Below are positions 1-64,000 of a stretch of DNA of 64,000 bases, in pieces. This stretch comes from an archaeon (GTDB lineage: Archaea; Nanobdellota; Nanobdellia; Woesearchaeales; GW2011-AR9), in the NCBI GenBank assembly GCA_023259115.1, contig JAHFQW010000005.1:2091-66090 (forward strand). The letters run 5' to 3'. A program made the translations under genes and the position numbers. A model generated the notes under the pieces. That model did not search any database and was not told the origin of the DNA. It was given only the letters and a program-made list of their open reading frames with translations. Each line of letters begins with the position of its first letter. The first letter of the stretch is position 1.

Positions 1-1777
1 AGGTGATTTGGAGAGGCAAATGAAGAATTTCGCCGGGTTGAATGGATGTGGGGGAGTTGAGGAGATTATATTCGAGTTTTGGTTTGGAGGAGGATGTTGA
101 AGAAGAAGAGGAAGTTTTGGTTTTGGTTTTGGCGGTAACTTTTATTTCTTTCTCGATGATAGTGGTGATAGTTTGGCACGCGTTTTCATTGCTCCCTTCG
201 ATAAATAAAGAAACGTTGTCGGATAAGTTGAGGGCCGAGAGAAAAATGGTTATCTCGCCGCCGAGGAGTTTGTTATCACAGTTTGAATTAAGAATGAGGG
301 GGAGGGTCATGAGATATTCTTGATGAGTCATGGGAAGTGAAAATGTAGTACTTTCACTGATAGTTTTGCCATCTTTTTCTGCCCACATTTTTCCTACACT
401 TTTTGTTTCATCTCCTTTGTAGATGAAAAGACTGATGTCAAGATGATCACCCCAACGGGTTTTGTTTGGCTGATATGATTTTATGGTGTCGATGTATAAC
501 GTGGAGTAGGGGTCGAAGAATTCTATGCTTTCAACTGCGAGATAGATGGTTTTATTGTTGTTTTGATTGTTGATGTCGGTACAACTTTGGTTTATGGTTG
601 AGAACTGGAGAGCGTAGATGCCAGGGGAGAGCTGAGGGTTGTAGGTTTTTGTGGCGTTGGTTTTGAGGTTGTAATTATTCCAGGGATTGTATTCGCGCAA
701 GAGGTCATCGGCGGCGTTTTTGATAGCACCGTGTACGGAGATTTTTTGAGGGATGTTGCTAAGGGTTTTGGCGAGAATGGTGAAATTTTGTTCGCCTTCG
801 GGAACGATAGTGCCTTGATTTAGTTGGATGTCAAGTGAGAGGTCACAGAGATTGGAAAATACGTTGGATTGACCGGGAGTAGGGAGGGCATATTGCCAAT
901 TTCCTAGGTCGTAGCTGAATGAGATGTTTTGGGCGGCGTTGCTGTAACTAACATAATTGAGAGGTTGAGAGTTGGCATAAAGAGTTATTTCATCATAGTC
1001 ATCATTGAGAGAAAAAGAAGGATCACCGTTGCGATAGATTACTTTATAGCAACCAGGACAGATTAGCGTGCTTTGATTGTTGAGAGTGGTTGAAGAGATG
1101 ATGAGAGTCTGATTCGCTTTATTTTTGAATGAGAGACTTTTAAGATCAAGCGAAATGGAACCGGCGTTGTAGAGTTCAATCCATTCGCCTAGAGGAGAGG
1201 GGAGATTGTCTTCTCCGAGCGGATTGACGAGGAGTTCATTTATGATGAGATTTTTATATTGCAGTGCAGGATCGGAGACGCTGTTGGCTTTGCCAGGAGT
1301 ACCAAAGAGAATAAGACTTTGGGCGAATGTGCCATCGTTTTGGCGCTCAAGAGATTTGTCATTTTTATAGCCACCGAGCGCGTCGGTATAATTCATTTTT
1401 GTTTGATAGGTGCTATTGAAGAGAGTGAGATGTTCTCCTGCGTCATTGAGACCGCCAGTAAGAGATTTGGCATTGACGCAGAGTTTAACAGCATTAGTTG
1501 TGAGATTTTTGTAGAGAGTAGAATCTTGATCGGTAAGAATGGCATAAGATTCTGAAGGAATAATAAGAGAACAGGCAGATTCAAATGAACAACAGATGAT
1601 ATTATTTGTATTTTTGTCGTCAGCGATTTTCCAACCACTCATGTTAATGGGAGTTGTAGAGGGATTATAGATTTCAATCCACTCATTTCCAGTGTACATC
1701 ACTTCGTTGATTATAGGATTTGCAAGAGTTGCGTGGGCTAGGCAGAGCAGAGTGATTAACCATACCTGTTTGAACAT
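1..1777 (-). CDS. secreted protein with two lamin-tail (LTD) domains; the 3' end runs off the window (at least 592 codons)
   Basis: Absent from the supplied ORF track because there is no stop inside the window. Hand translation from the ATG at 1777 stays open to base 1. It reads MFKQVWLITLLCLAHATLA (signal peptide), then NPIINEVMYTGNEWIEIYNPSTTPINMSGWKIADD. A second copy follows: LIINELLVNPLGEDN..GEWIELYNAGSISLDLKSLSF. Both carry the INE..EWIE(I/L)YN..GW signature of lamin-tail domains. Confidence 0.75.
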   Translation of the reverse strand, partial: MFKQVWLITLLCLAHATLANPIINEVMYTGNEWIEIYNPSTTPINMSGWKIADDKNTNNIICCSFESACSLIIPSESYAILTDQDSTLYKNLTTNAVKLCVNAKSLTGGLNDAGEHLTLFNSTYQTKMNYTDALGGYKNDKSLERQNDGTFAQSLILFGTPGKANSVSDPALQYKNLIINELLVNPLGEDNLPSPLGEWIELYNAGSISLDLKSLSFKNKANQTLIISSTTLNNQSTLICPGCYKVIYRNGDPSFSLNDDYDEITLYANSQPLNYVSYSNAAQNISFSYDLGNWQYALPTPGQSNVFSNLCDLSLDIQLNQGTIVPEGEQNFTILAKTLSNIPQKISVHGAIKNAADDLLREYNPWNNYNLKTNATKTYNPQLSPGIYALQFSTINQSCTDINNQNNNKTIYLAVESIEFFDPYSTLYIDTIKSYQPNKTRWGDHLDISLFIYKGDETKSVGKMWAEKDGKTISESTTFSLPMTHQEYLMTLPLILNSNCDNKLLGGEITIFLSALNLSDNVSLFIEGSNENACQTITTIIEKEIKVTAKTKTKTSSSSSTSSSKPKLEYNLLNSPTSIQPGEILHLPLQIT

Positions 1778-1816
1778 AATAATAAAGAGAATATCTTCTG
1801 TTTTAAATAAATTATT

Positions 1817-2070
1817 ATAGAGGAGTTTGAATTACTATATCCCATTTGTCAAACTCCTCTGAGAAGGATACCAACGGACAGAAATAATAATATTAATTGT
1901 TCTGTCCGTTGTATCTACAAAAGACCTAACTATCATTATAAGAAATTAGGTCTTTTGGTAGACTTTGAATATTGATGGATATAGGGGTTATTCAAAGTCT
2001 TCTATATTTGTGATGGTATAGAGGGGTTTGAATAATAGATTGAATAGAGGGTTATTCAAAGTCTTCTATA
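1817..2070. repeat. array of five consecutive hairpins (12-19 bp stems, 16-18 nt AT-rich loops) in a divergent intergenic region
   Basis: Stems read directly from the sequence. 1819-1830/1849-1860: AGAGGAGTTTGA/TCAAACTCCTCT. 1872-1883/1900-1911: CAACGGACAGAA/TTCTGTCCGTTG. 1918-1929/1946-1957: CAAAAGACCTAA/TTAGGTCTTTTG. 1960-1971/1989-2000: AGACTTTGAATA/TATTCAAAGTCT. 2017-2035/2052-2070: TATAGAGGGGTTTGAATAA/TTATTCAAAGTCTTCTATA; this last stem has three non-Watson-Crick positions, two of which would be G-U wobbles in RNA. Confidence 0.85.
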
Positions 2071-2191
2071 ATAGAATCAGGAATAAAGTTAATGGAATAG
2101 GTGTATTGGTATGTCTCTGTTGGAATATGTTTCTTTTACTATTTTAAGATACTAAACAAAGTTTTTAAATGCTCGTCGCCTAGTGAGGGTT

Positions 2192-2674
2192 ATGGGATGG
2201 TTTGGTAGTAATAAAAAAATGGTGCCTCGAGTGCCTTTTCCGCAGGGGAAGCCGATAGATGATAAGTCATTACGTTTTTCTATGCCGAGTACAGGAGATA
2301 GAGTAATTGAACCTGAGCAAATAAAGCAGGCGGTGGGTTATAGTAAGCTTTATACGTTTCCAGGGGATGTACAATTACCATCGTCAATGGGTAGTAGTAG
2401 TTCGTTGATGCCTCAGGCTATTCCTACAGGTGAGGGTATACCACCATCGCAAGTAGGGCCAATGTTTGCAAAAGTGGAGGTGTATTCGCATGTGCTTGAA
2501 GAAGTGGATGCGTTGAAGGCAACGTTGGGTGGATTACAAGAGACGAGTCGTATGCTTGAGAAGTCAGAATATAATGAAGAACATCATTTCGAGCAGTTAC
2601 GAAGATCAATTAGAGGAGTGCATGATCGTTTATTGCAGATGGATAAAAAGTTGTTCAAATCGCAAGGTGATTAA
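2192..2674 (+). CDS. hypothetical coiled-coil protein, paralog 1 of 3
   Basis: The track ORF starts at GTG 2183; the first ATG is at 2192. The C-terminal half (PMFAKVEVYSHVLEEVDALKATL..NEEHHFEQL) aligns with the next two gene products. Confidence 0.6.
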   Translation: MGWFGSNKKMVPRVPFPQGKPIDDKSLRFSMPSTGDRVIEPEQIKQAVGYSKLYTFPGDVQLPSSMGSSSSLMPQAIPTGEGIPPSQVGPMFAKVEVYSHVLEEVDALKATLGGLQETSRMLEKSEYNEEHHFEQLRRSIRGVHDRLLQMDKKLFKSQGD

Positions 2675-2676
2675 AA

Positions 2677-2904
2677 ATGGATAGAATGCCCGTATTTGTA
2701 AAGATTGATGAGTATGATAATGTGTTAGAGTTAGTTAAAGCAATACAGAAGAGAATTGGTGATGCAAAAGAGACTCTTACAAAAATACATGATTTAAAGA
2801 ATGAAGAAGATCACCAGTTAGAGATGTGGCAAAATAGTTTGGCAGAAGTGGAGAAGAAAATTGAGTTTATTGATCATTCGTTGAGTCAACCCGAACAATT
2901 CTAA
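2677..2904 (+). CDS. hypothetical small coiled-coil protein, paralog 2 of 3
   Basis: 75-aa ORF starting 3 nt after the previous stop. PVFVKIDEYDNVLELVKAIQKRI..NEEDHQLEMW matches the C-terminal half of the upstream protein. Confidence 0.6.
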   Translation: MDRMPVFVKIDEYDNVLELVKAIQKRIGDAKETLTKIHDLKNEEDHQLEMWQNSLAEVEKKIEFIDHSLSQPEQF

Positions 2905-2917
2905 GATAGGAGAAATC

Positions 2918-3400
2918 ATGGCAGCAAAGAAGAAACAGAAGAAAATGATGGTGCATAAACATGCAGATAAAGGACCAGATTATGTGGTACAGGTAAGTGA
3001 CCCAAAGATGCTGCGCAAGGATGTTTTAGAAGGGTTGAGGGAAGTAATTATTTTTATGCAAGGATATGATACGTTTCGCAAAGTGCAAGAAGAAAAGCTG
3101 GTATTGTTTAATCAGTTAAAGTCTGATGTGCGGGATATTAATAATTTGGTTGAGACAAAATTGAAGCATTATTTGCCTAAAGGAAAAATACAAGGAATGG
3201 CTAAACCGGAAGTGAAAAAAGAGGTTCGAGCAGCAGATGTGCGTCGTCCGGTAGTGGTTGCGAGTAGTGTTATGACGAAGCCAGCACCGGTAGCCGTAGT
3301 ACCAAGAGCAGATGTTTCTGCAGATATCCCTACAGGAGAATTGGCGGAGTTGGAAGCGCAATTGAAAGAGATTGAGGATCAGTTGCAGAATATCAAATGA
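2918..3400 (+). CDS. hypothetical coiled-coil protein, paralog 3 of 3, with a Lys-rich N-terminus
   Basis: 160-aa ORF. VVQVSDPKMLRKDVLEGLREVIIF..QEEKLVLFNQL follows the same heptad-like pattern. The C-terminus ELAELEAQLKEIEDQLQNIK looks like a coiled coil. Confidence 0.55.
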   Translation: MAAKKKQKKMMVHKHADKGPDYVVQVSDPKMLRKDVLEGLREVIIFMQGYDTFRKVQEEKLVLFNQLKSDVRDINNLVETKLKHYLPKGKIQGMAKPEVKKEVRAADVRRPVVVASSVMTKPAPVAVVPRADVSADIPTGELAELEAQLKEIEDQLQNIK

Positions 3401-3428
3401 TGATGGTTCTTGTTTAATTTTCAGTTAG

Positions 3429-3438
3429 TTTTATAAAA
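3429..3438 (+). promoter_or_regulatory. TATA-box-like element upstream of tRNA-Leu
   Basis: TTTTATAAAA ends about 25 nt before the first GCGGACGTGCCAG copy at 3463. This is the usual archaeal spacing between a TATA box and the transcription start. Confidence 0.45.
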
Positions 3439-3462
3439 AGAGGAGAGATTTTTCTACATATT

Positions 3463-3699
3463 GCGGACGTGCCAGCATGCGAAAATGAAAGATTTTCGGG
3501 CTAGCACGTCCACAAAGTCGCGGACGTGCCAGAGTGGTCAAATGGGATAGACTCAAAAGCTTTGGGAATTAGGAGTGCTCAGAAGAGTTCGATGAATACA
3601 CCCAGCATAAGTCATCTATTGGCTTAGTGCCTTCGCAGGTTCGAGTAGGCTTATTATAGGATATACTTGTAATGAGCGTCGAGAGTCCTGCCGTCCGCA
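3463..3699 (+). tRNA. tRNA-Leu(CAA), interrupted by at least two introns; the mature 5' end is at either 3463 or 3520
   Basis: Acceptor GCGGACG (3520-3526, also 3463-3469) pairs with CGTCCGC (3692-3698), with discriminator A at 3699. D region: CCAGAGTGGTCAAATGG. Anticodon stem ATAGA (3547-3551) pairs with TCTAT (3615-3619), and the loop is CTCAAA with CAA at 3554-3556. These are separated by an intron of about 56 nt. There is a long variable arm (GGC..GCC). T arm: GCAGG-TTCGAGT ... CCTGC (3635-3646 / 3687-3691), split by an insert of about 40 nt. Confidence 0.8.
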
Positions 3700-3701
3700 C
3701 A

Positions 3702-3709
3702 TTTTTTTT
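3702..3709 (+). terminator. oligo-T tract directly after the tRNA-Leu 3' end
   Basis: A run of eight T residues begins 3 nt after the discriminator base. Archaeal RNA polymerase terminates at oligo-T tracts. Confidence 0.5.
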
Positions 3710-3723
3710 ATTGGTTTGATGAA

Positions 3724-3939
3724 ATGGGAAATGTTGATGAAGAGTACATACAACAACTTGTAAAACAGGGCGCTCAAAAATTAGAATTACTTCTTGATGA
3801 TTTAGAAGTGCTTGATCCGGGGATGCGAATGTATGCAGAACGTTGCAAGTTGAGGGGATGTGATATTCGATATGTTACTGAGCCTTTTTTAGATGGATCA
3901 ACATATAAAATATGGCTGTGGTATATCCCGAGGTCATAG
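3724..3939 (+). CDS. hypothetical small protein (71 aa)
   Basis: ORF only; no motif recognised. Confidence 0.4.
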   Translation: MGNVDEEYIQQLVKQGAQKLELLLDDLEVLDPGMRMYAERCKLRGCDIRYVTEPFLDGSTYKIWLWYIPRS

Positions 3940-4018
3940 ATAGTAAAGTGTTTGAAAAAAATAAGTAAGTGAAATTTATCTGGGAAACATTTTTAAACCC
4001 TAAACTAAAGCATTATTT

Positions 4019-5353
4019 ATGGCAATTGATGTGTGCACGATTGGGGGATTTACCAGAGTTGGTGGAAATTCTGTGGCGATTAAAGTTGGGGAAGAAGTAG
4101 TTATTCTGGATATGGGATTGAATATGGAGATGTATGTCAATTATAGTGAGGATCGCGAGGATGTTGGTGCAAAGACGTATGAAGAATTGTTGAAGGTAGG
4201 AGCGGTTCCGGATTACAAAGCGATTAAAGAGTGGCAAGATAAGGTGATTGCGATTGTGCCGAGTCATGCGCATTTAGACCATATTGGGGCTATGCCGTTT
4301 TCGATGAAGTTGTTTCCGACGGCAAAAGTGGTATGCACTCCGTATACGGCGGAAGTGTTAAACACGATTATTGCAGATGAGCAGATACAGGTGACAAATA
4401 AGATTATTCCTATTGCGTTGAATGGTACTTATCAGTTGTCGAAGAATATTAAAGCGGAATTTGTGCATGTGACGCATTCGATTCCACATACGGCTATTGT
4501 GGTGTTACATACGCCGCAAGGAAAAATTATGTATGCGAATGATTATAAGTTTGATATGCACCCCACATTGGGTCAGAAGCCTAATTTAGAGCGATTAGGA
4601 GAATTAGGCAAAGAAGGAATTGATTTATTGATTGTGGAGTGTTTATATGCACATGAACATCGCAAGATGCCTTCGGAAGGAGTGGCAAAGCAGATGCTGC
4701 GTGATGTGATGTTTGGGGTACAGAGTAAGGGCAAAGCGATGATTGTGACGACGTTTAGCAGTCATATTGCACGATTGAAGAGTATTATTGAGATGGGGCA
4801 TAAATTGAATCGAAAAGTGGTACTTGTGGGGAGATCTCTTTCAAAGTATGTACTTGCGGCACAGCGTATTGGCCTTGTGAATTTTGGGAAAGAAGTGGAA
4901 TTTATTCGTAGCCGAGATAGAGTGGAGAAGTTATTTTCAAAGATTCGCAAAGATGGAAAAGAGAAGTATGTGATTGTGTGCACGGGCCATCAAGGTGAAC
5001 CAAAGGCGATATTATCACGCATGGCACGCGGAGAGTTTGATTTTACATTTGATGAGGGAGATATGGTCATTTTTAGTTGTTCGGTAATCCCCGTGGAAGT
5101 TAACAGGAGAAATAGGAATAAGCTGGATAGCGATTTGCGAGCGAAGAATGTACGATTATTTACGGATGTGCATGTGTCAGGACATGCGGCGCGAGAGGAT
5201 CATCGTGATTTGATTGAGTTGGTAAAGCCCAGGCATATAATTCCTGCCCATGCGGGTGCGGATAAAGCGCAGATGATGAAAGAGTTGGCGGAACAATTAG
5301 GGTATAAGAATACACATATTATGCAGGATGGGAAGAAGTTGCGAATTGAGTAG
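4019..5353 (+). CDS. rnj: archaeal RNase J-like beta-CASP metallo-beta-lactamase ribonuclease
   Basis: HxHxDH motif in VPSHAHLDHIGAMPF. Downstream His and Asp motifs (HVTHSIPH, VHVSGHA) and a length of about 440 aa are typical of aRNase J. Confidence 0.8.
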   Translation: MAIDVCTIGGFTRVGGNSVAIKVGEEVVILDMGLNMEMYVNYSEDREDVGAKTYEELLKVGAVPDYKAIKEWQDKVIAIVPSHAHLDHIGAMPFSMKLFPTAKVVCTPYTAEVLNTIIADEQIQVTNKIIPIALNGTYQLSKNIKAEFVHVTHSIPHTAIVVLHTPQGKIMYANDYKFDMHPTLGQKPNLERLGELGKEGIDLLIVECLYAHEHRKMPSEGVAKQMLRDVMFGVQSKGKAMIVTTFSSHIARLKSIIEMGHKLNRKVVLVGRSLSKYVLAAQRIGLVNFGKEVEFIRSRDRVEKLFSKIRKDGKEKYVIVCTGHQGEPKAILSRMARGEFDFTFDEGDMVIFSCSVIPVEVNRRNRNKLDSDLRAKNVRLFTDVHVSGHAAREDHRDLIELVKPRHIIPAHAGADKAQMMKELAEQLGYKNTHIMQDGKKLRIE

Positions 5354-5786
5354 ATTAATTGTTGTTATTAAAATCACTTTTCTTCCCGCCCGATTACGAG
5401 AGTGGGCACTTTAACGAGAACTACTTTCTATTCATAATTTTATCCCAAGCACTTTGAATTTGCATATATTCAACAGGTTCTGTGTCTCGAGATATAGGAA
5501 CTGGTTTCGGTTTCCACCTCCGATGATAACATTACTCTGGAATGCACAGAAACTGCGGTTTCGGGCATGCAGGAACGGGAGTTTCCCCACATATAGATAG
5601 GGGTGTTATATGCTAAATAATTTACTGCTTTACACTTTATTGGTTTCATCTCATGAAAGACTAGTTATGTAAACCATACTCTTTGTTACCATAATCTTTA
5701 TAAATCGTTCTTGGTTGGAATTTAGGTAGGAAGTGGTGATGTGAATTAGTTGTTGCTAATATGTTTACTGTGGGGGTTTTTTGCTT

Positions 5787-6533
5787 ATGAAATTAGTGCT
5801 TGCTGAGCCAAAATATTTTAAAGATAGTATTTCAATTATTTCTGATCTTGTTACGGAGGCGAAGTTTAAAGTGAAACCGGAAGGGTTGGAACTTGTGGCG
5901 ATGGATCCGGCAAATGTGGCGATGGTGGTGTTTAAGTTGCTGTCGAGTTCGTTTACGTCATATGATGTGAAGCAGCCAGAGACAATGGCGATTAATTTGA
6001 ATAGTTTGAAGCAGATTCTGCGCAGAACGAAGAGTGATGATATTTTGAGTTTAGAGACTACAGAGGATAGTAAGTTGACGGTGCAGATGAAGAGTAATAC
6101 GGTGCGGTCATTTTCTATTCCTACATTAGAATTGGAAGATAAAGAGCAGCGAGTGCCAGAGCTACAGTTTCCGTTGACAATTGAGACGAGTGCAGCGGTG
6201 TTATCGGAAGCGATTGAGGATGTATCAGTTGTGGCGGAATCGGTGACGTTTTTAGGAGAGAAGAGTATGTTTTTAGTGAAAGCGGAAGGGGATTTGTCAA
6301 AGGCATTGATTGAAATCAAACCCGATGATGTGACAAAGATTACGACGAGTGGAGCGGATAAATATAAAGCAAAGTATTCGATTGAATATTTGAAGAAGAT
6401 GATTAATGCTGGCAAGTTGGCGGAGCAAGTGACCATACAATTTAATACGGATTATCCTCTCAAGATTGAGTATAAAGTAACGGATCGATTGCTGATGAGT
6501 TTTATCTTGGCGCCAAGAGTGGATAATGATTGA
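5787..6533 (+). CDS. pcn: DNA polymerase sliding clamp PCNA
   Basis: MKLVLAEPKYFKDSISIISDLVTEAKFKVKPEGLELVAMDPANVAMVVFKL matches the canonical PCNA N-terminus, and the length is about 248 aa. The track start at TTG 5781 was trimmed to the ATG at 5787. Confidence 0.9.
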   Translation: MKLVLAEPKYFKDSISIISDLVTEAKFKVKPEGLELVAMDPANVAMVVFKLLSSSFTSYDVKQPETMAINLNSLKQILRRTKSDDILSLETTEDSKLTVQMKSNTVRSFSIPTLELEDKEQRVPELQFPLTIETSAAVLSEAIEDVSVVAESVTFLGEKSMFLVKAEGDLSKALIEIKPDDVTKITTSGADKYKAKYSIEYLKKMINAGKLAEQVTIQFNTDYPLKIEYKVTDRLLMSFILAPRVDND

Positions 6534-6545
6534 TTCATTTTGATT

Positions 6546-7010
6546 ATGGTGGATTATCTATTACAGAAGATGGATTCGAAGAGGTATTCTCAGCTAATAT
6601 GCTCAGAGAGTTCGCACGCAATTGTGCGTTCTGTTACGATGTATGGGTTTTCTGATGTGGTTAATTTTAGGAGAAGAAATGGAGATGAGTCTACCTATGG
6701 AAGTGGATGGAATTTGAGCGAGATTGGATGTTTTCGAGAGTTGAGAGGGTATACACGATTATGGGAGATGCCGGTATCAACACTTGAGAGATTAGGAGCG
6801 AGGATGTTTGAGCTGTTATATCTAAAACGATTGCCAGAATCTGAGCGTTTTGATACTGTGCCAATTATTGATACAGGAAATGGAAATTATAAGAGTATTA
6901 TGAGTCAATTAAAAGAGTTGCAAAATCTAGAGAAGAAAATAATTGATTCAGGGGAATTTGCGTTTCCTGTGATTTCTGCTTATGAATTGCAAGTAGCGGA
7001 TTCGTGGTGA
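6546..7010 (+). CDS. hypothetical protein
   Basis: ORF only. ATG at 6546, inside the TTG-started track ORF. Confidence 0.45.
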   Translation: MVDYLLQKMDSKRYSQLICSESSHAIVRSVTMYGFSDVVNFRRRNGDESTYGSGWNLSEIGCFRELRGYTRLWEMPVSTLERLGARMFELLYLKRLPESERFDTVPIIDTGNGNYKSIMSQLKELQNLEKKIIDSGEFAFPVISAYELQVADSW

Positions 7011-7017
7011 GGAGAGA

Positions 7018-8094
7018 ATGAAACGTGCAGAATTTATTCGAACGAAAGTAGGGGAGTATTTAGATTGTGTTCTGCCAAATCCAGAGATTCCGGGTTTGGG
7101 TGAAATGGCGAGAGGAAAAGTGCGAAATTCGTATTCTGTGCAAACCTCTTTGGGTCCAGTACGAGTGATGGTGACATCAGATAGAGTGTCAGCGTTTGAT
7201 GTGGTTTTAGATCGAGCGATTCCGTTTAAAGGAGTGGTATTAAATGCGATTGCGCAACATTCTTTTGATGAAATAAAAGATTTGGTGGATGTTGCGGCAT
7301 TGCCTTCGCTGGATATGCGGGTGATGATACAGCGAGAAGTGGAAAATATAGGGGTGGAGTGTGTTGTGCGAGGGTATATGTGGGGGAGTTTGGCAAAAGA
7401 GTATGAAGAAGGACGACGAGAGAAGTGTGGCAATCGATTGGAAAATGGATTGTTAAGATATCAGCGGTTGATGGGCCCGCTGTTTACGCCAACGACGAAA
7501 GCAATGCAGGGGCATGATGAGGATATTACGTTAGAAGATATGGCAGATATGCTACGAACAAAAAATGATCATAGAGGAAGTTTGAGTTTTACACGAAGTG
7601 TAACAAATGGAATTAACGATACGTCAATTAGGTTATATCAACGAGGACAGATGAGAGCAGAGGAGAGAGGGTTATTTTTACTTGATACAAAATATGAGTG
7701 GGGATATATCAATGGAAAAATGGTGGTTATTGATGAGGTTCACACGCCAGATTCATCACGATATGTTGAGATGAGAGAGTGGGAGGAAAAGTTCCCCGTG
7801 ATTATGGAAGAGATGAAAAGAGGAGAGTATGCAACGGTGACAGAGTTATTGAAGGTGAAGCCAGAGCTGAAAATTAAGGAGATGTCAAAGCAAGTTGTTC
7901 GGGATGTGTTATTGGAACAAGGATTTGATGGACAGAGCTGCAAAGTGCCGCGGTTGACGGATGGGCAAGTGATTGAGACGAGCGCTCGGTATATCGAACT
8001 CTATGAAAAGTTGATTGGACGAGAGTTTGAGTTTGAGAGATATGCGCAGCCATTTGATGCGGGGAACGTGAGAGAGTATGTGATGGGGTTGTAG
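7018..8094 (+). CDS. purC: SAICAR synthetase (phosphoribosylaminoimidazole-succinocarboxamide synthase), long form
   Basis: GKVRNSY ... VMVTSDRVSAFDVV matches the PurC GKVRD-Y / DR-SAFD signature. Confidence 0.8.
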   Translation: MKRAEFIRTKVGEYLDCVLPNPEIPGLGEMARGKVRNSYSVQTSLGPVRVMVTSDRVSAFDVVLDRAIPFKGVVLNAIAQHSFDEIKDLVDVAALPSLDMRVMIQREVENIGVECVVRGYMWGSLAKEYEEGRREKCGNRLENGLLRYQRLMGPLFTPTTKAMQGHDEDITLEDMADMLRTKNDHRGSLSFTRSVTNGINDTSIRLYQRGQMRAEERGLFLLDTKYEWGYINGKMVVIDEVHTPDSSRYVEMREWEEKFPVIMEEMKRGEYATVTELLKVKPELKIKEMSKQVVRDVLLEQGFDGQSCKVPRLTDGQVIETSARYIELYEKLIGREFEFERYAQPFDAGNVREYVMGL

Positions 8095-8154
8095 TAATCT
8101 GAAGTATTACTGGTCGTAGGAAGATTTTTAAATTTAGAAGAGTTGGAACAACTG

Positions 8155-8373
8155 ATGGAATTTTACACGGAAGGCTTGTTGTGGTATATTTTCTTAATTG
8201 ATGCGATGATGTATGGGATTATGAGTTTTACCCAAGGCAGAAGACACACTTGGGAGCACCATTGGTTGTCGGGCTATTTTCCCCTCAATAGGTTTTTTTC
8301 GTTTTTTTACTTGTTCTTAGTGTTGTGGACGGGTTTTACGTTGTATCGCATGGGACTGATTGTGTTTTGGTAG
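8155..8373 (+). CDS. small membrane protein
   Basis: Two predicted hydrophobic helices (LLWYIFLIDAMMYGIM, FFSFFYLFLVLWTGF). ATG at 8155. Confidence 0.4.
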   Translation: MEFYTEGLLWYIFLIDAMMYGIMSFTQGRRHTWEHHWLSGYFPLNRFFSFFYLFLVLWTGFTLYRMGLIVFW

Positions 8374-8453
8374 AGAGGGAATGTGTGAAGATGCTGAGAT
8401 ATGAAGTGTATTGTGACTAAAATTTAATAAAGAGAGCTTCTTCTTGAAGGTGT

Positions 8454-10319
8454 ATGATTTTAGGACGCATTATCGGCAAGATTAGTACGACGAATTTTTT
8501 GTTTGAGGTGAGTAGTGCAAAGACGAAGAAGTTTCAGTTTATCCAAGTGCATCATGCAGATTATGGGTTTGTGTTGGCGCAGGTGATGGAGTTAGAACGA
8601 ACGGCAGAGGAGATGATTGCGCGTTGTAATGTGATTGGGTATACGGATGTGGATGGAAGGTTGAAGGGATTGCGAACACCGTTTGCGAATAATACAGAGG
8701 TGTTGGAAGCAGAGGATTCGTTTATCAAGCGAGTGATTGAGCTAGGAGGAGAGGGAGGATTTTTAGGACATTTGGAGGGAAAGAATATTTCTGTGCATTT
8801 AGATCTGCAGAAAATTTTGACAAAGCATTTGTGTGTACTTGCGAAGTCGGGGGCAGGGAAGAGTTATGCGGTAGGAGTATTGGTTGAGGAGATTTTAGAT
8901 AAGAATGTGCCGTTAGTTATTATTGATCCACATGGGGAATATGCAGCAATGAAGTATCCGGTGCAAGCAGAGGAGGAGAAGTTGGCGCAGTGGGGATTGA
9001 GCGCAAAAGGGTATGGTTCACAGATACAGGAATATGGTGATATGAGTGTGAAGCAAGATATGAGGCCGCTGAAGTTGAATGAGAAGATGAATAGTTATGA
9101 GTTGATGAAGTTATTGCCAATTCAGCTGACGAGTACGCAAGAAGCGCTGCTATTTTCAGTTGTTAAGGATATGGAGGAAGTGAATTTTGATAATATCCTA
9201 CTAGGACTTGAGCAGTTGAATTCTTCGGGAAAATGGAGTATTATTGATACGATTATGTATCTACGGGATTTGAAGATTTTTTCAGCGTCGCCAACGCCAT
9301 TGCAGGAACTGGTGAAGCCAGGAAAATGTACGATTATTAATTTGAAAGGGATCACGCCGGAAGTGCAGGACGTGATTGTGTATAAATTACTGAAGGATTT
9401 GTTTCACGCACGCAAGCAGGAGAAAATACCGCCATTCTTTTGTGTGATTGAGGAAGCCCATAATTTTTGTCCAGAAAAAGGGTTTGGTAAAGCGAAGAGT
9501 TTGGAAGTGATACGATTGATTTCATCAGAAGGCCGTAAGTTTGGGTTGGGGTTATGTGTGGTGTCACAGCGACCGGCACTTGTGCAGAAGACGATATTGG
9601 CGCAGTGCAGTACACAGTTGATTATGAAAGTAACAAACCCCAATGATTTACGTTCACTGGTTGGTTCGATTGAAGGAATTACAGCAGAAACGGAGCAGGA
9701 GATTCAAAATTTGTCTGTAGGTTCGGCACTGTTGTGTGGATTTGTGGACCGACCGCTGGTTGTGACGATACGACCAAGACGGAGCAAACATGGAGGACAT
9801 GCAGTGGATATGTTGTCGGGTATGGTTGGTGATCATAGCAGCGCGGGGGCTTCAGAGGAGATGATGAAGAATCAAGAACATCAAGAGTATCATAAAAATG
9901 TGGTGGAAGAAAATAGGCGATTTGAGGAGAGAGGAGTGCTGCCGGTGATTTTACCTCAGGTGAGTTTGAAAGAGATTAAGATGATGGCGGAGAAACCTAT
10001 TTCTAAAATTACGACGTATCTAATTCCGGCGGTGTTGTTTGAATGTGATTTACGCGGTATTGAGTTTAAAGTGTTGGTGGATAAAGTAAAAGGTAAAGTG
10101 ATTATTGATCCGGATAAAGATGTGACGCAGGAAATGGCGCAGTTGAGTTATCGTAGTAATTTTCTGCGACCAATGGTGTTTCAGACAGTGGCATACGATG
10201 TGAAAATTGAGGAAAAATTGGCACGGGATATGTTACAGAAGAATGTGAATAAGTATTGCACGGTGAAAGATTTTAAAGAGTGTTTTGTGGTGTATCATAA
10301 AGTGGAATTGGGGAAGTGA
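8454..10319 (+). CDS. HerA/FtsK-superfamily (DUF87-type) ATPase with an uncharacterised C-terminal extension of about 170 aa
   Basis: Walker A in VLAKSGAGKSYAVG and Walker B in FFCVIEEAHNFCP. CVVSQRP..L...ILAQCSTQLIMKVTNPND is typical of HerA-like ATPases. The N-terminal region looks like a beta-barrel. Confidence 0.7.
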   Translation: MILGRIIGKISTTNFLFEVSSAKTKKFQFIQVHHADYGFVLAQVMELERTAEEMIARCNVIGYTDVDGRLKGLRTPFANNTEVLEAEDSFIKRVIELGGEGGFLGHLEGKNISVHLDLQKILTKHLCVLAKSGAGKSYAVGVLVEEILDKNVPLVIIDPHGEYAAMKYPVQAEEEKLAQWGLSAKGYGSQIQEYGDMSVKQDMRPLKLNEKMNSYELMKLLPIQLTSTQEALLFSVVKDMEEVNFDNILLGLEQLNSSGKWSIIDTIMYLRDLKIFSASPTPLQELVKPGKCTIINLKGITPEVQDVIVYKLLKDLFHARKQEKIPPFFCVIEEAHNFCPEKGFGKAKSLEVIRLISSEGRKFGLGLCVVSQRPALVQKTILAQCSTQLIMKVTNPNDLRSLVGSIEGITAETEQEIQNLSVGSALLCGFVDRPLVVTIRPRRSKHGGHAVDMLSGMVGDHSSAGASEEMMKNQEHQEYHKNVVEENRRFEERGVLPVILPQVSLKEIKMMAEKPISKITTYLIPAVLFECDLRGIEFKVLVDKVKGKVIIDPDKDVTQEMAQLSYRSNFLRPMVFQTVAYDVKIEEKLARDMLQKNVNKYCTVKDFKECFVVYHKVELGK

Positions 10320-10382
10320 GAGAATTTAGTGAAGAGAGGAATTCAGAGGAGAAGATGCGCAATGAATGGGTGCAGAGAGAAT

Positions 10383-11360
10383 TTATGCTTTTTTCTGGAA
10401 TGCTTTTTTGAGGAAATAGGATAAAATGCCAATAAAGAGAATTAGGACAATAGTTCCAAGAATGTTGACATGAGGGAGAAGAATTAGTTTATTTTGTAGA
10501 GAGTAAAAATATTGTTTCGTGTTGAAGAAGTCCCAAGTATTTACAATTTCTGTTCCTTGGAAGAGGATCATGATGATACCTACTAAGAGTAAGAGTATAC
10601 CTGAGATGAGATTAGTTGTGTGAATTTCGAGGGGTTTATGGAAGAGATTGAATGTAATCATTTTGCCTTTGATAAATCTAGATTCAGAGAGGTGAAATTT
10701 ATCGTAGAAGAAAGAGAGGAGGAATAAAGGTACAAGGTTGCCTAACGAGTAGAAGAACATTAAGAGGGCAGCGTGTCCTATGTTTCCTAATATGGCACCT
10801 ATGCCTAGAATGCCTGCCAAGATTGGGCCTACACAGGCGGTCCAGCCGAGAGCAAAGGCGATGCCCATGAGGAAGACACCGGGGATGTCATTAGAAAATT
10901 TTTTGTTGAGATGAATGAGAGAAGAGAAACCGATTCCGAGCAATGTGAGTATGCCTAGAAAGAAGAGAAGCATTCCTCCGAGGATGGCTATCCAACTTTG
11001 TTGGATGATGGCTAGTGATTGTTCTCCAATAAATCCGGCGATGATGCCTAAGAGCACAAAGATGAGAGAGAAGCCAAGGAAGAAAATACAAGTCATGAGG
11101 GTGATGTTCTTCTTTTCTTTGAATGTGTAGGAAAAATACGCAGGAAGAAAAGGAAGAATACAAGGAGAGAGGATGCCCAGCATGCCTGCGACAAACGCGA
11201 TGAGAAATGAAATTTTTAACGAGAAATCAGTGGAGTATTGTTTGTTGTAGTCAATAATTTTTTGAAGGTTGGGAGGGAGAGAAGATTGGGCTATGACTAG
11301 AGTTGTAGTTGAAAGAAATAGAATTGAAAAAATGAATAAAAGAGAAATGTATTTTTTCAT
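10383..11360 (-). CDS. ccdA: CcdA/DsbD-family transmembrane thiol-disulfide electron transporter
   Basis: Polytopic membrane protein. It carries LSPCILPFLPAYFSY and a second conserved Cys in GWTACVGPIL, the CcdA signature. Confidence 0.75.
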   Translation of the reverse strand: MKKYISLLFIFSILFLSTTTLVIAQSSLPPNLQKIIDYNKQYSTDFSLKISFLIAFVAGMLGILSPCILPFLPAYFSYTFKEKKNITLMTCIFFLGFSLIFVLLGIIAGFIGEQSLAIIQQSWIAILGGMLLFFLGILTLLGIGFSSLIHLNKKFSNDIPGVFLMGIAFALGWTACVGPILAGILGIGAILGNIGHAALLMFFYSLGNLVPLFLLSFFYDKFHLSESRFIKGKMITFNLFHKPLEIHTTNLISGILLLLVGIIMILFQGTEIVNTWDFFNTKQYFYSLQNKLILLPHVNILGTIVLILFIGILSYFLKKAFQKKA

Positions 11361-11383
11361 GTCTTTCTATCTGCCCACCCGAT

Positions 11384-12661
11384 CTACCCACTTGCTGGGG
11401 AGGGATTTTGGGATGTAGGAACTGTTTGAACAGCTGCTTTGGAAGAAGATGCAGGAGTTGTTGCAGCACTTGGAGCAGTTGCGGGGACGGGAGTAATTAC
11501 TTTTTTCTGCACGAGATCTTTGTAGGGCTGTTCGAAGATCTCGATGTTACGCAGAACATATGTGCCATCTGATTCAACAGAGCCGACTTCTTTCCATACT
11601 TTGGTTAAACTGGGATAGGTGTCGGTGTCGCCAGTGAGCACGATGGTAGGAATTTTAGTGATTTTGTATTTTGTGATCAGACCTTGAGCTTGAGGGGAAT
11701 AGATATCTACCGTTTTTTCTTGGTCTAAGGTTAGTCCCAATTGGCGTAAGATGAGACGATTGATGGAGACGTTGTAACATTCTTTGCAGGAATTGTCTTG
11801 CAGATAGGTGACGCTGACAAGTCCTTTTACTTTGCCTTGAGGAATGCTATAATACGGAGGATTGACGTTACGCATGACGAGAGAGCCGTCTGATTCAATA
11901 GTGCCAACGTTGTTCCATACTTGAGTAATAGTGGGATACAGAACAGCTTCTTGGTCAAAGATTAAGGTGGGTACAATGGAGATGTTGTATTTTTTTGTGA
12001 GAGTCTTACCTTCTGAGGAGTCGACGTCAATATTTTTTACGTCTTTGATACTCATTTGTTTTTTGAGGAGTTCAAGTAGAGTTGTCATATTGGAACATTG
12101 AACACAATTCGATTTCTGAAGTGAGATGACGGATATGCGACCACGTACTTGGCCGTTGGAAGGATCAAAGTAAGGGGGCATGGGGGAAGGAAGAATGTAA
12201 TTGCCGTCTTGCGATGTGCCTAATTGACTCAGAAGCGTTGAGAGTTGGGTGGATTTTTCAACTTCGCCTTTGATAATTATGGCGGGCAGCCGAGTAATTT
12301 TATATTTATTGACAAATGCTTGAGCACTACTACTGGAGTAATCGAGATTGGTTTTATCTTTTATTTCTACACCAAGAGATTCTATTTTAGTGATGAGGCT
12401 GGCTATATCAAAGCAATCGGTACAAGAGTTAACAGTGATTATGGCTAATTCGATTTGAGGTTTAGCGACAGCGGTAGGACTTGGAGTGGTGAAATGGGTT
12501 TTGAGGGTTGATACTTCCCAGAGGTTGAGAAGAGTGAGGGCGATGGCGATGATGCCTAAGAGATAAAATAAATGAGTGTATGTAAAAGAAGTTTTCTTAG
12601 GCGGGTTAGGTTGATGATGAGGTTGATGTTGCGGTTGTTCATGTTCTTTATGTTCGTCCAT
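11384..12661 (-). CDS. membrane-anchored protein with three tandem thioredoxin-fold CxxC domains
   Basis: His-rich N-terminus, then one TM helix. Three repeats of about 100 aa follow, each with a CxxC motif (NSCTDCFD, SNCVQCSN, NSCKECYN) and a (K/N)(Y)(K/N)I(T/S)..PT(I/L) cis-Pro-like motif. Confidence 0.7.
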   Translation of the reverse strand: MDEHKEHEQPQHQPHHQPNPPKKTSFTYTHLFYLLGIIAIALTLLNLWEVSTLKTHFTTPSPTAVAKPQIELAIITVNSCTDCFDIASLITKIESLGVEIKDKTNLDYSSSSAQAFVNKYKITRLPAIIIKGEVEKSTQLSTLLSQLGTSQDGNYILPSPMPPYFDPSNGQVRGRISVISLQKSNCVQCSNMTTLLELLKKQMSIKDVKNIDVDSSEGKTLTKKYNISIVPTLIFDQEAVLYPTITQVWNNVGTIESDGSLVMRNVNPPYYSIPQGKVKGLVSVTYLQDNSCKECYNVSINRLILRQLGLTLDQEKTVDIYSPQAQGLITKYKITKIPTIVLTGDTDTYPSLTKVWKEVGSVESDGTYVLRNIEIFEQPYKDLVQKKVITPVPATAPSAATTPASSSKAAVQTVPTSQNPSPASG

Positions 12662-12757
12662 GGTAATTATCTCCTGTATTTTTGATTTTGTTTGGGTGTT
12701 TTTAATTTTGTTTGAATCAATGATGAATATGAAAAAAGAAGAGATTTAAAAAAAGAA

Positions 12758-12982
12758 TTAACAGCCTCCAACCATTTTTGGAAGTTCTTTGACGCTGCTA
12801 GGTACTTGGCCGACTTGCTTGCCACTGCTTGCGGTGACAGAAGGACCAGCACCAGAAGTAGAACCTACTTTAAAGTTGCCGGTTGAGACTTTTTCTTTCA
12901 AACTGTATAGTTGTACGGCTTGAACGACTGAGACAAGTACGAGTACGCCTAAGATTAAAGCAATTATTGTTTTTTGTTCCAT
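12758..12982 (-). CDS. small single-TM protein ending in KELPKMVGGC
   Basis: 74-aa ORF with an N-terminal TM helix and a Ser/Gly-rich linker. The C-terminal residues ELPKMVGGC precede the stop and were verified from the DNA. Confidence 0.6.
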   Translation of the reverse strand: MEQKTIIALILGVLVLVSVVQAVQLYSLKEKVSTGNFKVGSTSGAGPSVTASSGKQVGQVPSSVKELPKMVGGC

Positions 12983-13075
12983 TGAAATTATCCTCCTTTG
13001 TTGACTTTGGTTTTTAGGTTTAATTATTTTATTAAGCTTATGTCTAATATTGAGTTTAATGGGTGTATATTGTTT

Positions 13076-13927
13076 TTAACAACCACCAACCATTCCAGGG
13101 AGTTCTTTTAATTGTGAAGCGTCTTTGCCAGCAACAGTTAAGCCGAGTTCGACCATGTTTTTGGGAAAGAACAATGTTTTCCATTTCATTACTTCACGTA
13201 AGATTTCAGCATCAGTATAATCAGTGTATGCGCTTAAGTAGAGAGCGATGCTGAGCAAGGCAGGATTGTGTTGACAACCACAAAGAGAGTTGCCATTTTT
13301 ATCCACACCAATTGGTCCGACACCACAACAGTATTCGCAGGAAATACCTACGGGTTTTGTTGCGAGATTGATGAAGCGCTGCCAGGCTTGAGGGTTGTTT
13401 TTTTGGACTTCGACTTTTAAGCCATTGTACATAGAAGCTAGAGTGGATAGTGAGGCGACGGGGTCGTCATAACTTATACCAAGAGCTTGACCATAATCTG
13501 GAGTGCCAGAGGGGAACATTATTGCGATAACATCATCTTGGGTCTGAACTTTTTCTAAAGGGAATACGGCGGCAACGACATGGGCGGTAGATTTTAAACT
13601 GGTTATATCTACCGTTGCGAGGTCTTTGCCACCAGTTACGGTAAATGATTGGGATGATGAACCAAAAAAGTAGCCATTGCCAAGTTGCGCAGAAACGGTG
13701 CTTATCAGTACTTGATTGGAGAGGATAACGATGATGGCAAGAGCAAGTAAAGAGATAATCCAAGGGCTGAAGAGAGAATTTTGTGAATGGTGAGAGGTGG
13801 GGGCTTGTGCTTGCGTATGTGATTCATCATGTGAAGAGATAGGATGTGAATGAATTGGTTTTGCTGATGATTCTTTTGATTTGATCATAGTATCTACCTC
13901 GTGTGCTTTTTCGTTTATTTTTTTCAC
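13076..13927 (-). CDS. membrane-anchored Cys-rich protein ending in KELPGMVGGC
   Basis: His-rich N-terminus and one TM helix. Cys cluster SCEYCCGVGP...CGCQH. The C-terminus ELPGMVGGC is followed by a stop. The start is GTG 13927 or ATG 13888. Confidence 0.6.
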   Translation of the reverse strand: MKKINEKAHEVDTMIKSKESSAKPIHSHPISSHDESHTQAQAPTSHHSQNSLFSPWIISLLALAIIVILSNQVLISTVSAQLGNGYFFGSSSQSFTVTGGKDLATVDITSLKSTAHVVAAVFPLEKVQTQDDVIAIMFPSGTPDYGQALGISYDDPVASLSTLASMYNGLKVEVQKNNPQAWQRFINLATKPVGISCEYCCGVGPIGVDKNGNSLCGCQHNPALLSIALYLSAYTDYTDAEILREVMKWKTLFFPKNMVELGLTVAGKDASQLKELPGMVGGC

Positions 13928-14001
13928 TTTATTTATTATAGGGATTACGAGTGGTTTTTATATCTTATGGTGCTCGCTTATATAGATTGGTCTCCCTCAG
14001 A

Positions 14002-14010
14002 TTTATAAAT
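14002..14010 (+). promoter_or_regulatory. TATA-box-like element
   Basis: TTTATAAAT ends 24 nt before the ATG at 14034, which implies a leaderless or short-leader transcript. Confidence 0.4.
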
Positions 14011-14033
14011 AAGTAGTTGCTTAGGATTAGAAA

Positions 14034-14498
14034 ATGATTACGAAGAGAGTTAGATTTGCTGTGCTTTTGGTGTTGCTTGCAGTGCTATTGGGAGTCTTTT
14101 TAGTTGGTTGTGCATCTACACAGGATGTGTTGAATGTGAATTTGCGCGACCATAGTAATTTGGCAGTGCATGTGCATCCCATTTTGGCAATAGAGATTCA
14201 AGGAGGAAAATATACGATTCCAGCGAATATGGGTATTAGTGATACGGGGATGAGAGTGATTCATACGCATGATGATACGGGAAAATTACATGTGGAGTCA
14301 CCCTATCCGCACCAATTCTTTTTGAGGGATGTATTTGCGGTGTGGGGTTGGACATGGAGTGAGAAAGAGTTTATGGGACACCCTATTACGCCTGAGCATA
14401 CGGTGTTGGTGTATGTGAATGGAGCATTGTATGAAGGGCCAAAACCAGGTGATTTACCGCTCGATGATGCAGAGGAGATTAAGATAGTCTATAATTAA
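14034..14498 (+). CDS. secreted or lipoprotein-like protein with His-rich motifs, function unknown
   Basis: Signal peptide with VGCAST. Motifs HVHPILAIEI, VIHTHDDTGKLHVE and FAVWG. Confidence 0.5.
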   Translation: MITKRVRFAVLLVLLAVLLGVFLVGCASTQDVLNVNLRDHSNLAVHVHPILAIEIQGGKYTIPANMGISDTGMRVIHTHDDTGKLHVESPYPHQFFLRDVFAVWGWTWSEKEFMGHPITPEHTVLVYVNGALYEGPKPGDLPLDDAEEIKIVYN

Positions 14499-14558
14499 TG
14501 GAAGAAGATTTTATGGAAACGACAAGAGGGTGTTTTTGATTTAATTGAGGTGTTTGCT

Positions 14559-14942
14559 ATGAATAAGAGATTGTTGTTATTTGGATTGTTGATGATTGTT
14601 TTGCAGTTTGTTTTGGTTGCGGCACATGGGATGGAAGAAGATGATGTACCAGTAATGAATGTGCCCATGATGATAACAGAACATGGGTTGAGTGTGGTGT
14701 TTGCGGTTGTTGCGTTAGTTCTAGGACTGATGGCATTTAGACGATTAGATTCGCATAAAGATGTGGCATTGTATTTTGTGTTGGCAGTGGGTATATTAGG
14801 AATAATTCATATTTTAGAATTACTTATTGAGGTGTTAGGAGTGATTATTTTGTCTGATACGACGATGGGATATATAGAACATATTTTAACATATATTAGT
14901 TTGGTTATGATGGCAATCGGATTTTATAAATGGAGAAACTAA
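14559..14942 (+). CDS. small polytopic membrane protein
   Basis: Hydrophobic ORF. ATG at 14559, inside the GTG-started track ORF. Confidence 0.45.
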   Translation: MNKRLLLFGLLMIVLQFVLVAAHGMEEDDVPVMNVPMMITEHGLSVVFAVVALVLGLMAFRRLDSHKDVALYFVLAVGILGIIHILELLIEVLGVIILSDTTMGYIEHILTYISLVMMAIGFYKWRN

Positions 14943-15544
14943 GAAAAGTATATGTTTTACCAATTGGACTATTTGTGTTGGCAGTAGTTGTTGTGGGGGC
15001 ATTGATTTGGCATGAGCGAGATGTACGTGAAGCGCGAGCACAGGATATTTTAAAAGAGATTGAGAGATTAGGTACATTGCCTCAGACGAAATATGTATAT
15101 GATGGTTTAGAGGAGAAAGATTTAAGGAATTTAAATCTGTTGACGGTTTCTGATAGGCATGCGGCGGGATTTGTAGAAGAAGCGATGTGGATGATTCGAC
15201 ATAATGAAACAGATCATGTGGGGCATTCTCTTTATTTTTTACAAGAGTATGAAAAAACGGGCGAGGATAGTATTTGTATCCCGCATGAGTTGACGCATAT
15301 ACGATTGTATGTCAAAGATAGGGATTATGAGTTGGCAGAGAAACAGTTCCAGCTTGTGGAGAAAACGAAGAATACATGGGTTGGTGAAGGAGAGAAGAAG
15401 TTTGCGAAGTTTCCCCCCTACTATGAGCAATTCAAGGAATTACTGCCGTTGATAGATACAGCAGTTGAGAGATTGCAGGAGAAGAAGTATGATAACGAGA
15501 CAATACAGTTGTTAGGAGAGATTGAGGAGAAAGAAGTGTGTTAG
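14930..15544 (+). CDS. membrane-anchored hypothetical protein
   Basis: N-terminal TM helix. Contains HELTH and ends in a C-terminal Cys. There is no further support for a function. Confidence 0.45.
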   Translation: MEKLRKVYVLPIGLFVLAVVVVGALIWHERDVREARAQDILKEIERLGTLPQTKYVYDGLEEKDLRNLNLLTVSDRHAAGFVEEAMWMIRHNETDHVGHSLYFLQEYEKTGEDSICIPHELTHIRLYVKDRDYELAEKQFQLVEKTKNTWVGEGEKKFAKFPPYYEQFKELLPLIDTAVERLQEKKYDNETIQLLGEIEEKEVC

Positions 15545-16407
15545 ATAGTGTTTTCTTTTGCTGTTTGTATTAATTTTCTATACTTTTCAAAATCAATTTC
15601 CGCGTACGTTCGATAATCGATTGGTATGCTAGAAAAAGCTAATTGTGTGGCACTCCATGCGGCTTCGCGTAATGCGACCACGGCTTTCATGAGTTGTATC
15701 TCTTGAAATAAATCTTCCCGACCATATTCTTTGAGTAAGAGCAAATCTTCTCTTTTTTCGAATGATCCTTTGTACGAAAGCATGGCGAGATCGAAGCGAA
15801 AATCGGAGTTTACAGAATATTCCCAATCGATAATTTTAATTTTATTTTGGTATATGATAATATTCTCAATCATAAGATCCATGTGACAAGGCACATTCTT
15901 ATATGGTCCAACTTTTTTCTGTATATCCTTCAGATCAAGTAATAAACTATCTATGTCTTGTGGCAACCAACTTTCTTTTTGTTTAACTAATTGGATAACG
16001 CGTTGAATCCATTTAAAAGGATTATCGGTTCCTTGGAAACCATTACTCTGATGAAGTTGGTGTAACGTTTTTGCGAGGCGTTTGATCATCTGTGGTTTTC
16101 TTGCGAGTTGAGGATTGCATGTTTTTCCTGAGAGGTATTTTAAGAGGAGTAAGTTGTATTCTGGAAAATAGGCTTCATATTCTGGTCCAATTCCCAGTTT
16201 AGTGGTGGCTTTGGTGTTACAAATCTCTCTATCTCTCTCTAGTCCTAAAAATGTGTTAGAAGCAGGAGCAAAGCGTGCGACGTATCTTTTTTTTCCAACT
16301 TTTATCACGTAGTTGATATTAGTGAGGCCGCCTTGTAACTTTGAGATCTGAACTGGTTGCGTCCAGATAGGCAAACTTCCCAGAATTTTTTCATAGTCTA
16401 GTACCAT
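15541..16407 (-). CDS. choline/ethanolamine kinase or aminoglycoside-phosphotransferase-family kinase
   Basis: The catalytic-loop motif HMDLMIENIII followed by IKIIDWEYS is typical of the APH/ChoK fold. Confidence 0.6.
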   Translation of the reverse strand: MVLDYEKILGSLPIWTQPVQISKLQGGLTNINYVIKVGKKRYVARFAPASNTFLGLERDREICNTKATTKLGIGPEYEAYFPEYNLLLLKYLSGKTCNPQLARKPQMIKRLAKTLHQLHQSNGFQGTDNPFKWIQRVIQLVKQKESWLPQDIDSLLLDLKDIQKKVGPYKNVPCHMDLMIENIIIYQNKIKIIDWEYSVNSDFRFDLAMLSYKGSFEKREDLLLLKEYGREDLFQEIQLMKAVVALREAAWSATQLAFSSIPIDYRTYAEIDFEKYRKLIQTAKENTI

Positions 16408-16411
16408 TTTT

Positions 16412-16834
16412 CTAATTTATAGAACAGCCTGTTGCGGCAGCTAGGGTATCAAAACTTTGCACTTTTTCATACCATTTGCCGTTGATGACCCATGTAGGAC
16501 GAGTTTTTAATCCTGCAAGTTCGGATTCGTCATGGTAGTTGATGTAATGGAATGATTTGCCAAACATATTCGCTTGGCCTTGAGTGTATTTGCACCACTG
16601 AATGGCACCATACATTACGGCACCTTTTTGGGTTAGGCATTTGGCAAAGTTGTCGTAGGGACCGGGCTGGGTGTAATAGATATAGGCATATGTGCCGGCG
16701 CTGAGGAGAATTATGACTAAAATGGAAGAGGTTATCATGAGAATTTTATGGATTTTTGATGCTTTATGCTTTGCTTCCTGTTGGAACAGGTCTTCGCGTT
16801 GTTTTTGATATTCTTGGTGTGGGTTTTGTGACAT
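16412..16834 (-). CDS. membrane-anchored thioredoxin-like protein of the VKOR-partner type, with a CxxT monothiol motif
   Basis: FAKCL..GAVMYGAIQWCKYTQGQANMFG...TRPTWVINGK...ATGC resembles Trx-like domains fused to or partnered with VKOR. The usual WCPHC is WCKYT here. The start was trimmed to the ATG at 16834. Confidence 0.6.
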   Translation of the reverse strand: MSQNPHQEYQKQREDLFQQEAKHKASKIHKILMITSSILVIILLSAGTYAYIYYTQPGPYDNFAKCLTQKGAVMYGAIQWCKYTQGQANMFGKSFHYINYHDESELAGLKTRPTWVINGKWYEKVQSFDTLAAATGCSIN

Positions 16835-16904
16835 GATACATAGTTTATATTTTTGATAGGGGGGATTATAATTAAAAAAATAAATTGAAAAATAAATTGA
16901 ATGA

Positions 16905-17051
16905 CTAGCCGCAGCCGCCACCAATTGGACCGGTGGGAGCTGTTGCAGGAGCGCTTTGGGTTGTACAACTGACAAGTACAAAAAGCGCACTAAGAAGCAC
17001 CACCATCATTATTTGATATTTATGAGCAACGATCCATTGTTTTATATTCAT
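16905..17051 (-). CDS. 48-aa lipoprotein-like peptide ending in GGGCG
   Basis: Below the ORF-track size cutoff. Hand translation gives MNIKQWIVAHKYQIMMVVLLSALFVLVSCTTQSAPATAPTGPIGGGCG followed by a stop. Confidence 0.4.
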   Translation of the reverse strand: MNIKQWIVAHKYQIMMVVLLSALFVLVSCTTQSAPATAPTGPIGGGCG

Positions 17052-17167
17052 ATAGAGACACCTCAATTGTTTTTTGTTTTGAAAGAGAGAGGGATTTATT
17101 AAAGTTGTGGAGTTGGAAGGAGATAACTACCATAGGTTTTTTAAATAAGAACAAATGAGGATAGAAA

Positions 17168-17902
17168 ATGGAGTCTTGTGATGAATGCAGAACATTTATG
17201 CCCATTTCTAAAAGGATGAAGTCTTTTTTTACAGAACGAGAAAAATATGGGTTAGAATGGCGCATGATTCAATATAGTATAGGGGCTATAGGGTTATTGA
17301 TATTACTTCTTGAAGTAGTGGCGTTTAGCGTGTGGAGAGAGAATACTTTGTTTTTAAAACAAATGCCGTGGTTAGTCTATTTAGTGATTACGGTATGTGT
17401 AGTATTAGGAGCATTATGGCATGTGCGAGCGCATAAAGTAAACGTTTCGTCGATGATGGGCATGATGATTGGTATGGTCTTAGGCATGCAGGCAGGTGTG
17501 ATGATGAGTGTAGTTATTGGTTCGACGAATGGCATGTTTATGGGATCAGTAATGGGATTATTATTTGGTGTAACAGTTGGGGTCTACGCGGGCAGATGTT
17601 GTGGCTTAATGGGAGTGTTGAATGGAGCAATTATGGGGGCAATGGGGGGGACAATGGGACCAATGATTGCGTTGATGATGAAAGTAGACCATATTTTATG
17701 GTTCATGCCGTTGTTTACACTGTTAAATGTACTTATTTTATGGTCATTGAATTTTTTAGTGTATGAAGAAGTTGTGAGTGGAAAGAAAATAGCAAGACAG
17801 GGAACAGGTTTCGTTCTATTTTTTCTGAGTTGTTTGATTATGACAATTATTGGTGTGCTGATTATCGTATATGGATATAGTTCGGCATTTGCAGCATTAT
17901 AA
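17168..17902 (+). CDS. Met/Gly-rich polytopic membrane protein with an N-terminal CDEC motif
   Basis: MMGMMIGMVLGMQAGVMM...GAIMGAMGGTMGPMIALMM. A CxxC motif lies at residues 4-7. Confidence 0.5.
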   Translation: MESCDECRTFMPISKRMKSFFTEREKYGLEWRMIQYSIGAIGLLILLLEVVAFSVWRENTLFLKQMPWLVYLVITVCVVLGALWHVRAHKVNVSSMMGMMIGMVLGMQAGVMMSVVIGSTNGMFMGSVMGLLFGVTVGVYAGRCCGLMGVLNGAIMGAMGGTMGPMIALMMKVDHILWFMPLFTLLNVLILWSLNFLVYEEVVSGKKIARQGTGFVLFFLSCLIMTIIGVLIIVYGYSSAFAAL

Positions 17903-17937
17903 ATAATTAAAAAAATTTACTCTATGAGGTGAATGAT

Positions 17938-18354
17938 ATGAAAAAATTGATGTTATGTTTAATGGGGGTAATGATTTTTTTATTTTTGGTTGCGTGTACT
18001 CCCAAAGAACAGGCGTTTGATAAAAGTAAAGTGTTGGCGCAATCGGCGGCACAGGCGGGTCCCATATTAGAGAAAGATTTCGATACGGATGCAGCGCAAG
18101 TACGTCATCTGAGTTGGGGGAAGTTGAATTATTATCCTGAGACAATTACTGTTGTGGCAGGGAAAAAAGTGCAGATTATGGGGGATACAAAGAGATTGCA
18201 GGGATGTTTTCGTACCATTTCAATTCCGCAGTTTAAAGTAAATGGACAGTTTACGGAACAGAATAATATGGTGGAGTTTACACCCACCGAAAAAGGTGAG
18301 TTTGGTTTTGGCTGTGCGATGGGGATGGGGAAAGGGACGTTAATTGTGGAGTAA
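17938..18354 (+). CDS. cupredoxin-like lipoprotein
   Basis: Lipobox-like LVAC. ETITVVAGKKVQI...FTPTEKGEFGFGCAMGMGKGTLIV resembles cupredoxin-fold metal-binding proteins with a C-x-MGM motif. Confidence 0.55.
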   Translation: MKKLMLCLMGVMIFLFLVACTPKEQAFDKSKVLAQSAAQAGPILEKDFDTDAAQVRHLSWGKLNYYPETITVVAGKKVQIMGDTKRLQGCFRTISIPQFKVNGQFTEQNNMVEFTPTEKGEFGFGCAMGMGKGTLIVE

Positions 18355-18355
18355 G

Positions 18356-18805
18356 ATGAAACGACTATTGCAGAGACCGTATGTGTACTGGCTCGTTGGG
18401 ATTTTCGTATTTTATTTGGGATTGAATGTGTATATCAGCCAATTTTATGAAACAATACAGTACTTAGAGATATATGCAGCAGAGATTCATTGGACAAAAT
18501 TTATTTTAGGGATATTGTTTACACTGATTATTTCGGGATTGGTTGCGGTGAATTCTGTATATGAATGGATTAGGTATAAAGAAAGACAACAAATTAAGAA
18601 ATCAGGAGTTGTGGCGTGTGTGGGGGGTGTAGTGGGATTGGCAACAGGGGTGTGCAGCGCGTGTGTGGTAAGTATATTTCCACTGCTGTTTGGGTTGTTT
18701 GGGGTGAGTGTGAGTTTTGCGTCGTTGCCATTTCAAGGAATGGAAGTGCAGTTGCTGGTGATTGTGATGTTGGGATTGAGTTTGTGGTGGATGGGAAAGA
18801 AGTAG
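18356..18805 (+). CDS. membrane protein with an intramembrane CSAC motif
   Basis: Four predicted TM segments and GVCSACVVSIFPLLFG. The ATG at 18356 lies 2 nt after the previous stop. Confidence 0.45.
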   Translation: MKRLLQRPYVYWLVGIFVFYLGLNVYISQFYETIQYLEIYAAEIHWTKFILGILFTLIISGLVAVNSVYEWIRYKERQQIKKSGVVACVGGVVGLATGVCSACVVSIFPLLFGLFGVSVSFASLPFQGMEVQLLVIVMLGLSLWWMGKK

Positions 18806-18873
18806 AGGTTGTTTGAAATTGCTTGTTTTGATTGTTTTTTCCACAACATTTAAATATATGAATAATATTTCAT

Positions 18874-19212
18874 ATGAATATGAATTCATATATAGAGAAT
18901 ACTTGTAAAGATATTTCGCCGGCGTATGGGTTGTTCTTTGGCGCGCTGGCGAATGAAAATCGATTGAAAATACTTAATGTTCTTCGAAAAAAAGCGCTAA
19001 ATGTGACAGAGATTGCGAAAGTAACAAGGTTTGAGCAGACGTTGGTGTCACATCATTTAAAGATGCTCGAGTATCATGGCATGGTGTTTGTGCAAAGAGA
19101 GGGGAAATTTAAGTTTTATTCATTGAATCAGAAGACAATTCAGCCGTTATTAGACTTAATAGATACGCATATGAAACAGTATTGTTGTAAAATTTTAAGA
19201 GGGGAGAGATAA
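18874..19212 (+). CDS. ArsR/SmtB-family metalloregulator
   Basis: [47 protein letters not shown] is a winged-HTH motif of the ArsR family. Confidence 0.8.
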
Positions 19213-21467
19213 TGGCAAAAAAGATGAATCAGAGTGCACAAAAATGTACTATTAGTATTCAGGGGATGCATTGCGCGAGTTGCGCGAACAAAATTGAGAC
19301 GGCATTGCTGAAGAAGTCCGGCGTTACAAAAGCAGTAGTCAATTTTGCAACGCAGAAAGCGATGGTTGAGTATGATGAAGAGATGGTGCAGAAAGAAAAG
19401 TTGGCAAAAGTGATTACTGATTTAGGTTATACGGCGTTCTTTGAGGGGATGGGCAGAGGGAATGATCGGGAGAAAGAAGCGAGAGAGAAGGAAATACATG
19501 ATTTGAAGATGCGATTGGTGGTTTCTGGGCTGTTTTCGATTCCGTTACTTATAGGGGGGATGATTTTGCCGTTGTTAGGTATATCATTGCCAGGGGTTGT
19601 TGAGAAGAATATGGTTCTCATTGAATTGATACTAGCAACGCCAGTTATGTTGGCAGGATCGATTTTTTTCTCACGAGGGATTTTGACGTTGTGGAGAAGT
19701 AAAACAGCAACGATGGATACACTTGTAGCGTTAGGCACGGGGACGGCATATATCTATTCATTGTTTCTCTCGATATTGATGTGGGTAGGTGTGAGGGGAT
19801 ATGAGAAAGTGGATGTGTATTATGAAGTGGCGGCGTTGTTGATTGCATTTATTTTGTTGGGTAAATATTTAGAGGCAAAGGCGAGAGGAAAAACCTCAGA
19901 GGCGATTAAGAAGTTGATGGGCTTGCAGGCGAGGACCGCGATAGTTGTGCGGGAAAAGAAAGAGATGGAAGTGGCAATTGAAGCGGTGAGGGCGGGAGAT
20001 GTTGTTGTTGTTAAACCGGGGCAGAAGATTCCAGTGGATGGTACAATTATTGAAGGCTACTCAGCGATAGATGAGAGCATGATTACAGGAGAGAGTATTC
20101 CGGTTGAGAAAAAAAGAGGAGATAAAGTGATTGGTGCGACAATGAATAAGACGGGAGCTTTTTTATTTAGAGCAACGAGGGTTGGGAGTGAGACTGCATT
20201 GGCGCAGATTATTAAATTAGTGGAAGAGGCGCAGGGGAGTAAGGCGCCGATACAAAAGTTGGCTGATACTATTTCAGCTTATTTTGTGCCCACTGTTTTG
20301 GGTATTGCAGTTTTGACACTGGTTACTTGGCTGGTGTTAGGCCATGCTTTAGGGTTTGCGTTGACAACGTTTGTTGCGGTGTTAATTATTGCGTGTCCTT
20401 GCGCATTGGGATTGGCAACGCCAACGGCGATAATGATGGGAACAATGAAGGCGGCTCAGCAGGGTATTTTGATTAAGAGTGCGCAAGCGCTGCAAAATGC
20501 ACAGGATGTGCAGGTGTTTGTGTTTGATAAGACGGGAACGTTGACCAAAGGTGAACCGGAAGTGACAGAAATTATTGTAAAAAATAAATTTTCTCAAGAA
20601 GAGGTGTTGCGTTATGCGGCGAGTGTGGAGAAGAAGAGTGAACATCCTTTGGGTGAGGCAATTGTGAAGAGTGCGGCAGAGAGGAAGTTGAAACTGGCAA
20701 TGGTGACAAAGTTTAAAGCGATAGTTGGGAGAGGATTAGAAGCATACGTGGGGAAGAGCAAGATTGTAATTGGAAATAGGAAATTGATGGAGGAGAAGAA
20801 TATACCTGCCAACACGTATGAGCAGGAGATACAACAATTAGAATTGCAAGGTAAGACAGTGATGATTGTTGCAGTGGATAGGAAAGTGGCAGGATTTATT
20901 GCAGTTGCGGATACATTGAAAGAGAGCGCGAAGAGTATGGTTGAAAGATTACATCATTTGGGAAAAGAAGTGGTGATGATCACAGGAGATAATACCAGAA
21001 CGGGAAACGCGATTGCAACGCAAGTGGGGATTGATATAGTCTTGGCAGAAGTGTTGCCAGAAGGAAAAGCAGAAGAGATTAGGAAACTGCAATCGCGTGG
21101 TAAAAAAGTGGCAATGATTGGCGATGGGATTAATGATGCGCCGGCGTTAGCGCAGGCGGATTTAGGTATTGCGATAGGTTCAGGTACGGATGTGGCAATA
21201 GAATCGGCGGATATTGTGTTGGTTCGAGAGGATTTACAAGATGTGGTGCGAGCGATTGATGTTAGTAGTTATACTATGCGCAAGATTAGACAGAATTTGT
21301 TTTGGGCATTCGCCTATAATGTAGCAGGAATTCCTATGGCGGCAGGGGTGTTATATCCATTTACAGGAGCGTTGCTAAACCCCGTTATTGCGGGGATGGC
21401 GATGGCGTTTTCAAGTGTGTCGGTGGTGGGTAATTCGCTTTTAATGAAAAGATATAAATTTAAGTGA
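19212..21467 (+). CDS. copA: copper-translocating P1B-type ATPase
   Basis: N-terminal HMA motif GMHCASCA, transmembrane CPC ([11 protein letters not shown]), phosphorylation site DKTGTLT, and hinge GDGINDAP. Confidence 0.92.
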
Positions 21468-21530
21468 GCTTTTGTAGGCTTGAAGTGCTATAACAGAAAT
21501 ATAAAAAATATACTGTAGAGGTGATATGAG

Positions 21531-21674
21531 ATGATTTGGAATAAGAATTTGACACGAGATCCGATCTGTGGGGTGAAACAGACACCAGGAAAAGGTATTG
21601 AAAAAGAAGGAAAGTGGTTTTGCTCTGATAATTGTGCAAAAGAGATGGAATATAGGGCAAAATCGCATCAGTGA
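21531..21674 (+). CDS. TRASH/YHS-domain mini-protein (47 aa)
   Basis: Below the track cutoff. Hand translation gives MIWNKNLTRDPICGVKQTPGKGIEKEGKWFCSDNCAKEMEYRAKSHQ. DP-CG...FCS..C is the YHS/TRASH metal-binding signature. Confidence 0.6.
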   Translation: MIWNKNLTRDPICGVKQTPGKGIEKEGKWFCSDNCAKEMEYRAKSHQ

Positions 21675-21717
21675 GTAGTGTGATTTTGTTGTTTGAAAAT
21701 TAGAAGAGGTACAAAAT

Positions 21718-21876
21718 ATGGTATTTGGATGGTTTAAACGTAAAGATCCTGTATGTGGGATGACGGAAGAGAAAGGACAAGGTGTGGAGAGATTAGGAAA
21801 ATGGTTTTGCGCAGAGGCGTGCGCGAAGAAGTATAGTGGTGAGTCGATGGGAGCAAAGAGCTGCTGTGGCAAGTGA
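21718..21876 (+). CDS. TRASH/YHS-domain mini-protein (52 aa)
   Basis: Hand translation gives MVFGWFKRKDPVCGMTEEKGQGVERLGKWFCAEACAKKYSGESMGAKSCCGK. Confidence 0.6.
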   Translation: MVFGWFKRKDPVCGMTEEKGQGVERLGKWFCAEACAKKYSGESMGAKSCCGK

Positions 21877-21943
21877 TTAGGGTTGAAGAGTAAGGTCATA
21901 TAGTAGTAATACAACGAGAGGTTGAGAGATGGAGATAGATTTT

Positions 21944-22360
21944 TTAATGCAGGGCAAGGGTGTTGAGAAATAAGAGAAGGGTAAGTCCGGCAGAGAGTAG
22001 GCAGTAAAAACAGTAGTCTTTAATAATAAATGCTTGGATAGAGAGGAGAGCGAGAGAGAAAAGAACGCCTAGAGTGGAACTGAGTAGTATGAGAGAGAAA
22101 AGAGTAGAGGCGTAGAGGGGTAGAATGAGCATGGTGAATAAAGAGAAGAACATGCCTGCAAAGAAGAGAATGCCTACAATTTCGTTTCTAATGCCAAAGA
22201 TGTGGGACCATTTGCTTTCGGTTACGACATCGCATTTGTGATCGAGAGGACAGAGGAGAGGCTTTTTTTGATAGTGCTTGTAGGTAAGATAAGAGGCATT
22301 GATGATACCTGCAAGAGTGAGTACGAAGAAAGAAGTGATGAGATGAAGAGGGTAGTTCAT
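21944..22360 (-). CDS. vitamin K epoxide reductase (VKOR)-family membrane protein
   Basis: Loop cysteines CPLDHKCDVV, followed by SKWSHIFGI and the CxxC motif CFYC in the last helix. The start was trimmed to the ATG at 22360. Confidence 0.7.
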   Translation of the reverse strand: MNYPLHLITSFFVLTLAGIINASYLTYKHYQKKPLLCPLDHKCDVVTESKWSHIFGIRNEIVGILFFAGMFFSLFTMLILPLYASTLFSLILLSSTLGVLFSLALLSIQAFIIKDYCFYCLLSAGLTLLLFLNTLALH

Positions 22361-22367
22361 GAGTAGT

Positions 22368-22769
22368 TTATTTTTTTCTTCTAGAAGTTTTGTGATTAGA
22401 TGATGTGGGAGAGGATGTGGGGGTAAGGGTTGAGAGCATGATAAGAGCGAGAGCACTGGTGAGAATGGTCACATCACGAAAGATGAGGTCTAATGCTTCT
22501 AGGTTGGCAACAATAATCGCAACGAGTACGAGAGAAGAGATTATTGCGGCGTAATATATTTTTTTATTGGAGAGGAGCCAGAGGGCGAGAATTATTTCAA
22601 ATGCGGCGAAGAGGAAGAGGAGAGGTTGAGCGGGAAAAATTGAGGTGATGAAGAGAGGGAGGAATGTAGACCAGGCAATAGGGTTCAGAAATGAAGCGAT
22701 GGCAGCGTAGAGAAATGCGATGGCGAGACCAACACGAATACTAAATGAAGCGGCTCGGAGGGTGTCCAT
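22368..22769 (-). CDS. DoxX-like small membrane protein
   Basis: Four hydrophobic segments. The size and the IRVGLAIAFLYAAI pattern resemble DoxX, but the assignment is weak. Confidence 0.4.
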   Translation of the reverse strand: MDTLRAASFSIRVGLAIAFLYAAIASFLNPIAWSTFLPLFITSIFPAQPLLFLFAAFEIILALWLLSNKKIYYAAIISSLVLVAIIVANLEALDLIFRDVTILTSALALIMLSTLTPTSSPTSSNHKTSRRKK

Positions 22770-22792
22770 GGGAAAGAAGGGTTGTTTTTGAG

Positions 22793-22800
22793 TATATAAA
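22793..22800 (-). promoter_or_regulatory. TATA-box-like element
   Basis: The minus strand reads TTTATATA, 24 nt upstream of the ATG at 22769. Confidence 0.4.
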
Positions 22801-22827
22801 TCTATTTAGTTCTTGGGATAATTTTAG

Positions 22828-22862
22828 TTATAGAGGAGTTTGAATAACTATATCTCATTGGG
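22828..22862 (+). repeat. dispersed copy (left arm plus loop) of the 1819-1848 hairpin element
   Basis: TTATAGAGGAGTTTGAATAACTATATCTCATTGG here compares with TTATAGAGGAGTTTGAATTACTATATCCCATTTG at 1815-1848. Confidence 0.7.
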
Positions 22863-22883
22863 CAGAATTTACCATAGTTAGAT

Positions 22884-23387
22884 TTATTCTACAATCAGTT
22901 GACCAATCATTTGCAGATGACTTTTGCCGCAAGGGATAGAACAGTAAAATGAAAATGTTCCTACTTTGTCTGCAAAAAATTCTACCGTTGTTGTTTTGCC
23001 TGGATTGATTTCTTGATTGATGTTGTATTCGGGAATGGCAAAGCCATGAGAAATATCGCTACTGAGGAGAGTGATTTTGACTTTATCTCCACGTTTAACA
23101 ATTATGGTGCTGGGATTGAACTCCCATTTTTTAGCAACGATGTTAAATTCTTTAGTTTCGCCGGTTGGTTTGATGGGGGGCGGGGTCTTACCATGGGGAT
23201 AAAGGTCAATTGTTTGGATGTTGCCTTGAGTGTGAGTTTCTTGGATGGCTTGGGGTTTTACAGGAATTGGAAGTTGATTGCTCGGAGTGTTGGAAGAATC
23301 GGGGGAAAGAGGGGCGGAATTTTGGCAGGAGATGAGTGTTAATACGAGAGTTAATACTATTACAAGAGAGATGGTTATTTTTTTCAT
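22884..23387 (-). CDS. lipoprotein with a CuA-type (cytochrome oxidase subunit II-like) cupredoxin domain
   Basis: Lipobox LISC. DISHGFAIP plus YCSIPCGKSHLQM matches the H...C-x3-C-x3-H-x2-M CuA ligand pattern. Confidence 0.7.
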   Translation of the reverse strand: MKKITISLVIVLTLVLTLISCQNSAPLSPDSSNTPSNQLPIPVKPQAIQETHTQGNIQTIDLYPHGKTPPPIKPTGETKEFNIVAKKWEFNPSTIIVKRGDKVKITLLSSDISHGFAIPEYNINQEINPGKTTTVEFFADKVGTFSFYCSIPCGKSHLQMIGQLIVE

Positions 23388-23532
23388 GATAATTAATATT
23401 GAGAGCGGGTTTTTAAAACTTATGGATTTAGGGATAGAGAGATTGGATAGAGAAAATAAAAGAGAGAGAATAGAGGTTGATTAAAAAAAGCAGATACTGA
23501 AAATATTAAAAAAAAAGAATTAAACTAAAAAA

Positions 23533-24009
23533 TTACTGCATATTGACAACTAAACGACCAAGTTCGCCAATTTTGCCGTTGTTCCATTCTTGCCGGGAAA
23601 AGATGATAAATGTGCCCGTTTTATCAGGAGTGAATTCAACGCTGATGGTTTGACCATGAGCCACTTTTTCTTTGACATGAAATTCAGCGATGGCAAAGCC
23701 GTAATCACGATCATCAGCGCTCACGGTGAATCGTATGGGCAGATTTTTGGTTACGATAATAGTTGCGGGATTGAATTTCATATCTTTGACAGTGATAGGA
23801 ATTTCCAGTGCCCCAGATGGATTTGATGCGGCAACATCGGCAACGCTATTACCGGTGAGATCATTTTTAGAATCGGGTTCGGTAGTTGGTGTGGTTGGTA
23901 CGACCGGCGTGGTTTGTGCTGGCGCTGTGGTTGGTTTACTTTTACATCCCGCAACGATGAGTACTGCTGCGAGAAGAGCAATACAGATTATAGTTATAAA
24001 ACGTTTCAT
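23533..24009 (-). CDS. cupredoxin-fold lipoprotein paralog that lacks the copper ligands
   Basis: Lipobox VAGC. The domain is alignable with 22884..23387: FNPATIIV / FNPSTIIV, DRDYGFAI / DISHGFAI, EFTPDKTGTF / EFFADKVGTF. The His and the C-x3-C-x3-H-x2-M block are absent. Confidence 0.6.
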   Translation of the reverse strand: MKRFITIICIALLAAVLIVAGCKSKPTTAPAQTTPVVPTTPTTEPDSKNDLTGNSVADVAASNPSGALEIPITVKDMKFNPATIIVTKNLPIRFTVSADDRDYGFAIAEFHVKEKVAHGQTISVEFTPDKTGTFIIFSRQEWNNGKIGELGRLVVNMQ

Positions 24010-24104
24010 AATGCACCCCCAAGTGACTTCTTTTTGAAAAAACTAGGAGATGATTTGATATATAAAGGTTTTGTTATTTCGTCGAAAAGAGGAGAAGTTC
24101 GTCA

Positions 24105-24521
24105 CTAGGATGAGTGTAATATTTTGGTTTTTAGGTGTGTGCTTTTATGTTTTTTGGGTTTATAGGGTTTGAGGCGGATGATTTTGGGGTGTAGCCCCAG
24201 TTGAGCGAGATGATGCTGAAGGTCTTTGGCAGATATTTGATGGTCGTAGCCCAGACAGAGGATATCAGGCTTTTTTTCTTGGATGATACGATAATGATTA
24301 TGAGGATATCCTAGAACTACTTCATCGATTACTTTGAGTTGTTTTAATAATGTGAGGCGTTCTTGTTCATTGAAGAGAATGGGTTTTTGTTGTTGCTGTT
24401 TGGTTTTATCTCGAGCAACGACGACAATGAGGTAATCGCCATGGTGCTTAGCTTGCTGAAAGTAGTTAAGATGGCCAAGGTGTACGATGTCGAAAGTGCC
24501 AAAACACATGACGGTTTTCAT
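24105..24521 (-). CDS. ribL: cytidylyltransferase-fold FMN adenylyltransferase (RibL-like)
   Basis: CFGTFDIVHLGHLNYFQQAKHHGDYLIVVVARD closely resembles archaeal RibL (GTFD..H.GH ... VARD). Confidence 0.65.
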   Translation of the reverse strand: MKTVMCFGTFDIVHLGHLNYFQQAKHHGDYLIVVVARDKTKQQQQKPILFNEQERLTLLKQLKVIDEVVLGYPHNHYRIIQEKKPDILCLGYDHQISAKDLQHHLAQLGLHPKIIRLKPYKPKKHKSTHLKTKILHSS

Positions 24522-24599
24522 TGGTTTATGTATTTTGAATAATATTTTATTTGTTATTTAGTTTATTAGTTATTTTGGATTTTATTTGATGTTTGTTTT

Positions 24600-26750
24600 T
24601 TAATTGTTTGTTAACTTTGCTTTTTTTATGATGAGATGTGCAGTGTTTTTATTTTCTTCGATTATTTCTGTCTGTTCCAAAATTATTCTTTGATGGAAGA
24701 GAGGGCAATTGAGAACGATGGATTCGAATTCGCCGCCTTCTCCGGCAATATTGAGACCGATTTTTTGATGGAGGGAGCGGAGTTGGGTGATGTCCTCCAT
24801 GGTTATTTTTCGGTTAAGCCAAGTTTTATCCAGACCTTGGGCGGCGATGGCAGTGAGAACAATTTCAAATTTTTGTTCAAGTAGATCGAGCAGATGTTTG
24901 TCTTGAGGTTTATGCCAGAGTGGGGAGAATATTTTTAAGCCAAGTTTGTCGCAGATTTTTTCAATTCTGTCGCGTTGGTAGGTTGAGAATAATGCTCCGG
25001 AGATGATGCCTTCTATTTGGTATTGCTCTTTGGCATTTTTGAGAGCGGTTTCTAAGTCTTGGAGTTCTGTTTCTTTTTCGCCGATAGTGAGTTGAGTGAG
25101 AAGAGGCAACTCCATGGCTTGGGCTTGTAGTTCTACTACTTCGGTTCCGGCGGTTTGGAACATATAGGAGTTAGGGTTTTTTGATTTTAGATGAATGAGA
25201 CAGGTGAGTTGATAATTTTGCTGTTTCATGAGGTAGGCAGAGGAGGAGGAGTCTTTGCCACCAGAGAAAAGAACGCCGAGTTTTAAGTTGTGAGAAGGAT
25301 AGAATGTTCGGAGATAAGCAGATTTTGTGGGTAATTTGTGTTGTTTGGCTAATTTGCCTAGGGCGTAGTCGAATTTAGAACCATACTGAGCGGCGGTTTT
25401 TTTTCGGGACGCGAATTTTTCAGGTATGTTTTTTTTGAGAGCGATTTCACGTAAAATGTATTTAGTTACATCGTTTTTTATTTTGTATTTGGCAGGAATT
25501 TTAAGAGCGTAGTTGACAAGAGGGATATCTAGGAACGGCAGACGTAATTCCATGTTGTTATCCATGGTGAGAACGTCATCACGATATAGATCGCGTTCAT
25601 AGATTTTGCGCAAGCCTGAGAGACATTCTTGATTGATGTTAGCGGAATTTTTATGCCGTTCATAGCCGGCAAATATTTCTTCGCTGCCAAGACCAGAGAA
25701 GATGACTTTACAGCCATCGGCTTTGGCCATTTCACAGGCAATGTAGAATGTGAGAGCAACACCGACTTTGACGACGTTGGAATCTTCAATGAGAGGGACG
25801 ATTTTTTGCAAGTACGAGGGAATTTGGGTGAGTTCTACTTTTTTGATTTTTAATTTTAATCCTAGAGCATGGGCGACGTTTTGGGCGGAAACGAGATCTG
25901 AGGGTGGAGTTGGAGTGTCAAGAACGGCGGTATAACAGGTAAAGTCATGTCCCAAGTCTTTGAAGTGTTTTGCGAGATACGTTGAGTCAATGCCGCCAGA
26001 GAAAAGTACGCCAAACTTTTTTTGAGGAATGCGTTTGTCGATGGCTTGATTGAGAAGTTGCTGGGTTTTTTGCTGTTGGATTTTGAATGGAGTTGTATGC
26101 TCAGGGAGATAAGTGAAAAATGGTCGAGGGAGAAATTCAACCTGTTTGGTTTTGATGTTGTATTTGAGAATGGTGCGAGGGTTTAATTCTTGGATGTCAA
26201 TGTAGCCGATTTTTTCCAGAGCTTTCTTTTCGGAGGCGAACGCGAGGGTGTCGGTGTTGTAGGTGTACCACAATGGTTTTTCACCTAAAATGTCACGAGC
26301 AAGGTAGAGTAGGTGTTCTTTCCAATAGGCAAATGCGTACACGCCATCTAATTCTTCTAATTTTTCGATGCCATTTTTTTCAAAACCATAGGTGTCAAGG
26401 AATGAGAGCAGTACCTGGGCATCGTTTTGAGCGTGAAAGTTATAGAGGGTGTTGAGTTCTTTCCAGTTGTAGATTTCGCAATTGGCGCTGAGAAGACCAA
26501 TTTGTTTGATGGGCTGAGGAATATGGTCTACGATGGCATGAAGAGTGTGGCCAATAAGATTATTCACGGGGAGCGGGGTGAATTCTTTTAATGCTACATG
26601 AGTCAATTCTTTTAGTGCACGGTAATGAATAATGTTATGTTGGCTGGCGAGGCCATAGCCATCTTTTCCTCTATTGTGTAAGAGAGCTAACGCAGTTTTT
26701 ACTTTGGAAAATGCTTCTCCATCGTTGAATATACCTATGATGCCACACAT
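24600..26750 (-). CDS. fusion of asparagine synthase (Gln-hydrolysing, AsnB-like) with a Dph6/MJ0570-type PP-loop ATPase domain
   Basis: N-terminal MCGIIGIF (class II amidotransferase nucleophile Cys; start trimmed to 26750). First PP-loop: VLFSGGIDSTYL. Second PP-loop: VLFSGGKDSSSSAYL, followed by GIISGALFSTYQRDRIE...GEGGEFES, typical of the diphthine-ammonia ligase N-terminal domain. Confidence 0.75.
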   Translation of the reverse strand: MCGIIGIFNDGEAFSKVKTALALLHNRGKDGYGLASQHNIIHYRALKELTHVALKEFTPLPVNNLIGHTLHAIVDHIPQPIKQIGLLSANCEIYNWKELNTLYNFHAQNDAQVLLSFLDTYGFEKNGIEKLEELDGVYAFAYWKEHLLYLARDILGEKPLWYTYNTDTLAFASEKKALEKIGYIDIQELNPRTILKYNIKTKQVEFLPRPFFTYLPEHTTPFKIQQQKTQQLLNQAIDKRIPQKKFGVLFSGGIDSTYLAKHFKDLGHDFTCYTAVLDTPTPPSDLVSAQNVAHALGLKLKIKKVELTQIPSYLQKIVPLIEDSNVVKVGVALTFYIACEMAKADGCKVIFSGLGSEEIFAGYERHKNSANINQECLSGLRKIYERDLYRDDVLTMDNNMELRLPFLDIPLVNYALKIPAKYKIKNDVTKYILREIALKKNIPEKFASRKKTAAQYGSKFDYALGKLAKQHKLPTKSAYLRTFYPSHNLKLGVLFSGGKDSSSSAYLMKQQNYQLTCLIHLKSKNPNSYMFQTAGTEVVELQAQAMELPLLTQLTIGEKETELQDLETALKNAKEQYQIEGIISGALFSTYQRDRIEKICDKLGLKIFSPLWHKPQDKHLLDLLEQKFEIVLTAIAAQGLDKTWLNRKITMEDITQLRSLHQKIGLNIAGEGGEFESIVLNCPLFHQRIILEQTEIIEENKNTAHLIIKKAKLTNN

Positions 26751-26891
26751 AGACCAATATTGTGTAGTTTTTTTATAAATATTCACTCTACGTTTTACTA
26801 CTTATTTAGTGTTATTACTTGAGATATACTAAAAAAGTTTTTAAAGAGGAGTATGAATATAATAAGACTTCATTGATGGATATATATTATA

Positions 26892-27611
26892 TTGATACGT
26901 AGAAAACGGAGGTCTAACTTAAAACTAAACGTGAATCAAGATACAGGTTATCGCAGTTTGATTAATGTCTATAATTGTGATAGACAAAAATTGGCAAAAG
27001 TTGGTGCGGTGCAAGAGGGGCTAGAATATGCACTGCATGAACTGAGGCCTGTGGCAAAAGATTTTTTCTATCAGTTTTCTCCTCAAGGAGTTACAGGATT
27101 GTCTTTGTGGAGAGAAGGACATTTTAGCATCCACACTTGGCCGGAGCGAGGGATGGCAGCGATTGATGTGGTGGGGTATCCTTATTGTGCTAAAAATTTA
27201 TTGAGGCGGTTGCAGGATGTTTTTCCAGCATATTATGCTCCAGTGCAGAGTACACGGGCAGTGAAGAAGGGAACGCCAAGGGTTGGTCAAGAGGTGTATG
27301 GTTCTTTAGGGGCGATTAAGCAGAATAGACAATTGGAGGATGAACGTGCGCTTTTGGATTTGCTGAAGACGATTTCTCATAGCGCACATTTTAAAGTGAT
27401 TGGCGAGGTGGCGCGCAGTGATGAAGAGATTATAGATGCCGCAGTGATATTGTCGGAATCTCATTTTAGTGTGCATTATACGCGCAAACGCAGAGAGATG
27501 ATGGTTGATATATTTACGTGTGGAAAAGAAGGAGATCCGCAGAGAGGCTATGATTTGCTGCAGTCAGAAATTAAAGCAGAGAAGTCGCAACGGGTGTATG
27601 TGAGAAGGTAG
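26892..27611 (+). CDS. tandem-duplicated S-adenosylmethionine decarboxylase-like (pyruvoyl-enzyme-fold) protein
   Basis: Domain 1 has REGHFSIHTWPERGMAAIDV. Domain 2 has ILSESHFSVHYTRKRREMMVDIFTCG. Compare the class 1 AdoMetDC consensus SESH..IHTWPE.......D.FTCG. The start codon is uncertain (TTG 26892). Confidence 0.65.
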   Translation: MIRRKRRSNLKLNVNQDTGYRSLINVYNCDRQKLAKVGAVQEGLEYALHELRPVAKDFFYQFSPQGVTGLSLWREGHFSIHTWPERGMAAIDVVGYPYCAKNLLRRLQDVFPAYYAPVQSTRAVKKGTPRVGQEVYGSLGAIKQNRQLEDERALLDLLKTISHSAHFKVIGEVARSDEEIIDAAVILSESHFSVHYTRKRREMMVDIFTCGKEGDPQRGYDLLQSEIKAEKSQRVYVRR

Positions 27612-27668
27612 TTTAGGTGAAAGAGTCAATTTTGATATAGTTGACAGTGTTCTAGAAATGGTGATTTT

Positions 27669-28766
27669 TTATTTCACGTGAAGTTCTAATATATCGCCAT
27701 CAACTAATTTATGATGAAGCATGAGACGTTGACCGGGGAATTTGGTGGATTTGCCCCAAACGCGGGCAAAGCGAAATTTTGAGACAAATTCTTTATGTAG
27801 TTTGTGACAGATGTCTTGGATTGTGGCGTTTTTGAAGATGATAAGAGGTTCGTTCATGTCGGCTTCTTTACCTGGTTCTTTCATGTAGATGCGAATGAAG
27901 TTTAATTTTTCAAAGATGAGGTCTTTGAGCTGCGTTATATTGGTGTCGAGTTCACAGGAAACGGCAATATCAGCATGTAATTCGTGCATGAGTTTTTGGA
28001 GTTCTTGAGGTGAGACGAGATCGGCTTTACTTAGACACGTGATGGAGGGCACGTATTTTTTGTTGCCTTCGATGACATCAATTAATTCGTCAATGTCGAT
28101 GGCGGTGCGGATAAGGACGTTGGCGCTGTTTATTTTGAATTCACAGAGAACTTTCTTGATGGTTTCGTCGTCTATATTGAGGGGAACGGTTTTACCTATT
28201 TGAATGCCACCTTTGGCGGTTTTTTTGATATACACTTCCGGTTTGGTTCTATTTAGACGAATGTCGGATTCGCGGACTTCTTTGAGGATGGCTTGGTGGT
28301 GCTCGGGATGGGTGGCGTCAATGACGATTAAGACTAAATCGGAGTTGCGTACAACAGTTAAGACTTCTTTTCCTCGGCCACGGCCAGATGCGGCGCCAGA
28401 GACAATACCGGGAACATCGAGAATTTGAATTTTTGCTTGCTTGTGTTCCATGACGCCGGGAATGACGGTGAGAGTGGTGAAGGCATAGGCAGCGACTTCG
28501 GATTTTGCACCGGTGAGTTTGTTGAGAAGAGTGGATTTACCCGTTGATGGAAAACCAAGAAGCAGAACGGTGGCATCGCCGGATTTACGAACGGTATACC
28601 CATAGTCAGATTTGCCGGTTTTTTGTTGAGAACGAGTGACCTGCTTTTCTTTGAGCATGGCTAGTTTTGCTTTGACTAACCCTATGTGGCCTTCGGTGGC
28701 TTTGTTGTACTTGGTTTTTTTTATCTCTGCTTCGAGTTCTTTGATTTGACTGTTATAATCAACCAT
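27669..28766 (-). CDS. DRG-family (Obg-like) GTPase with a C-terminal TGS domain
   Basis: G1 motif GFPSTGKST, G2 motif YAFTTL, G3 motif DVPG, and a C-terminal TGS-like region ending DGDILELHV. Confidence 0.85.
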   Translation of the reverse strand: MVDYNSQIKELEAEIKKTKYNKATEGHIGLVKAKLAMLKEKQVTRSQQKTGKSDYGYTVRKSGDATVLLLGFPSTGKSTLLNKLTGAKSEVAAYAFTTLTVIPGVMEHKQAKIQILDVPGIVSGAASGRGRGKEVLTVVRNSDLVLIVIDATHPEHHQAILKEVRESDIRLNRTKPEVYIKKTAKGGIQIGKTVPLNIDDETIKKVLCEFKINSANVLIRTAIDIDELIDVIEGNKKYVPSITCLSKADLVSPQELQKLMHELHADIAVSCELDTNITQLKDLIFEKLNFIRIYMKEPGKEADMNEPLIIFKNATIQDICHKLHKEFVSKFRFARVWGKSTKFPGQRLMLHHKLVDGDILELHVK

Positions 28767-28916
28767 TGTGAGAATAGGATGAGGAGTGGTTTTTAATGGT
28801 TTCTGAATGGAAATTACAAATGAATGGCACGGTATGGGGGAGAAGGATTAATAAAATAAGGAGAAGTTATCTTTAAATTAAGCGTAGATTTTATAAATCA
28901 TGAAAAAAGAGACTCA

Positions 28917-29468
28917 ATGATGAATAGTCAATTATTAGGAATGGCGGAGTCTTATCTTAATACACTTATTATTGGAGTGGTTATTTTGTTGGCAGGGTTT
29001 ACACTGGGGATTCTTGCACGAAAGTTTTTGTATCGAGTGCTCAAAGAAATTGAGTTGAATGCGATTATTAAAAAAATGGGTTTGCTCTATGATGTGGAGA
29101 GAGGAATTAGTTCTTTGGCAGCGTATTTGATTTATTTGATTACAATTGTTTGGTTTCTAGAGCTTTTGAATATTACGTCAGTGGTGCTTTATTTGGTGGT
29201 TGGAGCGATTTTGATGCTGGTGATTCTGACGTGTATTGTGGGACTCAAAGATGTGATCCCAAATTTAGTGGCGTGGATGGTTATTCAGAAAAAGCAGCAC
29301 ATTGTAGAGGGTAAAAAAGTGGAGATTCGAGAGATATCAGGGGTGGTGGAAAAAGTAGGATATCTAGAAACGGAGATTCGTACAGAAGAAGATGATGTGT
29401 TATATATTCCTAATTCGCTGTTTTTGAAGTCGAAGTATAAGATGACGGAACAGAGAAGACGTTCTTGA
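28917..29468 (+). CDS. small MscS-like mechanosensitive channel-family protein
   Basis: Three TM helices, then GKKVEIREISGVVEKVGYLETEIRTEEDDVLYIPNSLF, which resembles the MscS beta-domain pattern. Confidence 0.5.
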   Translation: MMNSQLLGMAESYLNTLIIGVVILLAGFTLGILARKFLYRVLKEIELNAIIKKMGLLYDVERGISSLAAYLIYLITIVWFLELLNITSVVLYLVVGAILMLVILTCIVGLKDVIPNLVAWMVIQKKQHIVEGKKVEIREISGVVEKVGYLETEIRTEEDDVLYIPNSLFLKSKYKMTEQRRRS

Positions 29469-29500
29469 TGAGTTTTATTTTGATTGTTTAATTGGTTTAG

Positions 29501-29545
29501 AGAAATTTGAATGTTGATGAAAAACGAGGTTATTCAAACTCCTCT
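29501..29545. repeat. degenerate copy of the dispersed hairpin element
   Basis: AGAAATTTGAAT-gttgatgaaaaacgaggtt-ATTCAAACTCCTCT. The loop and arms resemble hairpin 4 of the array (1960-2000). Confidence 0.6.
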
Positions 29546-29573
29546 TTAGATTATTAAATGGGAGGGTTGAGAG

Positions 29574-29810
29574 TTATTCTTGAGGCAGACTTTCTAGTAA
29601 ACTGACAATATCCCAAATCTGGGTGCGATGATACGAAGAGAGATCTTGAGAATTGAGTTCTTCGAGAGCGAAGAGGGCTTTTTGCACGCACAGAGGAGAA
29701 TTGCTTTGGAGAAGAGTGAGAATTTGAGAAGATTTTTCTTTTACGCGCTTGTTGATGTCGGGATCTTGCTCTAAGTTGTTGAGCAAAGTGATAGCGTCGT
29801 TGAGTGTCAT
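29574..29810 (-). CDS. UPF0147-family small archaeal protein
   Basis: 78 aa. DPDINKRVKEKSSQILTLL...ALFALEELNSQDLSSYHRTQIWDIVSLLES fits the UPF0147 pattern. The gene overlaps the prefoldin gene by 4 nt. Confidence 0.55.
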   Translation of the reverse strand: MTLNDAITLLNNLEQDPDINKRVKEKSSQILTLLQSNSPLCVQKALFALEELNSQDLSSYHRTQIWDIVSLLESLPQE

Positions 29811-30127
29811 TTTTTAGAGGATTTGAAGTCGGTGACGACGTCGGTTTGGAGGGATTCGAGATTCTTTTTGAGGAGAATTTCTTGTTTTTCGAAATTTTTC
29901 AGACGTAATTGAAGTATTTCTTTTTTGTTGGATAATTCGGTGGTGAGTTGATCTTTAGGGGTGAGAAGCATGATTTTGCCGAGAATTTTATAGGATTTTT
30001 CAGAAGTGGCAAGTTCGCTCAAGGCTGATTCGATTTCGGTTAGCTGGCTTTCAAATTGTTGTTTCTGCAAGGATATATTTTGTAGATTTTGCTGGATGAG
30101 CTGCAACTGATTTATTTTTGTGGACAT
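29807..30127 (-). CDS. pfdB: prefoldin beta subunit
   Basis: 106-aa coiled-coil / beta-hairpin / coiled-coil layout (YKILGKIMLLTPKD in the centre), in the conserved eL43-RpoP-PfdB neighbourhood. Confidence 0.75.
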   Translation of the reverse strand: MSTKINQLQLIQQNLQNISLQKQQFESQLTEIESALSELATSEKSYKILGKIMLLTPKDQLTTELSNKKEILQLRLKNFEKQEILLKKNLESLQTDVVTDFKSSKK

Positions 30128-30154
30128 GATTTAAAGATATAATTTAAAAAAAGA

Positions 30155-30289
30155 TTATCGCGCTTTGATTTTAGCGACGGTGCGGCGATCTTTGTAGAGA
30201 ATTTTTCCACCGCAGTACGGACAGCGAACTTTGGTCTTGGTGTATTCATCTTCTACACGCTTTCCACAATCAAAACAGATATAATACAT
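30155..30289 (-). CDS. rpoP: DNA-directed RNA polymerase subunit P (Rpo12)
   Basis: MYYICFDCGKRVEDEYTKTKVRCPYCGGKILYKDR is a CxxC...CxxC zinc ribbon, 44 aa long. The track ORF was trimmed to the ATG at 30289. Confidence 0.8.
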   Translation of the reverse strand: MYYICFDCGKRVEDEYTKTKVRCPYCGGKILYKDRRTVAKIKAR

Positions 30290-30296
30290 GAGGCAC

Positions 30297-30500
30297 CTAT
30301 ACGGGCGTATACGCTTTTCCGGTAAATTTAGTTTGGCATTTGCTGCATTGCCAGATACCAAGCGCTACGCGTTTTACATTAGAGTTGTTACAATAAGGAC
30401 ATTTATGTTTTGAACGTTGGATTTTTTCAATGGCGGCGAATTTTGCTCGAGGTTTTCGCCCATAGCGAGCACCGAAGCGTTTTGTGGTATTTCCTTTCAT
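30297..30500 (-). CDS. rpl37ae: 50S ribosomal protein L37Ae (eL43)
   Basis: TKRFGARYGRKPR...KHKCPYCNNSNVKRVALGIWQCSKCQTKFTGKAY. Confidence 0.9.
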   Translation of the reverse strand: MKGNTTKRFGARYGRKPRAKFAAIEKIQRSKHKCPYCNNSNVKRVALGIWQCSKCQTKFTGKAYTPV

Positions 30501-30540
30501 GTTGAATTCCGAGTTTTTGTGTTTAAATCGATTTTTTAAG

Positions 30541-30640
30541 TGGGATGGGGGCTTACCCGGATTCTCACGGGTCGAGTCACTTCGCTTATGCTTGTTCGTG
30601 ACCCGGTTCTCATCTGGATATCAAACAAGCTCTTTTTGAA
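30541..30640 (-). other. tRNA-3'-half-like remnant preceded by a 9-bp hairpin; not a complete tRNA
   Basis: The minus strand reads GACCCGTGAGAATCCGGGTAAGCCCCCATCC, which resembles the tRNA-Pro 3' end AACCCCGGTTCGAATCCGGGCAGCCCCATCC. The T-loop is degenerate (TGAGAAT) and no matching 5' acceptor strand is present. An upstream hairpin is GCTTGTTTG...CGAACAAGC. Confidence 0.4.
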
Positions 30641-30645
30641 TAGGA

Positions 30646-30772
30646 TGGGGCTGCCCGGATTCGAACCGGGGTTCAATGGTTTTTTTGTATTTTTTCGGTC
30701 ATCGCCAAAAAGCTCACCCAAACCATTAGTGATAGTTGCCTCACAGTTGTGACCAGGCTACACTACAGCCCC
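30646..30772 (-). tRNA. tRNA-Pro (UGG, or GGG in the alternative register), with an anticodon-loop intron and a second insert next to the D arm
   Basis: Read on the minus strand. Acceptor GGGGCTG pairs with CAGCCCC, followed by A. D region: GTGTAGCCTGGTCAC. T arm: CCCGG-TTCGAAT-CCGGG. Anticodon stem AATGG pairs with CCATT, and the loop TTTGGG..A is interrupted by about 36 nt (about 30681-30716). An extra 20 nt or so (AACTGTGAGGCAACTATCAC) lies between the D stem and the anticodon stem. Confidence 0.7.
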
Positions 30773-30909
30773 TGTAGTTTATTTATAAATGTTTTGATGA
30801 AAATGAGGGTTCTTTTTAAAAGTTTGGGAAAAGTTTAAAGATGTTTGGAAATGTTTGATTTGTTGAACAAATAGGTGGGATAGGATGTTAGGGAGATATT
30901 TTGGAAATG

Positions 30910-31941
30910 TTAATGGATAATTATTAGGTGTTTGGGAAATTGCGTGAGGATGTGGGTTTTTTTGTCCCAATATAATGTGTCTTCAATTCTGATGCCAAGT
31001 CTATTTTTGAGATAGATGCCTGGCTCGATGGTGAAGGGAATGTTAGGTTGGATGGTGAGTTTTGGGAGAAATGAAGGGGATTCGTGAATCTCTAATCCAA
31101 GGCCGTGACCAAGAGAGTGGATGAAGTATTTGCTGTATTTTCCAAGCGTTTTACGAGCGGTTTTATCGAGGTCTGTTAGAAGAGTATGGGGAGAGATGGC
31201 GTTAATGGCGTCTTGTTGGGATTGTTGCAGAAGTGTGTAGAGTTGATGTTCTTGGGTTGAGGGGGTGCCAAGATAGATGGTACGAGAGATGTCGGCGCAA
31301 TAGTGGTTGTACGAGGCACCAAAGTCGAAGAGGAGGAAGCCGGATTTGAGTGGAGCGAGTGAAGTGGCATGGTGGGGTGTGGCAGCGTTGGCACCCATGG
31401 CAATGATGGTTGGAAATGCGATGTCGCCACCTTGTTCGCGTATCTTTTTTTCGATGAAGAGGGCGACGTCTTGTTCGGTTTTGAGAGTGTGTTTTTTGAG
31501 TTCGAGGAGGGTTTGTTTGAGAGCGTGAGTGGAGATGTCACAGGCTTTTTTGAGGTAGAGTAGTTCTTTGGGAGTTTTGGTTGTGCGAAGTTCTTTGAGA
31601 TAGGGGGAGAGATCGTGAACTTTGGCTTTAGGGAAGAGGGATTTAAGACGATCAAATGAGGAGAGAGTGAGGGATTCTTTGTTTATGGCAATGGTTTTTA
31701 TGTGCGAGGGAGAGAGGGCTTTTTCCCAGTTTTTTTTGAGAAGTTTTTTGGTGATGTGGGGAATAGCAGGAGGGGTGTCGAGTTGGGTGTGGTAGAGGAT
31801 GGCTTTTTTAGGAGTAATTATGAGGTAGCCATAGGAGAGTTTTTGCTGTGAGAAATAAGTGATATTGATGTCGGGGTGGACGAGGATAGCGAGATCTATG
31901 TGGTGCTCTTGGAGGTAGGATTGCAGAGCGGGGAGTTTCAT
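30910..31941 (-). CDS. Xaa-Pro aminopeptidase / M24B-family metallopeptidase
   Basis: The YCADISRT, HSLGHGLGLEIHE and IEPGIY motifs indicate the pita-bread fold. The start was trimmed to the ATG at 31941. Confidence 0.8.
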   Translation of the reverse strand: MKLPALQSYLQEHHIDLAILVHPDINITYFSQQKLSYGYLIITPKKAILYHTQLDTPPAIPHITKKLLKKNWEKALSPSHIKTIAINKESLTLSSFDRLKSLFPKAKVHDLSPYLKELRTTKTPKELLYLKKACDISTHALKQTLLELKKHTLKTEQDVALFIEKKIREQGGDIAFPTIIAMGANAATPHHATSLAPLKSGFLLFDFGASYNHYCADISRTIYLGTPSTQEHQLYTLLQQSQQDAINAISPHTLLTDLDKTARKTLGKYSKYFIHSLGHGLGLEIHESPSFLPKLTIQPNIPFTIEPGIYLKNRLGIRIEDTLYWDKKTHILTQFPKHLIIIH

Positions 31942-32061
31942 GGAGGGAGGAAGGAGAAAGGGGTTTAAAAATGGTTCGATTTGGGATCTAGGGGGTATAC
32001 GTATCTGGTGTTCAAAATAGCTATTCAAAACTATTATAAACCCCAAAAATATGCCTATGCT

Positions 32062-33264
32062 ATGCAAAAAGTGGTGTTTAAGAATGGATTAACGGTACTC
32101 TTTGAGCGTAAGCAGGGTAATGCAGTGGTTGTGGAAGTGATGGTGAATGTGGGGAGTAATGATGAGATTGCCAGTGAGCGGGGAATTGCGCATTTTCTAG
32201 AGCATTTGTTGTTTGAGGGGACGAAAAGAAGAGCGACGAATAAGGAGATTTCCAATGAGATTGAAAAAATTGGAGGAGAGTTTAATGCGTATACCACGAA
32301 TGAGCGAACGTGTTTTTATGTGAAAGTGGTTAAGAAGCATTTTGAGAGAGGGGTGGATGTATTGAGTGATATTTTACAATTTCCGTTATTTGATCCAAAG
32401 CATATTGCCAAGGAGAAAAATATTGTACTCAAAGAGATTGATATGGTGAATGATGAACCACGATTTTATCAGTGGATTTTATTGCAGAAGAGTTTGTTTT
32501 TAGGTCATCCGGCAGGCAATCCGACGTATGGGGATAAGAGGATTATCAAGAGCCTTACACGAGAGAAGATTGTGAATTATTTTGAGAAGTATTATCGTCC
32601 AGGGAATATGATTGTGTCAATAGTTGGGGATGTGAATAATTGGAAGAGCGAGGTTGCGAAGTGGTTTGTCCAACCAAAGAGAGCAGTATTGCCTAAGAAA
32701 GTATTTAGTCATAGGATGCTGCGTAAGAGTATTGTGAAAAAAGAGAAGAGGAGAGTTGCGAATACGTATGCGGTGTTGGGATTTAAGACGGTAGCTCAGG
32801 GGCATAGAGATGCGTATGTGCTAGAAGTGATTAATGGGATTCTAGGTCGAGGACAGAGCGGTCGGATGTTTACAGAGATTCGCAGCAATAGGGGTTTGGC
32901 GTATGATGTGGGAACGCAGCATATTGCAGAAGTGACGTTTGGATATTTTGCAGTGTATGCAACAATTGATAGGAAGAATGTGAATTTGGTTCGTGATGTG
33001 ATTTTAGAGGAGATGGATAAGCTGAAGAATGTGAGTTTAGCGGATGTGCAGGAAGCAAAAGATTTTATTGAGGGAGATTATTTATTAGATTTAGAGGAGA
33101 CGCAGAAGATTGCGGATCAGTTGTTATTTTGGCAGCAGGTGGGACGAGCGGAGATGATGCGGGAATATATTGCAAATATTAAGAAAGTAACAGCACAGGA
33201 TATTAGGCGAGTAGTTGAGCGTTATTTTACGAAGCATGCGTTAGTAGTGCTGGAAGGAAAGTGA
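32062..33264 (+). CDS. M16-family (pitrilysin-like) zinc peptidase
   Basis: Inverted zinc motif HFLEH in GIAHFLEHLLFEGT. The start was trimmed to the ATG at 32062. Confidence 0.8.
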   Translation: MQKVVFKNGLTVLFERKQGNAVVVEVMVNVGSNDEIASERGIAHFLEHLLFEGTKRRATNKEISNEIEKIGGEFNAYTTNERTCFYVKVVKKHFERGVDVLSDILQFPLFDPKHIAKEKNIVLKEIDMVNDEPRFYQWILLQKSLFLGHPAGNPTYGDKRIIKSLTREKIVNYFEKYYRPGNMIVSIVGDVNNWKSEVAKWFVQPKRAVLPKKVFSHRMLRKSIVKKEKRRVANTYAVLGFKTVAQGHRDAYVLEVINGILGRGQSGRMFTEIRSNRGLAYDVGTQHIAEVTFGYFAVYATIDRKNVNLVRDVILEEMDKLKNVSLADVQEAKDFIEGDYLLDLEETQKIADQLLFWQQVGRAEMMREYIANIKKVTAQDIRRVVERYFTKHALVVLEGK

Positions 33265-33405
33265 ATATGCTTGAGATATTTCTTTTTGTAGTGGTGTTTG
33301 TTGTTATTTGTGCGCTGAAATTGTTGTTTTTCTAGATATGTGTCCTAGAAAAGAGTATAATTTTATTCCAACAAAAATATAAACTATTTCAGGTTTGAGT
33401 GGGTT

Positions 33406-33972
33406 ATGAAGATCATTTTGGCTTCGCAATCGCCGTTTCGCAAACACGCTTTGGACATTTTAGGTTTGGAGTATCAAACGGTAGATAGTAGAGTTGATGA
33501 GCGTTTGATTCAACATGCTGATCCTTCTGAACTGGCGCAATTGCTTTCCAAATCGAAGGCGATGGTGGTAGCAGGAGATTATACGAATGCGATAATTATT
33601 GCGGCGGATTTGTTTGTTGTGTGTGATACAACCATAATTCAAAAGCCAAAAGATGAAGAGCAAGCACGAGAGATGTTGCATTTTTTTTCAGGAAAGATGT
33701 TGGAGATTGTGACGGGGCTCGCGATGTATAATACGATTACAAAAAAGATGCTTTCTACAACAGAGAGATGCAAGGTGCGATTTAGGGAACTATCGGATTT
33801 TGAGATTGGAGATTATGTTAAGAGATTTCCAGTGCTGCAATGTGCGGGGGCTTTTGAAGCGGATGGGTTGCTGCGATTTGCAGATTATATTGAAGGAAAT
33901 TATAATTTTAAAACGGCAGTTCCTATGAATAAATTGATTTTATTTCTGCGAGAAAATGGAGTGGAAGTGTGA
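33406..33972 (+). CDS. maf: Maf-like nucleoside triphosphate pyrophosphatase
   Basis: IILASQSPFRKHALDILGLEYQTVDSRVDE matches the Maf N-terminal signature. Confidence 0.8.
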   Translation: MKIILASQSPFRKHALDILGLEYQTVDSRVDERLIQHADPSELAQLLSKSKAMVVAGDYTNAIIIAADLFVVCDTTIIQKPKDEEQAREMLHFFSGKMLEIVTGLAMYNTITKKMLSTTERCKVRFRELSDFEIGDYVKRFPVLQCAGAFEADGLLRFADYIEGNYNFKTAVPMNKLILFLRENGVEV

Positions 33973-33989
33973 GAAAGTAGAGAGAAAAT

Positions 33990-35030
33990 TTATTGATATG
34001 CGTCTTTTGATAACTTTTCTAAGTGTTCTTTGTTTTTCTGGAAGGGTTCGAGTAAGAGGCTGATTTCTTTGGCAACGGCTATTTTGAGATCGAGAGGGTG
34101 AAGTGATTTTTGGATATAGGAGGATTCGATTTCGTCATACGTTTTGAATGTGAGGTTGCCACCCCATTTTTCGGGACGTTCGATGATGAATGATTGATGG
34201 TTATCTTGTTTAATAGGCATGATGACTTGTTTTAAGAAGGCAAGTACGCCATTGTCTTCAACGATGCCTTCTTCGGCGTAGGCACTCTTGAGTTTATCTT
34301 GCACGGTTTTAGGATTGTCTAAGAGGTCAATTTTTGATTTGGGGTCAGAGGCGGACATTTTTTTGCCAATGAGTCCGGGAATGAGAGGAGTCATGATTTC
34401 GATTCGTGGTTTGTAGCCAAGAGAGGCGTGATTTTCGCGTGCGAACATTAAGATTTTGCGTTGATCTATGCCGCCATATTGGATATCAACATCGAGGTAC
34501 TGTTCATCGAGGGCTTGCATGAGAGGGTAGAGAAGACCTGAGAGTTTAGGGTTGTCGCCAAATTTTACCACTTCTGATGCGGCTTTTTTGGCATCGTGAA
34601 CCGAGGTAAATGTCGCAAGTTTTAGCATATCTAAAATATAGTCTTTACTGAGTTGATAACTGGATCCTTTGATGAGTTCGATGTTTTTGGTATCGGCGCC
34701 TAGGACTGTGAACATTAAAGGGATAACGGCGCTGTAGTAGTTGTAGCGTTTTTCTAAGACGTCCCAGGGGCAGTTGTCTAAGGCACCGTGGAGGTCAGCG
34801 AGAAGAACTTTGACTTTAAAGCCGGCTTGTAGGAAGTCTTTCATTTTGAGCACCCAGACAAAGTAGCCAATATGCGGACGGCCGGTAATGGCAGTGCCAA
34901 GGTACACAGAAGGATTTGATTTGGTTTTGAGAAGAGTAATGAGTTCTGGTTCTGTGACTATTTCTTGGGTGTTGCGAGCGATTAATTGGAATTTTTGTTC
35001 AGGAGTCAATGAAGAAGAGTTTTTGGTCAT
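33990..35030 (-). CDS. tyrS: tyrosyl-tRNA synthetase, archaeal type
   Basis: HIGH-like GRPHIGY and KMSKS-like KKMSAS. LLADLHGALDN, GGIDQRKILMFARE and RPEKWGGNLTF align closely with archaeal TyrRS. Confidence 0.88.
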   Translation of the reverse strand: MTKNSSSLTPEQKFQLIARNTQEIVTEPELITLLKTKSNPSVYLGTAITGRPHIGYFVWVLKMKDFLQAGFKVKVLLADLHGALDNCPWDVLEKRYNYYSAVIPLMFTVLGADTKNIELIKGSSYQLSKDYILDMLKLATFTSVHDAKKAASEVVKFGDNPKLSGLLYPLMQALDEQYLDVDIQYGGIDQRKILMFARENHASLGYKPRIEIMTPLIPGLIGKKMSASDPKSKIDLLDNPKTVQDKLKSAYAEEGIVEDNGVLAFLKQVIMPIKQDNHQSFIIERPEKWGGNLTFKTYDEIESSYIQKSLHPLDLKIAVAKEISLLLEPFQKNKEHLEKLSKDAYQ

Positions 35031-35132
35031 GTGAGTGGTTGAGAGGGGAGGGGTTTTATAAATATTTGGGCTTGGAACAATAAGAAAAAGGATAGAGTAA
35101 AGTATATATAGAAAACGTGTTCTAGAGGAGAT

Positions 35133-35765
35133 ATGATAAAAGTGTTGTTATTTGATTTTTGGGGAACGTTAGTTGAGACGGGTGTGTATAGTCCAACTAA
35201 ACAGGTGCAGGATATGTTACGGGTACATATGCCTTTTGGGCAGTATGTGGTGAAAATGGAGAGAGCGATGATGACGCAGAAGTTTGATTCGTTGCGTGAG
35301 GCGTTTTTGGCAGTGGGAGAGACATTTGGCATGCGAGTGCATGGGGAAGTGATGGAGCAGTTGATTGGGTTGTGGAACAAATCATGGATGTTGGCTCGGC
35401 CATATGAGGAGATTGAGGAAATGTTAGGTGAGCTGCAGAAAAAATATAGATTAGTGTTGGTGTCAAATTCAGATGTGTTTTCAGTTCCTAAAGTGGTTGA
35501 GAAATATGGGTTAGGAAAATATTTTGAGAAGCAATTTTGGAGTTATGAGATGGGCAAAATTAAGACGGACGAGGAATTTATGCAGGCAGTGTTGCGAGAG
35601 TTGAATGTTGATGTGCAGGATTGTGTATTTATTGGGGATAGTTTGCATAGTGATATGGCGGTGGCAACACGCGCGGGGATGCGAGGGATTTTGATGGATA
35701 GAAAGAGTGGACGGGAGTATAGCCCTAAAGTGAAGTCGCTGCGGGAATTGCAAGCACAACTCTAA
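35133..35765 (+). CDS. HAD-superfamily hydrolase (haloacid-dehalogenase-like subfamily)
   Basis: Motif I LLFDFWGTL, motif II LVSNS, motif IV FIGDSLHSDM. Confidence 0.7.
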   Translation: MIKVLLFDFWGTLVETGVYSPTKQVQDMLRVHMPFGQYVVKMERAMMTQKFDSLREAFLAVGETFGMRVHGEVMEQLIGLWNKSWMLARPYEEIEEMLGELQKKYRLVLVSNSDVFSVPKVVEKYGLGKYFEKQFWSYEMGKIKTDEEFMQAVLRELNVDVQDCVFIGDSLHSDMAVATRAGMRGILMDRKSGREYSPKVKSLRELQAQL

Positions 35766-35794
35766 AGATTGCAGTCTGCTAGGAGAGTTATTAT

Positions 35795-36685
35795 ATGATT
35801 GATATTTTATTTTTGGGTACGGGTTGCATGCAGCCAACGAAGACGAGGAATCATTCTGGTATTTTGCTCACGTATGGAAAAGAGAATATTTTAATGGATT
35901 GTGGTGAAGGAATCCAGCGGCAGATGAGAGTGGCAGGAGTGAAGCCGGCAAAGATTACAACGCTATTGATTAGTCATTGGCATGGGGATCATGTGTTTGG
36001 TATTCCGGGGCTTATGAGTTCGATGGGAGCGGATAAGTCAGATGCGACGCTGCGAATTTTTGGGCCACCTGGAACGAAGAAGTTTTTGGAACATATGCTG
36101 CAAGGATTTGCGGCAAAAGATATTATTAAACATACGGTTGTTGAAGTGAAGAAGGGAGCGTTTTGGGAAACAGAAGAGTTTGTGTTAGAAGCGCAGCCAT
36201 TGAAACATTCGGTGTTGTGTGTAGGTTATAGTTTTATTGAGAAAGAGAAGAGGAAGATTGATATGGCGGCGGCGGAGAAGATAGGTTTGAGAGGCCCGAT
36301 ATTAGGAGAGTTGCAACGCGGAGAAGATGTGGTGTTTAATGGCAAAAAAATTAAGTCGAGAGATGTGACGTATGTGGTAGCTGGCAAGAAAGTGAGCTAT
36401 ATTGCAGACACGGTTGTGTGTGAGGGGGCGGAGAAGTTGGCAAAAAATGCGGATTTATTGATTTCAGAAGGGACGCATTTGGATGATATTAAAGAGAAGG
36501 CAGGGAAGTATATGCATCTTACGGTAAAAGAGGCGGCATTGATTGCGTCAGAGCATAATGCAAAGAAGCTAGTGATTACGCATTTAAGCCAGCGATATAA
36601 AAGTGTGGCGGAAATTGTGGAAGAGGCACGAGCGCATTTTGATGAGGCGATTGTGGCGGAGGATTTTTTGAGGATTAGTGTTTGA
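35795..36685 (+). CDS. rnz: ribonuclease Z (tRNA 3' endonuclease)
   Basis: LGTGCMQPTKTRNHSG...LMDCGEGIQRQ...LISHWHGDHVFGIPGL is the metallo-beta-lactamase HxHxDH motif in the RNase Z context. Confidence 0.85.
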   Translation: MIDILFLGTGCMQPTKTRNHSGILLTYGKENILMDCGEGIQRQMRVAGVKPAKITTLLISHWHGDHVFGIPGLMSSMGADKSDATLRIFGPPGTKKFLEHMLQGFAAKDIIKHTVVEVKKGAFWETEEFVLEAQPLKHSVLCVGYSFIEKEKRKIDMAAAEKIGLRGPILGELQRGEDVVFNGKKIKSRDVTYVVAGKKVSYIADTVVCEGAEKLAKNADLLISEGTHLDDIKEKAGKYMHLTVKEAALIASEHNAKKLVITHLSQRYKSVAEIVEEARAHFDEAIVAEDFLRISV

Positions 36686-36763
36686 AGTGTAGGATGTGTA
36701 TGTTTGAATTGAGATTTCTTTTTTAATGGTTGATTGTTCTGTGTCAATTATGGTTACTCTATA

Positions 36764-36873
36764 GATAATTCTGCTGATTAGATTATATTTGGCAGAATTA
36801 TCTAATAAGTAAATTCTGTTGATAACGATTATCAAATATAATACAAAAAATTAGCCTAATTAACAGAATTTAC
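36764..36873. repeat. two perfect hairpins built on an AATTCTG/CAGAATT core
   Basis: GATAATTCTGC (36764-36774) pairs with GCAGAATTATC (36792-36802). GTAAATTCTGTT (36809-36820) pairs with AACAGAATTTAC (36862-36873). The inner palindrome is GATAACGATTATC. Confidence 0.8.
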
Positions 36874-36889
36874 TATACGAGTTGGTTCG

Positions 36890-37396
36890 TTGAATGAGGT
36901 GAAAGTTAAGGCAGTACGAGAAGTGGCAGCGTTGTATGATTTTTTGCGAGATGCAGAGGTGTATGGTGCAGATGTGGCATCGGGTGTTTTGGAACAGCCG
37001 CAAACGTTGGAAGAGACGATGCAAGGAGCGAAAAATAGGGCACGCGGGGCGTTTAAGAATTGTGAGTATAGCTTTGGGTTGGAGTCGGGTTTATTTCTCG
37101 CAGGAGAGAGGTGGATGGACCACACGGTATGTGTGATATATGATGGGCAGAAATATGCGGTGGGATTTTCGCCAGCGTTTGAAGTGCCTGGAAAAGTGAT
37201 GCAATATGTTTTGGAGGAAAAATTAGATTTGGATCAGGCAAGTTATCGTGCAGGGTTGAGCGCTGAGAAGAGAGTGGGGAGATTGGGAGGGCTGGTGGGT
37301 ATTCTGACGCAGGGGGTGATGGATCGCAAGGAGTATATGAAGCCTGCAGTGATTATGGCGATGATTGGGGTTGGGAAGAGGATTGATGTATTATAA
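36890..37396 (+). CDS. YjjX-type inosine/xanthosine triphosphatase
   Basis: ASGVLEQPQTLEETMQGAKNRA...SFGLESGLF matches the SGV.EQP...ET..GA.NRA ... G.E.G family pattern. The true start may lie upstream of TTG 36890 (see findings). Confidence 0.7.
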   Translation: MNEVKVKAVREVAALYDFLRDAEVYGADVASGVLEQPQTLEETMQGAKNRARGAFKNCEYSFGLESGLFLAGERWMDHTVCVIYDGQKYAVGFSPAFEVPGKVMQYVLEEKLDLDQASYRAGLSAEKRVGRLGGLVGILTQGVMDRKEYMKPAVIMAMIGVGKRIDVL

Positions 37397-37429
37397 TGAT
37401 CTGTTGTAGCAGTTTCTGATTTTAATAGA

Positions 37430-37470
37430 TTATAGGCGGTTATTCAAAGTCCTCTATAAATTGACTCAAT
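37430..37470. repeat. degenerate copy of the dispersed hairpin element
   Basis: GGTTATTCAAAGTCCTCTATAAA (37448-37470) matches the right arms at 1989-2000 and 2052-2070. The left arm here is degenerate. Confidence 0.6.
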
Positions 37471-38071
37471 CACACAAATACAATACTGTTTCTATCAAAC
37501 CGCCGCTATCTGTAGAAATAGGATTTAAACCAGAACTATCTCGAGGCCGATTTTTTGGACATCCTCCTCTCGTTTTAATTTGACTTAGAGAAATGGGTGT
37601 TGCACTTTTATAGATAAGATTGATGTTTAGTTCATAACGCTTGTTCCATTTGCCTAATGTATCATTTAATAGTTGAGCGGCGGTGTCTTGGAAGAATTGA
37701 CAGCAGTGGGTGTTCTGAGGGTTGTATTTGTTGTGGCAACTGTAGATTATACACCCTTGAGGATTATTATAGTTGTTGGCGCAATCTTCTAAAATATCTT
37801 TGCCTAGAGAGGGATTAACAATACTGCCGTCCTGCTGTGTACAAATAACATTTGTCTTTAAAAGAGCGGTCGCAGAAGATGTGGCAAGACCTTTACGAGT
37901 AAATATTTTTTTACTGGGATCTTGCTGGAGAGCGAAGATTGCCATAAAGAGCATACCAAGGGTTATGAGAATAACAATAATGACCAAACCGACCATTTCC
38001 ATTTGGGCTTTTTTGTTTTGGCTTATGAAGCAGGGAGAGGTTCTGTTGGAGTTGGGAGATGTTTTATTCAT
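37466..38071 (-). CDS. type IV pilin-like protein with a class III signal peptide
   Basis: N-terminus ...NKKAQMEMVGLVIIVILITLGMLFMAIFAL: a basic K-K-A/Q junction followed by a hydrophobic helix of about 22 aa. The globular part is Cys-containing. Confidence 0.55.
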   Translation of the reverse strand: MNKTSPNSNRTSPCFISQNKKAQMEMVGLVIIVILITLGMLFMAIFALQQDPSKKIFTRKGLATSSATALLKTNVICTQQDGSIVNPSLGKDILEDCANNYNNPQGCIIYSCHNKYNPQNTHCCQFFQDTAAQLLNDTLGKWNKRYELNINLIYKSATPISLSQIKTRGGCPKNRPRDSSGLNPISTDSGGLIETVLYLCD

Positions 38072-38616
38072 GAATACACCTCAATTGTAATATACCCATA
38101 GCTGTATTGAGGGAGAGTGTCGATGCGAAGCTGATCTTTGAGAGTTATGACAAAAAATGTTGGTTCTTTGCGTGTCCAATCTTTGGTGATGGTGCCATTT
38201 TCAGCTACTTTGATTTTTTCTTTAGTGTAGATTGTCCATTGTTGCGGTTCGGGGTAGGTTTGAATGATAGAAATGTTACTGTAGCCAAAAACGGAGAAAT
38301 AGTAATCACCCAGATTTTCTTGGAAGAATGATTTTTCGGAATTGGCGAGAAAGTCTAATTTGGGTTTGTCGATACAATTATCTTCGGCTTCGGCTTCGCC
38401 TCTTGTACACATTAATTCAGGTAAGAATAATGTTTTTAATGTAATGTCCATAGCGCGTGACGCGAGCAATTCTTCTTTTTTTTCTTGCAGAGAGGTTTGT
38501 TGATAGCGAGCATAAAAGACAATGCCAAAGACAACTAAGATGAAAAAGATGAATAAGACGGCGATAGTTTCGGTTATGTGCAATTGAGCTTTTTTTGAGG
38601 GGAGGTGTTTGGCCAT
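38068..38616 (-). CDS. type IV pilin-like protein with a class III signal peptide
   Basis: MAKHLPSKKAQLHITETIAVLFIFFILVVFGIVF. The gene overlaps the downstream gene by 4 nt. Confidence 0.6.
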   Translation of the reverse strand: MAKHLPSKKAQLHITETIAVLFIFFILVVFGIVFYARYQQTSLQEKKEELLASRAMDITLKTLFLPELMCTRGEAEAEDNCIDKPKLDFLANSEKSFFQENLGDYYFSVFGYSNISIIQTYPEPQQWTIYTKEKIKVAENGTITKDWTRKEPTFFVITLKDQLRIDTLPQYSYGYITIEVYS

Positions 38617-38691
38617 GGGAATTGTATCTTTGTTATTTAATGGATGTTATTTGAGGGATGGCATTTAATGGGTGTGTTTAATTAAATGTAT

Positions 38692-39828
38692 TTAATATAA
38701 AGGAACGCAGTCTCCTTGCTCGGCCAAATAAGTATTGGCGATTTGGATGCCTGAGGCACCATCAAGCATTGCTTGGCAGAGGGAAAATGTAGGGTCTTGA
38801 AGACAGGTTGGGATGGTGTTGTGCAAAGATTCAATGGAAGTTTGAATATTAGGGGATGAGTCTTTATAGTAACTCAGGCAACTTTTGGTGAATTGTAATT
38901 CAGGATGTGTTTGATAGAATGAGGTTATGGATTGAGTTTTGCCTTGATAGACCGATGTGACATAGCCAAGGCGTTTGAATGCTTTTTTCATGGTGCATTG
39001 ATACATTTGGTCATTTGCTGCAAAGATGGCAGCGTAGAGAGCGGCATCACGTTCATTAGATAAGGAAATGATGGAGAGGGGTTTGAGATTTTGCTTTTTC
39101 CAGACAAGACCTTGCTTTTGGTAATATGTTACTTTTTTTTCTTTGGCTTGGTTTTCTTCTATGACTAAGCCGGAGATGGCGCTATCATCGAGAGAGCGTA
39201 ATTTAGAGGGAAGAGGAGCATTTTGTTTGATGAGTTGTCCGGTGAAGTCAATAATACGGGTGTGAAAATTTTTTTGAGGGTCGATTTGGTTATATTGTTC
39301 TGGAGTGAGAAGGTAATCACGGTTGAAGCCGGCAGTGGCATTCATGAATTCGTTGACAAATTTTTGGTTGTTGCTATATAAGTAATATCTGGTGTTGGAT
39401 GAGCTGATGTATAAAAAATCCATCACTTTATAGGGCAGAAGATAGGGCAGACTCCAAGTGATTAATTGAGGGGCTTTGAGTTCAGATGGGGCGAAGATGG
39501 CGTCTATGTTATTTTCAGAGCGAGCGCTGGTGTCTTTGAGACCGTATTGAGTGATGCCATCTTGACAGTTGAAGTAGAGGGTGTACTCTGCTAAGCCGCC
39601 TATATCAATAAAATTTTTAGTTTTTTCAGAGACGCCCGCACCGGTGAAAATGGAATCCATGGTGTTGACGAGATCTTGACCGAGTGATTGTTGGGCAGAG
39701 GCTTTTTCTTTGACAGCAATACCTACAAAGAATAGCAAGATGACAGCACCAGCGATTAATATATAGACCCAATTAAATGTGATTTCAACTTGGGCTTTGC
39801 GGTTTAACATGAGGTGATTGTACTCCAA
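38692..39828 (-). CDS. type IV pilin-like protein with a class III signal peptide (378 aa)
   Basis: MLNRKAQVEITFNWVYILIAGAVILLFFVGI. Confidence 0.55.
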   Translation of the reverse strand: MEYNHLMLNRKAQVEITFNWVYILIAGAVILLFFVGIAVKEKASAQQSLGQDLVNTMDSIFTGAGVSEKTKNFIDIGGLAEYTLYFNCQDGITQYGLKDTSARSENNIDAIFAPSELKAPQLITWSLPYLLPYKVMDFLYISSSNTRYYLYSNNQKFVNEFMNATAGFNRDYLLTPEQYNQIDPQKNFHTRIIDFTGQLIKQNAPLPSKLRSLDDSAISGLVIEENQAKEKKVTYYQKQGLVWKKQNLKPLSIISLSNERDAALYAAIFAANDQMYQCTMKKAFKRLGYVTSVYQGKTQSITSFYQTHPELQFTKSCLSYYKDSSPNIQTSIESLHNTIPTCLQDPTFSLCQAMLDGASGIQIANTYLAEQGDCVPLY

Positions 39829-39851
39829 TTAATTTTTTTGCTCCTATTAAT

Positions 39852-40424
39852 TCATTCCCTTGGTGAGGGAGAAATTTCAGTGCGATCGCCTCTGCCTTCC
39901 AACACGATACGAAATGTGCTTTGGTGAATATCTTGGCAGAGAAAGCCGAGAGGGTTGCCATCACTGTCACTCAGAGAGATGCGAAATACTTTAAGGGGAG
40001 TTGATGAAGTTGGTTTGAGGAAAACATTTTGTTCAACGCCGTTGTATCCTTTAATTTTACCATTATCATCTTTAGTTTGGGCATCTTGCCAGACGCTACA
40101 GGCAAGGGCATCTTTTGTACAGAGATCTGCCATTTCTTTAGGAGAGGAGGGAGTATCCATGTCAACAAAACAGATTTGTTCGTATTTTCCTGGAACTTGG
40201 AATTGTTTTATGCGCACGGCACCATATTCGGTATAAATTTTCTGCACACTACTCTCAAGATCGGTTTTGAATTTGACAAATTCTACTTTTTCAGCGTTGA
40301 TTAGGAAGTTGCTGATGGTTCGGTAGCCAAAAATCATGATTAAGGAGAAGGTAATAGCAGCGATGATGAAAACAAATACTTGTCCGACACCCATAGCTTT
40401 TTTATTCATGGTTTTGTGGATCAT
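39852..40424 (-). CDS. type IV pilin-like protein with a class III signal peptide
   Basis: MNKKAMGVGQVFVFIIAAITFSLIMIFGY. Confidence 0.5.
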   Translation of the reverse strand: MIHKTMNKKAMGVGQVFVFIIAAITFSLIMIFGYRTISNFLINAEKVEFVKFKTDLESSVQKIYTEYGAVRIKQFQVPGKYEQICFVDMDTPSSPKEMADLCTKDALACSVWQDAQTKDDNGKIKGYNGVEQNVFLKPTSSTPLKVFRISLSDSDGNPLGFLCQDIHQSTFRIVLEGRGDRTEISPSPRE

Positions 40425-40564
40425 TGGTTTTTGGATAGTGTTACGTTATTCAAAATGGGTTATTTGAATGTGGTTGTTTTATACGTTGATTGGTTTAATT
40501 GGATTGATTTAATTTCATTGAATAGGATTTGAATGTTGACGAGGAGGGATTTTTTGAGGAGTTT

Positions 40565-43500
40565 TTATTTTTTTTTCTTTCGCTTGTCGGAAATCTCTTT
40601 TAGTTTACTGAATAAATCTTGGGCGGATTGGGGAGTGATATTAGGAGTGTTTTTCTTTTCTGTAGTCCGGGTGGCAATGTTTTCGAGTTTTGCGAAGATG
40701 TTTTTTTCGCTGGAAGTGAGGCCAGATTGAATTTCATCTTTGTGTTGTACATATTTCTGCGCGAGTTGTTGGATGGTTGGGACGGAGGGGGTTTTATTTT
40801 GAAGTGCGGCATCGATGTGGGGAATGGATTTTGAGTCTTTGGTGAATGTGCCAAAAATAGATTCGCGAGCGCGGGATTTTATTTTTTCGCTTTCTCTTTT
40901 TTCAAATGCGCTGAATTGAGATTGGAATTTTCCAAGAGGACCAGTGGAGGTAGAAATGGGTCGATTGACGGATGAACTGGAAAATGAGGATTTGCCAGGC
41001 CCAAAAGAATTTTTGGAAGGGGATGATTTATAGTAATATATTAAATAACCGATGCCGCCAGAGATTAAGAGCAGACCTATGATCAAGACAACCCAGGCAA
41101 AGATATTTGTTTTTGTCTCTGACGAGGAGGAAGGTGAGGATGGGGTTGGTTTTTCGGGAGGAGAATTCTTTTCTTCTTTTTTGACGACGCCGTCAGCGAC
41201 ACAAGGATTTTGGGCATTGGTGTATTCTTGATAATTAGAATAACTGTCTTGGTCATAGTCTTCGTCTGTGTCTTTTATGCCATCACCGTTGCTGTCAATG
41301 TTTTTATAGTTGAGAGGGCAATTTTCGCTGTCAAATGATTGTTCCCAACTATCGGGTAAGCCGTCACCATCGGTGTCTTTTTTCTTTTCGGAAGTTGAGA
41401 GATCGGTAGATGCGCAGCCATTGGAACCGGCTTTGGCACCGTTGGTTGTTTGAGTGCATTGGTCGCAGGCGTTATTAATGCCGTCACCATCGCTATCACT
41501 AAGCGTGATGGTTTTTGCGCTGCTGAGGGTGTTATCGTTGTAGTCTGTCACGCTATAACAAATGACGCCATTAGTTGTGAAGAGAAGTTTATCTCCGGTA
41601 TAGATTTTTGTGGCTTGACAGATTTTTTCGGTTGGGGCTTGACCATAAAGAAGGGATTTGCAGCCAACGAGTTTATCATTACAATGCAATTCGACGCTTG
41701 TGAGAGTGCAAGATTGGTTTATGATGAAGTTGAGACCTGGAGGTAGGGTGTCGTTGAGACAGACGGAATCATTTTTGGAGTTGATCACAATGCCATTACT
41801 GGAAACAAAAGCACTCCAACGTCCAAGAAGGTCGGCGGCTTTGATTTGAGTGATGTAACGATGGGTAAGATTTAATTTTTCTGTAGGAATTTTTAATGGT
41901 AGTGACGGACCAAGAGTAGCGTTGAGTATGAGAGTTCCAATAAGTGATGATGGTTGAGATGATACTTGGGAGGAGGTTTGAGATGAGGAAGGAGACTTTG
42001 TATTTAATTCATTTTTGGAATTGTAATATAATTCGTAATCTTGAGTGGTATTGATATTTAATAAAGAAGAGTAGGAGGGGGATGTGGAGTAAGATGAAGA
42101 AGAGAACTGTCCTTTGTCTTGCCCAAGATCATAGATTTCATAGTAGTATTGACTGATATTATTTTTATTGGTGTAGACCATCAAGGAAATATCTTTACTG
42201 CCACAAGTGTAACTGCCATCTTCGACTTTGGTGACCATAGGTGCAGTTAAATCAATAGTGAAGGTGAATGAACCCTGGACTTTATGTTCACCTAGAATGC
42301 AGAGGAACGGGATTTTATAGATACCTTCTTCTAGGGTGAGAGAAGAAGTGTGTTGAGTTGTCCCAGCACCGTTCATAGTGGTGGAAGAAGTACTGTTAGA
42401 CGGAAGGTTGCTGGATGGAGAGTTGGTGGTGCTATTTGTTTTAGGACTTGTGCTGTTGGTTTTGGTGTTATTGCTTTTGAGATTATTTATGATAGGTGGG
42501 GTGTATTGACAGGTGGCTTTTTTACTGGTTTGGATTTGCAGTGTGACATCTTTGGTGGGAAGAATATTACCCTGTGGTGAGAAAGAGATGACGCCACCAA
42601 GTTGAGTATAATCTACGGTGAGGTTTATATTTTTTAATTCGGAGAGGTCGCCGGCGCCGTTTTTACAGATGATGTTAAATGAAAAGTCTTTTTTTAATCC
42701 CGTGAAGGTGTTTACGGCATAGGTTGTGAGATGTTTTTCAGAGAGGATATGTTTTTGATGTTGGTCTGCACCAGGTACGTCTGCTTGTGCACCAGGAAAC
42801 GCATAACTCATTAAAGAATATGTTTCTTGATTGCTGTCGCTGAATTTGCATACTGTTTTGTCATCGGTTGTGACGGTTAATTGAACGGTTGTGCCTTCAA
42901 TTATGGGATTTGGCAGGGCAAGAGCTTCTATGATCTTTGGAGGAGAGGGATCGTATTCTAGATTCATCTTTTTTTCTGGGGCAAGGTCGCTTTGGGTGTT
43001 TTCGCAGCGGACGTAGAGTGTTTTAACGCCACCTTCAGAGGGGTAGGGTGATGAGGCGGAATCGTTGGGAAAGTTATTGACGATGTAATGAGTAATGGGA
43101 TCGTAGGTGAGCTGTTTAAATGGTGGAATGTCGTTGTAGTTATAATTAGAAACAAAATCGTAGGCACATTTGGTGGTTGGGACTTTGGTGTAAAATTGCC
43201 AAGGGAAAGCGGATATTTTACTAACACCCCATACTTCGTCGTTGTAATAGTACAAATCAGGTTTTTCTAAGGTGATGCCATACCCATCGATTTGAACGCT
43301 ACCACAGAGAGGTTGGTAGAGAGGATTTTTTCCTTTATCAGTGGAATAGTAACAGATGAGGGTGGTGTTTTTTAATTCAAATGGACCAGTATATTCTTGG
43401 AATTTAGAGTTGGTGATAGATTCACACCCGTTGCCAAGACAGTAGTAGGTTTTATCACATTCAAAGCCTTGTGATTGACATTCAAATGCAACTTGTGCGC

Positions 43501-46500
43501 TGTTTACAAAGAATTCTTCCCATCCGTACTGGTTGGGCATTTCAACGCGTTTATCTTCTTGGAGTAGGATTTGGGTTGAGGGAGGGGTGAAGTCGATTGT
43601 AAAGTGGAAAAAGTCTTGGTGAGTTTTTGTGGGATCAAGGATTTCTTGGCAGACAACTTTATGGTCGCCGGCGTATTCGCCTTCAATGAACCCGGCGAGG
43701 AGAGGAGTTTGGTGTTCTTTGCCTTCAGAATCGAGCAGGTTGAATTCGATTATTTTTTCGTTCGTTTTTGTATTGTAGAGAGCACAGGTTGAACCAACAT
43801 CGGTGTGTACTTTAAATGCAATTTCGGTTGCGGCGATGACGCTTTTAAATCCGGGGTAAATTATATCGATATTCTGATCTAAATCAAATGTTTCTTTTTT
43901 CTCTTTGGTTTGAAGATTGCCTTGGTCATCAATGCAACTGGCGGAGATGTTGTATAAAATCCCTTTGAGATTTTCAAATGTTACGATTTTTTGAGCTTGA
44001 TCACGAGCGATGGGTTTGTCAATCGATGGGCCGGCGGGATAGGTAGGGGTGAGTGTGACAATACATGTGGCGGGTTCTTGTAGGTCTGAGAGTTCAATGG
44101 AGAGTGTGGTTATGTCTTTTATGGTTTTAGGGGTTGAGATAATTTCAAAGTTAGGGGGGAGAGTGTCAACGTAGAAAAATGATTCTTGGATGTTTTCTTG
44201 GTTGTGGTATTTGTCTGTGGAGTAATACTGAAGTTTGTACGTGGAACCGGCGATGGGTTTGGAATTGATCGCGGTGAGGTTGAGGAGATTGATGAGAAGA
44301 GGCTGGGCACCCACTTTTTTGCTGTTGTAGGAGGCGTTGATAAAATTGCTGCAGCTAGAAGGTGCGTTAGCATCGGCACTAGTGAGGCAAAAGTAGAGTT
44401 CACCCAGAGGACTACGTTGGGAACCTATACCATGGAGGCTATCATCTCCAATGAATGTAATTTGTGGGTAGCCATAAGAAATTATGTTTTTGCCAGTGGG
44501 TGCAAGAGAGGTTTTGGGAGGGGTGTTGTCAACTTTACACGCAAGTAGTTCAGCTTGAGTTGTGAAACTGGCACAATCATCTTCATTGTTCGCATCGCTA
44601 TCTTTGATGCAATCACTAGCACCAACATTTTTTTCTCCAGTCCAGCGGCAGCGGCCCCAATGGCAACGATCTTTTGATGTTTGAATTAGGCCATTCGTGT
44701 TGGTTATTGGTTCTTTGTTGGTACATTCTTTTTCGGTTACATATGTGTAACAGTTGGAGTTTTCAGAAGGGGCACTTTGTGGGTTTTGTGAATTGGTAGT
44801 GCAAGGATGACATTGACTGAGCAGGGAGTCAGAGAAGCAACGACCTAAATTAGTGCATACATCGGCAGTGCAATATGTGTTTTCAAATAAGGTGGAAGGA
44901 GGAGTTGATGAGCCGCATAAAGCGCATTGATCATCTTTTTCGTATGTTTGGGGAACGCAGTAGCCTGCACCAGTTTCGATGTTTGCTTGCAGAGGGAGGT
45001 TGATTTGACTATAGTCGATAATGGAACTATCGTCGCCGGTTTCGATCCAATTACAGGAGGAGCTTAGGCAGTTGTTGATGGCGCAGGCGTCTTTGCTTTT
45101 ATAATCAAAGCAGCTGCTAATTTTGGTGCAACTGCTACATTGATCAACAATACTGTTTGTGTAATCATAATAACAGAAGTTTTTGGTTGTTTGAGGAGTG
45201 TTTGTACCATAACAGCTGGATCGACTATAGTAGAGCCCGAAAGGATTGGCGTTAGTACTGCATGGTCCGGCGTCTTTACAATCAGCGATGTTGGAACTGA
45301 GTTTCGCACAATAAAAGTCGTTGCCTGCGGCGTCTTTCTCACCACAACTTTGGAGGGAGTAGAGTTGGTTTTGATCGGTGCAACTCCAAATAGTTTTTCG
45401 AGTGGAGAGATCACCTGCAAGACAGAAAGTGCTCCAGCCGGTTTTACTGTCGTATTTGTTTTCGCAGTCTGAGACACCAAGAGTGATAGTTTGAGTGGAG
45501 GGTTTGTCACTCTTTTTTTTGTCGAATGTGGCGGTGATAGTGTATGTGTAGGTTTCACCCCATTGCACGTCGATATCGGGGTAGGAGATTTCAAGAGGAG
45601 ATACTTGAAATTCTTTTACGGCGTTTGTAGTTTTAGTGATGCGTTTGATTTCGTATCCGATAACTTCTGGACAGGGTTTGGCCCATTGTAGTAAGACTTG
45701 AAGTTTGCCTGGAACAGGGTTGGCAGAAAATTTTTCGACATTTTTTATAACGCCGTTGGTGCAGATGCCTTGAGAGGTTTGCAGAGCGATGTCTTTTGTT
45801 GTAGTTTGATCTTTTTTAATGTTGAATGATTGCGGCGTTGATTGGTAGCCCCCATAGATTATAGAGAGTGTATGTTTTTCGGTGTCACTTTGGGATTTGA
45901 ATGTGATACTTATTTCGTATGAGCCATCGGATTGAGAGAAACCACGTAAGATGCCGTCTATAAATATTTTAGCGCCGGGGGCGGGTTGTTCTTTTTTATC
46001 AAATTGGTTGTTTTTATTTTCGTCTAAGAATATTTTACCAGTTATGCCTTGGAATGCGGCAGGCTGGAGAAGGAATTCTTGAGTAGGAATGATTTGATTT
46101 GCGGTGAGGGTGAATTCTTTACTGAGTGCTTGGTATTTTATTTTACTGATGATAAGAGTGTATTTTCCTGCAGGGAGAGAGGGAATGGTGAATTTGCCTG
46201 CGGCATCAGTTGCGCCGGTACCGGGGGTTGGGCCAGTCCAGGAGAGGGATGCGGCTTGTGAGGGAATTTCTTTGCCCAGGCTATTTTCTTTGACAAGAAT
46301 AGGAATATCGGCAATGCCTATGGCTTTTTTGAGAATTATTTTTTGTTCAGCTGGGTTAGGAGGGGAAATGGGGGCGGAGATGGTGATGGAAATGGAAGTT
46401 GAGATGTAGCCTTGGGCACTGGCTTTGATAGAATATGTTCCGGGGTTGAGATTGAGGGTGGCTTTGCCATCAGATGAAGTGGTTGAGGTGTCTTTTTGGC

Positions 46501-47092
46501 CTTCGATGGTGATGGTTGCTTGGAGTATGGGGGAGGAAGGATCTAGGTCATCGGTGACTAAGATATGCAGGGGGACTTTTTCTAAATTTAATGCGCAGAC
46601 TTCTTTGGCGCATTTGTCAGCATTCATGCCTAATTGATTGAAGAAATTAGTGTAGCTCTCAAGACCGCGTTTTTTTGCTTCTTTGGTGCATTGATATTCG
46701 TTGAGATTGTACTGGCAGAATTTATCTGCGACTTTACAGCACCCAGGAGAACATTTGAGGGCGTATTGGTCTTCGGTGACTTCAGTTCCGCCTAATGAAG
46801 TGCATTTTCCGAGAGGATGTGATTGGCAGTCAATGTTACAGGTGACTGGGGCACATTCTTTGATGGTGGAACAATCTTTATTTGGAAGAAAATATTGGTC
46901 GAGGGAACAATCGGCGTATTTGTCGCAGTCGGTTTTGGCTTGGGTGTCGGTTAGGCTCTTGGCACAATACAAATCCTCGGTGGCTTTAGGATAGACATAA
47001 CAACCATTGGTTTCAGCGTAGGAAAACGAGGTTGCGACTAGTAGAAATAAAGCTAAAACTATTATAATCCAACCTCTTTTTTGGATGATCAT
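40565..47092 (-). CDS. giant (2175 aa) Cys-rich type I membrane surface protein, adhesin-like
   Basis: Layout from N- to C-terminus: signal peptide; a 14-Cys N-terminal module; carboxypeptidase-regulatory-like beta-sandwich repeats (e.g. SSDGKATLNLNPGTYSIKASAQGY); Ser/Thr-rich linkers; DxDxDG calcium-binding-type repeats (DSDGDGINNACDQC, DTDGDGLPDSWE, DSNGDGIKDTDEDYD); a TM helix IFAWVVLIIGLLLISGGIGYLIYYY; and a cytoplasmic tail of about 200 aa. Confidence 0.75.
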   Translation of the reverse strand: MIIQKRGWIIIVLALFLLVATSFSYAETNGCYVYPKATEDLYCAKSLTDTQAKTDCDKYADCSLDQYFLPNKDCSTIKECAPVTCNIDCQSHPLGKCTSLGGTEVTEDQYALKCSPGCCKVADKFCQYNLNEYQCTKEAKKRGLESYTNFFNQLGMNADKCAKEVCALNLEKVPLHILVTDDLDPSSPILQATITIEGQKDTSTTSSDGKATLNLNPGTYSIKASAQGYISTSISITISAPISPPNPAEQKIILKKAIGIADIPILVKENSLGKEIPSQAASLSWTGPTPGTGATDAAGKFTIPSLPAGKYTLIISKIKYQALSKEFTLTANQIIPTQEFLLQPAAFQGITGKIFLDENKNNQFDKKEQPAPGAKIFIDGILRGFSQSDGSYEISITFKSQSDTEKHTLSIIYGGYQSTPQSFNIKKDQTTTKDIALQTSQGICTNGVIKNVEKFSANPVPGKLQVLLQWAKPCPEVIGYEIKRITKTTNAVKEFQVSPLEISYPDIDVQWGETYTYTITATFDKKKSDKPSTQTITLGVSDCENKYDSKTGWSTFCLAGDLSTRKTIWSCTDQNQLYSLQSCGEKDAAGNDFYCAKLSSNIADCKDAGPCSTNANPFGLYYSRSSCYGTNTPQTTKNFCYYDYTNSIVDQCSSCTKISSCFDYKSKDACAINNCLSSSCNWIETGDDSSIIDYSQINLPLQANIETGAGYCVPQTYEKDDQCALCGSSTPPSTLFENTYCTADVCTNLGRCFSDSLLSQCHPCTTNSQNPQSAPSENSNCYTYVTEKECTNKEPITNTNGLIQTSKDRCHWGRCRWTGEKNVGASDCIKDSDANNEDDCASFTTQAELLACKVDNTPPKTSLAPTGKNIISYGYPQITFIGDDSLHGIGSQRSPLGELYFCLTSADANAPSSCSNFINASYNSKKVGAQPLLINLLNLTAINSKPIAGSTYKLQYYSTDKYHNQENIQESFFYVDTLPPNFEIISTPKTIKDITTLSIELSDLQEPATCIVTLTPTYPAGPSIDKPIARDQAQKIVTFENLKGILYNISASCIDDQGNLQTKEKKETFDLDQNIDIIYPGFKSVIAATEIAFKVHTDVGSTCALYNTKTNEKIIEFNLLDSEGKEHQTPLLAGFIEGEYAGDHKVVCQEILDPTKTHQDFFHFTIDFTPPSTQILLQEDKRVEMPNQYGWEEFFVNSAQVAFECQSQGFECDKTYYCLGNGCESITNSKFQEYTGPFELKNTTLICYYSTDKGKNPLYQPLCGSVQIDGYGITLEKPDLYYYNDEVWGVSKISAFPWQFYTKVPTTKCAYDFVSNYNYNDIPPFKQLTYDPITHYIVNNFPNDSASSPYPSEGGVKTLYVRCENTQSDLAPEKKMNLEYDPSPPKIIEALALPNPIIEGTTVQLTVTTDDKTVCKFSDSNQETYSLMSYAFPGAQADVPGADQHQKHILSEKHLTTYAVNTFTGLKKDFSFNIICKNGAGDLSELKNINLTVDYTQLGGVISFSPQGNILPTKDVTLQIQTSKKATCQYTPPIINNLKSNNTKTNSTSPKTNSTTNSPSSNLPSNSTSSTTMNGAGTTQHTSSLTLEEGIYKIPFLCILGEHKVQGSFTFTIDLTAPMVTKVEDGSYTCGSKDISLMVYTNKNNISQYYYEIYDLGQDKGQFSSSSYSTSPSYSSLLNINTTQDYELYYNSKNELNTKSPSSSQTSSQVSSQPSSLIGTLILNATLGPSLPLKIPTEKLNLTHRYITQIKAADLLGRWSAFVSSNGIVINSKNDSVCLNDTLPPGLNFIINQSCTLTSVELHCNDKLVGCKSLLYGQAPTEKICQATKIYTGDKLLFTTNGVICYSVTDYNDNTLSSAKTITLSDSDGDGINNACDQCTQTTNGAKAGSNGCASTDLSTSEKKKDTDGDGLPDSWEQSFDSENCPLNYKNIDSNGDGIKDTDEDYDQDSYSNYQEYTNAQNPCVADGVVKKEEKNSPPEKPTPSSPSSSSETKTNIFAWVVLIIGLLLISGGIGYLIYYYKSSPSKNSFGPGKSSFSSSSVNRPISTSTGPLGKFQSQFSAFEKRESEKIKSRARESIFGTFTKDSKSIPHIDAALQNKTPSVPTIQQLAQKYVQHKDEIQSGLTSSEKNIFAKLENIATRTTEKKNTPNITPQSAQDLFSKLKEISDKRKKKK

Positions 47093-47119
47093 TTATAGAG
47101 AATAATGAAACTTCTTTCA

Positions 47120-47127
47120 TTTATAAA
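47120..47127 (-). promoter_or_regulatory. TATA-box-like element upstream of the 2175-aa gene
   Basis: Palindromic ATTTATAAAT, 28 nt upstream of the ATG at 47092. Confidence 0.4.
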
Positions 47128-47179
47128 TGTTCCGAGCTTAAAAGAGGGTAGAAATGAGGTTTGAGGATTGGATTGGGGA

Positions 47180-48436
47180 TTAGGATTTATTTTGAGCAAT
47201 TTTGCGCAGGGTTATGATAACTTCATTGATTTCTTTTTTACGAGCGGAAGAGAGTTGGGGTGCTTTTGGAAAAGAGGGTTTGGGATAGGGGAGTTTTGAG
47301 AAAGAGGGGGAGGAGTATTTAGAATTGGGAGATGATGAAGAAGAACGGATAGTTCTAGAGAAAGGGAGAGGAGCGACGAGAGCTTGTAATTTTTCAATGG
47401 CTTTTTTCTCAACTGTTGTGAGTTTGGCAGGAATTTTATGTGATGTTTGATGATAGAGGCGAGTGAGTTGCTGTAATTTTTGCAGAGAAGTGTGGGATGT
47501 GTCAGAGAGGGCAGCAAACGCAGAGAAGAAGTCTTGGCGTGAATGTTCTTTGACTTTTTGGAGATGAGTTGCTTGCGTGGTGGAATGGAGAGGAAGGGGT
47601 TCTGGAGGTTCAACGAGCGAGGAAAGGGGAGGATTATCAGTGAGAGCATTTTCGGTATCATCTAGGTCGTTTTCTAATACTTCATTTTGTGATTCTTTTT
47701 GCGCAGAGGAAATGAGAGATGAATGATACCATAGATAGCAAATGAAGAGAATGATTCCTGTGATGAGGAAAATAAGAGAAGGGTTTGTGATGAGAACATT
47801 TTCAGAGGGAGAGATTTCTTTTTGATTATTTGATGAAGTGATTTGTGTGAGGGTTGGATCTGGTGGTGAGATTCTTGATGTGGCTTGTTTGGGAGCGGGA
47901 AGAGGAGTTACTTTTTCAGAGAGGGATTTTTCAGAGGAAGAAGTGGAATTGTTTGAATTGGCACAGAGTTGAGGGCAATTGGCGTTGTTGGTTGCGGCAA
48001 TGAATGTGAATTGTGGTGCTTCGTTGTTTCTGGCAAAATTTTCGCAGAGGCTCTTACGTTGTTGAAATGTGCAGGAGGATTGTTCTGGTTGAGAAGAGGG
48101 AATGAATTGGCAACAGCCAGTTTGGCACCAGGATTGTTCTTCTCCTGTGGGAATCGCGCCGCTGCTACATTTGCTTTGATACTCCGGTTGACAAGAGCTT
48201 TTACAAACTATTTTCTGACAGTTGGGGAAAGCGGAAGAATCTTGGCAATTTTGATTAGGTAAAAAAGAAGTTGAAAGATCGCAATCACTTATGGTGCTGC
48301 ACTCTTCTTGGGCTTGTGTTTCGTCGATGGTTTGGCAGTATAGTGTGCTTTCTGTGTAGAGAAAGCAGCCGGATTGCGAAGTAACAAGAGAAGAGAAAAA
48401 TACAAATGCAATTATGAAGATAAAAGTTTTATTCAT
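47180..48436 (-). CDS. Cys-rich type I membrane protein sharing its N-terminal module and cytoplasmic tail motifs with the 2175-aa protein
   Basis: Signal peptide and a 14-Cys module (GCFLYTESTLYC...FLPNQNC...GCC). TM helix LIFLITGIILFICYLWY. The tail carries FSAF and LQQLTRLYHQ...LTTVEKKAIEKLQ. Confidence 0.7.
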   Translation of the reverse strand: MNKTFIFIIAFVFFSSLVTSQSGCFLYTESTLYCQTIDETQAQEECSTISDCDLSTSFLPNQNCQDSSAFPNCQKIVCKSSCQPEYQSKCSSGAIPTGEEQSWCQTGCCQFIPSSQPEQSSCTFQQRKSLCENFARNNEAPQFTFIAATNNANCPQLCANSNNSTSSSEKSLSEKVTPLPAPKQATSRISPPDPTLTQITSSNNQKEISPSENVLITNPSLIFLITGIILFICYLWYHSSLISSAQKESQNEVLENDLDDTENALTDNPPLSSLVEPPEPLPLHSTTQATHLQKVKEHSRQDFFSAFAALSDTSHTSLQKLQQLTRLYHQTSHKIPAKLTTVEKKAIEKLQALVAPLPFSRTIRSSSSSPNSKYSSPSFSKLPYPKPSFPKAPQLSSARKKEINEVIITLRKIAQNKS

Positions 48437-48484
48437 GGTTTATTCGTATCTATTTGTGGTTTATTCTTGATGTGGTCGTAGTTT

Positions 48485-50995
48485 TTACGTTTTACAGGTA
48501 TATGCTCCTTGCTCATTGGGATTGTTGGAACAGGTTCCTGGTTTTTTATTTGCTATGTTGTAGCATATTTTTGATTTTGTTTTGGAAGTGCATTCTGCAC
48601 ACGTATCTCCTTTGTTGAATTTTCCATCGCTATTTATGTCTATAACGGTTGTGGTACATACATCGGCACATCCCACAGATTCATCGTAACACCAACCGGT
48701 TTCAGTGAGACTGAATGCTGCTTTTCCAGAACAAGAAGGGTTGATTTGAGTGTTTATTTTACTTTTACATTTTATTTTTGTATCGTCGCCGCAGAGAGGA
48801 ATGTTGCCAGAAGGACGATATTGTTTTTTTTCACTACAGGTATTTCCTCTTGTGCCTTCACATGTGGCATATTCTTCTTCGACTATTGCGTTCTGATAAC
48901 AACCGGGAATAGGGTTGATGAAACATTCTTCGTCTGCTTTTTTGAATGACCAGTTGAGGTTGCAGCAGTTGTGAGTTGATACAAATGGAGTGGATAAAGA
49001 AGTTTTGGAATCGATAAAATTGCTAAAATCGGTTTTTCCTTCTTTTACGCCAAAGGTGTATTGGTCATAGGGGTAGGCATACGGATGGGCGGGATCGTAA
49101 TGGGGGATGCACTCTTTTACCTCAATGGCTGCTTCTTTGGAAGATTTCTCTTCTTTCTGACAATATGAAGCGGAGAAGGATAAGCTTAATTTACCTTTAT
49201 CAGTGAGCTGGGAAAAGAGATAGGGTTGGATGTTTTTGATGTCTATATCGGTGAAGTCGTTTTTTGGTGTTTTTTCTGAGTTGAAAAAACGCACGGTGTT
49301 TGTTCCAGATGGTAGCAATAGGTCGGTAGAAGGAATAATAAATTTGAAATCTCCTGGTGAATTGGTACTAGGTAGAACGTCATATCTTAACTCGGTACTC
49401 TGTGCATTTGCGGCATCGGATTTGCTGGGTAGACTGATACTTAGAAAGACGGGGTCCTCTTGGGAGATTATATACTTTGTTGCGGAGGGGGAGAATAGAT
49501 CGGTGTATTTTTTTCCTCCAAGGAAGGTGTAGGGAAGAGAAATACTAAAATCAGTTTTCATTGGTCGATCGATTAATACGCGAACTAATTGTTGATCTTC
49601 TGCGCTATGTTCGTCGATGGCGCGAGCAGAGATGGTATGGATTTGTTCGCTGGGATCTTGGAGGTATATTCCCGGGATGGTTAAGGTGTCAGCGAAAATA
49701 TCTTTGCCCTCTTCATCATATTTTCCTGGCCAATTTTTGTTTACAAGAGTGCTTACTGAGTCAATGCGATAGGAAATACTATCTTCATCAGGATCTATGG
49801 CATGTAGTTTTATGTTTAAATCGCCTAATTCTGGATCGTCTTTGATTACAAGATAATCGTAGTTTTTTTCAGGACAGGCGGAACGATTGATGTGATCTAG
49901 TGCAGGAGGACGGTTTTGCCTGGCGATTTGAAATGAGTATGGTTGAGGTTGGGTGAGAATGTTAGGATAGGGAGATTGGAAGATGAAAATGTCGTCGCCG
50001 GTATTTGTTGTTTGTTTGTCCAGAGAGATATCGAGGGTGGTGTAGATATCAGAGAGCGTTTTGCGCTGACAGTCGTAGTATTCTTTCGTATCAAGGGTGA
50101 TCTTTTGGCATGCTTCGTTAGGGATGTCTTTGGTGTTGCCGTAGGTGAAAGAGGGTTGTTGAAGAATAGGGTGAGTGTAATTGAAATCGACATATTTTTG
50201 ATCCCATTGCAAGGGGAATAAGATGGCGGCGTTGAGGAGTTGTTGGAATTTAGTAGGATAGAAAAAATCAAAGGTAGTTAATTGGAAGAGTTCTTCGCTA
50301 CCAAGTTTGAATTTGAGAGGATATTGGACTTTGACGTTTATACCGTCGTTTTCTATACTGAGTTGCAGATCAAGATTGGTACTTTCGACTTCGGCTTTAT
50401 CAGAGATGTTACTTTTGGTGAAGTTTTCGACGCACCAAATCGTCCTATTTATTAAGAAATTTTTGAGATCTTTTTCGATGATATCTTTTTTGAGTTGCAG
50501 TTCGCCAAAGCCTACTTTAGTGTCGGGATAGGTGTATTGACAAGGTAAAGAGGCATCGAGGGTGTTGTCGCAGGGGAAAGAGTTTTCTGTCTCTTTTTTA
50601 GGATATATCTCTTTGGTGATGCCATAGGCGATGCGATTGCCGTTTTCTGAAGGATAGGTAATACCGGTAATGCCTTGGACGAAGATAGCAGTGCCGCCAG
50701 GTTGGTCTTGCCAGATTCTTCCTTGTTTTCCTAGCAGGATTAAGCCTTGTTCGAGATTATCTTGCAGGCAATCTTCAACGTAGATGCGCAGGGCTTCTTT
50801 TTTGAAGATGTTACTTAAAACTTTTTCTTGTTGTCCGGCGAGTTGTTCTTTTCGGACGCTGAAGGTGAGGGTTATGATAAATATAGCGATGAATAAGAGC
50901 ATGATGCCGAGAATCATAAAAATGGTGATTTGTCCTTTGGTAGAATATTTAATAGAGTGTTTAGTAGAATGCGATGTCAACCTCTTTTGGTACAT
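48485..50995 (-). CDS. large (836 aa) pilin-like protein with a class III signal peptide and a Cys-rich C-terminal domain
   Basis: N-terminus ...STKGQITIFMILGIMLLFIAIFIITL (a KG/Q junction plus a hydrophobic helix). The C-terminal 180 aa or so is dense in Cys. Confidence 0.55.
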   Translation of the reverse strand: MYQKRLTSHSTKHSIKYSTKGQITIFMILGIMLLFIAIFIITLTFSVRKEQLAGQQEKVLSNIFKKEALRIYVEDCLQDNLEQGLILLGKQGRIWQDQPGGTAIFVQGITGITYPSENGNRIAYGITKEIYPKKETENSFPCDNTLDASLPCQYTYPDTKVGFGELQLKKDIIEKDLKNFLINRTIWCVENFTKSNISDKAEVESTNLDLQLSIENDGINVKVQYPLKFKLGSEELFQLTTFDFFYPTKFQQLLNAAILFPLQWDQKYVDFNYTHPILQQPSFTYGNTKDIPNEACQKITLDTKEYYDCQRKTLSDIYTTLDISLDKQTTNTGDDIFIFQSPYPNILTQPQPYSFQIARQNRPPALDHINRSACPEKNYDYLVIKDDPELGDLNIKLHAIDPDEDSISYRIDSVSTLVNKNWPGKYDEEGKDIFADTLTIPGIYLQDPSEQIHTISARAIDEHSAEDQQLVRVLIDRPMKTDFSISLPYTFLGGKKYTDLFSPSATKYIISQEDPVFLSISLPSKSDAANAQSTELRYDVLPSTNSPGDFKFIIPSTDLLLPSGTNTVRFFNSEKTPKNDFTDIDIKNIQPYLFSQLTDKGKLSLSFSASYCQKEEKSSKEAAIEVKECIPHYDPAHPYAYPYDQYTFGVKEGKTDFSNFIDSKTSLSTPFVSTHNCCNLNWSFKKADEECFINPIPGCYQNAIVEEEYATCEGTRGNTCSEKKQYRPSGNIPLCGDDTKIKCKSKINTQINPSCSGKAAFSLTETGWCYDESVGCADVCTTTVIDINSDGKFNKGDTCAECTSKTKSKICYNIANKKPGTCSNNPNEQGAYTCKT

Positions 50996-51083
50996 AATTA
51001 AATATGAAACAAAGAGGACTTATAAACATTGCTTGAATGGAGAGGCTGGAGGTATGACTAGACTTTTAAGATTCATTGATATC

Positions 51084-54000
51084 TTAAGATTCTGTGGTGT
51101 TGATGCGCAGGTTGTTTGTTAACATAGGCCAGAAGAAGTCTAATCCCTTGTTGGCTTCAACGCGTTGGATGTTGTCATTCTGAGTGCAGGAGATGTATTT
51201 TTTACCGGTGGCTTTTTCGAGTAGTTCGATTTTTAATGAAGAGTCGGTGGGAGTGAGGTGATTGATGTACTCACATATTGATGTGTCAAAATTTTCATAT
51301 TCGGCGATGAGGGTTTGATTGTTGCCTTGAACTTCTTTGATGGCGGAGACTTTATGTCCAGCAATAGTTGAGAGATAGATTTCTTTCATGTTTTTTGCTT
51401 GGGTGAGGAGAGGGAATTGCTCAGATGAAGTGGTTTTTTTGTCAAAGAGGTTTTTGAACCACGAGGTGATTTGGTCGATGATGTTGCCGCTGGCGGTAAG
51501 AGGGGTTTTGGAATAGATGAGGGCATTAAGATTGGGGTCGTACCACAGATCGCCAGGTATGCCAAGGTTGTCTAAATTACATTTAACAAACGTGTCTTGG
51601 TTATTTGATTGACATACCTTGAGTTTATCAGGGGGGATGTTGAGAGCGTTGAGGAATGATTCTTTATCATCGAGAGGTTTATTTAAGGTTGTACCAAAGG
51701 CAGTTGTGAATTTGCCGTTTTCTTTGTATTTTAAGATGCAGATGTTATTTATGCAAGTATTATCTTTAGGGGGTACGAGTTTTCCTGTGGGATCGTTTAA
51801 TTTGAAACAGACATTTTGAGTGGGAGTTGTGGTGGTTGTTGTTTTCTGGCCAAGTCCCAGAGGTTGGGAAGCGAGAGGAGGTGGTTGGATGCCAAAAATG
51901 TAATTTTCTTTGTTGTCAAATTCGAGTAAAGCGTTTTGGGGAGGTGAACAGGATAAGATGTATTCATCGGATTGAGCGATTTCGAGTAGTTTTGCGGCGA
52001 CGGATTTGGTGCGTGAAGTCCACTGGCCGTTGTCGCAGTAGTGATCTAAGATAGATTCTTTGTCATTGATGCAGAGGGGAGTATTTCCTTTGGTGAAGTC
52101 GCTGGCGGTATAGCTGAGGCGTTTGGTGTTGTCTTCGCTAGATGAAGAAGGGGAGACGAAGCATTGATTGTTTTTACTGCAGAAGCCCCATTGTTCGCCG
52201 TTCCAATCCCATTTCAAAGAAGATTTTGTCCACTCGCCGTTGATGCAACGATAGTCTCGACCCGCACTGATGTGTTCGGCGTAGAATGAAGAGGTGTCCA
52301 TGGATTGTACGCAGGCGTAGCCGTTCCAACACGAGTTGTCAGGACAGCAGGAAAGACCGGCACGGGAGATCTTTTCAGGATTTTGATAGTTGTATTCTTG
52401 TACGGCGCCAAGCTCATCGATGGATTGAAGAAGAGGTTGATTTAGAGTGCAAGGACCTATGAATTGAAGGGTGATGTATGAAGCATCGGCGGTATCGAAT
52501 GGGGAAGAAGAGAGAGGAAGTGGTTCTTTGCCTGCGAGGCTGATTTTTGTGATACACTTTCCTTTGTAGGTGAATTGAATGTTGGTGTTTTTCGGAAGAG
52601 AGATACGTTCGGAGATCAGTGTTTCGTCTTTTTCAAGAGTGAGGGTTTTGTCTTTTGATCTGAGATATTCGTCTTTTAGATTTGTGCCGTCGCTCTTTCG
52701 AATTTCCCAGTGAGGGATGGTGTCAAATTGCATTTGAAATTCGGCATTGGGAATAAAGTTGCGGGTGGGAAGTACTTGAGAGGTATGATTGCGCTGCATA
52801 GGAGGAATGGGGGTATCTTTAATGTTTTGAAGCAGTGGTTGATAGGTGGAGAGGTCGAATGAATTGCCATCGGTGGTTTTTCCGTTTGTGGGGATTACGT
52901 GTTGGTAGCCGATTTCTGTTAATGGGGTGTCATCCCATGAACTGATGACGGTAAATGCATCTTTTGTCTCGCCGCGTTGCGCAGAGGGAGCGCAGAATTT
53001 TTGGCCTAATGTGGAACAGGAGGGTTTGTTGTTTGTTGCAGTTATTTTATTATTGGCAATGAGATACTCTGCGGCGTTGCAACCATAGAATCCGGCGGTT
53101 AGACCGTCGCTGGTGAAGAGGACTTGCTGGGCGACTTTTTTGGCTTTGATGTTGCCGGTGGTTTTGAAGTTGTTATGAGTTGAGTCTATGAGCGTTTCTT
53201 TGAGATTTCCTTTGTCATCTTTTTCTATGAAGTATAATTCGTAGAGATCGGGATGAGGATTGGTGATGGTGTACGGTGGAAGACCAGGGAGAGGATAGAG
53301 ACAGGTGGAAGAGGAGCAGGGGTAGAGAAGGTTCTGATTTTTTGGGGTATTGGTCAAGCTTATATTGATTTTTTGAGTTGATGCAACAACAGAAATATTA
53401 GAGAGAAGAGAGTCATCAATAATGTCAATTCTAATATCAGGGTTATCAGAAGTGATAGCAAAAAGATCGGCATAATTACCAAACCGGGCAAAACTAAATA
53501 GAATTCTTTTTTCGCCAAAGATGAGATTGTTTTCTTCAAATTTAGTTTTTTCTTTTTTTGAATTTAAAACAAATCCATATAAATTCATATTAATTTTATG
53601 GGGTTGATGGGGTGAATATTGCTCCTCGGAAAGTAATGATAAGTTGACTTTATCTATAAATTGGTTAATGAGGGATTCAGGATGTGGACAATTGGTGAGA
53701 TGTGTATCACATTCAGCGGCAAAAAAGAGAGGAGGTGTATTCCCTACTTTTTTTCCTTCTCTGGCAAATGTAAAATAAGCATATGTTTGATCTGATTTAA
53801 ATTCATTGTAATTAGACCAACTTAAACCAGAAATAGCATGAATATCATTATAATACCCAGGAATTATTGAAAGAGAGTAAGATTGTATATTAGTAACGGG
53901 GTTGAATGGAAAATCACATTTTGAAGGATAGCCTGGTGTATTTTCTTTGTCTTTGGAGCAATAAGAGATGGAACTGTCTTGTTTAACATCTAAAAACCAA

Positions 54001-56174
54001 TTAAAATCAACAAGAGGATAAGAGACCAATGTATTATTTTCTGTATACCCCACTTCCATCTCTACATCCATCACACTCTGATTCGATTTGATTGGCTGGG
54101 AGTTCCAACATCCGTAATATTCTTTTTTGTCACCAAGAGGTTTGCTTTTGCCGGCGTAGTATTCGTGTTCGGAGTTGCCACAGCAACTGGCAGAGGATTG
54201 GGTGACTTCGAGGTTGTTGCCTAGCCAGGCGTGGTCGCCGTAGAGTTGAGTACATAACTGTTCGCCGTTGACTTCAGTGCTTGGATCGTTGCTGTCAGCA
54301 CCCTCTTTGAGCCAAGAGCTGGATCCCTCTTTTGTGGTGTCTTTGCCAGAACAGAGTGGTTCGCTATCATCTTTGCTCAAATAGATGTTGCGAACTTCTA
54401 TATCATTAGTTGAGGGTTGTGCGCTGATGACAATTGATTTGATACCTTTGAGATCTTTAGGTAGGGGTACTTTGATGTGCATGAATGTGGTGGGATCGAA
54501 GAAGCTATTGGTGGCATAGCCTAAGACATCTTCATTGAAATACGTAAGAGGTTTCTGATCACTTTGGATTGGGCCATCAACTCGTACCGTGAGACCGAGG
54601 GGAAGATTGAGTTTTTCCCAAGAGAGAGGTTCGAAGGTTTTGTCATCTTTCTGCTTGCCAAATTTGACCATGAAATTGAGATAATTGTAGTTGGTGAAAT
54701 CCAAAGAGTACTCTTTGGTGTTGTACGTATCTTTATAATAAGATGATGGGATATCAATGACTTTACCTACACGAGAACTGTCCGTTCCACCTTTATCATC
54801 TTTGAAGAGGGGGAGAGTGTAGAGTGCTTCTCCTTGAAAACGGCCTTTGAGACCGATGTTTTTTCGACTGGAGAGTTCGTTGGCACACTCCGCCCAACTC
54901 CAATGATTCCCTTCGCGATAGCATTGGAAGCGATTGGCAGTTTTGAGTAAGTCTTCGTAGATGCCATTACCACCGGGAGAGGCGGGTTGTAGGTTAGTTG
55001 TTTTGTCTTGACATTTTTGCCAGGTTTCACCGTTGGAGACGATATCATACGGTTCTTGGTCGGTATTGATGGTGAGAATGGCAAACTGGGCGTTGGCATT
55101 CGATGCGGACAGCCAGGTGTAATCGCTCTTTTTATCATTATTACTTTTGTCAAAGGGGGGATTTTTTATAGCTGGGTCGTATTTAACGTGCTCTTTATCA
55201 ACGCAGATATATTGGCTGAAGCCACCTTTCGCGGTGATGACTGTACCAATATCATTAGGGTCGTCACCACAGCAGTTGTTTTTGTTGTCTTTGTCTTGCA
55301 TCCAGGCGAATGAGAGATGTTGTTGGTTTTGATCGGGATTTTCGCAGGCATCTTTGTCATCATTAGGAGTTAATGCGTCTTTGTCATCGCAATTGTTGTC
55401 TACGCCGTCACCTGCAACTTCTTTGGCAGCAGGATTGATGCAGATGGCACAAGAAGAATATTTTTGATTGCTACAATCTGTTGGAGATTCGATATCTGTA
55501 CAGAAGCTAGAATCTTTTGAAGGTTCATCAGTACAATCACCTTGTTCTTTAGTTATACCATCATGATCTTGATCTGAACCAAGGTCTTGCCATTGAGCAA
55601 TATTATCTTTGATGGAGCATTGGAATAGTTTCCCACCCCCCCATGTTTTTGCATATTTTTTTTCTGTTTTTCCTTTTTTGGCTACGTCATCTGTGCACAC
55701 GTGCCAATAGCTATCGTATCCGCATACACCTTGGCCACCAACAACTCGTATCTGATTACTATGGATAATATTACGATAATCATCACTATCTTGTAGGTCA
55801 GAATAAGAATTCGCATCATATATTTTGCGATCATATGAAGTTAGTGTGCCACTAGTAAAAACCCCATATCCGTAAGAATCGGAATCGTCAATAACATCAC
55901 CACAACTATCATCTTCAACACCAAAAAAATAACACCCGCCGATAGTAAATGTAGTTGGCCAGCCTGACCCTTCGTTACAACCAACGCCTTTAAAAGAGCC
56001 AAGGTCATTTTCAAAAGAAGCGTCATAATCCGCGTTATCGTTCCCCCCATCATCATCTCCATGTGCAAAAAGATTTTGATATTTTGGTTCATCCACTGCA
56101 TGGACAGAATGAAATGAGAAAATAACTATAAGTAGAAATAACACTACGAAAAACATACCTCTTTTTTTGTTCAT
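51084..56174 (-). CDS. giant (1696 aa) secreted Cys-rich protein
   Basis: Signal peptide MNKKRGMFFVVLFLLIVIFSFHSVHA. Recurrent CCG(D/N) motifs and GDGVDNNCDD. No C-terminal TM segment. Confidence 0.7.
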   Translation of the reverse strand: MNKKRGMFFVVLFLLIVIFSFHSVHAVDEPKYQNLFAHGDDDGGNDNADYDASFENDLGSFKGVGCNEGSGWPTTFTIGGCYFFGVEDDSCGDVIDDSDSYGYGVFTSGTLTSYDRKIYDANSYSDLQDSDDYRNIIHSNQIRVVGGQGVCGYDSYWHVCTDDVAKKGKTEKKYAKTWGGGKLFQCSIKDNIAQWQDLGSDQDHDGITKEQGDCTDEPSKDSSFCTDIESPTDCSNQKYSSCAICINPAAKEVAGDGVDNNCDDKDALTPNDDKDACENPDQNQQHLSFAWMQDKDNKNNCCGDDPNDIGTVITAKGGFSQYICVDKEHVKYDPAIKNPPFDKSNNDKKSDYTWLSASNANAQFAILTINTDQEPYDIVSNGETWQKCQDKTTNLQPASPGGNGIYEDLLKTANRFQCYREGNHWSWAECANELSSRKNIGLKGRFQGEALYTLPLFKDDKGGTDSSRVGKVIDIPSSYYKDTYNTKEYSLDFTNYNYLNFMVKFGKQKDDKTFEPLSWEKLNLPLGLTVRVDGPIQSDQKPLTYFNEDVLGYATNSFFDPTTFMHIKVPLPKDLKGIKSIVISAQPSTNDIEVRNIYLSKDDSEPLCSGKDTTKEGSSSWLKEGADSNDPSTEVNGEQLCTQLYGDHAWLGNNLEVTQSSASCCGNSEHEYYAGKSKPLGDKKEYYGCWNSQPIKSNQSVMDVEMEVGYTENNTLVSYPLVDFNWFLDVKQDSSISYCSKDKENTPGYPSKCDFPFNPVTNIQSYSLSIIPGYYNDIHAISGLSWSNYNEFKSDQTYAYFTFAREGKKVGNTPPLFFAAECDTHLTNCPHPESLINQFIDKVNLSLLSEEQYSPHQPHKINMNLYGFVLNSKKEKTKFEENNLIFGEKRILFSFARFGNYADLFAITSDNPDIRIDIIDDSLLSNISVVASTQKINISLTNTPKNQNLLYPCSSSTCLYPLPGLPPYTITNPHPDLYELYFIEKDDKGNLKETLIDSTHNNFKTTGNIKAKKVAQQVLFTSDGLTAGFYGCNAAEYLIANNKITATNNKPSCSTLGQKFCAPSAQRGETKDAFTVISSWDDTPLTEIGYQHVIPTNGKTTDGNSFDLSTYQPLLQNIKDTPIPPMQRNHTSQVLPTRNFIPNAEFQMQFDTIPHWEIRKSDGTNLKDEYLRSKDKTLTLEKDETLISERISLPKNTNIQFTYKGKCITKISLAGKEPLPLSSSPFDTADASYITLQFIGPCTLNQPLLQSIDELGAVQEYNYQNPEKISRAGLSCCPDNSCWNGYACVQSMDTSSFYAEHISAGRDYRCINGEWTKSSLKWDWNGEQWGFCSKNNQCFVSPSSSSEDNTKRLSYTASDFTKGNTPLCINDKESILDHYCDNGQWTSRTKSVAAKLLEIAQSDEYILSCSPPQNALLEFDNKENYIFGIQPPPLASQPLGLGQKTTTTTTPTQNVCFKLNDPTGKLVPPKDNTCINNICILKYKENGKFTTAFGTTLNKPLDDKESFLNALNIPPDKLKVCQSNNQDTFVKCNLDNLGIPGDLWYDPNLNALIYSKTPLTASGNIIDQITSWFKNLFDKKTTSSEQFPLLTQAKNMKEIYLSTIAGHKVSAIKEVQGNNQTLIAEYENFDTSICEYINHLTPTDSSLKIELLEKATGKKYISCTQNDNIQRVEANKGLDFFWPMLTNNLRINTTES

Positions 56175-56202
56175 GGGATTATATATAACTAAAATAAGTA
56201 CG

Positions 56203-56210
56203 TTTATAAA
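56203..56210 (-). promoter_or_regulatory. TATA-box-like element upstream of the 1696-aa gene
   Basis: TTTATAAA, 29 nt upstream of the ATG at 56174. Confidence 0.35.
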
Positions 56211-56250
56211 TATAGCGCCATAGATTTTGTTAAATTCAGCAAAGAATAAA

Positions 56251-56808
56251 TCAAGGTTCTGGGCAATCGCTACTTTTCACAAAACAATCTTTATACCAGG
56301 GTTTTACCCATTCAAGATGTTGGCATTCGTCTTTGCCAGGGTATTCTTGTGAAGTTTCCAAGAGAAGATTGTCAACTAAACGAACACCCTTATTGGTTTT
56401 TATTGCGTATAAACTGGGGTTCTTACTTAAAGCACAAATATAAGGGTTGTAACAAGCTGGTTTAGGAGTGCTAGGGTCTAAATCGGTTTTAGAAAATGAT
56501 CTAACTAATTGAGCAGAATTATTTTGAAGTAAAGTCATGAAGTCTTCTTTTGTTTTACCGACTTCGCAATTTCCTACTTCCCAGAAATATAATTTGGTGT
56601 TTGTATTAGAACTGCTCTTCACATCTCCCCCATACGTACTCTGTGTCTGACAGAGGCCTTGCACACATATTCTATCCCCTTTACAATCGGTGTCTTTAGA
56701 ACAAGAAGTTGGGTCTGGAGTGGATGTTTGACAGTTGTAGCTACATAAGGATAATCCACTGAGGAGAGCGACTTTGCTTAAGAGGTTGTCAAGTGACATT
56801 GTAGACAC
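56251..56808 (-). CDS. small secreted or lipoprotein-like Cys-rich protein
   Basis: N-terminal hydrophobic segment LLSGLSLCSYNC, then CSKDTDCKGDRICVQGLCQ. The start is GTG 56808 or ATG 56799. Confidence 0.55.
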   Translation of the reverse strand: MSTMSLDNLLSKVALLSGLSLCSYNCQTSTPDPTSCSKDTDCKGDRICVQGLCQTQSTYGGDVKSSSNTNTKLYFWEVGNCEVGKTKEDFMTLLQNNSAQLVRSFSKTDLDPSTPKPACYNPYICALSKNPSLYAIKTNKGVRLVDNLLLETSQEYPGKDECQHLEWVKPWYKDCFVKSSDCPEP

Positions 56809-56923
56809 TTTAAAGTGGTGTTTGTATATAAATGTTGTGGTGGGAAATGGGTTTTTGAATTCGAATTTAAATATTCTATTTTTCTTATTAAAATTATGAA
56901 AAAAACAAATAATTGTCCTCAGA

Positions 56924-57182
56924 ATGGGACTTGTACCGATTTTAAAGAGAAATGGTGTTTTGAAAGCAGGTATTTTTGGTTCATATGCCCGAGGAGAACA
57001 AAAGAAACAAAGTGATGTAGATATCTTAATAAAATTTAAATGAAAGAAAAGTTTGTTAGATTTAGTGGGCTTGAAATTAGATCTTAAAAAAAAGTAAGAA
57101 AAATATAGATTTGGTTGAATATCTCACGATACATCCTAAACTTAAAAAAGAAATTTTGAATGAGGAGATACAGATTTTATGA
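56924..57182 (+). pseudogene. decayed MNT-type nucleotidyltransferase (antitoxin) gene
   Basis: MGLVPILKRNGVLKAGIFGSYARGEQKKQSDVDILIKFK, then an in-frame TGA (57040-57042). The same frame continues KKSLLDLVGLKLDLKKK, then TAA. The rest (NIDLVEYLTIHPKLKKEILNEEIQIL) is in another frame, after an A-run. Confidence 0.65.
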
Positions 57183-57298
57183 AAAGAGATACAAAAGTAT
57201 TATTGGAAGATATTTTACAAAGTATTGTATTAATTGATTCGTATGTGAAGAATTTAACAAAGGAAAAATTTACATTTACTGCTGTTTTTATAGATTAA
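57179..57298 (+). pseudogene. N-terminal fragment of a HepT (DUF86/HEPN) toxin gene
   Basis: MKRDTKVLLEDILQSIVLIDSYVKNLTKEKF... stops after 39 codons, and no Rx4-6H HEPN motif region follows. The ATGA start-stop overlap with the MNT remnant is preserved. Confidence 0.55.
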
Positions 57299-57314
57299 TT
57301 GTTTAAGTCGTAAA

Positions 57315-57845
57315 TTACAATCCGATGACTCTTCCAAATGCTTCTAAATCTTTTTTCGAGCGCATGTCTGTTGAGTCTATACTGAAATTGGAGAAGAGGG
57401 TTTTGACTTTATATTTTTGGCATAGTTGGGCATTGAACATCATGCGGCCTAATATTTTTCCACGGGAAGTTGAGGGACTGTTGAGTAGAGAGGAGAAAGA
57501 GAAGCCAATTATTTTTCCAGTGTCATGGGCGATTTTACAGAGGATGTTATCTAATCCGCCACGAGGGTAATGGAGATGATCTTTTGGGTGGATTGTTTCG
57601 ATACCTGTGATTAGGTCTGCTTTTGTTTTTTCTAAGACAAAGCGAAGCATTTCTTCAGAAGTGGCGCGATAGATAATGAGTAATTTCTTTGCGTGGGCTA
57701 TATCGATTTGGCGTACGAGTTGTTTTTTGTCATCGCCTTCTAGAATCTTAACATTCTGGTCAATGAAGAATGTTTTTTCAAAGCCGAGATTTTGGCTGAG
57801 TGCTTGGGCTTGCGGACTAGAGTGTGTGAGTATAATATTATCCAT
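57315..57845 (-). CDS. rnp3: RNase P protein component 3 (Rpp30/Rnp3)
   Basis: GLDNILCKIAHDTGKIIGFSFSSLL...RGKILGRMMFNAQLCQKYKVKTLFSNFS...MRSKKDLEAFGRVIGL parallels archaeal Rpp30. Confidence 0.7.
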   Translation of the reverse strand: MDNIILTHSSPQAQALSQNLGFEKTFFIDQNVKILEGDDKKQLVRQIDIAHAKKLLIIYRATSEEMLRFVLEKTKADLITGIETIHPKDHLHYPRGGLDNILCKIAHDTGKIIGFSFSSLLNSPSTSRGKILGRMMFNAQLCQKYKVKTLFSNFSIDSTDMRSKKDLEAFGRVIGL

Positions 57846-57973
57846 ACTTGGTTCAAAATAGGTGCCTATTAAAAACTTTACTACTTATTGGGAAATATAG
57901 AGGAAATATTTATAAAATAGGTTGGGAAATGGAATGATAACTCGTGCCTTGTTAGAAGACGCGGGTGACAAAT

Positions 57974-58177
57974 ATGGAAATTACTGTAATCAAAGAAAGA
58001 GATAGGACTACGTGCAAAATTATGTTTGCGGGAAAGACAGCAGGAGAGCTTCTGAGAGAAATTAAAGTTAATGTGGAGACTGTTCTTGTGGTGAGAAATA
58101 ATGAAGTTATCACAGAAGATGTGCTGTTAGAAGATAAAGATATTCTGGAACTGTTGAGTGTGGTGTCGGGGGGTTAG
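57974..58177 (+). CDS. ubiquitin-like small sulfur carrier (ThiS/MoaD/SAMP family) ending in Gly-Gly
   Basis: 67 aa with a beta-grasp-like pattern. The C-terminus is DKDILELLSVVSGG, followed by a stop. Confidence 0.75.
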   Translation: MEITVIKERDRTTCKIMFAGKTAGELLREIKVNVETVLVVRNNEVITEDVLLEDKDILELLSVVSGG

Positions 58178-58178
58178 A

Positions 58179-59111
58179 ATGAAGTGTCAGATGTGTGAAA
58201 AACAAGCAGTGATGAAGCTGCAGCATGGAGATTTGTGTAAGACTCATTTTATTGATTATTTTGAAGAAAAGGTGTTTAAGACGATTAAAAAGTACCAATT
58301 GGTAGGAAGGCAAGAAGTGTTGTGTGTGGCGGCGTCAGGAGGGAAAGATTCTCTTACGGTGCTGTATTTAACCAAAAAATATATTGAGAAAAATCAGTTG
58401 AATGTTTCTTTATTTGCGCTTGCTATTGATGAAGGGATTGCGAATTACCGAGCAAAGACGCTGGAGGATTTGAAGCAGTTCTGTGATGAATATAACATTG
58501 TGCTGCATGTTGTTTCAACTAAGGAGGAGTTTGGCGCAACACTTGATGAGGCGTATCCGATTGTGAATAGAGGCACAAAAAAGAAGCCGTGTAATGTGTG
58601 TGGGGTGTGGCGACGCTATTTATTGAATAAACATGCACGAAGATTGGGGGCGACAAAAGTAATAACAGGACATAATTTGGATGATGAGGCACAAGCGATT
58701 ATGATGAATATGTTTAAAGCAAATACAGATTTGGCGGCGCATTTAGGGCCGGTGTCTGGAGTGTATGAACATGGGTTGTTTGTGCAGCGAGTGAAACCGT
58801 TGTATATGTGTTTGGAAAAAGAGACAAGATTGTATGCGTTGCTCAAGGGTTTCCAAGTGGAGTTTACAGAGTGTCCTTATTCAAATGAGGGGTTTCGATC
58901 GCAGATTCAAGATATGCTCAATGATTTTGAAGCAAAATATAGAGGTACAAAACAGGGTATTATTAATTCTTTTTTAGCGATGCTGCCGTTACTTAAAGAG
59001 AAAGCAAAGCAACAAGAGGAAGAGATACAACAATGTGTGAAATGCGGCGAGCCGGCGCATCAAGAAGTGTGTAATGCGTGTAAGATTGTTGAGGTGCTGG
59101 CACATGGATGA
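58179..59111 (+). CDS. TtuA/NcsA/Ctu1-family tRNA 2-thiolation PP-loop ATPase
   Basis: N-terminal zinc finger CQMC..CKTH and PP-loop AASGGKDS. Fe-S ligand motifs CNVCGVWRR and ECPY. C-terminal zinc finger CVKCGE..CNAC. The start lies 2 nt after the carrier-gene stop. Confidence 0.8.
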   Translation: MKCQMCEKQAVMKLQHGDLCKTHFIDYFEEKVFKTIKKYQLVGRQEVLCVAASGGKDSLTVLYLTKKYIEKNQLNVSLFALAIDEGIANYRAKTLEDLKQFCDEYNIVLHVVSTKEEFGATLDEAYPIVNRGTKKKPCNVCGVWRRYLLNKHARRLGATKVITGHNLDDEAQAIMMNMFKANTDLAAHLGPVSGVYEHGLFVQRVKPLYMCLEKETRLYALLKGFQVEFTECPYSNEGFRSQIQDMLNDFEAKYRGTKQGIINSFLAMLPLLKEKAKQQEEEIQQCVKCGEPAHQEVCNACKIVEVLAHG

Positions 59112-60126
59112 GGGGAAAGGAGAGGGGGAGGACCAGAGTGAGAGGAATGGAGGAAAGAAGAATGAGTGGGGAGAGAAGTATAGTAGACAAATTATATTGC
59201 CAGAAATAGGTCTAGAGGGTCAACGAAGGATTAACGAAGCAAAAGTGGCAATTGTGGGATTGGGGGCATTAGGATCGGTTGCGGCGGAGTTGTTGGTGCG
59301 AGCAGGAGTCGGAAATTTAATTTTGATTGATCGGGATGTGATTGAAGATTCTAATTTGCCACGACAGGCATTGTATGTTGAAGAAGATGTGGGAAAGAGT
59401 AAAGTTATGGCAGCAAAGAAAAGACTACAGGAGATTAATTCAAGAGTGAAGCTGGAAGAATATGCGATTCATTTGAATTATAGAAATATTAATTTACTGC
59501 AACAAGCAGATATTGTTTTGGATTGTACGGATAATTTGAAGACGAGATTTTTGATAAATGAGTATTGTAAGAAAGAGAAGAAGAAGTGGATTTATGCAGC
59601 GACAATTAAAACGAAGGGGTATGTGATGTCGATTTTTCCGAGCGGTCCGTGTGTGGAGTGTTTTTTGAGTGAGAAAGTAGGAGAGACGTGTGATACGAGC
59701 GGGGTTGTTAATACAATTACATTTTCGATTGCAGGGCTGCAGGTTACCGAGGCGTTGAAAATTATTGTGGGAAAAGAGGTTGAATCGAGATTGTATTATT
59801 ATGATATTTGGCAACCGGAGATGAGACAATTGCAGATACCTAAAAATAAAAACTGTTTGGCGTGCCAAGGGGAGTTTAGATATCTTAGAGGTGATGACCA
59901 AGAATCGATGATTAAGTTTTGTTCTTCAGGGAGATATCAGATTTTAGGAAAGAAGGTGGATTTGTATGTGATGAGAGAGAGGTGGAAGATGATTGGTCCA
60001 GTTGTCGATGAAGGGGTGGCGCTGCATTTTAAGAATATTATTTTGTTTGCGGATGGACGAGTATTGATTAAAGCAAAATCAGAAGAAGAGGCACGAGGGA
60101 CGTATTCGAAGTGGGTGGGAAATTAG
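59104..60126 (+). CDS. E1-like adenylyltransferase (ThiF/MoeB/UbaA family) with a C-terminal extension
   Basis: YSRQIILPEIGLEGQRRINEAKVAIVGLGALGS...DRDVIEDSNLPRQ, with CxxC pairs CVEC and CLAC. The gene overlaps the upstream gene by 8 nt. Confidence 0.8.
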   Translation: MDEGKGEGEDQSERNGGKKNEWGEKYSRQIILPEIGLEGQRRINEAKVAIVGLGALGSVAAELLVRAGVGNLILIDRDVIEDSNLPRQALYVEEDVGKSKVMAAKKRLQEINSRVKLEEYAIHLNYRNINLLQQADIVLDCTDNLKTRFLINEYCKKEKKKWIYAATIKTKGYVMSIFPSGPCVECFLSEKVGETCDTSGVVNTITFSIAGLQVTEALKIIVGKEVESRLYYYDIWQPEMRQLQIPKNKNCLACQGEFRYLRGDDQESMIKFCSSGRYQILGKKVDLYVMRERWKMIGPVVDEGVALHFKNIILFADGRVLIKAKSEEEARGTYSKWVGN

Positions 60127-61034
60127 GGGTGAGATTGCGCGTGAGGTGGGCAACTGGGTTGAATGAGATTTGGTTGCCCACGAATATGGTTATTTAGGAG
60201 CAGTTCATAAGAACCAGTCTTGCCATTAATATCCGAGTAGTTTTTGAATGAACGTAAGGTGACGAAATGGCCTAGGGCATTTTCTGAGCAGTATTTCATC
60301 ACATTCTTTATGGACATGAACATTATTTTAAGATAGGAAATGTCAGCTTTTACTAAGGGGTCTATATTTTGATTGAAGAGTTCTTCTGGGCCAAAAAGAC
60401 GATAAAGAAGTTTGGTATCTTCTTTCGAGAAAGGGCAATGATCATAATCGATATGTGTGCCTTGTTGTTGGTAATGAGGGGTTTCATGTTTGTAAGGAGA
60501 GCCGGGAGATGTTTCGATGTGAGAAGTAGGATTACGACGCTCTGGCTCATAGGAGCGAAAATTACGAAAATATGATGTTTTGTTCTGAGGGTTTATGCAG
60601 AGATAATCGTACATGCCCTCAGAATAGGTTTGGCGAATGGTGTATAAATCAATTATAGTGGTTTGGGGATCGATGAGTGCTTTTTGTAGTGCGTCTTCTT
60701 TGATTTTTAGACCGTGCCAGACACTCTTAAATTGAAAGTCTTCGGAGATTTTTTTGATGCAATCGGTTTGAAATAGAGGATTGTGAGTGATACGAGTAAT
60801 AGCAAGTTTGGGAAGATTATTCTCTACAAAATAGATGAAAAAATCGCCGGTGGTGTAATTTTTATCGTGGAGGAGAGGATTTTGAGAACGTTGGGTGACC
60901 AGTTCATCAACATGACAAACGGTGGATATATCTATTTGCTGGCAATGGGCTGCGAAAAAGTATTCACTATCTTTTAATTTTTCTTTTTGAGTGGCAAGAG
61001 GGGGGATGTCGATGAGGGAGTCTAGACTAGGCAT
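60123..61034 (-). CDS. hypothetical protein (303 aa)
   Basis: ORF only; no motif recognised. Confidence 0.45.
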   Translation of the reverse strand: MPSLDSLIDIPPLATQKEKLKDSEYFFAAHCQQIDISTVCHVDELVTQRSQNPLLHDKNYTTGDFFIYFVENNLPKLAITRITHNPLFQTDCIKKISEDFQFKSVWHGLKIKEDALQKALIDPQTTIIDLYTIRQTYSEGMYDYLCINPQNKTSYFRNFRSYEPERRNPTSHIETSPGSPYKHETPHYQQQGTHIDYDHCPFSKEDTKLLYRLFGPEELFNQNIDPLVKADISYLKIMFMSIKNVMKYCSENALGHFVTLRSFKNYSDINGKTGSYELLLNNHIRGQPNLIQPSCPPHAQSHP

Positions 61035-61082
61035 GTCAGAGTGAAATAAGAAAGGGTTAAATAGTTTTTGATACTCAAAGAC

Positions 61083-61907
61083 TTATATTCTTTGAAACAG
61101 TTCTAATGAGGAGTTGATCTCAGTTTGAGAATAGGCGATTAATGGGCGTAAAACCATTATAGACGTATCGTATTTTTTATACGTCTCAAAATGCTGGCCG
61201 CTGATGAGGATTTTGCGATGTGCAAGTTGCTCGATTTCTGGAAAATTTTTGATGAGTTGAAGTTTTAATGGGATAGGGCTATATTTTTGCAACAGAGAGA
61301 GGTCTTGAGGTTGGAATCCCAGAGGGATTAGATTGCAACCGCGTTTCATGATTGAGAGGCCGGCAAGTAAGGAGGCAGGATTTTCTATCAATAAGAAAAC
61401 TTGACCTTCGACTCCCGTGGGTAAGCCGCCGGCACAAGGAATAATTTGAGTGAAGATATACGCGGCATCGTGGCCGATTTCGATGTTAATTATAGTTGAG
61501 GCTTGTTTGAGGGAAAACGTAAGAGAGGTTGTTTGTTCGATTTGTTCGCCAATGAGGCGATTGATTTGTGGTGAGGTGAGTGGAAATTGTTTGTCGGAGC
61601 GATTGGTATCGATACGAAATGTGCTTGTTGAGGGGAGGTCTTTTACTATTTCGAGGATGATTTGGGTGATGAGGTGAATGTCTTTTTGTGTCTGGATGCA
61701 AGGAGAGTAAGAAGTCAGACCGAAGATGCGACGCAGCTGATGGTGATGTGGGAAATAATCCATGAGCAGACGGCTGTGAGGTGTAGAGATAGGTTGGCCA
61801 GGGATTTGGCGCTGGATGTTTTGAACGAGGGCTTTTTCAAAGAAATGACGGTTTTTGCCTTTTAAGAAGAGTTCGCCGTAGCGTAATAAGAGGTGGGTGT
61901 GAGCCAT
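61083..61907 (-). CDS. ThiI-like THUMP-domain protein with a degenerate, truncated PP-loop domain
   Basis: N-terminus LLLRYGELFLKGKNRHFFEKAL matches ThiI. The GGLPTG linker is present. The position of LSGGIDSPVA reads LIENPASLLAG, and the protein ends about 100 aa later. Confidence 0.6.
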   Translation of the reverse strand: MAHTHLLLRYGELFLKGKNRHFFEKALVQNIQRQIPGQPISTPHSRLLMDYFPHHHQLRRIFGLTSYSPCIQTQKDIHLITQIILEIVKDLPSTSTFRIDTNRSDKQFPLTSPQINRLIGEQIEQTTSLTFSLKQASTIINIEIGHDAAYIFTQIIPCAGGLPTGVEGQVFLLIENPASLLAGLSIMKRGCNLIPLGFQPQDLSLLQKYSPIPLKLQLIKNFPEIEQLAHRKILISGQHFETYKKYDTSIMVLRPLIAYSQTEINSSLELFQRI

Positions 61908-62128
61908 GGGTTCTTTTGGGTGAGGGTTATTTATAAAGCATTCCTTGGGATTTTTCGTTTCGGGTAGATGGATTGTAGACGATATTCCATCGGAAATGGA
62001 GGAGTGGGTTTGAGAGAGAGGTATATATAAAGCATATGTTTGTTGAGGAAGTACGTATTTATAAAGGTAATATTTAAATACTCAATAGGCCTTTTTAAAG
62101 CATTAATATATGTTGGGGGGATCCAGAT

Positions 62129-62683
62129 ATGAAAAAAGAAGCAAAAAAAAGTATTCGTATTGTTAATATTGTTGTTTCTACGGGCTTAGAGAAAGATATA
62201 CCGCTAGAGAAGATGGCCGCGACATTGCCTAACACGGAATATAATCCTGAACAGTTCCCAGGCTTAGTTTTACGTATTAAAGAACCTAAGACTTCGGCGT
62301 TGATTTTTTCAAGTGGGAAAGTTGTTTGTACGGGAGCGCGAACGCTTGAAGAGGTTGATAGAAGTATCCAGAGTATTATTCGCAGTTTGAAGAAATTAGA
62401 TATTACGGTTACAGTAAAACCAGTGATTACGGTGCAAAATATTGTGGCATCAGGAAGCATTGGGATGGATTTGAATTTGAATATTTTGGGGATTAAATTG
62501 CCTAATACAGAATATGAGCCAGAACAGTTCCCAGGCTTAGTACATAAGTTAAAAGGAACAAATGCCACATTTTTGCTCTTTAGCAATGGAAAGATTGTAT
62601 GTACAGGGACAAAAACAGAGCAAGAAGTTAATGATGCGACAGATAAGCTAATTGACAATCTTCGGAAGCTGTTAAATAAGTAA
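62129..62683 (+). CDS. tbp: TATA-box binding protein
   Basis: Two direct repeats: NIVVSTGLEKDIPLEKMAATLPNTEYNPEQFPGLVLRIKEPKTSALIFSSGKVVCTG and NIVASGSIGMDLNLNILGIKLPNTEYEPEQFPGLVHKL...LLFSNGKIVCTG. Confidence 0.95.
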   Translation: MKKEAKKSIRIVNIVVSTGLEKDIPLEKMAATLPNTEYNPEQFPGLVLRIKEPKTSALIFSSGKVVCTGARTLEEVDRSIQSIIRSLKKLDITVTVKPVITVQNIVASGSIGMDLNLNILGIKLPNTEYEPEQFPGLVHKLKGTNATFLLFSNGKIVCTGTKTEQEVNDATDKLIDNLRKLLNK

Positions 62684-62860
62684 AAGCTAGGACCCGGGCT
62701 GTTGTTTAAGTAAGTTGTTTGGTCTGTTCCAAAGAAAGAGGATATTTACTCTATAACCTAAATCTTTAAATCCCCCTTCTTTACTTTTTAATTTTTGGAG
62801 AGATTTATGGTGCGTATTATGTGCTACTAATGGTTTTTAGCATTGTTTGGGGTTTGGTTT

Positions 62861-64000
62861 ATGGAAGTGGATGAACAAATAAAAGTGTTTCGGGACTTTA
62901 TTGAACAGAATTACTGGCCGCAGTTGTTAGAAGCAGTACGTAAAGGAAATTATTTTCTGGTGCTTGATTTTGGAGAATTGGTTAAATTTAATACAGAGAT
63001 TTGTGAAGAATTGTTGGAGTCGCCTGAGGAGTTGTTAAAGGCGGGTGAGCTGGCAATTAAAGAGTTTGATTTGCCTAAGAAGATTGTCAAATTTAGTTTG
63101 CGGATGAAGAATTTGCCGGTGTCACAAAAGTTGGCGATTAGTGAGATTCGCAGCAAGCATTTGGGTAAGTTTATTTGGGCAGAAGGAGTTGTTCGACAAA
63201 AATCTGATGTGCGGCCGCATGTGACGGCGGCGAAGTTTGAGTGTCCAAGCTGTGGAAATATTTTGAATGTGCTGCAGCTGGATAAAAAGTATAAAGAGCC
63301 TTCGAGATGTAGTTGCGGAAGAAAAGGGAAGTTTAAGGAAATTTCTAAAGAATTGGTAGATGGGCAAGGGTTGGTGTTGGAAGAGTCGCCAGATGATTTG
63401 GATAATTCGTCACAGCCAAAGAGGATGAATGTGTTTTTGAAAGATGATTTAGTATCGCCAATTACGGAAAAACGAAGTAGTCCGGGTTCAAGGGTGAAGG
63501 TGGCGGGGTGGATTGCAGAGGTTCCTATCACTTTGAAAACGGGAGGTCAGTCCACAAAATATGATTTGATTGTTGAGGCGAATAATGTGGAACCGCTGCA
63601 AGATGAACTCTATGATATTGATGTGAATGAAAAAGAGTTGGAAGAGATTAGGAAAATTGCGAAAAATCCAAATGTGTTGTCGGTTTTGGCGAATAATATT
63701 GCACCTTCTATCTATGGCCATGATAAAGTGAAAGAAGCGTTAGTGTTACAATTGGCAGGCGGCTGTCGAAAGGAGAGGCCAGATGGCGTTGTGACTAGAG
63801 GAGATATGCATATACTTTTAATTGGGGATCCGGGATCGGGCAAATCACAATTACTCAAAAGAATCACCAAAATTGGGCCTAAAGCAAGATTTACATCAGG
63901 TAAAGGAGCAACGGCAGCGGGGTTGACGGCGTCAGTTGTGAAAGATGAATTTTTAGGAGGATGGAGTTTGGAGGCGGGTACGCTTGTTTTGGCGAACCAA
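62861..64000 (+). CDS. mcm: MCM replicative helicase; the 3' end runs off the window
   Basis: Absent from the track because there is no stop in the window. Hand translation from the ATG at 62861 is open for 380 codons. It includes the zinc motif CPSCGN...CSCG, then IAPSIYGHDKVKEALVLQLAGG, and the Walker A motif ILLIGDPGSGKSQLLK. Confidence 0.9.
   Translation, partial: MEVDEQIKVFRDFIEQNYWPQLLEAVRKGNYFLVLDFGELVKFNTEICEELLESPEELLKAGELAIKEFDLPKKIVKFSLRMKNLPVSQKLAISEIRSKHLGKFIWAEGVVRQKSDVRPHVTAAKFECPSCGNILNVLQLDKKYKEPSRCSCGRKGKFKEISKELVDGQGLVLEESPDDLDNSSQPKRMNVFLKDDLVSPITEKRSSPGSRVKVAGWIAEVPITLKTGGQSTKYDLIVEANNVEPLQDELYDIDVNEKELEEIRKIAKNPNVLSVLANNIAPSIYGHDKVKEALVLQLAGGCRKERPDGVVTRGDMHILLIGDPGSGKSQLLKRITKIGPKARFTSGKGATAAGLTASVVKDEFLGGWSLEAGTLVLANQ

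What the first reader, a model, noticed from the sequence alone, without database searches (positions are those of the whole stretch)
12758..13927. Adjacent membrane-anchored proteins end in an identical C-terminal tail, ELP(K/G)MVGGC; a third mini-protein at 16905-17051 ends in PIGGGCG
The 74-aa and 283-aa proteins are otherwise unrelated in length, yet both terminate in KELPxMVGGC immediately before the stop. The underlying DNA is also similar (TTAACA.CC.CCAACCAT...). A 48-aa lipoprotein-like ORF missed by the track, 3 kb away, ends in GGGCG.

All three are N-terminally anchored and have flexible Ser/Gly/Pro linkers. Each sits directly beside a thiol-disulfide oxidoreductase gene: the triple-Trx protein and CcdA in one case, the CxxT Trx-like protein in the other.

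A terminal Gly-Gly-Cys on a flexible tether could act as a mobile thiol (a redox shuttle), a metal-binding tail, or a site of C-terminal modification. I know of no described motif of this kind, and it is neither PGF-CTERM nor LPXTG.
Basis: seen in the sequence. Interest (0 to 1): 0.7.

Follow-up and report, generated by a model that had tools for sequence, protein, structure and literature searches.

The report
Membrane-tethered proteins ending in a cysteine arm
Tiny DPANN archaea carry a conserved, undescribed gene set for three membrane-anchored proteins that each end in a flexible glycine-glycine-cysteine tail, encoded beside disulfide-handling enzymes, and these tails most likely act as movable thiol arms on the cell surface.

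Summary
The 283-aa and 74-aa proteins end in LPGMVGGC and LPKMVGGC. The 48-aa lipoprotein ends in GPIGGGCG.

All three belong to conserved families of DPANN archaea:
- The large family has 768 hits and 178 species genomes; 119 of the top 120 hits end in MVGGC.
- The small family has 315 hits; 120 of the top 120 end in MVGGC.
- The mini-lipoprotein family has 260 hits, ending in GGGC, GGGCG or GGGCGG.

The tail codons vary synonymously, so selection acts on the peptide.

The gene order large, small, triple-CxxC thioredoxin protein, CcdA recurs. A small tail-bearing gene follows the large one in 56 of 58 loci.

The small protein is a copy of the large one without its globular domain. The two tails co-vary in six of seven variant lineages.

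The globular domain has invariant CEYCCG and CGCxH motifs and is helical. It matches no Pfam, NCBIfam or PDB entry.

Best reading: these are extracytoplasmic swinging-arm thiols in a CcdA/thioredoxin-fed relay. The closest analogues are the SoxY GGCGG arm and the thioredoxin reductase tail. Copper handling and C-terminal modification are not excluded.

I rate it a new variant of a known kind, function unproven.

The parts
13076..13927 (-). 'Large' protein, 283 aa (270 aa from the internal ATG). It has a His-rich cytoplasmic N-terminus, one TM helix, a helical extracytoplasmic domain with invariant CEYCCG (C197, C200, C201) and CGCQH (C216, C218, H220), and a flexible tail ending in C283.
   Evidence: ORF; 768 homologues; invariant columns; AF2 core pLDDT above 90 and tail pLDDT 38; no Pfam, NCBIfam or PDB match.
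13076..13102 (-). Tail codons LPGMVGGC plus TAA of the large protein.
   Evidence: Sequence; 119 of 120 homologues end in MVGGC; synonymous codon variation.
12758..12982 (-). 'Small' protein, 74 aa: TM helix with a QAxQL juxtamembrane motif, a Ser/Gly/Pro linker, and PSS[VI]K[ND]LPxMVGGC. It is a domain-less copy of the large protein.
   Evidence: ORF; 315 homologues, E down to 1e-33, 120 of 120 ending in MVGGC; present within 3 kb downstream of the large gene in 56 of 58 loci; hhalign against the large family; L087 pair.
12758..12784 (-). Tail codons LPKMVGGC plus TAA of the small protein.
   Evidence: Sequence.
11384..12661 (-). Membrane-anchored protein with three thioredoxin/glutaredoxin-like CxxC domains (CTDC, CVQC, CKEC) and a His-rich N-terminus.
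   Evidence: Pfam Thioredoxin, Thioredoxin_3 and Glutaredoxin; present on the same strand in 51 of 58 loci; three CxxC motifs in 51 of 58 homologues.
10383..11360 (-). CcdA/DsbD-type transmembrane thiol-disulfide electron transporter.
   Evidence: Pfam DsbD_TM E=8e-15; same strand, 39 of 58 loci within 3 kb and 37 of 48 within 5 kb; found in 60 of 85 loci overall.
16905..17051 (-). Mini-lipoprotein, 48 aa: signal peptide with lipobox LVSC, a Pro-rich spacer, and the ending GPIGGGCG. The predicted mature lipopeptide is about 20 residues with one free Cys.
   Evidence: ORF; 260 homologues; 117 of 120 with a lipobox; mature length median 19 aa; endings GGGCG 60, GGGC 29, GGGCGG 14; directly upstream of the CxxT gene in at least 13 loci.
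16412..16834 (-). Membrane-anchored monothiol (WCKYT) thioredoxin-like protein, homologous to the Trx-like domain of bacterial VKOR.
   Evidence: Translation; PDB 3KP9/4NV6 E about 1e-10, aligned over the WCPHC site; WC.YT is conserved in homologues.
18344..18805 (+). 153-aa polytopic membrane protein with CxxC inside a TM segment (GVCSAC). The same domain is fused N-terminally to the large domain in other lineages.
   Evidence: Fusions P0244, P0245, P0250, P0258, P0383 and L079; alignment with C108 and C111 nearly invariant.
21944..22456 (-). Stand-alone VKOR homologue. It is a possible oxidising partner of the Trx-like proteins and is context only.
   Evidence: Pfam VKOR E=9.5e-23.

Best explanation
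This is a DPANN-archaeal cell-surface thiol module.

**The tails.** The large protein, its domain-less copy (the small protein) and the mini-lipoprotein are each held at the outer face of the membrane. Each presents one cysteine at the very end of a flexible Gly-rich tail: LPx[M/Q]VGGC-COOH or GP[I/V]GGGC(G)-COOH.

**Proposed mechanism (inferred).** These cysteines act as swinging-arm nucleophiles in thiol-disulfide exchange.
- CcdA brings reducing equivalents across the membrane to the triple-CxxC thioredoxin protein.
- That protein keeps the arms, and the CxxCC/CxC cluster of the large protein's helical domain, in the working redox state.
- The 8-14 conserved residues in front of the cysteine are the handle by which a common partner recognises both arms. 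That partner would be the helical domain and/or a thioredoxin domain.
- The small protein supplies a second, identical arm next to the large protein. The two may associate through the shared juxtamembrane motif.
- In the second module, the lipopeptide's cysteine plays the role of the missing resolving cysteine of the monothiol (CxxT) VKOR-type thioredoxin-like protein.

**Shown.**
- The three families exist.
- The tails are conserved at the protein level.
- The operon linkage recurs.
- The predicted topology is N-in, C-out.
- The tail is predicted to be flexible.
- The tails of paired genes co-vary.

**Inferred.** That the chemistry is disulfide exchange; the direction of electron flow; which protein reads the tails.
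For: - **Tail conservation.** The terminal Cys sits exactly at the C-terminus and is invariant across more than 400 sequences. It persists in representatives clustered at 50% identity: 79 end in MVGGC and 25 in QVGGC among 150 listed.
- **Protein-level selection.** Synonymous codons and stop codons vary freely at the tail positions.
- **Synteny.** The order large, small, triple-Trx, CcdA is kept on one strand. In 78 non-redundant loci from different species, the small gene is present in 56 of 58, the triple-Trx gene in 51 of 58 (with three CxxC motifs in 51 of 58) and CcdA in 39 of 58.
- **No other recurrent enzyme.** No other enzyme class is comparably linked. No protease or transpeptidase comes near these frequencies. 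The only recurrent peptidase-like neighbour is an M48/M56 (BlaR1-type) protein in 15 loci, alongside a BlaI-type repressor in 17.
- **Second module.** The CxxT Trx-like gene and the mini-lipoprotein gene sit between the large and small genes in L004, L014, L018, L021, L031 and L037, which links the two tail types. Some members of the large family themselves end in -GGCG or -GACG.
- **Co-variation of paired tails.**
  - The pairs are Q/Q (L047, L086), MRGGC/MRGGC (L087), Q...GGC plus one residue in both (L088), MAGxCG in both (L090) and MSGGC/MSGGC (L091).
  - L092 is the one exception.
  - In five of the six matched pairs the codons differ.
- **Small is large minus its domain.** This rests on hhalign and the L087 pair.
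- **Topology and flexibility.** K+R counts favour N-in, C-out for all four anchored proteins. The tail has pLDDT 38 next to a core above 90.
- **Fusions.** The large domain is fused to a polytopic membrane domain carrying CPxC in a TM segment, and once to an FKBP foldase. Both fit a thiol-relay or folding role.
- **Precedents for mobile C-terminal Cys arms.** SoxY GGCGG (PMC6067878, PMC5336275) and the TXNRD1 flexible C-terminal redox motif (PMC10840350).
Against: - **No biochemistry.** There is no expression or proteomic evidence either.
- **No fold-based inference.** The helical domain has no detectable relative of known function, so its chemistry is unknown. Its CxxC...CxC spacing could equally be a structural Zn site.
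- **No docking information.** AF2 did not dock the tail, and no coordinates were available to measure Cys-Cys distances.
- **Partner set varies.** In divergent lineages (L086-L092) the triple-Trx/CcdA pair is replaced by DsbA-like proteins, two-domain Trx proteins or other Cys-rich proteins.
- **Metal genes also recur nearby.**
  - An HMA P-type ATPase is found in 16 loci.
  - Met/His-rich proteins occur in 10 loci, and lie between the large and small genes in three divergent loci.
  - Cupredoxin-like and ArsR genes also recur.
  - The window itself carries such an island.
Confidence: 0.5

Rival explanations
1. The tails handle metal, probably Cu(I). The terminal thiolates of the large, small and mini proteins would bind or hand over Cu(I), or another thiophilic metal, at the cell surface. 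CcdA and the thioredoxin protein would only keep them reduced, as in the bacterial Scs and TlpA/Sco systems.
For: - The window has an adjacent metal island. It comprises a Met/Gly-rich membrane protein, a cupredoxin-like protein, ArsR, an HMA P-type ATPase, two TRASH/YHS-like mini-proteins and a second cupredoxin.
- Across loci, the P-type ATPase occurs in 16 loci, a BlaI/CopY-type repressor in 17 and ArsR in 7. Met/His-rich ORFs occur in 10.
- His/Met-rich proteins lie between the large and small genes in L086, L088 and L090.
- cobW and Nramp flank the cassette in L001.
- The large and triple-Trx proteins have His-rich N-termini.
- In bacteria, the Scs system links copper stress to DsbD-like and Trx-like proteins (PMC10907172, PMC8900818).
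Against: - The metal genes are linked in only about 10-25% of loci, against about 90% for the thioredoxin protein and roughly 70-80% for CcdA.
- The tail's Met, the only other soft ligand, is replaced by Gln in 25 of 150 representatives, and by Ile or Val in the mini-lipoprotein.
- A single Cys per tail is a weak chelator unless several tails cooperate.
Confidence: 0.2
2. The C-terminal Cys is a site of covalent modification or attachment. Candidates are a thioether-linked lipid giving a second membrane anchor, carboxyl modification, or linkage to a cofactor or envelope polymer. The LPx[M/Q]VGG stretch would be the recognition signal for an enzyme encoded elsewhere.
For: - The motif is absolutely terminal, with an 8-14-residue conserved recognition stretch. 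That is typical of processing signals.
- Lipid-modification genes recur nearby. Lgt is found in 13 loci (PF01790, E=5e-69) and LspA in L001.
- The tails of paired proteins co-vary, as expected if one enzyme reads both.
Against: - No candidate transferase, peptidase or sortase is consistently linked. The only recurrent peptidase-like neighbour is an M48/M56 protein in 15 loci, alongside a BlaI-type repressor in 17. A PEMT/ICMT-like methyltransferase is found only in L002 and L003.
- The tail occurs only in these families, not on a diverse set of surface proteins as sorting signals do. Of 174 ORFs ending in GGC in 1.19 Mb of loci, 167 are [MQ][VI]GGC family members.
- All three proteins already have an N-terminal anchor.
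- Lgt acts on lipobox cysteines in signal peptides, not on C-termini (established knowledge).
Confidence: 0.12
3. The tail is a SoxY-like substrate carrier. The Cys would carry a covalently bound sulfur species (persulfide or thiosulfonate) or another small adduct between enzymes.
For: - The tail resembles the SoxY C-terminal GGCGG carrier arm (PMC6067878).
- Sulfur-related neighbours are scattered. They include an SQR/FCSD-like gene in L002, a molybdopterin oxidoreductase in L001, TauE and a cysteine desulfurase in L004, and DoxX-like proteins in 8 loci.
Against: - None of the three tail proteins matches any Pfam or NCBIfam model, which would include SoxY models if those libraries hold them. 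The large protein is predicted to be helical.
- Pfam names no Sox-pathway family in the annotated loci or among the recurrent neighbour clusters scanned.
- The sulfur-related neighbours are sporadic and differ from locus to locus.
- The consistent partners are thioredoxin-fold proteins and CcdA.
Confidence: 0.07
4. The finding is an artefact. The small ORFs would be non-coding, and the shared tail would be chance or a DNA-level element.
Against: - There are hundreds of homologues with significant E-values, preserved length and preserved frame, and gene callers in several sources predict them.
- Synonymous variation with invariant amino acids excludes a DNA motif.
- Synteny holds across 78 loci.
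Confidence: 0.01

Closest known systems
SoxY carrier arm (C-terminal GGCGG) of the bacterial Sox thiosulfate-oxidation system
   Same: A single functional cysteine is flanked by glycines at the extreme C-terminus of an extracytoplasmic protein. It sits on a flexible 'swinging arm' that visits partner proteins (PMC5336275, PMC6067878). The mini-lipoprotein ending GGGCG(G) is close to GGCGG.
   Different: None of the three tail proteins matches any Pfam or NCBIfam model. Pfam names no Sox-pathway family in the annotated loci or the neighbour clusters scanned. The DPANN proteins are membrane-tethered, one is helical with a Cys cluster, and two have no globular domain at all. Their partners are thioredoxin-fold proteins and CcdA.
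Flexible C-terminal redox tails of enzymes: high-Mr thioredoxin reductase -Gly-Cys-Sec-Gly (also the MerA and class I RNR C-terminal Cys tails, from my own knowledge)
   Same: A terminal, unstructured Gly/Cys tail shuttles redox equivalents or a ligand between a buried Cys centre in the same protein and an external partner (PMC10840350). The large protein has both a Cys cluster and such a tail.
   Different: Those are cytoplasmic flavoenzymes with a Cys pair or a Cys-Sec pair in the tail. Here there is one Cys, no flavin or nucleotide domain, an extracytoplasmic location, and separate proteins that consist of the tail alone.
CcdA/DsbD-fed extracytoplasmic reducing pathways (ResA/CcmG, TlpA-Sco, pneumococcal Etrx-MsrAB, Scs copper-stress system)
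   Same: CcdA and a membrane-anchored thioredoxin-fold protein are encoded together with their client (PMC3914529, PMC10907172). The triple-Trx protein and CcdA in the window fit this pattern.
   Different: The clients here (large, small and mini) belong to no known client family. The Trx protein has three CxxC domains. No cytochrome c, Msr or Sco homologue is present in the cassette.
VKOR with its thioredoxin-like partner domain (Synechococcus VKOR, PDB 3KP9)
   Same: The CxxT protein is homologous to this Trx-like domain, including the preceding TM linker (E=1.6e-10). A VKOR gene lies 5 kb away.
   Different: The active site is WCKYT instead of WCPHC, so it has a single Cys. The protein is not fused to VKOR. 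It is paired with a lipopeptide of about 19 residues that ends in GGGC(G).
C-terminal sorting signals (LPXTG/sortase, PGF-CTERM/archaeosortase, GlyGly-CTERM/rhombosortase)
   Same: A short conserved motif at the C-terminus of surface proteins, and 'LPx' begins the motif.
   Different: No hydrophobic helix or basic cluster follows the motif, because the protein ends at Cys. The motif is restricted to these paralogous families. No sortase-like gene is linked.

Membership tests
SoxY sulfur-carrier protein | C-terminal GGCGG with the carrier cysteine | tested here: inconclusive
   The tails are VGGC-COOH (large, small) and GGGC, GGGCG or GGGCGG (mini). They resemble GGCGG but are not identical to it.
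SoxY sulfur-carrier protein | SoxY domain, a SoxZ partner and sox-gene neighbours | tested here: not met
   None of the three proteins matches any Pfam or NCBIfam model. The large protein is predicted to be all-helical. Pfam names no Sox-pathway family in the annotated loci or the neighbour clusters scanned.
Sortase/archaeosortase/rhombosortase C-terminal sorting signals | Signature motif followed by a TM helix and a basic tail | tested here: not met
   The proteins terminate at the Cys, or one or two residues after it.
Sortase/archaeosortase/rhombosortase C-terminal sorting signals | Signal found on many unrelated surface proteins, with a cognate sortase gene present | tested here: not met
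   In 1.19 Mb of loci the tail occurs only on the large and small families, their paralogues and the mini family. No sortase-like cluster is among the recurrent neighbours. Whole genomes were not scanned.
CaaX / Rab-type C-terminal prenylation motifs | Cys at position -4 (CaaX), or CC/CXC with Rab GGTase and REP | tested here: not met
   There is a single Cys at the last position and no aaX. Whether any prenyltransferase acts on it is not testable with these tools.
Bacterial-type lipoprotein (mini-protein only) | Signal peptide ending in a lipobox [LVI][ASTVI][GAS]C | tested here: met
   The window has LVSC. 117 of 120 homologues have a lipobox-like motif.
Bacterial-type lipoprotein (mini-protein only) | Lgt and LspA present in the organism | tested here: inconclusive
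   Lgt (PF01790, E=5e-69) occurs in 13 related loci and Peptidase_A8 in L001. Neither is found in this 64-kb window. The rest of the genome was not available.
Thioredoxin-fold oxidoreductase | Trx fold with a CxxC (or CxxS/T) active site | tested here: met
   This holds for the neighbours only. The triple-Trx protein hits Pfam Thioredoxin and Glutaredoxin and has three CxxC motifs. The CxxT protein matches 3KP9. The large, small and mini proteins themselves are NOT Trx-fold proteins.
CcdA/DsbD electron transporter | DsbD_TM domain | tested here: met
   The gene at 10383-11360 has PF02683 with E=8e-15. This is the neighbour, not the tail proteins.
High-Mr thioredoxin reductase / MerA type C-terminal redox tail | Pyridine-nucleotide-disulfide oxidoreductase domain carrying the tail | tested here: not met
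   No such domain is found in any of the three proteins.

The most novel reading that the evidence does not exclude
DPANN archaea may use genetically encoded, membrane-tethered peptides as non-diffusible stand-ins for low-molecular-weight thiols. The candidates are a mature lipopeptide of about 19 residues ending in -Gly-Cys-Gly, and a 74-aa anchor-linker-tail protein ending in -Gly-Gly-Cys. The Cys-Gly-COOH or Cys-COOH end would act like the business end of glutathione or gamma-Glu-Cys. It would be the resolving or co-substrate thiol for a monothiol (CxxT) thioredoxin-like protein and for the Cys-cluster domain of the large protein, and it would be recycled by CcdA and the triple-thioredoxin protein. 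This would be a new class of 'thiol-on-a-tether' redox cofactor proteins, and a new protein fold acting on them.
Probability: 0.17. Interest if true: 0.9.

Novelty: new variant of a known kind. Interest (0 to 1): 0.68.

Why it matters
DPANN archaea are tiny, mostly uncultured organisms that depend on what happens at their cell surface, and most of their conserved genes have no known function.

This finding defines a widespread cassette, present in at least 178 species-level genomes. It contains three unannotated protein families, a confidently predicted domain with no match in the PDB (the only cellular structure library searched), and an invariant terminal cysteine on a flexible arm.

If the arms are redox or metal shuttles, this shows how cells without a periplasm keep reactive thiols where they are needed: by tethering them to the membrane. 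That extends the 'swinging arm' principle known from SoxY and thioredoxin reductase to proteins that are nothing but the arm.

The work also yields simple, testable sequence signatures for annotation: [LI]Px[MQ]VGGC-COOH, GP[IV]GGGC(G)-COOH and CEYCCG...CGCxH.

It also flags bacterial-type lipoprotein machinery (Lgt, LspA) in these archaea.

Tried and rejected
- **Profile libraries.** Pfam and NCBIfam scans of all three tail proteins found nothing. Scanning 45 members of the large family at E<=10 gave only noise, such as YchJ_N in 5 of 45 at E=0.015.
- **Structure databases.** A PDB sequence-profile search gave 0 hits. Foldseek against the PDB gave a best E of 3.2. No structural relative was found.
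- **Literature.** Full-text searches for MVGGC, CEYCC, VGGC and GGGCG, and for DPANN with CcdA and thioredoxin, found nothing relevant.
- **Membrane CxxC protein.**
  - AF2 on the 153-aa protein with an 11-sequence alignment gave pLDDT 61 and pTM 0.38.
  - That is too poor for a fold search, so its fold remains unknown.
- **First hhalign run.**
  - The comparison of the small and large families was confounded because alignment A1 contained P0049, a natural large+small fusion.
  - I repeated it without P0049.
- **Methyltransferase idea.** An ICMT/PEMT-like methyltransferase could have modified the terminal Cys. It is present only in L002 and L003, so I dropped the idea.
- **CaaX-protease idea.** The M48/M56 peptidase neighbour occurs in 15 loci and a BlaI-type repressor in 17. 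It looks like a BlaR1/BlaI-type regulator pair, not a tail protease.
- **DNA-motif explanation.** Rejected because of synonymous variation at the tail codons.
- **Cytochrome c maturation role for CcdA/Trx.** No CXXCH protein or CcsBA-like gene was seen in the cassette. The whole genome was not tested.
  - Measuring Cys-Cys distances, because no coordinates are returned.
  - Multimer modelling.
Full report
**1. The observation**

All three ORFs are on the minus strand.
- 13076-13927 encodes a 283-aa protein ending KELPGMVGGC.
- 12758-12982 encodes a 74-aa protein ending KELPKMVGGC.
- 16905-17051 encodes a 48-aa lipoprotein-like protein ending TGPIGGGCG.

In the whole 64-kb window, only these two six-frame ORFs of at least 30 aa end in VGGC, and only one ends in GGCG.

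- 11384-12661 is a membrane-anchored protein with thioredoxin/glutaredoxin-type domains and three CxxC motifs.
- 10383-11360 is CcdA (DsbD_TM, E=8e-15).
- These two genes and the two tail genes form a tight co-directional array. The gaps are 23, 96 and 93 nt.
- Next to the mini-ORF, 16412-16834 encodes a membrane-anchored homologue of the thioredoxin-like domain of Synechococcus VKOR (3KP9, E=1.6e-10). It has WCKYT in place of WCPHC.

**2. All three are real, conserved genes**

*Large protein.*
- It has 768 homologues at E<=1e-3. Sources that name them call them Woesearchaeota, Nanoarchaeota or DPANN.
- 119 of the best 120 end in MVGGC.
- A scan of one genome per species found it in 178 genomes. 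Nearly all are DPANN: Woese-, Nano-, Micr-, Aenigm- and Iainarchaeota.
- An exhaustive HMMER search of 1.84 billion cluster representatives found 281 representatives. Essentially every full-length one ends in [M/Q]VGGC: 79 MVGGC, 25 QVGGC, and a few MVGSC, MRGGC, IGGCG or GACG.

*Small protein.*
- It has 315 homologues. The top 120 are all 70-83 aa, with E from 1e-22 to 1e-33, and 120 of 120 end in MVGGC.
- P at position -14, L at -8 and P at -7 are invariant.

*Mini-lipoprotein.*
- It has 260 homologues. The top 120 have E from 2e-19 to 4e-8.
- 117 of 120 have a lipobox, and 103 of 120 have exactly two cysteines.
- The predicted mature length has a median of 19 residues.
- The endings are GGGCG (60), GGGC (29) and GGGCGG (14).

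*Selection acts on the peptide.* At the tail positions, all synonymous codons for Leu, Pro, Val and Gly and all three stop codons are used, while the amino acids stay fixed.

**3. Genomic linkage**

I analysed 85 fetched loci, of which 78 are non-redundant, totalling 1.19 Mb.
- A small tail-bearing ORF follows the large gene on the same strand within 3 kb in 56 of 58 loci that have enough sequence.
- The triple-Trx gene is present in 51 of 58, with three CxxC motifs in 51 of 58 homologues.
- CcdA is present in 39 of 58 within 3 kb.
- The CxxT Trx-like gene lies within 5 kb in 28 loci. In at least 13 it is directly preceded by the mini-lipoprotein gene.
- In several loci (L004, L014, L018, L021, L031, L037) this pair sits between the large and small genes. 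The two tail types therefore belong to one system.
- Some members of the large family themselves end in -GGCG or -GACG.
- Of 12,427 ORFs in these loci, 174 end in GGC, and 167 of those are [MQ][VI]GGC family members. The tail is not a general surface-protein signal.

Less frequent recurrent neighbours:

| Neighbour | Loci |
|---|---|
| DUF835 sensor | 25 |
| His-rich lipoprotein (homologue of window 14034-14498) | 20 |
| BlaI-type repressor | 17 |
| HMA P-type ATPase | 16 |
| M48/M56 peptidase | 15 |
| Lgt | 13 |
| Met/His-rich proteins | 10 |
| DsbA-like protein | 9 |
| DoxX | 8 |

**4. Anatomy of the large protein**

- It has a His-rich N-terminus, one TM helix, a disordered linker, a confidently modelled all-helical domain and an unstructured tail. 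In the AF2 model, residues about 100-270 mostly exceed pLDDT 90, and the last residues have pLDDT 38.
- The invariant residues include C197, C200 and C201 (CEYCCG), C216, C218 and H220 (CGCQH), and C283.
- Nothing matches it. Pfam finds nothing even at E<=10 across 45 members, and neither do NCBIfam, a PDB sequence profile or Foldseek against the PDB (best E=3.2).
- K+R counts on the two sides of the TM helix favour an N-in, C-out topology for the large, small, triple-Trx and CxxT proteins. The tails are therefore predicted to be extracytoplasmic.
- Two kinds of natural fusion occur. In several lineages the domain is fused to a polytopic membrane domain carrying GCP(S/T)CG in a TM segment. That domain is the homologue of the separate window gene 18344-18805. 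In one case the domain is fused to an FKBP foldase.

**5. The small protein is the large protein without its domain, and the tails co-vary**

- Besides the tail, the small family's juxtamembrane motif (VVQAFQLxxLKxKV) aligns to that of the large family (LFNQxQIxSxS), with hhalign probability 94% and E=1.2e-7.
- In L087 the first 23 or so residues and the last 12 residues of the pair are nearly identical.
- Where a lineage departs from MVGGC, its partner departs in the same way:

| Locus | Large tail | Small tail |
|---|---|---|
| L047 | QVGGC | QVGGC |
| L086 | LPQQVGGC | LPTQVGGC |
| L087 | IPSMRGGC | IPSMRGGC |
| L088 | LPAQIGGCG | IPSQVGGCS |
| L090 | SSGMAGACG | SSGMAGSCG |
| L091 | LPQMSGGC | LPQMSGGC |
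| L092 (exception) | MRGGC | MVGGC |

- In five of the six matched pairs, the identical residues are encoded by different codons, with 3-7 synonymous differences. This points to selection and not merely recent gene conversion.
- Divergent paralogous pairs (L072) also keep MVGGC on both members.
- The simplest reading is that one partner reads both tails, or that the tails act on each other.
- The residue at x in LPxMVGGC differs systematically. It is Gly in the large protein (115 of 120) and Gln, Lys, Thr or Ser in the small one.

**6. Most likely mechanism**

*Shown:*
- terminal, invariant cysteines sit on flexible tails;
- selection acts at the protein level;
- the predicted location is extracytoplasmic;
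- there is tight operon linkage to a CcdA-fed multi-thioredoxin protein and to a monothiol VKOR-type thioredoxin-like protein;
- the paired tails co-vary.

*Inferred:*
- The cysteines are swinging-arm thiols in thiol-disulfide exchange.
- They are kept in the working state by the path CcdA to triple-Trx.
- The conserved 8-14 residues ahead of the Cys are the recognition handle.
- The small protein provides a second identical arm beside the large protein.
- The lipopeptide provides in trans the resolving thiol that the CxxT protein lacks.

I put this at about 0.5.

*Rivals:*
- **Cu(I)/metal hand-off (0.2).** It is supported by the metal island in the window (ArsR, HMA P-type ATPase, cupredoxins, TRASH-like mini-proteins). 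It is also supported by Met/His-rich proteins inserted between the large and small genes in three divergent loci. It is weakened by the much lower linkage frequency and by the replacement of the tail Met by Gln.
- **Modification or attachment site (0.12).** No linked enzyme was found, and the motif is restricted to these families.
- **SoxY-like sulfur carrier (0.07).** No SoxY domain or Sox-pathway context is detectable.
- **Artefact (about 0.01).**

**7. Comparison with what is known**

- The closest described principle is a C-terminal Gly/Cys swinging arm. Examples are the SoxY GGCGG (PMC6067878, PMC5336275) and the flexible C-terminal redox motif of thioredoxin reductase (PMC10840350).
- The genetic logic resembles CcdA/DsbD-fed pathways with their clients. 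Examples are pneumococcal Etrx (PMC3914529) and the Scs copper-stress system (PMC10907172).
- None of the three tail proteins passes a membership test for SoxY, sortase-type signals, CaaX or thioredoxin-fold families (see the table).
- The mini-protein does meet the lipobox criterion.
- No publication in the held library mentions these motifs.

**8. Verdict**

The finding is genuine and well supported as an observation. It identifies an undescribed, widespread DPANN cassette with a domain that matches no solved structure and two 'tail-only' proteins. The concept (a mobile terminal thiol) has precedents, so I rate it a new variant of a known kind. The chemistry remains to be shown experimentally. 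Interest 0.68.

Noticed in passing
L076:14532-15290; 13 of 78 loci (cluster 12); L001:20861-20897: Bacterial-type lipoprotein machinery appears in DPANN contigs. Lgt (PF01790, E=5e-69) lies a few kb downstream of the cassette in 13 loci, mostly on the same strand, and L001 has a Peptidase_A8 (LspA) gene. A 2018 review (PMC6098224) states that no archaeal Lgt or SPII homologues had been identified.
   Followed up: partly
window 18344-18805 (+); P0244, P0245, P0250, P0258, P0383; L079:9305-10708: An unannotated polytopic membrane domain has a CxxC (GCPSCG / GVCSAC) inside a TM segment and a P(F/L)KG(L/I)E motif. It is a separate gene in the window but is fused N-terminally to the large domain in several lineages. 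It has no Pfam hit, and the AF2 model was too poor to classify.
   Followed up: partly
P0049 (335 aa); P0295: P0049 is a read-through fusion of the large and small proteins (...LPGIVGGC-EGGKK-MKQATL...LPQMVGGC). P0295 continues for 18 residues past MVGGC. These may be stop-codon loss or sequencing error.
   Followed up: no
window 13750-13927 and 12540-12661 (N-terminal codons of the large and triple-Trx genes): Both membrane-anchored proteins have His-rich predicted cytoplasmic N-termini (HSHPISSHDESH..., HKEHEQPQHQPHHQ). Many homologues share this feature, which may indicate a metal-binding or sensing tail.
   Followed up: no
window 14034-14498 (+): A 154-aa lipoprotein has conserved His motifs (HVHP...IHTHDDTGKLH) and no Pfam hit. 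Homologues recur next to the cassette in 20 loci (cluster 6).
   Followed up: partly
window 17168-23387: This stretch is an envelope metal and thiol island. It holds a Met/Gly-rich membrane protein with a CC motif (17168-17902), a cupredoxin-like lipoprotein (17929-18354), ArsR (18874-19212) and an HMA P-type ATPase (19212-21467). It also holds two TRASH/YHS-like mini-proteins (21531-21674, and 21718-21876 ending SCCGK), VKOR (21944-22456), a small polytopic membrane protein of unknown family (22368-22769, not scanned) and a second cupredoxin (22884-23387).
   Followed up: partly
L086:1398-1709; L088:4889-5185; L090:1710-2012: In three divergent lineages, a His/Met-rich (copper-binding-type) small protein is inserted between the large and small genes.
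   Followed up: partly
L087:4148-4588; L090:2252-2776: A Cys-rich membrane-anchored protein (about 12 Cys in the last 60 residues) follows the small gene in two divergent lineages. It has no Pfam hit on record. L087 also carries an array of six T4SS_pilin-like genes downstream.
   Followed up: no
25 loci, e.g. L002:8122-9852, L004:7933-9705: A DUF835 sensor-like protein of about 580 aa (dCache in some) is transcribed divergently just upstream of the large gene in 25 loci. It is a candidate regulator of the cassette and is not present next to it in the window.
   Followed up: no
L007, L011, L014, L015 and others (record titles): Many contigs carrying this DPANN cassette are titled 'uncultured Methanosarcinales archaeon', and two are labelled 'Patescibacteria' or 'bacterium'. 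These are probably taxonomic mislabels or mis-binned contigs.
   Followed up: no
window 24600-26786 (-); L001:6506-8635: A fusion of glutamine amidotransferase/asparagine synthase with a diphthamide-synthase-type ATP pyrophosphatase domain lies near the cassette in both the window and L001.
   Followed up: no
window 40565-47092 (-) and 51084-56174 (-): Two giant ORFs of 2175 aa and 1696 aa were seen. They were not examined.
   Followed up: no
L031:13764-14237: A membrane-anchored CPWC thioredoxin-like protein itself ends in ...DVTGGC. This may be chance or a further tail carrier.
   Followed up: no

What the first reader, a model, noticed from the sequence alone, without database searches (positions are those of the whole stretch)
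37466..56808. 19-kb co-directional locus mixing five class-III-signal (pilin-like) proteins with giant cysteine-rich surface proteins: a candidate attachment apparatus
Nine consecutive minus-strand genes have very short gaps and no housekeeping gene among them. Five products begin with a basic stretch, a K-(A/G) junction usually followed by Q, and a hydrophobic helix of about 20 aa. The junctions are KKAQMEMVGLV, KKAQLHITETIAV, RKAQVEITFNWV, KKAMGVGQVFVF and TKGQITIFMILG. This is the architecture of archaeal class III (type IV prepilin-like) signal peptides.

Interleaved with them are a 2175-aa type I membrane protein, a 1696-aa secreted protein, a 418-aa relative of the former, and a 185-aa Cys-rich protein. 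All are packed with cysteines. They also carry beta-sandwich repeats and DxDxDG calcium-type repeats.

No assembly ATPase, platform protein or prepilin peptidase lies in the window, so the filament machinery, if any, is encoded elsewhere. In a small-genome archaeon, a pilus-like fibre decorated with or anchored by giant adhesins is a plausible host-contact device. I do not recognise this gene order as a described system.
Basis: partly seen in the sequence, partly recalled or inferred. Interest (0 to 1): 0.85.

Follow-up and report, generated by a model that had tools for sequence, protein, structure and literature searches.

The report
Conserved Woesearchaeal pilin-plus-giant-adhesin gene cluster
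This is a real gene cluster, conserved across uncultured Woesearchaeota-type (DPANN) archaea, in which five pilin-like proteins sit beside three very large cysteine-rich surface proteins; it is an undescribed candidate cell-surface contact apparatus whose function has not been shown.

Summary
Nine co-directional minus-strand ORFs lie at 37466-56808, between housekeeping genes of an archaeon.

- **Pilin-like N-termini.** Five products have a variable basic leader, then G/A, then (in four families) an invariant Gln, then a conserved hydrophobic helix. This matches EppA-type archaeal prepilin sites.
- **Structure.** AlphaFold2 gives p182 a long N-terminal helix plus a small head. It gives p836 a 70-residue helix plus tandem Ig-like domains.
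- **Synteny.** The order p1696-p836-p418-p2175-p190-p378-p182-p201 recurs in about 20 Woesearchaeota/Nanoarchaeota genomes at 30-65% identity. The 185-aa ORF is not conserved.
- **Transcription units.** Conserved TATA boxes suggest three units: [p1696], [p836-p418] and [p2175 plus four small pilins].
- **Missing part.** In 14 of 16 relatives about nine more pilin-like genes follow, including a ~115-aa candidate major pilin. That block is absent from this window.
- **No machinery nearby.** No assembly ATPase, platform or peptidase lies in the window or within 10 kb in relatives.
- **No database match.** No pilin HMM or solved structure matches.

Best reading (about 0.45): a heteromeric minor-pilin or pseudopilus complex presenting giant adhesins, built by unlinked type IV filament machinery. 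An envelope-scaffold role is a serious rival. I found no published description.

The parts
51084..56174 (-). p1696: 1696-aa secreted giant protein. It has a Sec-type signal (KRG, h-region, VHA|VD), no membrane anchor and 52 Cys. Near its N-terminus are a DQDHDG site and a GDGxDNxCD-type metal-binding motif. It appears to be its own transcription unit.
   Evidence: ORF and translation. No Pfam hit and no PDB relative. Orthologues of 1687-1865 aa (full-length ones) occupy the same position in relatives at 30-47% identity. Alignment A9 has many invariant Cys and Trp.
56203..56210 (-). TATA-box-like element TTTATAAA, starting 36 nt upstream of the p1696 ATG.
   Evidence: A TTTAWAW element at -20..-45 is present in 3 of 5 orthologous loci.
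48485..50995 (-). p836: modular pilin-like protein. Its parts are a leader ending TKG|Q, a roughly 70-residue N-terminal helix, tandem Ig/cadherin-like beta-sandwich domains and a Cys-rich C-terminal region (26 Cys).
   Evidence: More than 200 homologues, all annotated 'hypothetical', from Woesearchaeota/Nanoarchaeota. AF2 pLDDT 87.8 with helix 22-91. Foldseek matches protocadherins, S-layer SbsB and GhpA at E 1e-7 to 1e-6. Position +1 is Gln in 14/14 orthologues.
51019..51026 (-). TATA-box-like element TTTATAAG, starting 31 nt upstream of the p836 ATG.
   Evidence: Conserved at about -30..-33 in 9/13 loci.
47180..48436 (-). p418: small type I membrane protein. It has a Sec signal, a Cys-rich 'head' homologous to the N-terminus of p2175, a TM helix at about residues 213-235, and a cytoplasmic tail homologous to the p2175 tail. 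It has no promoter of its own and is probably co-transcribed with p836.
   Evidence: BLASTP against p2175: head E 5e-14, tail E 7e-4. A head-plus-TM protein is present in 10/15 loci, and this interval is a variable slot. No TATA box in 0/8 loci.
40565..47092 (-). p2175: giant type I membrane protein. Its parts, in order:
- Sec signal (SYA|E)
- Cys-rich head (nt 46568-47014)
- three CarboxypepD_reg beta-sandwiches (nt 45773-46558)
- long Cys-rich and Ig-like region
- TSP3-like DxDxDG Ca-type repeats (nt 41198-41515)
- TM helix (nt 41033-41116)
- conserved 155-aa cytoplasmic tail (nt 40568-41032)
   Evidence: Orthologues of about 2065-2180 aa (full-length ones) occur in all loci at 32-51% identity.
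47120..47127 (-). TATA-box-like element TTTATAAA, starting 35 nt upstream of the p2175 ATG. This is the likely promoter of the p2175-p190-p378-p182-p201 unit.
   Evidence: Conserved at -34..-37 in 17/18 loci. Essentially absent upstream of the four downstream genes.
39852..40424 (-). p190: small pilin-like protein. The junction is KKA|MGVGQVFVFIIAAITFSLIMIFGY, followed by a small Cys-containing globular part.
   Evidence: Position -1 is G/A in 19/19 orthologues. Helix column identity is 0.81 against 0.63 for the rest. No Pfam or PDB match.
38692..39828 (-). p378: pilin-like protein with junction RKA|QVEITFNWVYILIAGAVILLFF. The true start is probably the ATG at 39810.
   Evidence: Position +1 is Gln in 20/20 sequences. 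No significant Pfam or PDB match.
38068..38616 (-). p182: small pilin-like protein with junction KKA|QLHITETIAVLFIFFIL. Glu at +6 is invariant. The gene overlaps p201 by 4 bp.
   Evidence: AF2 pLDDT 89.2, with helix 8-63 and an alpha/beta head. 532 homologues at 90% clustering. 744 clusters at 50% identity with E<=1e-10.
37466..38071 (-). p201: small pilin-like protein with junction KKA|QMEMVGLVIIVILITLGMLF. Glu at +3 is invariant. It has 9 Cys and is the last gene of the block.
   Evidence: Its N-terminal region is related to p182 by hhalign (85% probability).
56251..56808 (-). p185cys: 185-aa Cys-rich ORF (GTG start, 12 Cys) with its own TATA-like element at 56825-56832. It is a lineage-specific accessory gene, not part of the conserved unit.
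   Evidence: Weak DUF7107 and MXAN_6577-like hits. A homologue was seen only in the close relative L003. Absent from L001 and L002, where the RNase P p30 gene is followed by no p185cys homologue before the p1696 orthologue: directly in L001, after one opposite-strand ORF in L002.

Best explanation
The locus encodes the structural, non-motor part of a type-IV-filament-like cell-surface apparatus that is ancestral to a large group of Woesearchaeota-type DPANN archaea.

Proposed mechanism (each step is marked as shown by my own tool results, taken from the literature, or inferred):
1. p190, p378, p182, p201 and p836 are made with class III signal peptides. A prepilin peptidase encoded elsewhere cleaves them after the conserved G/A. 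Because Gln at +1 is invariant in four families, the peptidase is most likely EppA-type. The motif is shown; processing is inferred.
2. Each family has its own distinct and highly conserved N-terminal helix. I infer that the five proteins assemble through these helices into a defined hetero-oligomer, meaning a pilus-tip or initiation complex or a short pseudopilus, rather than each forming a homopolymer. The bacterial parallel is the four or five minor pilins of T4P and T2SS.
3. p836 adds tandem Ig-like modules and so acts as a 'modular pilin'. The fold is shown; the role is inferred.
4. p2175 is co-transcribed with the four small pilin-like genes. It is a Ca-binding, disulfide-rich giant anchored by a C-terminal TM helix, with a conserved cytoplasmic tail. 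p418 is its small paralogue. p1696 is a secreted giant. Together they would form the extended adhesive or contact part held on or beside the pilin complex. The anatomy is shown; the association is inferred.
5. Polymerisation would need an unlinked ATPase and platform, and in most relatives a ~115-aa major pilin from an adjacent second block that this window lacks. The block and its position are shown; its identity as the major pilin, and the need for an unlinked ATPase and platform, are inferred.

The likely use is contact with another cell or a surface.
For: **Cleavage-site signature.** Position -1 is G/A(S) in about 90 of 90 sequences. Position +1 is Gln in 72/72. Column identity is 0.27-0.54 in the leader, 0.67-0.85 for +1..+25, and 0.55-0.65 for the rest of the protein.

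**Match to known sites.** The sites match experimentally defined EppA sites, and EppA requires +1 Gln (PMC4371748).

**Acidic or polar residue near the mature N-terminus.** E+3 in p201, E+6 in p182, E/Q+3 in p378 and Q/E+5 in p190.

**Predicted folds.** p182 has a 56-residue N-terminal helix and a small beta-sheet head (pLDDT 89.2). p836 has a 70-residue helix and Ig-like arrays (pLDDT 87.8).

**Synteny.** The eight-gene order is kept in about 20 genomes at 30-65% identity.

**Operon structure.** A conserved TATA box precedes p2175 (17/18), p836 (9/13) and p1696 (3/5). It almost never precedes the small genes.

**Second block.** In 14/16 relatives a block of pilin-like genes follows directly. 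Its first gene encodes a ~115-aa protein with KKGQ|GLS....

**Surface-protein features.** Cys-rich and Ca-repeat features are present. A VKOR/DsbD/thioredoxin toolkit lies in the same window.

**Precedents.** Archaeal pilin genes can be unlinked from their ATPases, as with H. volcanii pilA1-6 (PMC4371748). Archaeal T4P loci can hold two large proteins, many minor pilins and conserved cysteines (PMC4858521). TFF system 1 (Epd-like) occurs in DPANN (10.64898/2026.04.22.720090).
Against: - No Pfam or NCBIfam pilin model hits the window proteins or 70 orthologues. For the candidate major pilin family, 1 of 64 members hits Pilin_N, at E 0.034.
- Foldseek finds no solved pilin for p182; the best E is 0.07. 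PDB profile searches are empty.
- No ATPase, platform or peptidase lies in the window or within 10 kb in about 20 loci. Their presence in these genomes is untested.
- p2175 has a C-terminal TM anchor and a cytoplasmic tail. It therefore cannot ride on the tip of a long pilus unless it is cleaved.
- The proteins evolve as slowly as neighbouring housekeeping enzymes. That is unusual for exposed adhesins.
- This genome lacks the second block next to the cluster, and I could not locate it elsewhere.
Confidence: 0.45

Rival explanations
1. Envelope scaffold. p2175, perhaps with p1696, is the main S-layer-like wall protein of these archaea. The pilin-like proteins are membrane-embedded anchoring or organising subunits, comparable to the Sulfolobus bindosome, rather than parts of an extended filament or a host-contact device.
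For: - p2175 has a C-terminal TM anchor, CarboxypepD_reg/Ig-like domains and 19 N-glycosylation sequons.
- The cluster is vertically inherited, sits in a fixed position beside core genes, and is conserved like housekeeping genes.
- Strong consensus TATA boxes suggest high expression.
- Foldseek lists S-layer SbsB among the matches for p836.
- S-layer-like proteins are frequent in archaeal T4P loci (PMC4858521; 10.64898/2026.04.22.720090).
Against: - A conserved 155-aa cytoplasmic tail, shared by p2175 and p418, is not a known S-layer feature.
- The interval between p836 and p2175 is a variable slot for Cys-rich accessory proteins. That looks more like adhesin diversification.
- Nothing tests lattice formation.
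Confidence: 0.25
2. Secretion pseudopilus. The five pilin-like proteins form a T2SS-like pseudopilus that pushes folded, disulfide-bonded giant proteins such as p1696 through the envelope.
For: - Four small pilin-like proteins plus one large one parallel GspH/I/J/K (my own knowledge).
- p1696 is secreted without an anchor and is encoded next to them.
- The window has a disulfide-forming toolkit.
Against: - No secretion ATPase or platform is linked in any locus.
- No such system is described in archaea in the papers I read.
- The Ig-like modules of p836 fit adhesion better.
Confidence: 0.1
3. No type IV filament is involved. The N-termini are ordinary uncleaved signal anchors, and the cluster encodes a complex of type II and type I membrane proteins of unknown function.
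For: - No pilin HMM or structural match.
- No linked machinery.
- The class III call rests on a motif and on predicted helices.
Against: - An ordinary signal anchor does not explain the invariant G/A|Q boundary in four otherwise dissimilar families (only p182 and p201 share N-terminal similarity), with a freely varying leader before it.
- It also does not explain the same motif in about nine further adjacent families in relatives.
Confidence: 0.15

Closest known systems
Methanococcus maripaludis Epd pili (archaeal TFF 'system 1', EppA-processed pilins)
   Same: - The processing-site type is the same: [KR][GA]|Q followed by a hydrophobic helix. EppA requires Gln at +1 (PMC4371748).
- Several minor pilins accompany a small major pilin.
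- Large adhesin-like proteins lie in or near the locus (PMC4858521).
- System 1 is reported in DPANN (10.64898/2026.04.22.720090).
   Different: - No sequence or HMM similarity to Epd pilins or DUF361 was detected.
- No DUF2341/PilY-like domain.
- The Epd locus carries its ATPase and two platform genes with its pilins (and, a dedicated signal peptidase); this locus has none.
- The giant proteins here are Cys-rich, and one has a TM anchor with a cytoplasmic tail.
Pyrobaculum/Thermoproteus clade 4G type IV pili loci (Makarova, Koonin and Albers 2016)
   Same: The described architecture is nearly the same. It has two large proteins, one with a C-terminal TM domain ('S-layer-like') and one with only a signal peptide ('adhesin or minor pilin'). 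It also has several small diverse minor pilins, and multiple conserved cysteines in almost all components (PMC4858521).
   Different: - The phylum is different (Thermoproteota against DPANN).
- Those loci include the TFF ATPase, platform and a MinD-like ATPase.
- Homology to the proteins here was not tested, because I had no sequences.
Bacterial minor-pilin/PilY1 operon (fimU-pilVWXY1E) and T2SS GspHIJK
   Same: A set of four or five minor (pseudo)pilins is co-transcribed with a large Sec-dependent, Ca-binding, non-pilin adhesin. The minor pilins form a heteromeric tip or initiation complex. This rests on my own knowledge; PilY is mentioned.
   Different: - No detectable homology.
- p2175 is membrane-anchored with a cytoplasmic tail, whereas PilY1 is not.
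- The organism is an archaeon with no outer membrane or secretin.
Modular type IV pilins of Streptococcus sanguinis (PilB, PilC)
   Same: p836 has the same logic: a class III signal and pilin helix with large functional (adhesive) modules grafted on (PMC8179133 and PMC9934059, titles and abstracts; fold).
   Different: The modules differ: Ig/cadherin-like arrays plus a Cys-rich domain here, against vWA or lectin modules there. There is no sequence similarity, and the system is bacterial.
Attachment organelle of cultivated Nanobdellota (YN1, Nanobdella aerobiophila)
   Same: It belongs to the same DPANN superphylum. It is a large envelope-embedded contact structure whose genes are unknown (PMC11420986).
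   Different: This is only a possible link. No gene has been assigned to that structure. I could not test whether this cluster is present in Nanobdellales. Those organisms belong to a different order.

Membership tests
Archaeal type IV pilins / class III signal-peptide proteins (TFF superfamily) | A short basic leader, a [KR][GA] processing site, and a hydrophobic stretch of about 20 residues directly after it | tested here: met
   All five proteins and their orthologues meet it. Position -1 is always G/A(S), position -2 is K/R in about 85%, and position +1 is Gln in 72/72 sequences of four families. The rule was my own, not FlaFind itself.
Archaeal type IV pilins / class III signal-peptide proteins (TFF superfamily) | A long N-terminal alpha-helix followed by a globular beta-sheet head ('lollipop') | tested here: met
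   AF2 gives p182 a helix at 8-63 and an alpha/beta head (pLDDT 89.2). It gives p836 a helix at 22-91 followed by beta-sandwich domains (pLDDT 87.8).
Archaeal type IV pilins / class III signal-peptide proteins (TFF superfamily) | A match to curated pilin models (Pfam PF04021 Class_IIIsignal, PF07790 Pilin_N; NCBIfam archaeal N-terminal models) or to solved pilin structures | tested here: not met
   No such hit at E<=1 for the window proteins or for 70 orthologues. Foldseek and PDB profile searches find no pilin.
Archaeal type IV pilins / class III signal-peptide proteins (TFF superfamily) | Cleavage by a prepilin peptidase (PibD/FlaK/EppA) present in the genome | not testable with these tools
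   None is present in the 64-kb window or in the flanks of related loci.
Archaeal TFF system (as defined by MacSyFinder models, 10.64898/2026.04.22.720090) | ATPase, platform protein and prepilin peptidase as mandatory, co-localised components | tested here: not met
   Absent from the window and from +-10 kb in about 20 related loci. The locus is therefore a pilin/adhesin-only module.
Epd / EppA-type pilins (DUF361) | Invariant Gln at +1 of the mature protein | tested here: met
   Met in four of five families (72/72 sequences). p190 has M/L/V at +1 and Q/E at +5. The reference is PMC4371748.
PilY1/DUF2341-type pilus-tip adhesins | A PilY1 beta-propeller or DUF2341 domain | tested here: not met
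   No such Pfam hit in p1696, p2175 or p836 at E<=1.
Archaeal S-layer proteins | An abundant lattice-forming wall protein, often with a C-terminal membrane anchor and Ig-like domains | tested here: inconclusive
   The C-terminal TM helix and beta-sandwich domains are present in p2175. Lattice formation and abundance cannot be tested. The conserved cytoplasmic tail is atypical.

The most novel reading that the evidence does not exclude
The cluster, together with the second pilin block of relatives, may be the genetic basis of the DPANN cell-cell contact organelle in Woesearchaeota-type archaea. In this reading it is a type-IV-filament-derived heteromeric stalk. Its giant Ca- and disulfide-stabilised proteins span from the symbiont cytoplasm, through the conserved tails of p2175 and p418, to the host surface. 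It would then be a new, lineage-defining class of archaeal surface machine whose roughly 17 components all lack annotated homologues.
Probability: 0.15. Interest if true: 0.85.

Novelty: new variant of a known kind. Interest (0 to 1): 0.62.

Why it matters
Woesearchaeota-type archaea are among the most widespread DPANN lineages, and none has been cultivated. How they touch hosts or surfaces is unknown. Even for cultivated DPANN, the genes of the attachment organelle are unassigned (PMC11420986).

This cluster gives a concrete, conserved parts list:
- eight genes in this window;
- about 17 genes in most relatives, once the second block is counted;
- hundreds of homologues, all currently labelled 'hypothetical' and invisible to pilin HMMs and to TFF-finding pipelines that require an ATPase.

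These genes can be targeted by metaproteomics, antibody or cryo-ET labelling in enrichments, heterologous expression and complex prediction. The result also shows that archaeal class III signal proteins are under-counted in DPANN genomes.

Tried and rejected
**Searches that found nothing useful**
- Pfam and NCBIfam on all nine proteins gave only CarboxypepD_reg domains in p2175 and noise from TM helices.
- A Pfam scan of 70 orthologues and of 64 candidate major pilins gave no pilin family.
- PDB profile searches for seven families gave nothing, or generic beta-sandwich matches.
- Foldseek on the p182 model gave nothing significant.
- Rfam and tRNA scans of the window found nothing.

**Ideas I rejected**
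- The arCOG01314 'novel secretion system' and the NEQ255 family of Makarova 2015/2019 are a different system, built around MoxR, vWA and DUF4350.
- I checked whether the giants p2175 and p1696 are themselves class III substrates, because KRG precedes their hydrophobic region. I rejected this in favour of Sec signals. An AxA site follows, and the mature N-terminus then coincides with that of p418, which has a plain Sec signal.

**Attempts to find the rest of the system**
- I tried to locate the second pilin block in the source organism. Walking off both window ends (L023, L025) showed only housekeeping genes. The closest F2 homologues belong to other organisms.
- I looked for a linked ATPase among downstream genes in L006, L010 and L013. 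They encode an ABC transporter, ARPP-1, vWA and CARDB proteins instead.

**Breadth and literature**
- Of ten distant p182 relatives, only one carries a name (Woesearchaeota), so taxonomic breadth beyond that label is unresolved.
- Seven literature searches found no description of this cluster.

Full report
**1. The observation**

The window is archaeal. It encodes RNase P p30, TBP, PCNA, MCM-adjacent genes and diphthamide synthase. Nine co-directional minus-strand ORFs occupy 37466-56808. I name them by length: p185cys, p1696, p836, p418, p2175, p190, p378, p182 and p201.

Gaps between them run from -4 to 140 bp. The flanks are housekeeping genes. None of the nine has a housekeeping domain. 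Pfam finds only three CarboxypepD_reg beta-sandwiches in p2175.

The quoted N-termini are correct. Cysteine is 3.1-4.5% in p2175, p418, p836, p1696 and p201, against 0.95% in nine housekeeping proteins. p418 shares both its N-terminal Cys-rich head (E 5e-14) and its cytoplasmic tail (E 7e-4) with p2175. Exact DxDxDG motifs are few, two in p2175 and one in p1696, but the membrane-proximal part of p2175 has clear TSP3-like repeats. No TFF ATPase, platform or A24 peptidase lies in the window.

**2. The linkage is conserved, so this is a unit**

p836 has more than 200 homologues, all 'hypothetical' and without Pfam domains. They come from Woesearchaeota and Nanoarchaeota MAGs.

Contigs that encode these homologues show the same order and similar sizes: about 1700-1800 aa, 850-1050, 285-390, 2100-2175, 190, 370-385, 170-180 and 190-200. 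Often the same flanks are present too (RNase P p30, PP-loop, ThiF, THUMP, TBP). A scan of GTDB species representatives added 18 loci. BLAST shows the order p1696-p836-p418-p2175-p190-p378-p182-p201 in essentially all of them, at 30-65% identity.

The small pilin-like proteins are 40-76% identical across these loci. That is about the same as the flanking THUMP, ThiF and RNase P p30 proteins. p185cys has a homologue only in the closest relative, L003, so it is an accessory gene. p418 is the least constant member, present in 10/15 loci. The p836-p2175 interval sometimes holds other Cys-rich ORFs.

The p182 family is large: 532 clusters at 90% identity and 744 clusters at 50% identity with E<=1e-10.

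**3. Transcription units**

Perfect TTTATAW elements are rare in the window, at 0.41 per kb per strand. Yet one starts 24-36 nt upstream of the start codons of p185cys, p1696, p836 and p2175. Only three other genes of the 42 checked have one at that distance.

In relatives, TTTAWAW at about -30..-37 is kept before p2175 (17/18 loci), p836 (9/13) and p1696 (3/5). It is never kept before p418, p378, p182 or p201, and only once before p190 (1/19).

I infer three conserved units: [p1696], [p836-p418] and [p2175-p190-p378-p182-p201]. The four small pilin-like genes are therefore tied to the giant anchored protein.

**4. Are they pilin-like?**

Evidence for:
- In each of the five families, position -1 is always G/A (rarely S), and -2 is K/R in about 85% of sequences.
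- In four families, +1 is Gln in 72/72 sequences.
- The leader before the site is poorly conserved (column identity 0.27-0.54). The 25 residues after it are the best-conserved part (0.67-0.85, against 0.55-0.65 for the rest). This is the signature of a discarded leader and a functional mature N-terminus.
- The sites match the EppA-processed Epd pilins of Methanococcus maripaludis (RAQI, KGQV, KGQL, KGQI), and EppA requires Gln at +1 (PMC4371748).
- Acidic or polar residues lie at +3 to +6.
- AF2 models are confident. p182 has a 56-residue N-terminal helix and a small alpha/beta head (pLDDT 89.2). p836 has a 70-residue helix followed by domains that Foldseek matches to tandem Ig/cadherin-like arrays, S-layer SbsB and the GhpA grappling hook.

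Evidence against:
- No curated pilin HMM matches the window proteins or 70 orthologues.
- No solved pilin is retrieved by sequence profile or by Foldseek.

The proteins therefore work like, and look like, type IV pilins, but membership in a described pilin family is not shown.

Each family has its own distinctive, strongly conserved helix: TETIAVLFIFF, GLVVIVILITLGMLF, GVGQVFVFIIAAITFALIMIFGY and TFNWVYILIAGAVILLFF. I read this as specific, non-equivalent helix packing, meaning a defined hetero-oligomer rather than five homopolymers. This is inference.

**5. The system is bigger than the window shows**

In 14 of 16 relatives where sequence continues past p201, about nine more co-directional genes follow. 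Nearly all have the same kind of N-terminus. The first encodes a ~115-aa protein (KKGQ|GLSLNVIIVAALALIVLVVL...), which is the obvious candidate for a major pilin. Pfam finds nothing in these genes either.

The window, L006 and L010 lack this block at that position. L028 shows the block without block 1 upstream. The two blocks are therefore separable. I could not find the second block in the source organism. Contigs from the same sample extend the window only into housekeeping genes.

No ATPase, platform or peptidase lies within 10 kb in any locus.

**6. Mechanism**

Best-supported model (confidence about 0.45):
- A prepilin peptidase encoded elsewhere, probably EppA-type, processes the five proteins.
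- They assemble through their helices into a heteromeric minor-pilin, tip or pseudopilus complex. p836 contributes Ig-like adhesive modules.
- The complex carries or organises the giant proteins, which are stabilised by Ca and disulfides. p2175 and its mini-paralogue p418 are anchored and signal or connect through a shared cytoplasmic tail. p1696 is secreted and retained by binding.
- Polymerisation would use unlinked TFF machinery and, in most relatives, the adjacent major pilin.

There are precedents. H. volcanii has unlinked pilin genes. Pyrobaculum/Thermoproteus 4G loci have two large proteins, many minor pilins and conserved cysteines. System 1 TFF occurs in DPANN.

Rivals:
- Envelope or S-layer-like scaffold (0.25). 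It is favoured by housekeeping-like conservation, fixed position, strong promoters and the C-terminal anchor.
- T2SS-like export pseudopilus (0.1).
- Plain signal anchors with no TFF link (0.15). The invariant G/A|Q boundary after a variable leader argues against this.

**7. Comparison and novelty**

The closest described kinds are Epd/system 1 pili and the clade 4G loci of Thermoproteales. The bacterial analogue is the minor-pilin/PilY1 operon, and modular pilins are the analogue for p836.

The differences are:
- no detectable homology to any of these;
- no linked machinery;
- a giant anchored protein with a conserved cytoplasmic tail;
- lineage-wide vertical conservation.

Seven literature searches and six papers read found no description. 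I rate it a new variant of a known kind, namely archaeal type-IV-filament-associated pilin/adhesin loci. Interest is moderate to high. It gives a conserved, wholly unannotated parts list for surface contact in a major uncultured DPANN lineage, but the function remains inferred.

Noticed in passing
whole window 1-64000; L023 about 5000-5500 (roughly 2.7 kb beyond the window's right end): Strand composition is extremely asymmetric. The + strand G:C ratio is 17545:8525 (skew +0.35). GC skew at third codon positions is +0.7 to +0.87 in + strand genes and -0.41 to -0.79 in - strand genes, so it follows the strand, not the gene. The closest relatives L003-L005 share this, but more distant relatives do not. 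On a contig of the same organism the skew flips from +0.35 to -0.4 just past the window, near the MCM and SpoIIM-like genes. This implies a replication terminus or origin about 10 kb from the cluster.
   Followed up: partly
window 10383-12661 (-), 21944-22456 (-): The window encodes an extracytoplasmic disulfide toolkit: a DsbD-like membrane protein, a thioredoxin-like protein and a VKOR homologue. This fits many Cys-rich secreted proteins forming disulfides.
   Followed up: no
window 17929-18354 (+), 19212-21467 (+), 22884-23387 (-), 23533-24009 (-): Three small cupredoxin-like proteins lie around a heavy-metal (HMA-domain) P-type ATPase. This looks like a copper-handling neighbourhood.
   Followed up: no
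L008, L011-L015, L017-L021 downstream of the p201 orthologue (for example L018 19377-26083): Relatives carry a second block of about nine co-directional pilin-like genes: F2 of about 115 aa, then proteins of about 110, 260, 300, 100-500, 220-260, 135, 160 and 140-390 aa. None has a Pfam hit. The block follows the cluster directly in 14/16 relatives but is missing at that place in this window, L006 and L010.
   Followed up: partly
L003 7706-9952 and 3-2432: In a close relative, toxin-antitoxin or defence-type genes (RhuM, RHH plus PIN) are inserted between the p1696 and p836 orthologues, and a ParE-type toxin gene lies further upstream. A second, partial p1696 paralogue lies upstream of the p185cys homologue.
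   Followed up: no
window 47072-47092 and 56154-56174 (N-termini of p2175 and p1696): Both giant proteins have K-R-G directly before the hydrophobic region of what otherwise looks like a Sec signal with an AxA site. K5, R6 and G7 are invariant in the 4-sequence alignment of p2175 and nearly so in the 21-sequence alignment. I could not explain why Gly is conserved there.
   Followed up: partly
window 56809-57314: A 506-bp AT-rich gap lies between RNase P p30 and p185cys, with no ORF of 80 aa or more and no Rfam or tRNA hit. In L002 the equivalent place holds an opposite-strand 239-aa gene, and in L001 the gap is only 72 bp.
   Followed up: no
L005, L008, L010-L012, L015, L016, L019, L020 record titles: Several GTDB-representative MAGs that carry this clearly Woesearchaeota-type cluster are titled 'uncultured Methanosarcinales archaeon' in their public records. 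This is probably a mislabel from the submitting pipeline.
   Followed up: no
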